Source: Candidatus Omnitrophota bacterium (GTDB taxonomy: Bacteria; Omnitrophota; Gorgyraeia; JABMRG01; JAFGKX01). Taken from it: a stretch of DNA of 31,064 bases. Position 1 is the first letter of the stretch; every line of letters starts with the position of its first letter. Below the pieces are notes generated by a model that saw only the letters and a program-made list of their open reading frames with translations, was not told the origin of the DNA and did not search any database. The stretch is taken from contig CP070655.1 in NCBI GenBank assembly GCA_020354945.1, forward strand, positions 148,667 to 179,730, written 5' to 3'. The position numbers were made by a program, and so were the translations under genes. Below are positions 1 through 31,064 of the stretch, one piece after another.

Positions 1-51
1 AGGCAGGTAATAAACAGAGAGAAACTATTAAAGAGAAAATAAAAAATAGGG

Positions 52-98
52 ACAAAAACTAGTCGGCGTCCTTAATTTTCGGTACCACTAGTTTTTGT
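52..98. repeat. 12-bp perfect inverted repeat immediately after the SurA-like gene stop
   Basis: ACAAAAACTAGT (52-63) / ACTAGTTTTTGT (87-98). Confidence 0.7.
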
Positions 99-1523
99 TT
101 AAAGATTAGGCTTAAGATTGGCCTTTTGTTTTAGGTTGGCAAACCAGTCCTGAAAGGCCTTTTTCTTTTTTTCTTCAAGCAAGCTTTTTCTAAATTCTTG
201 CTTTTCTTTTTGGAAAATTTCAGTATCTATCGGTTTTAATTTATCCAATCTTATAAGGCAATAGCCCTTTTGCACCTTAATTGGCCCGGCAAATCCTTTC
301 TCTTTAATTGCAAAGCAGGCATTGCTAAATTCAACATTATATCCTATATCCTTAATGTAGCTTTCTCTGGTGATATCTTTAAGATTAATTATATCGGATT
401 TAATCTGTTCTGATAAATTTTCTAAGCTGACTGCTTGCGATTTTAGGAGATTGGCATAATTTTGCGAAGCTGCCTTTGCGAGTCCATCTGTTTTATGGGT
501 TACGAGTGCCGAACGCACATCTTCCTTTACCTGCTCGAAAGGCGGGATGAAGGGTGAGATTTTTTCTTTTAATTTTATCACATAGAATCCTTTAGTATCT
601 TCTACAACGTTATTAGCCCTTTCCTCAGAAAGACCAAAAGCAACCATAGAAAATGGATATGAAAGCCCGATACCCGGGATAGCTTCGCCAAAAGAGAAAG
701 ACCCTGTTTCTTTGATTTTCAAATTATATTTTTTAGCCAAGGCATTAAAATCTTCACCTAAATTTAGATAATCGTTTATCTCCCGAGCCAATTGTCTTGT
801 TTTTTCTTTTTCGTCTTCAGCCCCTTCTTTTTCTGGATAAGGCAAATTTATGTAGTAAACGTTTCGTTCCTCCGATGTGCGGAATTGTTCTTTATGAGAA
901 TTATAGAAAGGTTCAAGTTCTGACTCCTTTGTTGCAACGTCCTTTTTAAACGAATCGGTATTTATTAAAATATAGCTTATATCGGCCTTTTCATTTTTTG
1001 TTTTGTAAGATTCTTTAATTTCTTCTTCGGTGATTGCGGTATCTTTTTCTACAGAATCGATAATTTTAGAAATCATAATATCTTCCCTGACAGATTCTTC
1101 AAAATTTCTAGCAGTTGTGCCGAATATGTTCTGCACAATATAATTGTAGGCTTTTTGATTAAAACTCCCTTCGCTTTGAAAAAATGGCATCGAAGCAATT
1201 CTTTCTATCACTTCTTTATTATTTGCCCTTATTCTTTTTTTCTTGGCGTAATATAGAAGAATCAATCTATCCCAGGCCTGCCCCTCTAAATTTAGGAATT
1301 TTTGCATCTTTGGTAATTTATCGCCATATACCATCTTGGCCCGATTAAAGACAGCATAATAGGCCCGGCTATATTTCTGCGGGGAGATCTTTTTGCCAAA
1401 TATTATGCCGGCGTAATTGCGAGCAGTCCTTGCCGCGCTTCCGGCTCCCCAGACAACAAAAGAAACCACAAGAACCCACATTATAACCTGCACAATCCTT
1501 TTTCTTCTCAACGGCTTAAACAT
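99..1523 (-). CDS. SurA N-terminal domain / PpiD-like periplasmic chaperone (peptidyl-prolyl isomerase family)
   Basis: N-terminal TM anchor (IVQVIMWVLVVSFVVWG); PpiD-like 'F..EG.FNQKAY' segment; rotamase-like 'GEDFNALAKKY' and 'GPIKVQKGYCLIRL'; C-terminal 'W..NLKQKA'. Confidence 0.8.
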   Translation of the reverse strand: MFKPLRRKRIVQVIMWVLVVSFVVWGAGSAARTARNYAGIIFGKKISPQKYSRAYYAVFNRAKMVYGDKLPKMQKFLNLEGQAWDRLILLYYAKKKRIRANNKEVIERIASMPFFQSEGSFNQKAYNYIVQNIFGTTARNFEESVREDIMISKIIDSVEKDTAITEEEIKESYKTKNEKADISYILINTDSFKKDVATKESELEPFYNSHKEQFRTSEERNVYYINLPYPEKEGAEDEKEKTRQLAREINDYLNLGEDFNALAKKYNLKIKETGSFSFGEAIPGIGLSYPFSMVAFGLSEERANNVVEDTKGFYVIKLKEKISPFIPPFEQVKEDVRSALVTHKTDGLAKAASQNYANLLKSQAVSLENLSEQIKSDIINLKDITRESYIKDIGYNVEFSNACFAIKEKGFAGPIKVQKGYCLIRLDKLKPIDTEIFQKEKQEFRKSLLEEKKKKAFQDWFANLKQKANLKPNL

Positions 1524-1554
1524 ATTTTTCTTTTGGGAACGGTTCTGAACGTCT

Positions 1555-2583
1555 CTAGTCCCTATGCGGTTCGATTATCACCTTAATACATTCTTTAGCC
1601 TCAGCAGCAAGCTTAAAACCTAAGCCTGTGTCTTTTAGGCTCAATTTATGAGTAATCATCTTTTTAACAGGTACACTGCCAGAACGGATTAATTCTATCG
1701 CTACGGTGATATCATATGGGCTACCCCCATATGAAGGCATCAATTTTATTTCGTTACGCCAGAACTCATTGACCGGGGCTGAAAGATTAATACCTGGTTT
1801 TGCCGGTGCAAAAAATAAAACAGTACCACCGCGATCCACAGATTGTAATGCCTGCGTGAAAGCAGAAGAAGCTCCGGTGCATACAATTACCAAATCCGCA
1901 AGCCTGTTATCGTTTAATTCTTTTAGATGTTTAGGAACATCTTCTTTAGCATTTATTACTGCACTTGCTCCGAATTCTCGAGCTGCTTTTAAGCGATATT
2001 TACTTATATCTGTGGTAATAATCCGTCCTGCTCCTAAAGCTTTAGCCAGCAAAAGATGAAGCAAGCCTGAAATGCCGCTTCCGAAAATAAGCACACTTTG
2101 CCCGGGCTTAAGCTGTGCTACCCTCTGCCCACGGACAGCACAGGCCAATGGTTCAATAAGCGTTCCTTCTTTAAAAGAGACCTCATTAGGTAAAATAAAT
2201 ACTCCACGGTCTACATTGAGCTGCGGCACCCGTATGTATTCAGCAAAACCACCAGGGTCATAGTTTGTAGTATGTAAAGTCTCGCAAGCGGTATGGTGAC
2301 CCGAAAGACAATAATGGCAGGTATTGCAGGGTATATGATGTGATACAAAAACTCTATCGCCCTTTTTATATTTTTTTACATCTTTTCCTACCTTGACAAT
2401 TTCTCCTGCAATCTCATGCCCTAATACCAGCGGTGCTTTTTTAATACGATACCATTCCATTATATCGCTTCCGCAGATGCCACTGGTTAGAACTTTTACC
2501 AATAGTTCACCAGGGTCAATTTTTGGAGTCGGCATCTCCTCCAACCGCACATCTCGGTTGTTATAATACATTGCAACGCGCAT
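1555..2583 (-). CDS. Zinc-dependent alcohol/sugar-alcohol dehydrogenase (MDR family)
   Basis: GICGSD, GHE.AG, structural Zn site C-x2-C-x2-C-x7-C, Rossmann GSGISG; start overlaps the upstream stop (TAATG). Confidence 0.92.
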   Translation of the reverse strand: MRVAMYYNNRDVRLEEMPTPKIDPGELLVKVLTSGICGSDIMEWYRIKKAPLVLGHEIAGEIVKVGKDVKKYKKGDRVFVSHHIPCNTCHYCLSGHHTACETLHTTNYDPGGFAEYIRVPQLNVDRGVFILPNEVSFKEGTLIEPLACAVRGQRVAQLKPGQSVLIFGSGISGLLHLLLAKALGAGRIITTDISKYRLKAAREFGASAVINAKEDVPKHLKELNDNRLADLVIVCTGASSAFTQALQSVDRGGTVLFFAPAKPGINLSAPVNEFWRNEIKLMPSYGGSPYDITVAIELIRSGSVPVKKMITHKLSLKDTGLGFKLAAEAKECIKVIIEPHRD

Positions 2584-3371
2584 TATTTTGATTCTCCCTT
2601 AAAAATCTGATGGGCTTCTTTAGCATTGGCATTTTCATGGACAATGGCACGTAAGGCTTTAGCCATTGCTACTGGATGAGGATTTTGCCAAACATTTCTT
2701 CCAAGGGTTATGCCGATAGCGCCCTTTTGCATGCCGTCATAGACAAATTCTAATACATCAAGTTCTGTTTTACATTTAGGTCCACCCGCTACAACCACCG
2801 GGACTGGACAGCCTTCTACAACCTTATCAAAATCTTTTTCGCACCAGTAGGTCTTTACAACCTTTGCTCCTAATTCAGCGGCAATACGACAAGCTAATGC
2901 AAGATAACGGGCCTCTCGCTTTTCCATCTCTTTACCCACAGCTGTAACAGCCATTACTGGGATGCCATAGTTTTCACATTTATTAACCAATTCTGCAAGG
3001 TTTAATAAAGTTTCTTTTTCATAATCACTGCCGACAAATATAGAAACACCAACAGCAGCAACATTAAGACGAACAATTTCCTCAATAGAAGTAGTTAAAA
3101 CCTCATTTGCCAGATCTTTCCCTGCCATGCTGGTGCCGCCGGATACCCTTAATATAATAGGCTTTGAATTAGTAGGATCTAAGCATGAGCGCAATACGCC
3201 TCTGGTAACAAATAGGGCATCGCAGTAAGGAAGAAGCGGTTTTATAGTTTCACCTGGTTTTTCTAAACAGCGGGTTGGTCCTTGAAAATACCCATGGTCT
3301 ATGGGCAAAAAGAAACAATGTCTATCAGGTTGAATAAGTTTACTCAGCCGATTTTTCATACCCCAGTCCAT
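2583..3371 (-). CDS. lsrF: LsrF-like class I aldolase/thiolase (DhnA family)
   Basis: MDWGMKNRL start, DHGYFQGP, AAELGA.VVKTY Schiff-base Lys, AGGPK, GRNVWQ; GGAGG RBS at 3380-3384 favours ATG 3371. Confidence 0.85.
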   Translation of the reverse strand: MDWGMKNRLSKLIQPDRHCFFLPIDHGYFQGPTRCLEKPGETIKPLLPYCDALFVTRGVLRSCLDPTNSKPIILRVSGGTSMAGKDLANEVLTTSIEEIVRLNVAAVGVSIFVGSDYEKETLLNLAELVNKCENYGIPVMAVTAVGKEMEKREARYLALACRIAAELGAKVVKTYWCEKDFDKVVEGCPVPVVVAGGPKCKTELDVLEFVYDGMQKGAIGITLGRNVWQNPHPVAMAKALRAIVHENANAKEAHQIFKGESK

Positions 3372-3402
3372 TTTATTTACCTCCAATTTTAACTATGTTA
3401 AA

Positions 3403-3514
3403 ATTGTCCCGAACGATGCGAGTACGAGCATCGGAGGGGCTCTTCGTTATTATGTTCCCTCAACAGCTAAAATGCTCACGTCTGTTCGCATTTTTACGCT
3501 GTTTCGGGACCAAT
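3403..3514. mobile_element. MITE/REP-like element with terminal IRs and two internal GA/GA hairpins
   Basis: ATTGTCCCGAA ... TTCGGGACCAAT; internal CGATGC-GA-GTAC-GA-GCATCG and AAAATGC-TC...TC-GCATTTT. Confidence 0.6.
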
Positions 3515-3739
3515 CTACCTTTTTGGTAGATTGACAGGCCTTATAATTAAATATCCTTTATCTATTAACCAATGATGAAATTGATATGTGGTATATTTAC
3601 AGTCAGTTTTGCATATCTTTCTTATTTTCTCATATTCTTCAGAACCCTGCTCTTTTGTGTCTAATTCAAGTTTAACCGGACACTTCACATCCTTGCAAAA
3701 TTCCCTTCGTTTATAATCAATATATCCATCAATTGACAT
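3515..3739 (-). CDS. Small Cys/His-rich hypothetical protein, possibly metal-binding
   Basis: 74 aa, C-x4-C...C-x3-C...FHHW; AGGAAG upstream of the ATG; co-oriented with lsrF. Confidence 0.75.
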   Translation of the reverse strand: MSIDGYIDYKRREFCKDVKCPVKLELDTKEQGSEEYEKIRKICKTDCKYTTYQFHHWLIDKGYLIIRPVNLPKR

Positions 3740-3800
3740 AACTTAACTTCCTACAGTAACGAACATTTTAACCTTTTTTGTATATTTTTGCAAGTACATA

Positions 3801-3809
3801 TGATAAAAT
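3801..3809 (+). promoter_or_regulatory. Extended -10 element (TG-A-TAAAAT), possible leaderless transcript
   Basis: TGATAAAAT ends 7 nt before ATG 3817; no SD sequence present. Confidence 0.4.
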
Positions 3810-3816
3810 CATAACA

Positions 3817-4416
3817 ATGAATCCTAAAACCATAAAAAAAGAACTCGCAAGATGCGCAGGAGAACTTGCTTCTGAAGACCTAGTTAGCGGCGGCGCCGGC
3901 AATATAAGTGCCAGAGCCGGAAAACAGATTTATATTAAAAAAGCTGCTATAAGGTTTAAACAAGCAGAACCAAAAGACTTCGTCAATATAAAGAATAGAA
4001 AACAAGTAAGCGCTGAATGGAGACTGCACCTTTATTGTTATAAGGCAAGGCCGGATATAAAGACAGTGGTGCATACCCACCCAGTAGCTGTTCTTTCACT
4101 CGCTTCTATGGGCATGAAAATAAAACCTGTCACTGTAGATTTTGCGGTCTATTTCAAAAATGGTATAAAATATACAAAGTTTGCATTACCAGGAAGTAAA
4201 AACTTAGCAGAATTAACAGCCAAGGCTATTAAAAATTACGATGGGGTTATACTCAGCAACCACGGATTAGTCACAGTAGGCACCAGCTTAAAAGAAGCGA
4301 CCTTGCGATCAATAATAGCGGAAAGAGAAGCCAAAATAATCCTAGCGGCAAAGTTACTCAACCGTAGAATAAGAAACCTCACCAAATCTCAGCTTAAATC
4401 CATTTATAAGCTATAA
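3817..4416 (+). CDS. Class II aldolase/adducin family (fuculose-1-phosphate aldolase-like)
   Basis: GNISAR, S.EWRLH, VVHTHP, LSNHG metal-binding motifs; ATG 3817 preferred over TTG 3778. Confidence 0.9.
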   Translation: MNPKTIKKELARCAGELASEDLVSGGAGNISARAGKQIYIKKAAIRFKQAEPKDFVNIKNRKQVSAEWRLHLYCYKARPDIKTVVHTHPVAVLSLASMGMKIKPVTVDFAVYFKNGIKYTKFALPGSKNLAELTAKAIKNYDGVILSNHGLVTVGTSLKEATLRSIIAEREAKIILAAKLLNRRIRNLTKSQLKSIYKL

Positions 4417-4442
4417 AGCCAACAAAGCATAATAATATGTAT

Positions 4443-4471
4443 TTGACATATATATGAAAAAAATGTATTAT
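4443..4471 (+). promoter_or_regulatory. Sigma70-type promoter upstream of hisG
   Basis: TTGACA 4443-4448, 17-bp spacer, TATTAT 4466-4471. Confidence 0.7.
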
Positions 4472-4637
4472 ATGTAGCGTTAATATAACATTATGAAAAT
4501 ATTTGAGTTATATGTAGTATTTAGCAGAACAGAGAGTTAAAATGGCGCCGATATTGAAATTGAATAGACACAATACAAAAGAAGAAATAGAATTTGAATG
4601 ATTGAGATAAGAAAGGCGGGGCTACAGGGAGAACAAT

Positions 4638-5525
4638 ATGAAAAAAGAAAAAATTCTTAAGATAGGGTTGCCTAAGGGAAGTCTTCAAGAGGCGACTTTT
4701 AAGATTTTCCAAAAAGCAGGATTTAAGGTCAGTTTAACCACGGCAAGGTCTTATTTTCCGTCGATTGACGACCCCCAGCTTGATGTGGTTTTATTAAGGG
4801 CCCAGGAGATGTCGCGATATGTCGAAGACGGAGCATTGGATTGCGGTATAACCGGCAACGATTGGATACAGGAGAATTCTTCCAAGATAAAGATTGTAGC
4901 AGACCTGGTATATGCAAAATATAGTTTAAAACCAGTTAGATGGGTCATAGCTGTGCCTGAGGACTCAAGCATAAAGACATTAAAAAACCTTAACGGTAAA
5001 CGTATAGCGACAGAATTGGTAAATGTTACTAAAAAATTTCTTAATAAAAAAAATATAAAAGCAGAAGTAGAATTTAGCTGGGGAGCCACTGAGGTAAAAG
5101 TAGCGGCAGGCTTGGTAGATGCTATAGTTGAGTTAACCGAAACCGGCGCAAGTCTTAGAGCCAACAGATTGCGCATAATAGATACAGTGTGCACATCTAC
5201 CACCCAGCTTATAGCTAATAAACAATCCTTCTCTGATGAATGGAAACGTTCAAAAATAGAAGCCTTGCGATTGTTACTTAAAGGGGCTATATTGGCAGAG
5301 ACAAAGGTTGGTCTTAAGATGAACGTAGCTGCCAAAGACTTAAATGAAGCCCTTAAAATTCTGCCTGCCATGAAAAAACCCACCGTTTCTCCGCTGGCAA
5401 CCAAGGGCTGGTACGATATAGATACTATAATATCAGAAGATGAAGTAAAAAAACTTATACCGAAATTAAAAAAAGCAGGCGCACAGGGAATAATTGAGTA
5501 TCCGTTAAATAAGGTGATATATTAG
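4638..5525 (+). CDS. hisG: ATP phosphoribosyltransferase, long form
   Basis: [39 protein letters not shown]-terminal regulatory domain. Confidence 0.97.
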
Positions 5526-5575
5526 TCTTCAGTTTTCAGTTCTGACGACTGATAATTGAATACTAACGAGTGAAC
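5522..5575. repeat. Head-to-head heptamer array (TCAGTTT / ACTGAYN type)
   Basis: TTAGTCT TCAGTTT TCAGTTC followed by ACTGATA ATTGAAT ACTAACG AGTGAAC. Confidence 0.65.
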
Positions 5576-5591
5576 AAGGAGGCGAAAAGAC

Positions 5592-5687
5592 ATGCCGTGT
5601 GGAAGGAAAAGAAAAAGGGCCAAGATAGCCAAGCATAAAAGAAAGAAGAGGCTTCGAAGAGATAGACACAAGAAGAAAAATAGATAG
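5592..5687 (+). CDS. 31-aa basic protein, AURKAIP1/COX24 (bS22/mS38-like ribosomal protein) family
   Basis: Translated by hand: MPCGRKRKRAKIAKHKRKKRLRRDRHKKKNR*; AAGGAGG RBS at 5576-5582; stop abuts the next ATG; below the ORF track size cutoff. Confidence 0.85.
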   Translation: MPCGRKRKRAKIAKHKRKKRLRRDRHKKKNR

Positions 5688-7064
5688 ATGCTAAATAGAT
5701 TTTTAAGCTCGACGATAGCAGTCTTTGTCATTGGCTTGTTATTCTTAGCCCAGGAAGCAGAGGGCGTAAATAGACATAATGCGGAAGCTGTAGGGAAGCC
5801 AGCTTCATTAATAGAAAACATAAAAAGGATATTAGGCTTTGATTTAGCAATAAGATTAGAAAAGGAGAGAGAGCAGCTAACAAAGGAAAGTTCCTCTTAC
5901 GCCCATTATACTATGGGCGTTGTATTTGATAACCAAAATCAAGCAGAGCAAGCCAAACATGAGTATTTAAGAGCAAAAGATTTAACTCCAGACGAAAAAC
6001 AGATATATTTAAGATTGGCTTCTGTATGCATAAAATTAAATCAGACCGATGAAGCCATAGAATATATTAATGAAGTAAAAAGATTAGACCCGGATGATGT
6101 AACCAGCTCATTTTTACTGGCATTACTTTATATATCTAAAAGAGACTGGGCAAAGGCAACAGCCGAATACGAGAAGGTTATAGAAGCCCATCCCGATAAC
6201 ATTATTGCCCTTTCTTCATTGGCCGATATATATATAATTGAGGACAAACTTGCAGAAGCAGTTAGAATATATGAGAAGTTAATAGGGGAAAGACCGGAGG
6301 TGCCCCAGCTTTACTTTAATCTGGGGATTATATATATAAAATTAGATAAAAAGAAAAAAGCCATCGACAGCTTTAGACGGGCAATAGAGGCAGATAAATC
6401 TTATATAGATGCTTATATATTTTCATCAGGGCTTTTAATAAAAGAGGGTAAAAAAGATGAGGCCGTCTCTGTCCTTAGGAAAGGATTAGAGCAAAATCCT
6501 GAAAATGTCCGCTTATTGTTCTTTTTAGGGAGTTGTTTGTATGAGATAGGCAATTATGCGCAGGCCTTAGAGTCTTATAATAAAATAATTGCCATTGAGC
6601 CGGATTATACAGAGGCCTATTTTTATTTAGGCATAACTTATGATAAAATGGGCAATCGCGCCGCTGTTAAAAGACAGATGCGCAAAGTCATAGAGCTTGA
6701 TGGGGACAATGATGCGGCACTAAATTATCTCGGTTACACATTGGCCTGCGACGGAGAAAATCTGGATGAGGCGATTGAACTTATAAATAGGGCCTTAAAG
6801 ATAGAGCCTGAAAACGGGGCCTATGTCGATAGCCTTGGATGGGCCTATTATAAAAAAGGCGAAATTGAAAAGGCTCTCGAGCTTCTTAAAAAGGCAGTAG
6901 AGCTTTATGGAAAAGACCCGGTAATATTTGACCATTTAGGGGATGCCTATTATGATTTAGGGAAAAAGAGTGAGGCTTTCCAGGCCTGGGAAAAATCGTT
7001 AAAGATTGATCCGGAGCAAAAAAAGGTAAAGGAGAAACTCCGAAAATACAAGCGAGGAAAATAA
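5688..7064 (+). CDS. Exported tetratricopeptide-repeat protein
   Basis: Signal-like N-terminus; many TPRs; ALNYLGY.LA and DSLGW.YY motifs typical of TPR proteins found near ispE. Confidence 0.9.
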   Translation: MLNRFLSSTIAVFVIGLLFLAQEAEGVNRHNAEAVGKPASLIENIKRILGFDLAIRLEKEREQLTKESSSYAHYTMGVVFDNQNQAEQAKHEYLRAKDLTPDEKQIYLRLASVCIKLNQTDEAIEYINEVKRLDPDDVTSSFLLALLYISKRDWAKATAEYEKVIEAHPDNIIALSSLADIYIIEDKLAEAVRIYEKLIGERPEVPQLYFNLGIIYIKLDKKKKAIDSFRRAIEADKSYIDAYIFSSGLLIKEGKKDEAVSVLRKGLEQNPENVRLLFFLGSCLYEIGNYAQALESYNKIIAIEPDYTEAYFYLGITYDKMGNRAAVKRQMRKVIELDGDNDAALNYLGYTLACDGENLDEAIELINRALKIEPENGAYVDSLGWAYYKKGEIEKALELLKKAVELYGKDPVIFDHLGDAYYDLGKKSEAFQAWEKSLKIDPEQKKVKEKLRKYKRGK

Positions 7065-7065
7065 A

Positions 7066-7132
7066 CTCCACACTTACGCGTGGGGAATAAGATACAATAC
7101 ACGCCTGCCGGTAGACAGGCAAGTGTGTGGAG
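7066..7132. repeat. CTCCACAC...GTGTGGAG hairpin containing a 20-bp CCTGCC-type palindrome (7100-7119)
   Basis: 8-bp perfect arms; alternative right arm GCGTGGGG at 7078-7085; internal CACGCCTGCCGGTAGACAGG. Confidence 0.7.
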
Positions 7133-7149
7133 CCAAAGAAAGGTGAGAG

Positions 7150-7980
7150 ATGAAACAACGGCCAGACATTAACAAGCTCAGAAAGCAGGCTAAACAGATT
7201 AGAATAGATGTCTTGAAGATGCTTGCTGCTGCAGGCAGCGGTCATACTGGTGGTTCGCTTTCCTGCGTGGAGATTATCTTAAGCTTATATGGCTATAAGT
7301 TACGCTATAATTCCAAAAGACCGGACTGGCCGGATAGGGATAGATTTATTCTTTCAAAAGGCCATGGTTGCCCAACACTTTATGCTATTCTTGCTCATTT
7401 TGGATATTTTCCTAAAAAGGATCTTATGGATTTGAGAAAATTTGGTTCACTACTTCAAGGCCATCCCCAGCTTGGCCTGCCGGGCTTAGAATCCTCAACA
7501 GGCTCCCTGGGCATGGGTTTATCCATTGCTAACGGAATGGCTTTGGCAGCAAGACTGGATAAAAGAAAAGATGTAAGAATATATTGCCTTATGGGCGATG
7601 GTGAAATAGATGAAGGCCAGATATGGGAGGCGGCAATGACTGCTTCTCATTATAAACTGGACAATCTTTGCGGAATAGTAGATTTCAATAAATTACAAAT
7701 AGACGGTTTTTTACGTGATATAAAAAATATAAAGCCGGCTAGAGAAAAATGGCGCTCTTTTGGCTGGGAAGTTTTTGAAGTAGATGGCCACGATTTTAAA
7801 CAACTTATGGATGCTTATGATAAAGCTCAGCATATAAAAGGGAAACCCAGTATTGTCCTGGCTCATACAACAAAAGGTAAAGGCGTATCTTTTATAGAAA
7901 ATAAGGTAGAGTGGCATGGCATAGCGCCGAAGCCGGAAGAACTTGAAAGAGCTTTGAAAGAGCTGGAATCGTTGTCATAG
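7150..7980 (+). CDS. Transketolase, N-terminal (TPP-binding) subunit
   Basis: SGHTGGSLS, DRFILSKGH, LQGHP, STGSLG.G, GDGE..EG..WEA. Confidence 0.95.
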   Translation: MKQRPDINKLRKQAKQIRIDVLKMLAAAGSGHTGGSLSCVEIILSLYGYKLRYNSKRPDWPDRDRFILSKGHGCPTLYAILAHFGYFPKKDLMDLRKFGSLLQGHPQLGLPGLESSTGSLGMGLSIANGMALAARLDKRKDVRIYCLMGDGEIDEGQIWEAAMTASHYKLDNLCGIVDFNKLQIDGFLRDIKNIKPAREKWRSFGWEVFEVDGHDFKQLMDAYDKAQHIKGKPSIVLAHTTKGKGVSFIENKVEWHGIAPKPEELERALKELESLS

Positions 7981-8013
7981 AGTTATAGCGTTATAGAGTG
8001 TGAAACGCAATAA
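7973..8013. repeat. Octamer tandem array with short inverted arm
   Basis: TGTCATAG AGTTATAG CGTTATAG ... AACGCAATAAC. Confidence 0.55.
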
Positions 8014-8038
8014 CAAGCGCGCTTACAAGGAGTGCAAG

Positions 8039-9658
8039 ATGCTTATACATAGAAAGATAAAATTGTTTTTCTTAGAACATTGGGTAAAGGTCTTAATAAT
8101 TGCAGCTGTAGTCATTCTTTTGGTAACGGCTGTTTATGGCTTGAGCACATTAGAATCATTTTACAGACACATGACCCTTGCCACCTTGCCCCTTCAATTT
8201 CTTATGGTAGCTCTGAATGCGATGATATTCGTTTACATGTATATGACTGTATTCAGGGGTGGTTTTGCAAAAATGACTAAAAAGGCAATCAGGGGCGAGA
8301 AAGTAAATATCCGTTTTTCAGATGTGATAGGGATAGACGAGGCCAAAAAAGAGGCATGGGAAGTTGTGGAATTGGTAAAAGACAGAAGGCGGCTTCAGCA
8401 AATAGGCGGAAAGGTAATAAGAGGGATTATGATGCTGGGCCCGCCCGGTTGTGGAAAGACCTATTTAGCCAAAGCCATAGCAACAGAATCAGGCATCCCT
8501 TTTATATCTATGTCAGCCAGCGAATTTACAGAAATCTTTGTAGGGGTAGGGGCAAGCAGAATGAGAAAACTTTTTAAAAAGGCCAGGCGCCTGGCAAATG
8601 CCCATGGTGGCTGTATTATATTCATAGACGAGCTTGATGCTATAGGAAGAAGGCGCTCTTTTAGTTATTTAGGCGGGGGGATGGAGACAAATACTACTCA
8701 AAATGCGCTTCTTGTCGAGATGGACGGCTTAAAAGAAAAGGAAGAAAATGTCATCATTATAGGAGCGAGTAATGCTGCAGAGCTTACCCTTGATCCTGCG
8801 CTGCTAAGACCGGGAAGGTTTGATAGAAAGGTTTATATAGACATGCCTAATGTGGAAGGTAGAAAAAACTTGTTTAAATATTATCTTGGCAAGGTAAAAT
8901 ACGATAAGTCAATAGATATTGGCAGGTTTGCCAGGAAGACCGTTCATAGGTCTCCTGCCGATATTATGAATATAGTAAAAGAGTCAGCGTTGATAGCTAC
9001 CCGGAACAAAAAGACAGAAGTAAGTCAGAAGGAATTGAGCGAAGCAATAGAAAGGATAGACTTGGGTATAAAACATGACAGGAAGATGACTAAGCACGAA
9101 AGAGAGATGACTGCCTTTCATGAGTCAGGCCACCTGGTGATGCTTTATCTTATTCATCCGACAGATGATGTGTTTAAGGCCTCAATAATATCCAGAGGTC
9201 CTGCCTTAGGCATAGTTTATCATCAGCCAAGAGAAGAACTTTATACCCATAGTAAAGTTAAACTCCTTGCAGATATCAAAGTAAATCTCGGCGGCTATAC
9301 GGCCGAAAGAATAAAATTTGGCACGACTTCAAGCGGAGTAGCTAGCGATTTTCAGGCAGCAATGAATTTAGCCCATATGATGGTATGGAAATTAGGAATG
9401 GGCGCCTCCAGCCTTGTGGGTGATTATACAGCCGTTCCGAAGGAGCAGCTTTCAGAAGAAGTAAAGCAAAAGTTAAACGATGAAACTCAGACAATCCTGC
9501 AGAGTTGTTGTAAGGAAGTAGAAGAGGTGCTTAAAAAAGAATGGAAGATAGTTGAACGATTTACAAAAGAGCTTTTGGAGAAAAAAGAATTGGAATATGA
9601 CGAAATAGAGGCAATATTTAAAGAATACGGTAAAAAACACATCAAGGATGAAGCTTAA
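8039..9658 (+). CDS. ftsH: FtsH-like AAA+ zinc metalloprotease with minimal periplasmic loop
   Basis: Two adjacent TM segments; GPPGCGKT, FVG pore, IFIDE, PALLRPGRFDR, HESGH; AAGGAG RBS before ATG 8039. Confidence 0.88.
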   Translation: MLIHRKIKLFFLEHWVKVLIIAAVVILLVTAVYGLSTLESFYRHMTLATLPLQFLMVALNAMIFVYMYMTVFRGGFAKMTKKAIRGEKVNIRFSDVIGIDEAKKEAWEVVELVKDRRRLQQIGGKVIRGIMMLGPPGCGKTYLAKAIATESGIPFISMSASEFTEIFVGVGASRMRKLFKKARRLANAHGGCIIFIDELDAIGRRRSFSYLGGGMETNTTQNALLVEMDGLKEKEENVIIIGASNAAELTLDPALLRPGRFDRKVYIDMPNVEGRKNLFKYYLGKVKYDKSIDIGRFARKTVHRSPADIMNIVKESALIATRNKKTEVSQKELSEAIERIDLGIKHDRKMTKHEREMTAFHESGHLVMLYLIHPTDDVFKASIISRGPALGIVYHQPREELYTHSKVKLLADIKVNLGGYTAERIKFGTTSSGVASDFQAAMNLAHMMVWKLGMGASSLVGDYTAVPKEQLSEEVKQKLNDETQTILQSCCKEVEEVLKKEWKIVERFTKELLEKKELEYDEIEAIFKEYGKKHIKDEA

Positions 9659-10520
9659 TAAATCCCTCCTTTACGCTATCACACTCTCTCTTTTTGTTTT
9701 TGCAACATTGCAGCAAGGGTGCACTCCAACTTATCCCACTCAAGCGGATATGATAGAAGGCGTAAAACGTCTCTGCAAGGATGAATACGGAACCGAGGTA
9801 AAGGCAAAGATATCAGGCAAAACTATAGGGGTATATATGCCGATTAAAGGACTTTTTAATCTAAAAAATATGCAGCTTTCTAAGAAAGCTCTGGAGAAAG
9901 TTGACGGAGTTATGCTGAGTGTTTCAAGGGTAGCGTTAAGCGGAAGCAAAGAAATAGATTTTTATACAGTGGTGACTGCAGATGAGGATGTCCCGGGGGC
10001 AGAGGTAATCCTGACAAGGTACGTTATGGATTTACGCAGATTTTACTTTAGAGATATATCCCGGGGTGAATTCGCTAAACGGATGGTAGTAGATGTCAGA
10101 TTTAATCCCCAGGCGATAATCGATAGATGGACCGGCGAATTTACCGTTGATGAAGTAAAATTGGAAGATTTTATCTGCCAGCAGGCATCCCGCATGATAA
10201 CAGATGAATTTGGCACAAATGGCGATTTGGTCGGTAAGTTTAAAGTCGCCGAGTGTATAGGCAGACTTCAAAATAGGATTTTTGTATTCAATGTAGATAT
10301 TGCCAGAGAGGGCCTGCCGATGAGCGAACTTATCCATGGGAAAGGCTGGCATAAAGATGTATTGCTTATCTGCGGCAAAATTATATCCCACGTTATATGG
10401 GCATATAGCTATAAGGATTTTGATAGAATCTCGATAGCCAATAAGTTTGATAATAAGATATTGGAGATAGAAAAAAAGGATATAAATCGTTATAGGAAAA
10501 GGAAGATCAAAATGGAATAA
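9648..10520 (+). CDS. Hypothetical lipoprotein
   Basis: Signal peptide ending LQQGC (lipobox-like); overlaps the ftsH end by 11 nt. Confidence 0.7.
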   Translation: MKLNKSLLYAITLSLFVFATLQQGCTPTYPTQADMIEGVKRLCKDEYGTEVKAKISGKTIGVYMPIKGLFNLKNMQLSKKALEKVDGVMLSVSRVALSGSKEIDFYTVVTADEDVPGAEVILTRYVMDLRRFYFRDISRGEFAKRMVVDVRFNPQAIIDRWTGEFTVDEVKLEDFICQQASRMITDEFGTNGDLVGKFKVAECIGRLQNRIFVFNVDIAREGLPMSELIHGKGWHKDVLLICGKIISHVIWAYSYKDFDRISIANKFDNKILEIEKKDINRYRKRKIKME

Positions 10521-10539
10521 ACATCTTAAAACAAGGAGA

Positions 10540-11532
10540 ATGCAATTGGGCAAGAACAAGCAAGGGGAAAGTACGTGGAAAGCTACCAGAGACGGATATG
10601 GTAAAGGCCTGGTTGAATTGGGAGAAAAGAACAAGGATGTATTAGTATTAACTGCTGACCTGACTGTTTCAACCCGGGCAAATTGGTTTCAAGAAAAGTT
10701 CCCGGAGAGGCTTTTTACCTTCGGAGTGGCTGAACAGGATATGATTTCAACCGCAGCAGGTTTTGCTCTTTCAGGCAAGATACCTTTCTGTTGCAGCTTT
10801 GGAGTATTTGCCTCCGGAAGGGCCTGGGAGCAAGTGCGAACATCAGTTGCTTATATGAATTTAAATATAAACATAGGAGGAACCCACGGCGGAATATCAG
10901 TAGGCCCCGATGGAGCTACTCATCAGGCCTTAGAAGAGATAACCCTTATGAGGGTGCTGCCAAATATGACTGTGATAGTACCCTGCGATACTGTAGAGGC
11001 CAGGAAAGCAACGATAAACTCTGCTTCTATTTCAGGGCCTGTTTATCTTAGACTTAGCAGAGAGAAATTGCCTATCATTACGAAAGAGCAAGAACCATTT
11101 ACGATTGGTAAGGCGAATGTCTTAAAAAAGGGCAAAGATGTGACTATAATTGCATGCGGCATTATGGTATATCAGTCATTGTTTGCTGGCGAGTTGTTAA
11201 AGAAAAAGGGCATAGATGCTACTATAATAAATTTACACACAATAAAACCTATAGATATTGAAACAATCCTAAAGTCGGCATCGCAAACCAAAGCCGTGGT
11301 TACTTGCGAGGAGCACTTAATTGCAGGCGGTGTGGGTTCGGCTATAGCAGAATCACTGGCTGTAACATTACCTGTTCCAATCGAGATGGTAGGGGTAAGG
11401 AACAGGTTCGGTGAATCGGGCGACCCGTGGGTACTTATGAAAGAATTTCACCTTATGCCAGAAGATATCGTTGCAGCATGTGAGAGGGTTATTGCAAGGA
11501 AAAAGAAAGGTAAAGATAAGGAACGTTTCTGA
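10540..11532 (+). CDS. Transketolase, C-terminal (pyrimidine-binding) subunit
   Basis: ATRDGYG, GVAEQDM, GPDGATHQ, GPVYLRL, TIKPID, EEH...GG.G. Confidence 0.95.
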   Translation: MQLGKNKQGESTWKATRDGYGKGLVELGEKNKDVLVLTADLTVSTRANWFQEKFPERLFTFGVAEQDMISTAAGFALSGKIPFCCSFGVFASGRAWEQVRTSVAYMNLNINIGGTHGGISVGPDGATHQALEEITLMRVLPNMTVIVPCDTVEARKATINSASISGPVYLRLSREKLPIITKEQEPFTIGKANVLKKGKDVTIIACGIMVYQSLFAGELLKKKGIDATIINLHTIKPIDIETILKSASQTKAVVTCEEHLIAGGVGSAIAESLAVTLPVPIEMVGVRNRFGESGDPWVLMKEFHLMPEDIVAACERVIARKKKGKDKERF

Positions 11533-11547
11533 AACGCCCCCAAGACG

Positions 11548-12522
11548 ATGCAATCTACCATTATAAAAGCGCCTGCCAAGGTCAATCTTTATTTAGACGT
11601 TATTAATAAACGAGGCGATGGTTATCATAATATAGAAACTATATTTGAAAAAATAGACTTATGTGATTGGATAAAGGTATCTGTTATACCAAGGGGCATA
11701 AAACTCGCATGCGAAGTGCCCGAAGGGTGCAAGAATAGCACTCTATTAGATAACGTAAATAATACCGCTTATAGAGCAGCCAAACTTTTATGCGAAAGAT
11801 ATAATCTAAGGTGTGGTTTTAAAATCGAGCTCGATAAACGCATACCAATAGCTTCCGGCCTCGGAGGAGGCTCATCAGACGCTGCGGCCGTACTTTTATC
11901 CATATGTAATTTATTAAATATTAAAATAGAAAAACAGGCCCTATTAAAATTAGCTGCGGAAATAGGCGCAGATGTGCCGTTTTTTGTTTCGGGATATAAC
12001 AGAGCCTTTGCTACAGGGATAGGGGAGCAATTGCACCCTTTAAAACAAAACCAAAATATGTATTTTCTATTAGTTGTGCCGGATATAAAGATATCTACGA
12101 AATCTGTCTACGCGCCATTGCGAGCCCCGAATGAGCGAAGCAATCCCAAAAACAGTGGATTGCTTCGTCAGGGCCAGACCTTTGGCCTTCCTTGCAATGA
12201 CGGTGGTTATATCCCCGCCAATTTGAACTTGACAAAGAAAAGACGCGATGTTAGTATATTGTGTCATAATTTAGAAAACTTGGCTGTTTATAACATCAAA
12301 GACGTATTGTTTAATAAGCTGGAGGAAGTGATTTTGCCTTCATACCCTGTGTTGCATGATATAAAGAAGGCATTAAAGAAAACAGGGGCTGAAGGTATTA
12401 TTGTCTCTGGCAGCGGCTCGGCTGTTTATGGGGTATTTCAAAGCAGAAAGGAGGCGATGAGGGCAGAGAGCAAACTGATAAAAAAAGGGAATTGGCAACT
12501 TTTTTTAGCCAGGAATTGTTAG
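11548..12522 (+). CDS. ispE: 4-(cytidine 5'-diphospho)-2-C-methyl-D-erythritol kinase carrying a ~30-aa palindrome-derived insert
   Basis: APAKVNLYL, KRIPIASGLGGGSSDAA, GADVPFF, SGSGS. Confidence 0.95.
   Translation: MQSTIIKAPAKVNLYLDVINKRGDGYHNIETIFEKIDLCDWIKVSVIPRGIKLACEVPEGCKNSTLLDNVNNTAYRAAKLLCERYNLRCGFKIELDKRIPIASGLGGGSSDAAAVLLSICNLLNIKIEKQALLKLAAEIGADVPFFVSGYNRAFATGIGEQLHPLKQNQNMYFLLVVPDIKISTKSVYAPLRAPNERSNPKNSGLLRQGQTFGLPCNDGGYIPANLNLTKKRRDVSILCHNLENLAVYNIKDVLFNKLEEVILPSYPVLHDIKKALKKTGAEGIIVSGSGSAVYGVFQSRKEAMRAESKLIKKGNWQLFLARNC
12113..12202. mobile_element. 90-bp palindromic element (GTCATTGCGAG/CGAAGCAATC type) inserted in frame in ispE
   Basis: Outer arms CGCCATTGCGAG/CTTGCAATGACG (10/12); inner perfect CGAAGCAATCC/GGATTGCTTCG. 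Confidence 0.8.
12229..12257 (+). promoter_or_regulatory. Internal sigma70 promoter inside ispE
   Basis: TTGACA 12229-12234, 17 bp, TAGTAT 12252-12257, preceded by extended TG at 12249-12250. Confidence 0.55.
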
Positions 12523-12602
12523 GGAGTAGAGATCGCTGTGGTATTTTAAGAGTTTTCTAGCGACCTCAAAAACAACTATGATAAAAAGGAGTAAAGCTCA
12601 AT

Positions 12603-13055
12603 ATGGAAATTACAGAGGTAAAGATTTTTTTGAAAGAGTCTGAGGACAAGAAACTGAAAGCTTTTGCAACAATGACTTTTGACGATGCATTCGTAGTAAG
12701 GAATGTAAAAGTCATTAATGGAAACAAAGGTCTTTTTGTTGCCATGCCTTCACGCAGAATGAGACAATCCTGCCCTAAATGCGGATTTAAAAATGCTATG
12801 AGGAGCAGATTTTGCAATCAGTGCGGAGCAGCTATGGAACCTCCTTTACCGCCTGCCGAAGGTGAAATCGGCGAAAGGTCAGTTCGCCAATCAGAGCACA
12901 GGGACATTGCTCATCCTATAAACTCTGAATTTAGAGATTACATCCAGAAGAGGGTTATAGAGGCTTACGAGAAAGAAAAATCAGAAGCAGTTGCTGAAAG
13001 GAAGAGCCCGCATAGAGAGTCAGCACCGCCACACGAGACAGAGGACATAGAATAG
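12603..13055 (+). CDS. spoVG: SpoVG family nucleic-acid-binding protein with zinc-ribbon insertion
   Basis: MEITEVKI, GLFVAMPS, DIAHPIN; CPKC...CNQC insert. Confidence 0.92.
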   Translation: MEITEVKIFLKESEDKKLKAFATMTFDDAFVVRNVKVINGNKGLFVAMPSRRMRQSCPKCGFKNAMRSRFCNQCGAAMEPPLPPAEGEIGERSVRQSEHRDIAHPINSEFRDYIQKRVIEAYEKEKSEAVAERKSPHRESAPPHETEDIE

Positions 13056-13093
13056 CAGCAATCACAACATATAAGAATGTAGCGATCAGATGA

Positions 13094-13205
13094 TAAATCC
13101 AAAATCCAAATATTACAAAATCCAAAATAAATCCAAAATCCCAAATCCAAATTTTGGGATTTGGAAATTGGGATTTATTTGATAGTATTGGGATTTGGGA
13201 TTTAT
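13094..13205. repeat. Head-to-head heptamer array (AAATCCA / TTGGGAT) before tRNA-Gln
   Basis: About six AAATCC(A/C) units then about five TTGG(G/A)AT-like units; central imperfect palindrome 13125-13180. Confidence 0.9.
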
Positions 13206-13208
13206 TTT

Positions 13209-13282
13209 TGGGGGGTTGTGTAACGGTAGCACTCGAGCTTTTGGAGCTCGTAGTCCTGGTTCGAATCCAGGCCTCCCAGCCA
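13209..13282 (+). tRNA. tRNA-Gln (TTG)
   Basis: Acceptor TGGGGGG/CCTCCCA, anticodon arm CGAGC-TTTTGGA-GCTCG, T arm CCTGG-TTCGAAT-CCAGG, encoded CCA. Confidence 0.97.
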
Positions 13283-13331
13283 AAATGCTGGAGGCAGTTT
13301 CGAAAGGAGATTTAGCTTCGGGAGAAAAACC

Positions 13332-14573
13332 ATGCAGAAATGTTCATTTTGCTCAAGAGATAAGGCCAAGGTTAATAAACTTTTTAGCGGGCCTGGCGTG
13401 TATATATGTGATTACTGTGTAAAGTTATGTAAGCAGATTTTAGAAAAAGAGCAACAACAGCCTAAAAGGCTTAAGCCATTTCTGTTAAAAGAACTCCCAA
13501 AGCCGGTTGCTATTAAGAAGAAGTTAGACGAATATGTAATAGGACAGGAGAGGGCCAAAAGACAGCTTTCGGTAGCTGTATATAATCACTACAAAAGGAT
13601 TACATCCAAAGCAGCTCCTTCTGGTTTAGATGATGTTGAGCTGGAAAAAGCCAATATTCTTCTGATAGGGCCAACCGGCAGTGGCAAGACATTGCTGGCA
13701 AGGACCCTTGCCAGAATACTAAAGGTACCGTTTGCCATCTGTGATGCTACCCCCCTTACTGAGGCCGGTTATGTAGGAGAGGATGTAGAGAATGTCCTTT
13801 TAAGACTCCTGCAAAGTTGCGACTATGATGCAAATAAAGCTCGCTACGGTATAGTTTATATCGATGAGATAGACAAGATAGGAAAAACCCAGGAAAATGT
13901 CTCAATTACCAGGGATGTTTCCGGAGAGGGGGTTCAACAGGCGTTATTAAAAATATTAGAAGGCACAGTTGCCAATGTCCCACCAAAAGGCGGCAGGAAA
14001 CACCCCCATGAAGAATACATAAAGCTGGACACAACTAATATATTGTTTATATGCGGGGGCACATTTAGCGGTTTGGATAACATTATAAAAAAAAGAACAG
14101 GGAAACAATCTATAGGATTTCATACTACTTTAAAGGCCAATAGGCAGATAGAGCTCGGAGAGATTTTAAGTCAAATAGAGCCGGAGGATCTTTTAAAATA
14201 CGGTATGATACCGGAATTTATCGGCAGGTTTTCTACCATTTCTACACTTTGCCCGCTTGATGAAGACGATTTAGTTAAAATCTTGACCGAACCCAAGAAC
14301 GCCTTGGCAAAGCAGTATAAGAAATTTTTTGATATGGAAGGAGTAGAGTTAAAATTTGATAAAGGAGCCCTAAAAGAGATAGCCAAAAAGGCCGCAAAGA
14401 AGCAAACCGGCGCAAGGGGTTTGCGTTCGATCCTTGAAGAGATTATGCTGGAGATAATGTATGATTTACCATCCCATAGCAATGTGGCCGGTTGTGTTAT
14501 CGATAAAGAATGCATTATCAACAAGAATAAACCAGACCTGATATATAAAAGAGCCGGCAAGAAAGTAGCATGA
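13332..14573 (+). CDS. clpX: ATP-dependent Clp protease ATP-binding subunit ClpX
   Basis: C4 zinc finger, [33 protein letters not shown] loop. Confidence 0.97.
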
Positions 14574-15862
14574 AAACTACGAGATACGAGATACGAGATA
14601 GGAGATACGAAAATATAAGATGTGTAATCCTTGCTGCCGGATTAGGCACCAGGATGAATACCAACCTGCCTAAAGCTTTGCACAAGATAGGCAATGAAAT
14701 GATGTTAGAGCGGTTGATAGAGACTGTAAAGTCATCGGGTATAAGCCACATAGTAGTGGTGGTTGGCTATGGCTCAGAGCAAGTTGAGGATATTCTAAAA
14801 AAATATAACATAAACACGATTAGACAAAATAAACTGTTGGGTTCAGCCGACGCAGTAAAAGCGGCAAAGAGATATTTTACGAAATTTACCGGTAGCCTTT
14901 TAGTTTTATATACAGATACACCATTGATTAGGAAGGCCACCCTTAAAGGACTTATAAATAGACATAGGCGTTCAGGTGCTGCATGTACCTTGCTTGCTGC
15001 AGATGTTAATAGCCCTACAGGATATGGCAGAGTCATCCGTGATTCCTCCGGGGACATTGTCAAAATTGTAGAAGAGAAAGATGCGACAGTCCACGAGAAA
15101 GATATGACCCAGATTAATGTAGGGGCATATTGTTTTAAAAGGAAAGAGCTTTTTGATGTCTTGGCAAGGATAAAAAAGAATCCCAAAAAGGGAGAGTTTT
15201 ACCTTACAGATATAATAAAGCATTTTAGAGATAGAGGCATGCCGATAAGCAGTTATGATAAATGTTCCGAAGAAGAGGCATTGGGAATAAATTCACGAGA
15301 GGATTTAAGCGCTGCCGAGAAAATCATAAGGATGAGAAAAATAAAACAGCTTATGGAAGGAGGAGTCACCTTTATAGATCCGGAGACAGCATACATAGAT
15401 AAAAAGGTGAAGATAGCTAAAGATACTGTCGTTTATCCTTCAGTCGTTATACAAGGAGAAGTTATAATAGGAAAAAATTGCCGTATTGGTCCGTTTGCTA
15501 AGATAAGAGGAAAGACAGAGATAGATAGAAATTGCGTTATTGGAAATTTTGTTGAGGTTGTTCGTTCTAAAATAGGCGAAAATACCAAGGTAAAGCATCA
15601 TGTTTATTTAGGAGATGCCTATGTAGGCAATGATGTAAACATAGGAGCAGGCGCAATTACTGCTAATTATGACGGTAAAAGAAAAAACAGAACCACCATT
15701 AAAAGTCGAGCATTTATAGGAGTGGGCGCTATTCTTATCGCCCCGGTCAAAATAGGTGAGCAAGCAGTGGTAGGAGCCGGTAGCGTAGTTACTAAAAATA
15801 AAGATGTGCCGGATAAAGCAACAGTAATCGGCGTGCCCGCAAGGGTATTGAGAAAAAAATAG
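14570..15862 (+). CDS. glmU: Bifunctional N-acetylglucosamine-1-phosphate uridyltransferase/acetyltransferase
   Basis: ILAAG.GTRM...PK, GYGR, EFYLTD, hexapeptide repeats, NYDG; ATGA overlap with clpX. Confidence 0.95.
14580..14614 (+). repeat. Heptamer array (CGAGATA) inside the glmU 5' end
   Basis: CGAGATA x3, GGAGATA, CGAAAAT. Confidence 0.85.
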
Positions 15863-15868
15863 AACACA

Positions 15869-15947
15869 GCACTTAACTGCCTGCCGGCAGACAGGTAAGT
15901 GCGTGGAATATTCAAAACGGATGCCCCACAGGCAGGTGTGCGGGGCA
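15869..15947. repeat. GCACTTA/TAAGTGC palindrome split by a 20-bp element, plus TGCCCCACA/TGCGGGGCA hairpin
   Basis: GCACTTA[ACTGCCTGCCGGCAGACAGG]TAAGTGC at 15869-15902; second hairpin at 15922-15947. Confidence 0.8.
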
Positions 15948-15966
15948 AAGAAAGGGACCTAACAAA

Positions 15967-16908
15967 ATGACCGAAGATAAGCTTAAAGTTTTTACAGGTA
16001 ATACGAATATTAAATTGGCAAAGGATATATGTAAATATCTAAATATAAAATTAGGAAAGGCACAAGTTTTAGAATTTAGCGACGGAGAAATAAGAGTCAA
16101 GATAAAAGAAAATGTTCGAGGGCAGGATGTGTTTGTAATTCAACCAACATCTGCGCCGGTTAATAAGAGTTTAATGGAGCTGCTTATAATAATAGATGCT
16201 TTAAAAAGGGCCTCTGCCGATAGAATTACCGCAGTTATACCATATTATGGTTATGCCAGACAGGATAGAAAGGACCAGCCAAGAGTTCCCATCACCGCCA
16301 AGCTGGTAGCCAATCTGATAACAAATGCCGGCACAGACAGGGTCCTTACAGTGGATCTCCATGCCGGACAGATACAGGGATTTTTTGATATACCCCTGGA
16401 TAATTTATATGCAGTTAAGCTATTTGTCGATTATTTTAAAAAGAAGAAACTTAAAAACCTTGTGGTCGTCTCTCCGGATGTAGGCGGGATAAAGATGGCC
16501 AGAGCCTATTCTAAGAAGATGAAAGCGGGTCTTTCAATTGTGGATAAAAGAAGAAAAAACGATTCTGAATCGGAAGTTATGAATATACTCGGTGATGTAA
16601 AAGATAAAAATGTCGTTATAATAGATGATATAGTGGCAACCGCAGGCTCTTTGGTAGAGGCAGCAGCAGCAGTAAAAAAAGCAGGGGCTAGGCGGGTAAT
16701 GGCTGCTGTAACCCATCCGGTGCTATGCGGACCGGCAATCACAAGAATAAACGAGTCTTGCGTAGAAAAGCTGGTTGTAACCGATACCATACCTATACCC
16801 AGCGAAAAAAAGATTAACAAAATAAAGATACATTCCATGGCCCCGCTTTTAGGAGAAGCAATACGCAGGATACATAGCGGTAGATCAGTAAGCGCTTTGT
16901 TTAAGTAG
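15967..16908 (+). CDS. prs: Ribose-phosphate pyrophosphokinase
   Basis: FSDGE, PYYGYARQDRK, DLHAGQIQGFF, SPDVGG, IIDDIVATAGS. Confidence 0.98.
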   Translation: MTEDKLKVFTGNTNIKLAKDICKYLNIKLGKAQVLEFSDGEIRVKIKENVRGQDVFVIQPTSAPVNKSLMELLIIIDALKRASADRITAVIPYYGYARQDRKDQPRVPITAKLVANLITNAGTDRVLTVDLHAGQIQGFFDIPLDNLYAVKLFVDYFKKKKLKNLVVVSPDVGGIKMARAYSKKMKAGLSIVDKRRKNDSESEVMNILGDVKDKNVVIIDDIVATAGSLVEAAAAVKKAGARRVMAAVTHPVLCGPAITRINESCVEKLVVTDTIPIPSEKKINKIKIHSMAPLLGEAIRRIHSGRSVSALFK

Positions 16909-16918
16909 AGTTTTTAGG

Positions 16919-16968
16919 GGGCGCCAGACACTATGTTCGCTATAAAGAGTTCCCAGTGCCTGACACCC
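16919..16968. repeat. REP-like imperfect inverted repeat between prs and rplY
   Basis: GGGCGCCAGACACT / AGTGCCTGACACCC, 11/14, all three mismatches become G.T wobbles on the minus strand. Confidence 0.65.
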
Positions 16969-16975
16969 ACGAATC

Positions 16976-17728
16976 ATGGAAAAGATTACATTAAACGCAC
17001 AGATAAGAGAAGATACCGGTAAGAGCGCGAGCAGACGATTACGAAACAATTATACGATACCGGCAGTTGTATATAAACAGGCAGAAAAGACTCTTCCTAT
17101 ACAGGTTAAAACGACCGATTTTATTCATATATTACACACTGCTGCCGGAGAGAATGTAATTATAAGCTTAAAAATCGCACCATTGGTGAAAACCCTGCCA
17201 GGCCGGCAGGTAAGCAAATCAAGCAGCGCCATCAAGACCGTAATTATAAAAGAGATACAATACCATCCTACAAAGGAAAATATATTGCATATTGACTTTC
17301 AGGAAATATCTTTAACTGAGAAGATCACAGTCAAAGTTCCCATAGTATTAAAAGGTGAAGCGGTAGGAGTCAAGACCGAAGGGGGCATCTTAGAGCAGAT
17401 GACCAAAGAACTTGAGATAGAATGCCTGCCTACTAAGATACCGGAAAAAATAGAATTTAATATAGAGGCGATGAAGATAGGTGACATCGTTCATGTGAAA
17501 GAACTGGAGATCCCGGCTGATGTTAAGGCATTAGTTGATTCAGAGCAGGCAGTAGTTTCAGTTTCGCCACCAAAGGTTGAAGAAGTCACAGTTGCAGAAG
17601 AAGTAGCAGAGGAAGCAATAGAAGAACCTGAAGTTATAACTGAAAAGAAGGCAGAGGAGAGAAAAGCCGAAGCAGCAGAAGAAGAAGAAGCGAAGAAAAA
17701 GGAAGGCGAAAGGCCAGAGAGTTCGTAG
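16976..17728 (+). CDS. rplY: 50S ribosomal protein L25 / Ctc
   Basis: GKSASRRLR, IPAVVY, HIDF, GVK.EGG, acidic tail; carries a short insert at ~17177-17215. Confidence 0.96.
   Translation: MEKITLNAQIREDTGKSASRRLRNNYTIPAVVYKQAEKTLPIQVKTTDFIHILHTAAGENVIISLKIAPLVKTLPGRQVSKSSSAIKTVIIKEIQYHPTKENILHIDFQEISLTEKITVKVPIVLKGEAVGVKTEGGILEQMTKELEIECLPTKIPEKIEFNIEAMKIGDIVHVKELEIPADVKALVDSEQAVVSVSPPKVEEVTVAEEVAEEAIEEPEVITEKKAEERKAEAAEEEEAKKKEGERPESS
17178..17210. repeat. CACCA-T-TGGTG plus CCTGCC-AGGCC-GGCAGG palindromes inside rplY
   Basis: Encodes PLVKTLPGR in a loop of L25. Confidence 0.65.
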
Positions 17729-17786
17729 TTATGAGTTTCTGTCTGCCGGCAGGCAGGCGTAGTTCGTGGACTACGAACTACGAACC
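17719..17786. repeat. Head-to-head heptamer array (RAGTTCG / CGAACTA) with nested 20-bp palindrome
   Basis: GAGTTCG TAGTTAT GAGTT[TCTGTCTGCCGGCAGGCAGG]CG TAGTTCG TGGACTA CGAACTA CGAACCA. Confidence 0.9.
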
Positions 17787-17790
17787 AAAA

Positions 17791-18351
17791 ATGAAGCTTA
17801 TAGCGGGGTTAGGCAACCCCGGTAAAAAATATGTAAATACCAGGCACAATATAGGATTTCGCGTAACTGATAAATTAGTTTATAAATATAATGCCGGGTT
17901 TAAGAAGAAGCTCTTTAAAAAGGCAAAAGAGGCAAATTTGGAAATTTCGGGAGAAAGAATACTAATCTTGCAGCCCACAACCTATGTGAATCTTTCTGGT
18001 AGCTGCATTTGGCATTTTTATAAAAGACTAAAATTAGATTTGAAAGATTTATTGATCATATGCGACGATATAAATCTGCCAATCGGCAAAATAAGAATTA
18101 GGTCTTCCGGCTCCGCAGGAGGGCACAACGGATTAGCATCTATTATAAGTTGGCTAGGCACAGAAGAGTTCCCCAGGCTGAGAATAGGAATAAAGACAGG
18201 AGAACCCATAGAAGAGTTTTCCGAATATGTGCTTTCGGAGTTTTCAAAAAGTCAACAGCAGATAATAGAACAGGTTATTGAGAATGCTATTTTGGCTTGT
18301 GAGAGCTGGATTAAAGACGGCGTAGAAGTAACGATGAACAGGTACAACTAA
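17791..18351 (+). CDS. pth: Peptidyl-tRNA hydrolase
   Basis: MKLIAGLGNPG, TRHNIGF, GGHNGL, RLRIGI; true start is ATG 17791 (the longer ORF runs through repeats). Confidence 0.96.
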   Translation: MKLIAGLGNPGKKYVNTRHNIGFRVTDKLVYKYNAGFKKKLFKKAKEANLEISGERILILQPTTYVNLSGSCIWHFYKRLKLDLKDLLIICDDINLPIGKIRIRSSGSAGGHNGLASIISWLGTEEFPRLRIGIKTGEPIEEFSEYVLSEFSKSQQQIIEQVIENAILACESWIKDGVEVTMNRYN

Positions 18352-18362
18352 CGGAGAATACC

Positions 18363-18662
18363 ATGAGAGAATACGAAGCGATGGTCATTTTAAAGCCTGA
18401 ATTGCAAGGCGATGTGCTTAAGGTCTCCTTTAATGAAATTCTAGATATAATTAAAAAATATCGATGCGACATTGAAAATGTTAATGAATGGGGGAGGAGG
18501 CCTTTAGCTTATAATATTGCTAAAAATATAGAAGGTACATATTTTTTGGTTAAATTTAAAGGAGAACCCGAAAGCATTAGCGAAATTAACAGGGGATTTT
18601 CCTTAAATGAGAACATCCTCAGGGCTATGGTAACTGTCCAGCACAAAGAAAAGGTTACATGA
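18363..18662 (+). CDS. rpsF: 30S ribosomal protein S6
   Basis: MREYE, WGRR.LAY.I, ILR. Confidence 0.96.
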   Translation: MREYEAMVILKPELQGDVLKVSFNEILDIIKKYRCDIENVNEWGRRPLAYNIAKNIEGTYFLVKFKGEPESISEINRGFSLNENILRAMVTVQHKEKVT

Positions 18663-18751
18663 GGTTATGAGGTTACCTGCCTGCCTGCAGGCAGGCTTTA
18701 AAATGCAACCTTATGCAACCTCATTTAACCTAATGTAACTTCCTGTAACCT
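18652..18751. repeat. Head-to-head decamer array (AGGTTACATG / ATGYAACC) with nested 20-bp palindrome
   Basis: AGGTTACATG AGGTTATG AGGTTA[CCTGCCTGCCTGCAGGCAGG]CTTT then five 10-bp units at 18701-18750. Confidence 0.88.
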
Positions 18752-18774
18752 TCGTTAATAACGCAGGAGATAAT

Positions 18775-19239
18775 ATGGCAAATTTAAACAAAGTATTTTT
18801 GATAGGCAACTTAACCCGCGATCCGGAACTAAGATATACACCCAGTGGTTTAGCAGTAACCACATTTACCGTTGCAGTAAATAGGAATTACACTACCCAG
18901 TCCGGAGAAAAGAGAGAAGATGTAACATTTATGCGCGTGGTAGTGTGGGGAAAACGTGCTGAGGTTTGTGGAGAGTATTTAAATAAGGGTTCTTTAGCGT
19001 TTGTAGAAGGACGTATTCAGAACAGAAGCTGGCAAGCTCAGGATGGCACCAAACGCAATACTGTAGAGGTTGTAGCTAATAATGTTCAGTTTCTCGGTGC
19101 TCGCAAAGGTGCCGTTGCGGCAGAAAAACACCCTGTGGATGAAACGCAAGAGCCGTTGGATATTGCGCCTGATGTCGATATCCCACCAGGGCAGACGAAG
19201 AATGATAAGAGCAATTCCGAAGACCAGGTCCCTTTTTAA
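18775..19239 (+). CDS. ssb: Single-stranded DNA-binding protein
   Basis: NKVFLIGNLTRDPELRYT, VEGR, C-terminal EDQVPF. Confidence 0.97.
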   Translation: MANLNKVFLIGNLTRDPELRYTPSGLAVTTFTVAVNRNYTTQSGEKREDVTFMRVVVWGKRAEVCGEYLNKGSLAFVEGRIQNRSWQAQDGTKRNTVEVVANNVQFLGARKGAVAAEKHPVDETQEPLDIAPDVDIPPGQTKNDKSNSEDQVPF

Positions 19240-19254
19240 ATGTGAGGTAGAAAC

Positions 19255-19515
19255 GTGGCGAAGAAAAAGATGAGGAAGAAAAAAAGAATACGCAGACCTT
19301 TTGCTTTTGTAACTAAAAAGTTTTGTAGATTTTGCAGGGAAAAGATAGAAAAAATAGATTATAAAGATATTAATCTTCTCTCCAGATATACAACCGAGCA
19401 GGGTAAAATTCTACCCAGCCGAATATCCGGAAATTGTTCATATCATCAAAGACAACTAGCCAGAGCCATAAGGCGGACCAGGGCAGTTTCTTTGCTGCCA
19501 TATACCAGGGGATAG
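19255..19515 (+). CDS. rpsR: 30S ribosomal protein S18 (Zn-binding form)
   Basis: [27 protein letters not shown]. Confidence 0.96.
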
Positions 19516-19519
19516 GATG

Positions 19520-19570
19520 AACCCCGCCCTTCCCAGGAAGAGTGGGGTTAAAAGAAAGGAAGAGCGGGGT
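19520..19570. repeat. Hairpin with one left arm and two alternative right arms between rpsR and rplI
   Basis: AACCCCGCCCTTCC (19520-33), GGAAGAGTGGGGTT (19536-49), GGAAGAGCGGGGT (19558-70). Confidence 0.8.
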
Positions 19571-20012
19571 GAAGCTTATATTAATTGAAGATATAGAAAA
19601 CCTTGGAAAAGCAGGCGATATAATAGAAGTTAAAAACGGTTATGCCAGAAACTATCTTATTCCTCGTGCCCTAGCCCTTGAGGCTACTACCCCTAATTTA
19701 AAAATTGCAGAAAAAACCAGACAAAAACAGCAGCTTAAATTAGAAAAGATTAAACAGCAAGCAACTCAAATTGCTAAAAAGCTATCTTCTACCTCTTGCA
19801 CCATAACCATGCCTGCAGGAGAAGATGATAAACTTTTTGGCGCTGTGACTGCGCAGGATATAGCAGAAGCGCTTAAACAGGAAGGCATTGTAATTGACAA
19901 AAAGGATATAATACTTAAGACACCTATACATAAGTTAGGAATATATAATGTCGAAGTTAAACTGCACCCTGAAATCAGTCAGGAGTTGAAGGTCTGGGTG
20001 ATAAAACAGTAA
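19569..20012 (+). CDS. rplI: 50S ribosomal protein L9
   Basis: GTG start; KLIL..D..NLG..GD, GYARNYLIP, KLFGAVT, LHPE. Confidence 0.96.
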   Translation: MKLILIEDIENLGKAGDIIEVKNGYARNYLIPRALALEATTPNLKIAEKTRQKQQLKLEKIKQQATQIAKKLSSTSCTITMPAGEDDKLFGAVTAQDIAEALKQEGIVIDKKDIILKTPIHKLGIYNVEVKLHPEISQELKVWVIKQ

Positions 20013-20063
20013 TCAGTTCTCAGTAATTAGCTGAAAACTGAATACCGATAACAGAAAACTAAC
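20007..20063. repeat. Head-to-head heptamer array (CAGTAAT / CTGAAAA)
   Basis: CAGTAAT CAGTTCT CAGTAAT TAG CTGAAAA CTGAATA CCGATAA CAGAAAA CTAAC. Confidence 0.8.
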
Positions 20064-20089
20064 CCGGGGTGTCCCCACAGGAGAATACA

Positions 20090-21451
20090 ATGGCGCAAGA
20101 GTCTATTGAAAAGATGCCTCCCCAGAGCAACGAGGCGGAAATAGCGGTATTGGGCTCGATGTTACTCGAAGAGAACGCTATTTCTCAAGTAATAGAGTTA
20201 TTAGAAGAAAATTATTTTTATAATGAAAACCACAGCCAGATTTTCAATGCCATTATATCTATTTACACTAAGAATAAGCCGGTGGACCTTATTACGGTTA
20301 TTGAAGAACTTAAGAGAAACAATACTCTGGAGAAGGTTGGAGGCGCTTCGTATATCACCGGCCTCACCCAGGCCGTGCCTACTGCTGCTAATGTAACACA
20401 TTATGCCAAAATAGTGCGGGAAAGATACGTCATAAGGAGTCTTATAACTACATGCACCCAAATAGCCTCTGAATCTTATCAGGGAGAAACCGGCGCTGAT
20501 GAACTTTTAGATAAGGCCGAAAGACAGATATTTGGAATAATGACAGAAAAGACAGACGTCTCTTCAGTGCCCGTATCTGAGGTAATAAAGGATAGTATAG
20601 AGGAAATCGATAGCATGTATCAGAGAAAAGAGAGTATCATTGGAATTCCAACCGGTTTTCATCAGTTTGATATAATGACAGCGGGGCTTCAGCCATCCGA
20701 TTTAATAATTATAGCAGGCCGGCCCTCAATGGGCAAAAGTGCATTAGCTACTTGCATTGCGCAACATGTGGGCGTTGAGGAAGGTATGCCAACTGTTATG
20801 TTTAGTTTAGAAATGGCCAAAAGACAATTGGCCCAGAGGATGCTTTGTTCGCATGCAAAAGTAGATTTTCAAAAAGTAAGAACGGGTTTCTTATCGCAAA
20901 GCGATTGGCCAAAACTAACCAATGCAGCTAGCAAACTTTCAGAGGCGCCCATATATATAGATGATACTCCGGCTATATCAATTTTGGAATTAAGGGCCAA
21001 GTCCAGAAGGTTAAAAAACCAGCATGACATAAGGCTTATAATTGTGGATTATCTACAACTGATGCGTGGCCCCTCGAGGTCAGAAAATAGACAACAGGAA
21101 ATATCGGAAATATCCCGTTCCTTAAAAGCGCTGGCCAGGGAATTAAATGTCCCTGTCATTGGAATAAGCCAGCTTTCCCGGGCAGTAGAATCAAGATCAG
21201 ATAGAAGGCCTCAGCTGTCAGATTTAAGAGAGTCAGGAGCAATAGAGCAGGATGCCGACGTAGTTTTGCTTCTGCTGCGGGAGGAGTATTACAACCCAAC
21301 TCCAGAAAACAGAGGATTAGCAGAACTTATAGTAGCAAAACAAAGAAATGGCCCGGTAGGTACTCTGAATTTAGCATTTATTAAGGAATATACCCGATTT
21401 GAAAATCTCGCTAAAAGAAGAGAAGTCGCAGAAGAAGAAATAGAGGTATAA
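20090..21451 (+). CDS. dnaB: Replicative DNA helicase
   Basis: PPQS.EAE, AGRPSMGKS, FSLEM, VDYLQL, SQLSR, DLRESGAIEQDAD, KQRNGP; AGGAG RBS. Confidence 0.98.
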   Translation: MAQESIEKMPPQSNEAEIAVLGSMLLEENAISQVIELLEENYFYNENHSQIFNAIISIYTKNKPVDLITVIEELKRNNTLEKVGGASYITGLTQAVPTAANVTHYAKIVRERYVIRSLITTCTQIASESYQGETGADELLDKAERQIFGIMTEKTDVSSVPVSEVIKDSIEEIDSMYQRKESIIGIPTGFHQFDIMTAGLQPSDLIIIAGRPSMGKSALATCIAQHVGVEEGMPTVMFSLEMAKRQLAQRMLCSHAKVDFQKVRTGFLSQSDWPKLTNAASKLSEAPIYIDDTPAISILELRAKSRRLKNQHDIRLIIVDYLQLMRGPSRSENRQQEISEISRSLKALARELNVPVIGISQLSRAVESRSDRRPQLSDLRESGAIEQDADVVLLLLREEYYNPTPENRGLAELIVAKQRNGPVGTLNLAFIKEYTRFENLAKRREVAEEEIEV

Positions 21452-21453
21452 AT

Positions 21454-21504
21454 AAAATTAAAAATTAAAAACTAAAAATTTCAATTTTGCATTTTACATC
21501 TTTC
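21454..21504. repeat. Head-to-head AT-rich heptamer array (AAAATTA / ATTTTRC)
   Basis: AAAATTA AAAATTA AAAACTA AAAATTT CA ATTTTGC ATTTTAC ATCTTTC; low complexity lowers confidence. Confidence 0.6.
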
Positions 21505-21541
21505 CATATTTATTATAAATTAAATAAAATAAGGAATTATT

Positions 21542-23857
21542 ATGAATAATAAACACCTACCTATTATTTTGATAATGATATTATTACAGATGGGATTTTT
21601 GGCATTTTTTCTACAGCCAGTCAATGCTCAAGAAAAGATAAAAGAGCGGGTAGTCACCGATGTAGTAATTTCCGGTAATCGCGCAGTCAGCACCGATACC
21701 ATCCTTTTAAAGATAAAAACAGCCATCGGCAGAAAGTTGATACAGAAACAACTTAACGAGGACATAAAAAGATTATATGCCACCGGCTTTTTTACCGATG
21801 TGGGCGTTGAGTTAGAAGATTATAAAGAAGGGACGAGGGTTATCTTCTCTGTAACAGAAAAAGCAGTGATAAAGAAAATAATTTTTCAGGGCAACGAATC
21901 TATTGCGGAAGCCCGCCTTAAAAAAGAGATAGAAACGAAGTTAGAGGATGTCTTAAGCAAAAGAATATTAGCTTCCGATGTCAAGAAGCTAAAGGCTTAC
22001 TATCGCAAAAAAGGATTTCCGCTCATTGAAGTGGATTATAAGACAGAAATAGACGATGAAAACAGGGCCGCTGTATACATTGTGATAGATGAGAAGATAA
22101 GATACAGGATAAAGGAAATAGAATTCCTCGGCAACAAATCCTTTAACGATAAGGTACTACTTAAACATATGTCTACAAGAACGGCTGGTTGGTTTAAGTC
22201 GGGCATATTGGATAAAAGCGTATTAGAAGAGGATACAGAAAAAATAGAGGCATTTTATCAAAGCCATGGTTATATAGATGCGGAGGCAGATAGCCGGGTT
22301 GAATATAAAAGGCCGGAAAAGGGAATTTATATTACCATAAATATAAAAGAGGGCTTAAAGTATACGGTCGGTGAGATTTCCTTAAAGGGCAATCTTATGT
22401 TTAAAGATTCCAAAATCTTTAAAGAGCTAAAGAGGAAAAAGGGCGATGCCTATAACCCTCAGCAGTTAAGGACAGATGTGATAAAAATTCAAACCTTATA
22501 TTTTGATAAAGGATATATGAACTGCAAGGTTGCCCCTGAGGTGTTACTCGATAAAAAGACCCAATCTATTAATATAACCTACGTTGTAACAGAAGGCGAG
22601 ATTGTTTACGTTAATAAGATAAGGATAACCGGCAACACCAAGACAAAAGATGTGGTTATAAGGAGAGAACTTAGGCTTTATCCCGGAGATAAATATGAAG
22701 GGGAGAAACTACGCCGTTCTAAAGAAAGGCTTTATAATTTAGGATTTTTCGAAGAGGTAATATTTGACACCGAGCCTACCTCTGTACCGGATAAGAAAAA
22801 TTTGGCAGTGAGTATAAAAGAGGCAAAAACCGGAGAATTCTCGTTTGGCGGCGGCTACAGTTCAATAGACAGACTGATTGGTTTTGTGCAGATTCAACAG
22901 AGGAATTTTGATATTATGAATTTCCCAACCTTTACCGGGGCCGGACAAGATCTGGTTTTAAGAGGCACGTTTGGCTCAATTAGAAGAAATTACGAGTTAA
23001 GCTTCACCGAACCGTGGATATTTGGATATCCGCTTTCTTTTGGTTTTGACCTTTACGATTTGCAGACCTTGAGAAAATCTGCGCTTGGTTATGGATATGA
23101 TGAAGAGCATCTTGGCGGAGCTTTGCGATTAGGCAAAGAATTTACTGACTATGATAGAGCAGACCTTAAATATACGCTGGAGGAAGTAGAAATATCGGAT
23201 GTGCCCGATGACGCCTCAAGCGCATTAAAAAACGAAGAAGGTAAAAATACCTTAAGTACCTTGGCCTTGACATTAACCAGAGATACCAGGGACAACAGGT
23301 TTAGCCCTATAAGTGGATACTTAATATCAGGGACGTTTGAAAACGGAGGCGGATTTATCGGCGGAGATAAAGATTTTCTTAAGCTGAACTCCGGCGCCAG
23401 TGCCTATTTTAATTACCAAAAGAAATTAGTCCTTGAACTAAAAGGCCGTGGCGGATGGGTTGATGAATATGATGATAGCAAATCTGTACCGATATATAAA
23501 CGATTCTTCGCTGGCGGCGCAAATACGGTAAGAGGGTATAAGGAAAGGTCCATAGGGCCACGCGATACTAATACTGGCGATCCTATAGGCGGGGAGGCTA
23601 TGCTTGTGGGAAATGTTGAGTTGACTTACCCCGTATTTAAAAACTTTAAAGTAGCCACTTTTTACGATGTAGGCAATGTCTGGGCTGAAAGTGACGATAT
23701 TGGCGATGGGGATTTTAAATCAGGAATAGGCGTAGGCGTAAGGGTAAATACGCCCATAGGCCCTATCAAGGTAGACATGGGTTATCCTTTAGACGAAGCC
23801 CACCCCGGCGATGAGAAAAAGGTAAGATTTCACTTTAGCATGACCAGGGGATTTTGA
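21542..23857 (+). CDS. bamA: Outer membrane protein assembly factor BamA
   Basis: POTRA repeats (GN.KT.D.VIRRE), VRGY, P.GG, TPIGPI, terminal Phe. Confidence 0.96.
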   Translation: MNNKHLPIILIMILLQMGFLAFFLQPVNAQEKIKERVVTDVVISGNRAVSTDTILLKIKTAIGRKLIQKQLNEDIKRLYATGFFTDVGVELEDYKEGTRVIFSVTEKAVIKKIIFQGNESIAEARLKKEIETKLEDVLSKRILASDVKKLKAYYRKKGFPLIEVDYKTEIDDENRAAVYIVIDEKIRYRIKEIEFLGNKSFNDKVLLKHMSTRTAGWFKSGILDKSVLEEDTEKIEAFYQSHGYIDAEADSRVEYKRPEKGIYITINIKEGLKYTVGEISLKGNLMFKDSKIFKELKRKKGDAYNPQQLRTDVIKIQTLYFDKGYMNCKVAPEVLLDKKTQSINITYVVTEGEIVYVNKIRITGNTKTKDVVIRRELRLYPGDKYEGEKLRRSKERLYNLGFFEEVIFDTEPTSVPDKKNLAVSIKEAKTGEFSFGGGYSSIDRLIGFVQIQQRNFDIMNFPTFTGAGQDLVLRGTFGSIRRNYELSFTEPWIFGYPLSFGFDLYDLQTLRKSALGYGYDEEHLGGALRLGKEFTDYDRADLKYTLEEVEISDVPDDASSALKNEEGKNTLSTLALTLTRDTRDNRFSPISGYLISGTFENGGGFIGGDKDFLKLNSGASAYFNYQKKLVLELKGRGGWVDEYDDSKSVPIYKRFFAGGANTVRGYKERSIGPRDTNTGDPIGGEAMLVGNVELTYPVFKNFKVATFYDVGNVWAESDDIGDGDFKSGIGVGVRVNTPIGPIKVDMGYPLDEAHPGDEKKVRFHFSMTRGF

Positions 23858-23859
23858 TA

Positions 23860-24029
23860 AAGTGAGCTTTGATGTTGTTCGCTCGACTAATTTTTTACGC
23901 CGTACTTTTGGACTTATGGCTCGCAGCTTACACGCAATAGGTAAGAGCCTGCTGCAGCTCGCCATAAGCCCTAAAATGACATTTGGCGGAAAAAATTAAT
24001 TGTCTCGCTCACAACACCAAAGCTCACTT
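23860..24029 (-). mobile_element. 170-bp rod-like palindromic element (MITE/REP-like) between bamA and skp
   Basis: Terminal arms AAGTGAGCTTTGATGTTGT / ACAACACCAAAGCTCACTT (18/19); pairing continues to the centre with three TC/TC (minus-strand GA/GA) mismatches. Confidence 0.85.
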
Positions 24030-24052
24030 GTATATTGAGAATGGAGGAAATT

Positions 24053-24565
24053 ATGAATATGAAAGTTTGTAGTTTAGTTTTGCTGTTTGCGTTTATCTTT
24101 TCGACAGTTTTTGCACCAGCCTATGCTGCGGAATTAAAGATAGGCTATGTAGATGTAGCTCGTGTATTTGACAACTACAATAGGACAAAAGACCAGGATA
24201 AAATTCTTGAACAGCAGAATAACAAGAAAAAAGAAGAGAGAGACAAGATAGTTAAGCAGATAAGAAAGATGAAAGATGAGCTTGATATTTTAAGCGAGAA
24301 GGCCAAAGAGAGAAAACAAACCCAGATTGACGAAAAGATAAGAGAGCTTCAGGAATATGATCAACAGACCAGAAACGGTCTAAGACAGCAAAGAGACGAA
24401 GTGGTGCGGAAGATTTTAAAAGAGATAGAGCAAGTTACAGAAAAATATGCCAACGAGAATAGTTACACTATGATATTGAATAACAGGGTCCTTCTTTATG
24501 GTCAAAAGCAACACGACATTACGGATAAAATATTAAAGATACTGAATTCTGAATACAAAAAATAA
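24053..24565 (+). CDS. skp: Skp/OmpH periplasmic chaperone
   Basis: Signal peptide, KIGYVD, coiled coil, DITD.IL; GGAGG RBS; bamA-skp-lpxD order. Confidence 0.92.
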   Translation: MNMKVCSLVLLFAFIFSTVFAPAYAAELKIGYVDVARVFDNYNRTKDQDKILEQQNNKKKEERDKIVKQIRKMKDELDILSEKAKERKQTQIDEKIRELQEYDQQTRNGLRQQRDEVVRKILKEIEQVTEKYANENSYTMILNNRVLLYGQKQHDITDKILKILNSEYKK

Positions 24566-25609
24566 ATGGGAAAAAGTTTAAAAGAAATTGCATCAGCGAT
24601 AAACGGAAAGATTATTGGTGATGAAAATATAATTATTACCGGAGTATGCGGGATAAAGGAAGCCCAACAAGGCGATATCACTTTTCTGGCCCACCCAAAG
24701 TATAAATCATTCCTTCAAAAGAGCCATGCCTCGGCAATTATAACCTCAAAAGATATAAAATTCCCCTCCAAAGCGATAGTCCAGACAGAAAATCCATCTT
24801 TAGCTTTCACCAAAGTAATATCCATGTTCATGCCGCAGCGCTTAAAACATCCTGCGGGAATACATGAAAAAGCGGTTATCGGTAAAGATGTTAAGCTTGG
24901 CGAGAATGTTTCTGTAGGGGCTTGTTCGGTTATAGAAGATGGGACTTCTATAGCAAAAGAGGTTGTTGTTTATACTAACTGTTACTTAGGCAGAGATGTA
25001 AAAATAGGAAAAAACTCATTAATATATCCTAATGTAACCATAATGGAAGGTTCGATAATAGGTAAAAATGTTGTAATCCATAGCGGTTCGGTAATAGGCT
25101 CGGATGGTTTTGGATATGTTGAAGTTGAAGGCACACATCATAAGATTCCTCAAACAGGCATAGTAGTTATAGAAGACGGTGTTGAGATAGGAGCCAATGT
25201 TACAATAGACAGGGCCAGATTTGGAAAGACTCTTATTGGCAAAGGCACAAAGATAGACAACCTTGTCCAGATAGCCCATAATGTAAAAATAGGGCCAAAT
25301 TCAATTATAGTAGCTCAGGCAGGAATATCCGGCAGCACCACAATCGGTAAACACACAATATTGGCCGGTCAGGCAGGGCTGGTTGGGCATATAGATTTAG
25401 GAGACAATGTAATTGTGGGAGCTCAATCCGGCGTAACCAAATCTTTTCCATCAGATACTGTTGTTCTTGGCTCCCCCGCTAAGCCCAGCTCTGAACAGAG
25501 AAAGATTTTTGCATGCATAAGTAAACTGCCCGAGCTGTTTAATACATTAAAAAGAATAAAGAAGAAAGTGCTTAAAGATGACGGCAAATCAAAACACAAT
25601 AAAAAATGA
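24566..25609 (+). CDS. lpxD: UDP-3-O-acylglucosamine N-acyltransferase
   Basis: Hexapeptide repeats, [31 protein letters not shown]. Confidence 0.97.
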
Positions 25610-26954
25610 GGTTAGCTTAAAGGGCGTCGGAATACATACAGGCAAAAACGCAAACATTACCTTTAAGCCAGCCCCGCCAAATAGTGGCGTAAATTTTATA
25701 AGAACAGACCTATCCGAAAAAGTAGTTATCCCTGCTAATATATCTTACCTTTTAGATGAATCCTTAAGGATGCGCAGAACCTCAATAGGGAAAGAAGAGG
25801 GGCAGGCGCATACCATAGAGCACCTTATGGCCTCATTTTTGGGGCTTGGCATAGACAATATTTATGTGGAAATGGACGGCCCTGAAGTTCCCGGATTAGA
25901 TGGAAGCGCAAATGAGATTGTGAGGGCATTAAAAAAGGCAGGTCTATTAAAACAGGATGCGCCGCGAAAAGAACTTTTAATAAAAGAACCGCTCTGGCTT
26001 GAGGAGGGAGACAGTTCGCTGGTTATTTTACCGGATAAAAATTTTAGCATTTCATATATCTTAGATTACAATCATCCGGGATTAAGGTCTCAGTATAACC
26101 ACTTCAGGATTGATTCTGAAATTTTCGAGAAAGAGATCGCTCCCAGCAGGACATTTTGTTTAAAAGAGGAAGCGGATGGGCTTATTAAACAGGGCGTTGG
26201 CAAAGGGGCTTCTTTGAAAAACACTGTAGTAATTGATGAAAAAGGCCTTCCAACGATGGAATTAAAATTTGAAGATGAATTTTTGCGGCACAAGATACTT
26301 GATCTTATAGGCGACATCTTTCTTTCAGGCCATTTTTTAAAAGCCCACATAATAGGCATAAAGAGCGGCCATTCTCTTAATTTAAAGATGGCTCAACTCA
26401 TAAAGTCAAGATGTATTAAAGAAGAGAAACCGCGCAACCAAGGAGCTTCATTCTGGAAGGTTCCTCGCCATCGAAAACCAGTGAACGAAAAACCAGTAAC
26501 CAGCAACCAGAAACCAGATACTGAAAAGCCCATTTTAAATAAAAAGCAAATTGAACAAATATTGCCGCATCGGGAGCCTTTTCTTTTAGTGGATGAGATA
26601 ATAGAAATGGGAGAAACAAAAGCAGTCGGTATAAAGAATGTAGAAAGTAAAGAGTATTATTTTGCCGGCCATTTTCCGGACAGGCCTATTATGCCGGGGG
26701 TGCTAATTGTAGAAGCCTTAGCTCAAACAGGCGGCGTACTTATGTTAAGTAAACCACAGAATAAAGGCAAACTTGCCTATTTTATGTCTATTAATAACGC
26801 AAAATTTCGAAAGATAGTAACTCCTGGGGATAAACTGCGCCTTGAGATTGAAGTTGTAAGATTTAAGACAAGGACAGGTCAGGTCCGTGGCAAGGCTTTT
26901 GTTGATGGAAATATTGTCTGCGAGGCAGACCTTATGTTTTCGCTGGTGGACTGA
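25578..26954 (+). CDS. lpxC: Bifunctional LpxC deacetylase / FabZ dehydratase fusion
   Basis: [24 protein letters not shown]; then [27 protein letters not shown]. Confidence 0.95.
26476..26525 (+). repeat. Heptamer array (AACCAGN) in the LpxC-FabZ linker
   Basis: AACCAGT ... AACCAGT AACCAGC AACCAGA AACCAGA TACTGAA. Confidence 0.85.
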
Positions 26955-26956
26955 TA

Positions 26957-26998
26957 ATCAGTTATCAGTTACTGACGACTGACGACTGACAAATGATA
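26957..26998. repeat. Head-to-head heptamer array (ATCAGTT / ACTGACG) between fabZ and lpxA
   Basis: ATCAGTT x2, ACTGACG x2, ACTGACA, AATGATA (contains the lpxA ATG). Confidence 0.9.
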
Positions 26999-27769
26999 CA
27001 TAAAACTACAATAATACACCCCAAAGCAAAATTAGCAAAGAATGTTTCCGTCGGCCCGCATACTATAATTGGCGAACACGTTAGCATTGATGAAAATACA
27101 AAGATAGGGGCTAATTGCTTAATAGACGGGTGCACCACCATAGGAAAGGACTGTGAGATTTTTACCGGTGCAGTTATAGGAAGTATTACCCAGGATAAAA
27201 AATATAAAGGTGGACGGGCCCTTTTAAAAATAGGCGACAGAAACAAAATAAGGGAATATGCAACTATAAATTTAAGCACCGATAGCAAAGACAGGACATT
27301 GATAGGAAACGATAATCTTATTATGGCTTATGCCCATATTGCCCATAATTGCAAAGTTGGAAATAACGTAACCTTAGTAAATGCGTCCACACTGGCTGGA
27401 TATGTTGTCGTTGAAGATAATGCTGTCGTAGGTGGCTTAGCAGCGATTCATCAATTCGTAAGGATAGGCAGATTGGTTATAGTAGGAGGATGTTCTAAAG
27501 TAGTGCAGGATATAATTCCTTACTCTATGGCCGATGGGCATCCCGCAAAAATATATGGAATTAATTCGGTTGGCTTAGACAGAGCAGATATAAAACCTGC
27601 TATAAAATTAAGAATTAAAAAGGCGTTTAAGATATTATTTTCTATGAAATTAAATACCAAGAGCGCAGTTGCTAAAATCAAACAGGAAATCCCTGAGTGC
27701 AAAGAGATTTTTTATTTAATTAAATTCATAAACTCCTCAAAAAGGGGTATCGCCCGTGCTCGATATTAA
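26993..27769 (+). CDS. lpxA: Acyl-ACP--UDP-N-acetylglucosamine O-acyltransferase
   Basis: IH.T.IIHP.A, QDKKY, IREY.TIN, HIAHNC, IHQF, IN.VGL.R. Confidence 0.97.
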   Translation: MIHKTTIIHPKAKLAKNVSVGPHTIIGEHVSIDENTKIGANCLIDGCTTIGKDCEIFTGAVIGSITQDKKYKGGRALLKIGDRNKIREYATINLSTDSKDRTLIGNDNLIMAYAHIAHNCKVGNNVTLVNASTLAGYVVVEDNAVVGGLAAIHQFVRIGRLVIVGGCSKVVQDIIPYSMADGHPAKIYGINSVGLDRADIKPAIKLRIKKAFKILFSMKLNTKSAVAKIKQEIPECKEIFYLIKFINSSKRGIARARY

Positions 27770-28574
27770 AGATATAAAAAGAATAGGCTTGATAACAGGA
27801 AATGGCAAATTTCCTGTTTTTATATGCCGGGCTGCAAAAGGGCAGAACATAGACATAGTTGTTATAGCGGTGAAAGATGAAGTAGATTCAGACCTGTCAA
27901 GATATGTTGATAAGATATACCGGATAGAATTGGGCCAGGGAAAGAAACTGTTGGAGATATTTAAAAAGGAAAACCTTAAATACGCAATTATGGCCGGTAG
28001 GATTAAAAAGACTACTATTTTTAAACAAACATTTAAGATGGATGAGGTAACGCGTAATGTCCTTAGGAGCGTAATAGATAGAGGAGACAATACAATACTT
28101 AAGGCTATAGCCGATAGATTAAAAAAAGAGAATATCCAACTTTTGGATTCCACTGCGTTTTTAAAAAGTATTATGGCAAAAAGAGGCATTTATACCAGGG
28201 GAAAACCCAATCGTTCTCAAAGAGAAGATATAGATTTTGGATTTAAAATAGCCAAGGCAATAGGAGGTCTGGATATAGGCCAGACCGTGATTATAAAGAA
28301 GAAGGCAGTAATAGCTGTAGAGGCAATAGAAGGGACTGATGAAGCAATAATTCGGGCAGGGGGGTTAAGCCCCGGCTGCGTTGTAGTAAAGACCTCAAAA
28401 CCTAATCAGGATATGCGATTTGATGTCCCAACTGTAGGATTAAATACTATAGAGTCGATGAAGAAAGCAGGTGCTTGTGTCTTGGCAATAGAAGCTGATA
28501 AGACCTTGATTTTAGAAAAAGATGCTATGATAAAAGAAGCTGATAAGGCAGGGATATGTATAATTGCGGTGTGA
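27756..28574 (+). CDS. lpxI: UDP-2,3-diacylglucosamine diphosphatase LpxI
   Basis: IGLI.G.G.FP, LDIGQTV, AVEAIEGTD, KP.QD.RFD.P.VG; follows lpxA. Confidence 0.92.
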   Translation: MLDIKDIKRIGLITGNGKFPVFICRAAKGQNIDIVVIAVKDEVDSDLSRYVDKIYRIELGQGKKLLEIFKKENLKYAIMAGRIKKTTIFKQTFKMDEVTRNVLRSVIDRGDNTILKAIADRLKKENIQLLDSTAFLKSIMAKRGIYTRGKPNRSQREDIDFGFKIAKAIGGLDIGQTVIIKKKAVIAVEAIEGTDEAIIRAGGLSPGCVVVKTSKPNQDMRFDVPTVGLNTIESMKKAGACVLAIEADKTLILEKDAMIKEADKAGICIIAV

Positions 28575-28582
28575 TAGCAATG

Positions 28583-28624
28583 TTAATTGTAAGTTGTAAG
28601 AATTAAGGATTAAGTTGTAAGATG
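28583..28624 (+). repeat. Heptamer array (TAAGTTG) before nadE
   Basis: TTAATTG TAAGTTG TAAGAAT TAAGGAT TAAGTTG TAAGATG (last unit contains the ATG). Confidence 0.8.
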
Positions 28625-29479
28625 AAAGGACTCAAGATAAATCCCAAGAGAGTGAAGAAAAAGCTGGTGGATTTTATTATGGGCAATGTGCATAACTGCG
28701 GCTTTGAAAGAGCAGTAATAGGTTTATCAGGCGGGTTAGATTCAACAACTACTGCATATTTAGCCGCTGAGGCATTAGGCCCACCCAATCTGTTAGGGGT
28801 CATTATGCCATATAAAACTACTCCAAAAGCAGATATTGCTGATGCAAAATATATATGTAAAAATTTAGGCATAAGGTCAAAATATATAGATATAACCGAT
28901 ATGGTAGACGCTTATTTTAAAAAGATACCCCCCCACACCAAAAGTTTTGGTGAGGGGAGCAAACCCCCACACCAATTGTATAAAAACAGAGAAATGCAAA
29001 TTGGCGAGGGGGTAAATTTAAAGAATAAGATTAGGCGCGGAAACAAAATGGCCAGAGAGAGGATGTCAATACTTTATGATTTATCTTTTGATTTTAATGC
29101 TTTGGTATTGGGAACAAGCAACAGGACAGAGATTCTTTTAGGCTACGGCACTATTTACGGAGACATAGCCTGCGCCTTGAACCCGATGGGAGGTTTGTAT
29201 AAATGCCAGGTCATTCAGCTAGCCAAATTTTTAAAAATTCCTGCCTCTATAATAAATAAAATTCCCTCTGCAGGTTTTTGGAAAGGACAAACAGATGAAG
29301 GAGAGCTTGGGTTTATATATAAGGATGTCGATAAGCTGCTTAGTTGTCTAATAGATAAAAAATATACATCAGCTCAACTGATAAGGAAAGGTTTTGACAA
29401 AGATTTTGTTTATAAAGTAAAACAGAGGATAAAGAAGAATAGGTTTAAAAGGCAGTTGCCCAAAATAGCGAGGATATGA
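28622..29479 (+). CDS. nadE: NH3-dependent NAD+ synthetase carrying a ~29-aa palindrome-derived insert
   Basis: GLSGGLDS, GNKMARERM, GTSNRTE..LGY.T.YGD, PSAG.W.GQTDE; no glutaminase domain. Confidence 0.95.
   Translation: MKGLKINPKRVKKKLVDFIMGNVHNCGFERAVIGLSGGLDSTTTAYLAAEALGPPNLLGVIMPYKTTPKADIADAKYICKNLGIRSKYIDITDMVDAYFKKIPPHTKSFGEGSKPPHQLYKNREMQIGEGVNLKNKIRRGNKMARERMSILYDLSFDFNALVLGTSNRTEILLGYGTIYGDIACALNPMGGLYKCQVIQLAKFLKIPASIINKIPSAGFWKGQTDEGELGFIYKDVDKLLSCLIDKKYTSAQLIRKGFDKDFVYKVKQRIKKNRFKRQLPKIARI
28927..29013. mobile_element. Tandem CCCCACACCAA...TTGGYGAGGGG hairpins inserted in frame in nadE
   Basis: Hairpin 1 at 28931-28957; hairpin 2 arms at 28963-28977 and 28999-29013; about 87 bp (29 codons). 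Confidence 0.8.
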
Positions 29480-29530
29480 AGTAATGTCCCTGCGATACTC
29501 GTATTCCCTGCCTGCTGGCAGGTTCATATC
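29473..29530. repeat. GATATGAA/TTCATATC inverted repeat enclosing a truncated CCTGCC palindrome
   Basis: 8-bp perfect arms; CCTGCCTGCTGGCAGG at 29507-29522. Confidence 0.65.
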
Positions 29531-29580
29531 GTTGGGGAGAAATTTTAACAAAGTTAAAATTGGAAAAAATGGAGTAAGTT

Positions 29581-31064
29581 ATGAAAGATACACAGATAGC
29601 AATGAATCCCAATAAAATAGTTCGGTATTTGAAAAAACCTCCGGAAGAATTTACCAAAGAGGACCTGATTAAGTTTATAGATGAGAATAAGATTGAGATG
29701 GTTAACTTCCGGTATGTAGGCGGAAACGGCAGGCTGAAGACCCTCAATTTTGTAATTACCAGCAAGGCTCAATTGGATCGGCTGCTATCAGTAGGGGAAA
29801 GGGTAGATGGTTCCAGCTTATTCTCTTGTATTGATGCAGCATCAAGCGACCTATATGTGGTCCCTCGTTATAAAACCGCATATGTGAACCCGTTCGCTGC
29901 TATTCCCACAGTAGATATACTTTGTTCCTACTATACAAACGAGGGAGCTCGGCTGCCAAGTTCTCCGGAAAATATTGTTAGAAAAGCTCATCAGGCATTA
30001 AAGGATAAAACAGGGTTAAGTCTCGAAGCTATGGGCGAGTTAGAGTATTACGTTTTTTATGATAGACAGCGCCTTTATCCTGTTACGGCCCAGAAGGGCT
30101 ATGAAGAATCTTCTCCGTTTTCTAAATGGGAAGGGTTAAGATGTGAGGCTATGCAAGCTATTGCTCAGGCCGGAGGGATGATAAAGTATAGTCATTCTGA
30201 GGTAGGTAATATTACTGGAGAAGACCAGGAGATGGAGCAGCATGAGATTGAGTTTCATCCCGTGCCTATAGAAGATGCGGCCGACCAAATTGTCATTGCT
30301 AAATGGATGTTGAGGATGATTGGATATAGATATGGGATAACGGTTAGCTTTGCCCCAAAGATTTTGGTTGGGCATGCCGGCAGCGGCCTTCATATTCATA
30401 CAAAATTGGTTAAAAACGGTAAGAATATGATGATTGAACAAAATAGGTTAAGCGATATAGCCAAAAAAGCTATTGCCGGTTATCTAAACCTGGCTCCTTC
30501 CTTAACTGCCTTCGGCAATACTGTCCCTGTTTCTTATCTGAGATTAGTTCCCCACCAGGAGGCGCCAACAAATATATGCTGGGGCGATAGAAACCGCTCT
30601 GTATTGGTAAGGGTCCCCCTGGGATGGTTGGGCGCTGATAATATGAGTAGAGATGCCAATCCCCAGGAAAGGAAAAAATTTTCAGGCCCCGTCAATAGCC
30701 AGACAGTAGAATTTCGCTGCCCGGATGGTTCGGCTGACGTTTACCTTTTACTGGCCGGGCTGGCTGTGGCGGCTCGACATGGGCTGGAAATGGAGGGCGC
30801 GCTAGAATTAGCTAATAAACTGTATGTAGATGTGAATATCTTTTCTCCTGAGCATAAGAAAGTTCAGGAGAGGCTCCCTCATCTGCCAACCTCATGCTGG
30901 GAATCAGCCGAAAGTTTCCTGAAAGACCGTGAAATATACCAGCAGGGAGGTGTCTTTTCTTCCGTAGCAATTGATGGGATAGTAAAAAAACTTAAGAGCT
31001 ACAACGATAAGGACTTAAGCCAGAAGTTATATGGCAAGGAAGACGAGATTAAAAAATTAATCGG
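29581..31064 (+). CDS. glnA: Glutamine synthetase family protein (type I-like), truncated at window edge
   Basis: Open frame from ATG 29581 with GGAG RBS, translated by hand: GERVDGSS, GELEYY, HSEVG, QHEIEF, FAPK...G.AGSGLHIH, SYLRLVPHQEAP, NRS.LVRVP, EFRCPD; not in ORF track because it has no stop. Confidence 0.92.
   Translation, partial: MKDTQIAMNPNKIVRYLKKPPEEFTKEDLIKFIDENKIEMVNFRYVGGNGRLKTLNFVITSKAQLDRLLSVGERVDGSSLFSCIDAASSDLYVVPRYKTAYVNPFAAIPTVDILCSYYTNEGARLPSSPENIVRKAHQALKDKTGLSLEAMGELEYYVFYDRQRLYPVTAQKGYEESSPFSKWEGLRCEAMQAIAQAGGMIKYSHSEVGNITGEDQEMEQHEIEFHPVPIEDAADQIVIAKWMLRMIGYRYGITVSFAPKILVGHAGSGLHIHTKLVKNGKNMMIEQNRLSDIAKKAIAGYLNLAPSLTAFGNTVPVSYLRLVPHQEAPTNICWGDRNRSVLVRVPLGWLGADNMSRDANPQERKKFSGPVNSQTVEFRCPDGSADVYLLLAGLAVAARHGLEMEGALELANKLYVDVNIFSPEHKKVQERLPHLPTSCWESAESFLKDREIYQQGGVFSSVAIDGIVKKLKSYNDKDLSQKLYGKEDEIKKLI

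Follow-up and report, generated by a model that had tools for sequence, protein, structure and literature searches.

Ssn nucleases are small single-domain GIY-YIG endonucleases of single-stranded DNA (ssDNA), and their genes are flanked by hairpin repeats of 20 to 50 nt, according to Chenal et al. 2025 (PMC11893778). We compared these and other short palindromic repeats with a 20-nt palindrome that recurs in a 31,064-nt stretch of DNA, the whole of which we call the window. The small dispersed repeats (SDR) of Nostoc, as Elhai and colleagues reportedly described them in 2008, are said to be about 21 to 27 nt long, often in tandem heptamers and sometimes nested. They were reportedly proposed as the smallest mobile elements, with an RNA intermediate, and are said to be confined to one coherent cyanobacterial subgroup. 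The palindromic elements of Rickettsia are about 100 to 150 nt long and belong to the Rickettsia lineage. We know of no comparable enzyme link for the Rickettsia elements or for mitochondrial GC clusters.

The 20-mer resembles the Rickettsia elements in being inserted in frame into protein genes (here, three inserts of 21 nt and one of 18 nt) but differs from them in its length of 20 nt and its occurrence in many phyla. Like mitochondrial GC clusters and palindromic microsatellites (PMC7218506), it is an optional GC-rich palindrome that distinguishes close relatives with AT-rich genomes, and its arms are made from a short repeated unit. Unlike it, the Rickettsia elements and mitochondrial GC clusters span 40 to 150 nt and keep to one lineage or organelle. 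We found no description of the 20-mer in the literature on mobile palindromes of GIY-YIG genes and tRNAs, GC-rich palindromic elements, REPIN/RAYT systems, and in-frame palindromes (the supplements of PMC11893778 aside). As text, its 12-mer core occurred only in two unrelated zebrafish papers.

The 20-mer consists of (CCTG)2CC followed by its own reverse complement. As ssDNA, it is predicted to fold into an 8-bp stem with a CCGG loop, at a folding energy of -8 kcal/mol. An earlier note on the window had reported this repeat, and we found copies at the coordinates that it gave. However, its consensus is matched exactly by no copy in the window, the four 20-nt copies having 1, 2, 2, and 4 mismatches. 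Searching the window with up to 3 mismatches returned 3 matches, versus 0 in 100 shuffles. The features are as follows, with the strand where one is assigned.

1-7: AGGCAGG, at the start of the contig; it may be the remainder of a copy truncated in assembly, though this is not provable.
3404-3440, plus strand: "family A" hairpin that lacks the palindrome, serving as an empty paralogous site.
7100-7119: degenerate palindrome copy, 4 mismatches, in an 85-nt spacer separating two same-strand open reading frames (ORFs).
15876-15895: palindrome copy, 2 mismatches, at the center of a short inverted repeat.
15923-15946: small hairpin whose loop holds GGCAGG at 15931-15936; a "fragment" in the earlier note, its status as a copy not shown.
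16921-16968: "family B" 48-bp hairpin, missing from the same-genus relative G001; at two further orthologous sites, a hairpin of this family takes the place that the palindrome has in relatives.
16976-17728, plus strand: gene for ribosomal protein L25 (Ctc type), host of the 21-nt insert.
17194-17214, plus strand: palindrome-derived 21-nt in-frame insert in the L25 gene, adding LPGRQVS.
17738-17757: palindrome copy, 2 mismatches, within a GTTCGTA-type heptamer run in the L25-pth spacer.
18676-18695: palindrome copy, 1 mismatch, with three CCTG units on the left and two CAGG units on the right.
29507-29522: short form of 16 nt, on the tip of a hairpin repeat of "family A" (29486-29541).

The copy at 18676-18695 is flanked by facing runs of 8- to 10-nt repeats (18652-18676 and 18702-18739). 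Two shorter variants had also been described. The one at 17194 is in fact the 21-nt in-frame block of L25, and the one at 29507-29522 is a 16-nt form on the tip of another hairpin. The two supposed fragments could not be demonstrated to be copies, as one amounts to 7 nt at the contig start and the other, near 15930, is a hexamer in a hairpin loop.

Pairs of filled and empty sites support the view, put forward earlier, that the palindrome is a non-coding repeat of very small size, apparently inserted as a discrete unit and with no target-site duplication (TSD). The L25 gene is 21 nt longer than that of G001, and the 7 alignment columns of the insert are free of residues in 8 of 9 relatives. The insert is also strain polymorphic. 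It is missing from a contig of public run X3 but is carried by a contig of run X2 and by the near-identical strain L195; this was read from assembled contigs, and a metagenome scan with L25 gave one close relative only. Genome positions 580159 (a perfect copy) and 710196 are each 21 nt longer, in frame, than their counterparts in G001, G002, and G003. G001 has an 18-nt in-frame insert of its own, and the orthologous place in the window's genome is empty by alignment. Among "family A" hairpins, the repeat is present in 7, always at the same point, and absent from 5. Exact presence or absence of 20 nt was found between paralogous hairpins and between tRNA copies.

It had also been proposed that removing exactly 20 nt restores the host sequence. 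The printed sequence agrees with this at 15876, 17738, and 18676, but G001 and L195 show no 20-bp empty site. At 15876, G001 is missing the entire spacer of about 100 nt. At 17738, L195 has a different 48-bp hairpin, and at 18676, the entire block is gone in L195 and replaced in G001. The intergenic copies in the window have no clean 20-bp empty site because entire composite blocks differ between relatives. Wider sampling gave no sign of TSDs. Around 121 perfect copies from many phyla, direct repeats were absent in 68 cases (86.6 expected) and 1 nt long in 38 (22 expected), and the sole excess consisted of 4 cases of exactly 7 nt, which lie within heptamer arrays. No conserved tag was found in the flanks of these 121 copies, the only bias being toward A at -1 and T at +1.

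The repeat family extends across the window's genome, which holds 6 perfect copies and, when up to 4 mismatches are allowed, 38 clusters; this is above chance. The pattern CCTGCC-N0-10-GGCAGG gave 46 overlapping matches versus 0 in each of 5 first-order Markov simulations, and no other GC-rich perfect palindrome of the genome is as common as the 12-mer core (20 copies versus 3 for the runner-up). Long frames are free of 29 of the 38 copies. Only 1 of 258 contig ends of the genome falls inside a copy, so the repeat does not account for assembly breaks. In the window's class, the 20-mer is present in 38 of 61 genomes, and reversed-pattern controls gave 0. The same 20-mer, letter for letter, was found at no fewer than 120 loci from many phyla and on 35 viral contigs. 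By a hand tally of record titles, the matches listed (at least 120) comprise 36 from Patescibacteria, 38 from Bacteroidota (7 of them cultured isolates), 10 from Omnitrophota, 12 labeled Gamma/Pseudomonadota, and 24 others; no cyanobacterium was among them. Longitalea luteola, a cultured isolate, has 49 copies at up to 2 mismatches, of which 30 are perfect by a hand count of the listed places and lie in unrelated flanks.

The claim that the element targets other structured elements was partly supported, by repeats and arrays but not by folding. Exact words of at least 8 nt, inverted or direct, cross the junction at 13.8% of 123 sites versus 3.4% of 2354 random positions. Arrays of period 7 adjoin 9 of 121 copies versus 5 of 1736 random positions. 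Of the 38 copies in the window's genome, 5 lie within 10 nt of a heptamer array, versus 0.9% of bases; in L. luteola, reading of the flanks places at least 18 of 22 copies within heptamer arrays and in register with them. In this embedding, and in its length of about 20 nt, the 20-mer is like the SDRs; unlike them, it occurs across many phyla and is linked to GIY-YIG genes. On the other hand, a folding test of pairs spanning the junction found no enrichment (9.2 versus 8.4 and 9.0 versus 10.1; p 0.17 and 0.96), and about half of the copies lie in no detectable repeat. Perfect copies fall in long open frames in 17 of 125 cases, versus 674 of 1190 random positions.

GIY-YIG, which the earlier note had listed as an alternative candidate enzyme, is the one that showed linkage to the repeat. 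Within 1.5 kb of 155 loci, the largest neighbor family was a small GIY-YIG protein, found at 5 loci at a median distance of 0; a four-helix-bundle family tied with it at 5 loci but lay far off (median, 921 nt). We considered 30 GIY-YIG loci of the order Chitinophagales, picked solely by similarity to one palindrome-adjacent GIY-YIG protein, and found the repeat within 60 nt at 8 of them. All 8 were among the 14 best matches, and none was among the remaining 16 (Fisher p 5e-4). In the window's class, 5 of 30 GIY-YIG loci had the repeat, in each case 19 to 49 nt upstream, and one of the five, G002, belongs to the window's own family. The repeat-adjacent proteins are 77 to 87 aa long and match PF01541 at E values of 1e-14 to 1e-18. 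No NCBIfam family matched them above its cut-off, and their closest solved structures are those of UPF0213 proteins. In a tree of GIY-YIG genes, the palindrome-adjacent ones clustered (8 label changes versus 14.5 in shuffles) yet did not form one clade; the tree had 53 rows, six of them chosen for having the repeat, and only 78 columns.

The gene-bearing form has a cassette layout: an intact tRNA flanks the nuclease ORF on one side and a partial tRNA copy on the other, with the palindrome in the D-, anticodon-, or T-loop of the partial copy. The tRNA-remnant layout is common to G002, G016, L048, L117, L230, L232, and L235. A step in the D-loop of tRNA-Arg, GGATA|GAGC, recurs in cassettes of Omnitrophota and Bacteroidota.

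On balance, we favor, with moderate confidence, the interpretation that the 20-mer is the cognate hairpin repeat of small (about 80- to 90-aa) single-domain GIY-YIG nucleases of the Ssn kind, which would recognize the hairpin and be responsible for its spread. The gene-bearing form would be a cassette that occupies a tRNA gene. Conservation of tRNA sequences would allow such cassettes to cross phyla, taking the same hairpin along. Solo hairpins that lack the gene would then spread inside a genome; their insertions would duplicate no target and would somewhat favor heptamer arrays, the tips of hairpins, and tRNA-like DNA. Those in harmless positions would persist, either in spacers or as in-frame protein loops of 18 or 21 nt.

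Several features are consistent with a relationship to Ssn (SsnA) and its NTS/SRM repeats (PMC11893778). Here, too, a small single-domain GIY-YIG gene has an adjoining hairpin, as seen at the 8 and 5 loci above (each of 30); the hairpin is dispersed mostly outside genes, and gene and hairpin together have a layout that resembles a mobile element. The likeness lies in gene size, domain, and layout. The differences are that the 20-mer is present at tens of copies per genome and the SRM at hundreds, that the hairpin here usually lies on one side of the gene, that the cassettes here occupy tRNA genes and are accompanied by a partial tRNA copy, and that an identical 20-mer is common to many phyla. 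In addition, the SRM search motif begins HGTC, and the 20-mer, by reading, holds no GTC. An Ssn-type small GIY-YIG gene with a hairpin was not found in the window's genome itself (89% complete), where the only GIY-YIG match lies in a 514-aa frame. No small GIY-YIG gene was found there, and most copies are worn; therefore, the copies of this genome are mostly relics, plus a few recent inserts.

A further proposal is tentative, and we regard it as possible but doubtful: the 20-mer would itself be a mobile DNA element, nearly as small as such an element can be. Exposed ssDNA loops, such as those of tRNA-like hairpins, heptamer arrays, and hairpin tips, would be cut by an Ssn-type GIY-YIG nuclease, and the hairpin would be joined there without target duplication. 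The pair would cross phyla with cassettes whose homing targets are conserved tRNA genes, which they would rebuild. Such crossing would explain the identical 20-mer in Patescibacteria, Omnitrophota, Bacteroidota, and other phyla.

The linkage to GIY-YIG could alternatively come from a taste for tRNA-like DNA that is common to hairpins and cassettes. According to this model, the repeat spreads by repair or template switching or by another enzyme, unrelated to GIY-YIG, and its proximity to GIY-YIG cassettes arises solely because both collect in structured DNA that the genome can spare, tRNA remnants and heptamer arrays for example. GIY-YIG genes lie near only a minority of the copies (5 of 155 loci), and repeat counts did not track GIY-YIG counts across 61 genomes (rho 0.19, p 0.14). 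Genomes with 6 to 8 GIY-YIG matches and zero repeats exist, which counts against our main interpretation. The window's genome has its 6 perfect copies and yet no small GIY-YIG gene, and in L. luteola, none of 7 GIY-YIG matches adjoins a listed copy. Several perfect copies lie in tRNA fragments with no adjoining ORF (L041, L096, and L110). Nevertheless, shared targets do not readily account for the narrow upstream spacing in all 5 repeat-bearing loci of the class, for the restriction of the repeat to the closest homologues (8 of the top 14 versus 0 of 16), or for the recurrent tRNA-Arg step in two phyla. We consider this alternative unlikely, though it is the one that survives best.

Insertion of hairpins without TSDs is typical of HUH enzymes, and the earlier note had pointed to such (Y1/RAYT-type) enzymes; this alternative is a REP/REPIN-type element moved by a Y1 (RAYT) HUH transposase. 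The window's genome does have one single-copy Y1_Tnp gene, encoding 209 aa, and Y1 homologues are found in 53 of the 61 class genomes. By reading, the NHIH and YIERNP motifs of this Y1_Tnp resemble those of subclass 2.1, for which no REP is known. However, the flanks of that gene are free of the repeat, as was the surrounding 1.5 kb on either side of all 9 Y1 loci. Y1 and repeat counts were uncorrelated (rho 0.15, p 0.24). Genomes with 5 to 8 Y1 matches had no repeat, two genomes with 5 and 2 repeats had no Y1 match, and the sole Y1 protein of L. luteola is of a different type. The 20-mer is like REP/REPIN elements (PMC3733652; PMC6006769) in being a short GC-rich palindrome that is dispersed, mostly extragenic, partly vertically inherited, and presumably moved in trans. 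Unlike REP/REPIN elements with RAYT, it has no GTAG or CGTC tag (PMC3733652) and was absent beside 9 of 9 Y1 genes examined. Unlike REP sequences, which are lineage specific, it is identical across phyla. The HUH/RAYT link is thus not supported, and we judge it improbable.

An immobile functional hairpin, such as a terminator, an RNA stabilizer, or a protein-binding site, maintained or re-created by selection, is very unlikely in our estimation. Most copies do lie in short spacers between same-strand genes, and some precede T runs; three are retained at orthologous sites between G001 and the window's genome. Such a role does not fit the in-frame inserts in L25 and two other genes, the first of which is strain polymorphic, nor the copies in tRNA fragments, nor the 30 perfect copies in one isolate. 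Close relatives also have other hairpins swapped in at sites of the repeat. In a strand test for an RNA role, with numbers too small for interpretation, 5 copies were concordant and 14 discordant: of the 19 informative copies, only 5 have the wobble-tolerant strand as their sense strand. Rfam gave no match for the repeat, for the "family A" hairpin, or for the region upstream of the GIY-YIG genes. No RNA data were listed among the public runs examined. Lastly, a perfect palindrome in many metagenome assemblies might suggest an assembly or library artifact, for example, a palindromic linker, but the chance of this is negligible, since flanks run continuously across copies (in reading frames and between tRNA halves, for instance), orthologous sites retain worn and variant copies, and the repeat was found in cultured isolates and with many assembly pipelines.

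If the 20-mer is the hairpin of Ssn-type nucleases, these enzymes would gain a second, very different hairpin partner, and there would be a natural case of a hairpin acting as an insert of exactly 20 nt. The repeat ties together three poorly explained traits that small environmental genomes show, namely heptamer arrays, GC-rich palindromes, and the tiny GIY-YIG genes of tRNA clusters. The cultured L. luteola, with its many perfect copies, would be usable for watching new insertions. That the repeat adds 7-residue loops to L25 and to two other proteins shows that it is tolerated even by core genes. For annotation, the repeat flags spacers that change fast, and it can wrongly be taken for a terminator.

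The palindrome consists of (CCTG)2CC and its reverse complement, and by folding this 20-mer forms, as single-stranded DNA, an 8-bp stem with a 4-nt loop (-8 kcal/mol). Read letter by letter, it contains no stop codon, ATG, GTG, or TTG in any frame, and its arm variants differ in whole CCTG/CAGG units. A pattern search of the window that allowed ≤3 mismatches found three copies, with 0 in 100 shuffles. The copies that the earlier note placed at 7100, 15876, 17738, and 18676 are present, but all are imperfect (1 to 4 mismatches), and the window holds no perfect 20-mer. Two fragments claimed alongside them (the first 7 nt of the contig and the hexamer GGCAGG near 15930) cannot be proved to be copies.

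Repeat features of the window. Mismatches are counted against the 20-mer consensus.
7100, 20-mer copy with 4 mismatches
15876, 20-mer copy with 2 mismatches (pattern search)
17194, 21-nt palindrome-derived block within the L25 gene
17738, 20-mer copy with 2 mismatches (pattern search)
18676, 20-mer copy with 1 mismatch (pattern search)
29507, 16-nt short form of the palindrome
3389-3440 and 29486-29556, family A, a hairpin repeat of ~40 nt with 12 copies in the genome
16921-16968, family B, a 48-bp hairpin, also near 43200-43400 in the window's genome (G000) and in L195, a metagenome contig from a close relative
13095-13203, 14578-14610, and 17770-17785, examples of period-7 arrays

The window is one whole contig of an assembly of 129 contigs (1.14 Mb, 38.9% GC). 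The earlier note had taken the palindrome for a repeated element, and the genome-wide count, 38 places at ≤4 mismatches with 6 of them perfect, establishes a true repeat family. The half-site pair matched 46 times, versus 0 in five simulations, and the 12-mer core is the commonest GC-rich perfect palindrome in this genome (20 copies versus 3 for the next). At ≤2 mismatches, 38 of the 61 genomes of the window's class carry the 20-mer, with a maximum of 53 per genome; a reversed control pattern had 0 matches in all 61. Scanning for exact matches, with each species represented by a single genome, gave at least 120 loci. By record titles, in which certain MAG labels are possibly unreliable, the 120 loci listed comprise 36 Patescibacteria, 38 Bacteroidota (7 cultured isolates included), 10 Omnitrophota, 12 labeled Gamma/Pseudomonadota, 8 Planctomycetota/PVC/Verrucomicrobia, 6 delta-type or Bdellovibrionales, 3 Thermodesulfovibrionales, 3 others, and 4 unclassified. 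The 20-mer is also present in 35 viral-contig stretches. Longitalea luteola has 49 copies at ≤2 mismatches, 30 of them perfect (counted from the listed places), and the corresponding counts were 9 in a Chitinophagaceae MAG, 8 in Flagellimonas, 3 in a complete WWE3 genome, and 1 in Winogradskyella. Control counts were 0 in all five. We concluded that the 20-mer is a true repeat family with a very wide range.

The 20-mer behaves like a discrete insertion that leaves no target duplication. The L25 gene of the window's genome is 21 bases longer than that of G001, a genome of the same genus, with flanks ~97% identical, and the 7 alignment columns of the insert are empty in 8 of 9 relatives. Precisely these 21 nt are missing from a contig of sequencing run X3 and are retained in L195 and in a contig of run X2. 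At positions 580159 (a perfect copy) and 710196, the window's genome has 21 additional nt in frame relative to G001, to G002 from the window's family, and to a further genome, G003; at 710196 the flanks are unaltered and nothing is duplicated. G001 itself bears an 18-nt in-frame form at a place whose counterpart in the window's genome is without it. Seven family A hairpins carry the repeat, always at one fixed point, and five do not. Several genomes have an intact tRNA beside a partial tRNA copy, and the two differ by exactly the 20-mer. The precise empty sites expected by the earlier note were found at L25, 580159, 710196, family A, and the tRNA pairs, but not for the intergenic copies of the window. 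Its claim that insertion leaves no target duplication held: among 121 perfect copies (125 less 4 that had short flanks), flanking direct repeats were at chance level except for four cases of exactly 7 nt, all of which belong to heptamer arrays. The base at -1 of these copies was A in 52 and T in 13.

For the intergenic window copies, there was no clean empty site in G001 or L195. In G001 the spacer of 15876 is wholly absent, and those of 17738 and 18676 are filled by other repeats. L195, whose genes are ~97% identical, has the family B hairpin at the 17738 place and lacks the array and palindrome of 18676 entirely. Three of the nine copies in G001 are common to orthologous places in the window's genome; one place is empty there, one is replaced there by a family B hairpin, and four have no alignable counterpart. 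Given this sharing, these empty or replaced places, and the spacer differences, the copies are in part old and inherited, and the spacers turn over in whole blocks.

The preference for other repeats proposed in the earlier note is real, but partial. At 13.8% of 123 sites the junction was spanned by an exact word of ≥8 nt, inverted or direct, versus 3.4% of 2354 random positions from the same loci. Inverted words of ≥6 nt were found at 7 of 29 non-coding sites in the window's genome, versus 9.5% of 600 random non-coding positions. Of 121 copies, 9 border on a period-7 array, versus 5 of 1736 random positions in a control not restricted to spacers (Fisher p 2.4e-8). Such an array is ≤10 nt away from 5 of the 38 copies in the window's genome, against background rates of 0.9% for all bases and 2.7% for bases outside ORFs. 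We read the printed flanks of 22 copies in Longitalea and found at least 18 in register between heptamer units. Against this, a folding-based nesting test showed no effect, and just 7 of the 238 period-7 arrays in the window's genome have a copy within 40 nt.

When the frames lying up to 1.5 kb from 155 repeat loci were all clustered, two recurrent neighbor families came out equal, with 5 loci apiece: a small GIY-YIG protein (median distance 0) and a four-helix-bundle protein of a type known from rRNA intervening sequences (L119 and four other loci; median distance 921 nt). Linkage was tested on loci sampled independently of the repeat. Eight of 30 Chitinophagales-order loci had the repeat ≤60 nt away, and all 8 were among the 14 most similar to the one palindrome-adjacent GIY-YIG protein used for ranking (p 5e-4). 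In the window's class, 5 of 30 GIY-YIG loci have the repeat, always 19 to 49 nt upstream, and one of the five is in G002. The chance expectation, a rough estimate from copy density, is ~1% per locus. GIY-YIG was among the neighbors suggested by the earlier note, and these two samples show linkage. Class loci picked by Pfam score had the repeat, in a variant form, in 1 of 12 cases. The palindrome-adjacent proteins have 77 to 87 aa and match PF01541; in a weak 78-column tree their genes cluster, yet not as one clade. We did not find a small GIY-YIG gene in the window's genome (89% complete), and GIY-YIG counts did not correlate with repeat counts.

Small GIY-YIG genes lodged in tRNA genes with a duplicated tRNA part.
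L294, in G002
L260/L261, in G016, a further genome
L048
L117
L230-L235

In G002, G016, L048, L117, L230, L232, and L235, the GIY-YIG ORF has an intact tRNA on one side and, on the other, a partial tRNA copy that bears the palindrome in a loop. Certain of the lodged ORFs terminate within tRNA sequence. This design is common to Omnitrophota, Patescibacteria, and Bacteroidota, and Omnitrophota and Bacteroidota cassettes share an identical tRNA-Arg(TCT) D-loop step. L241 and L243 have tandem GIY-YIG genes with the repeat between them. At L071:2751-4892, in a Thermodesulfobacteriota MAG, a GIY-YIG domain lies in frame between the halves of an hsdS-like (type I restriction specificity-like) protein; the palindrome precedes the domain and is translated as PACRQAG. 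On sequence grounds, we lean slightly toward the 20-mer and the small GIY-YIG protein being an Ssn-like nuclease/hairpin pair with a new hairpin type, of which the solo hairpins would be the dispersed form. Ssn proteins are small single-domain GIY-YIG nucleases; the 20-mer does not fit their published SRM motif (PMC11893778).

The earlier note had pointed to HUH (RAYT-type) enzymes. A single-copy Y1_Tnp gene (209 aa) does exist in the window's genome, at G000:C1:1123640-1124266 (L011:1474-2103), flanked on its two sides by genes that we take, from translations read by eye, to be O-antigen-ligase-like and dihydroxy-acid-dehydratase-like. Yet a Y1 enzyme as the mover is not supported: the 20-mer is absent from the flanks of this gene and from the 9 Y1 loci examined (0/9), and Y1 counts did not correlate with repeat counts. 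By reading, the NHIH and YIERNP motifs of the window genome's Y1 protein resemble subclass 2.1 of PMC6006769, which is not known to have a REP partner. In Longitalea (L206), facing GTGAATG-type heptamer runs lie directly upstream of a Y1 gene.

Among the tandem repeats of the window's genome, period 7 leads by a wide margin (238 of 825 TRF arrays, versus 35 of period 6), often as two facing runs that would form a long hairpin. Family A had no Rfam match; a short TTAAC..GTTAA palindrome often precedes it, and two copies adjoin tRNA genes. A similar hairpin precedes certain GIY-YIG genes of relatives. In genome G027 (L174:1114-1339), a tRNA cluster contains a group I intron (Rfam 94 bits) adjoining a small GIY-YIG gene. 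G001 has its own repeat family, with a GTAGGGACGTTT core inside long hairpins, which in locus L002 fills both the L25-downstream spacer and the spacer after the gene at window 18363-18662. The family B hairpin is optional between close relatives, and at two orthologous places it replaces the relative's GC palindrome, or palindrome with heptamers.
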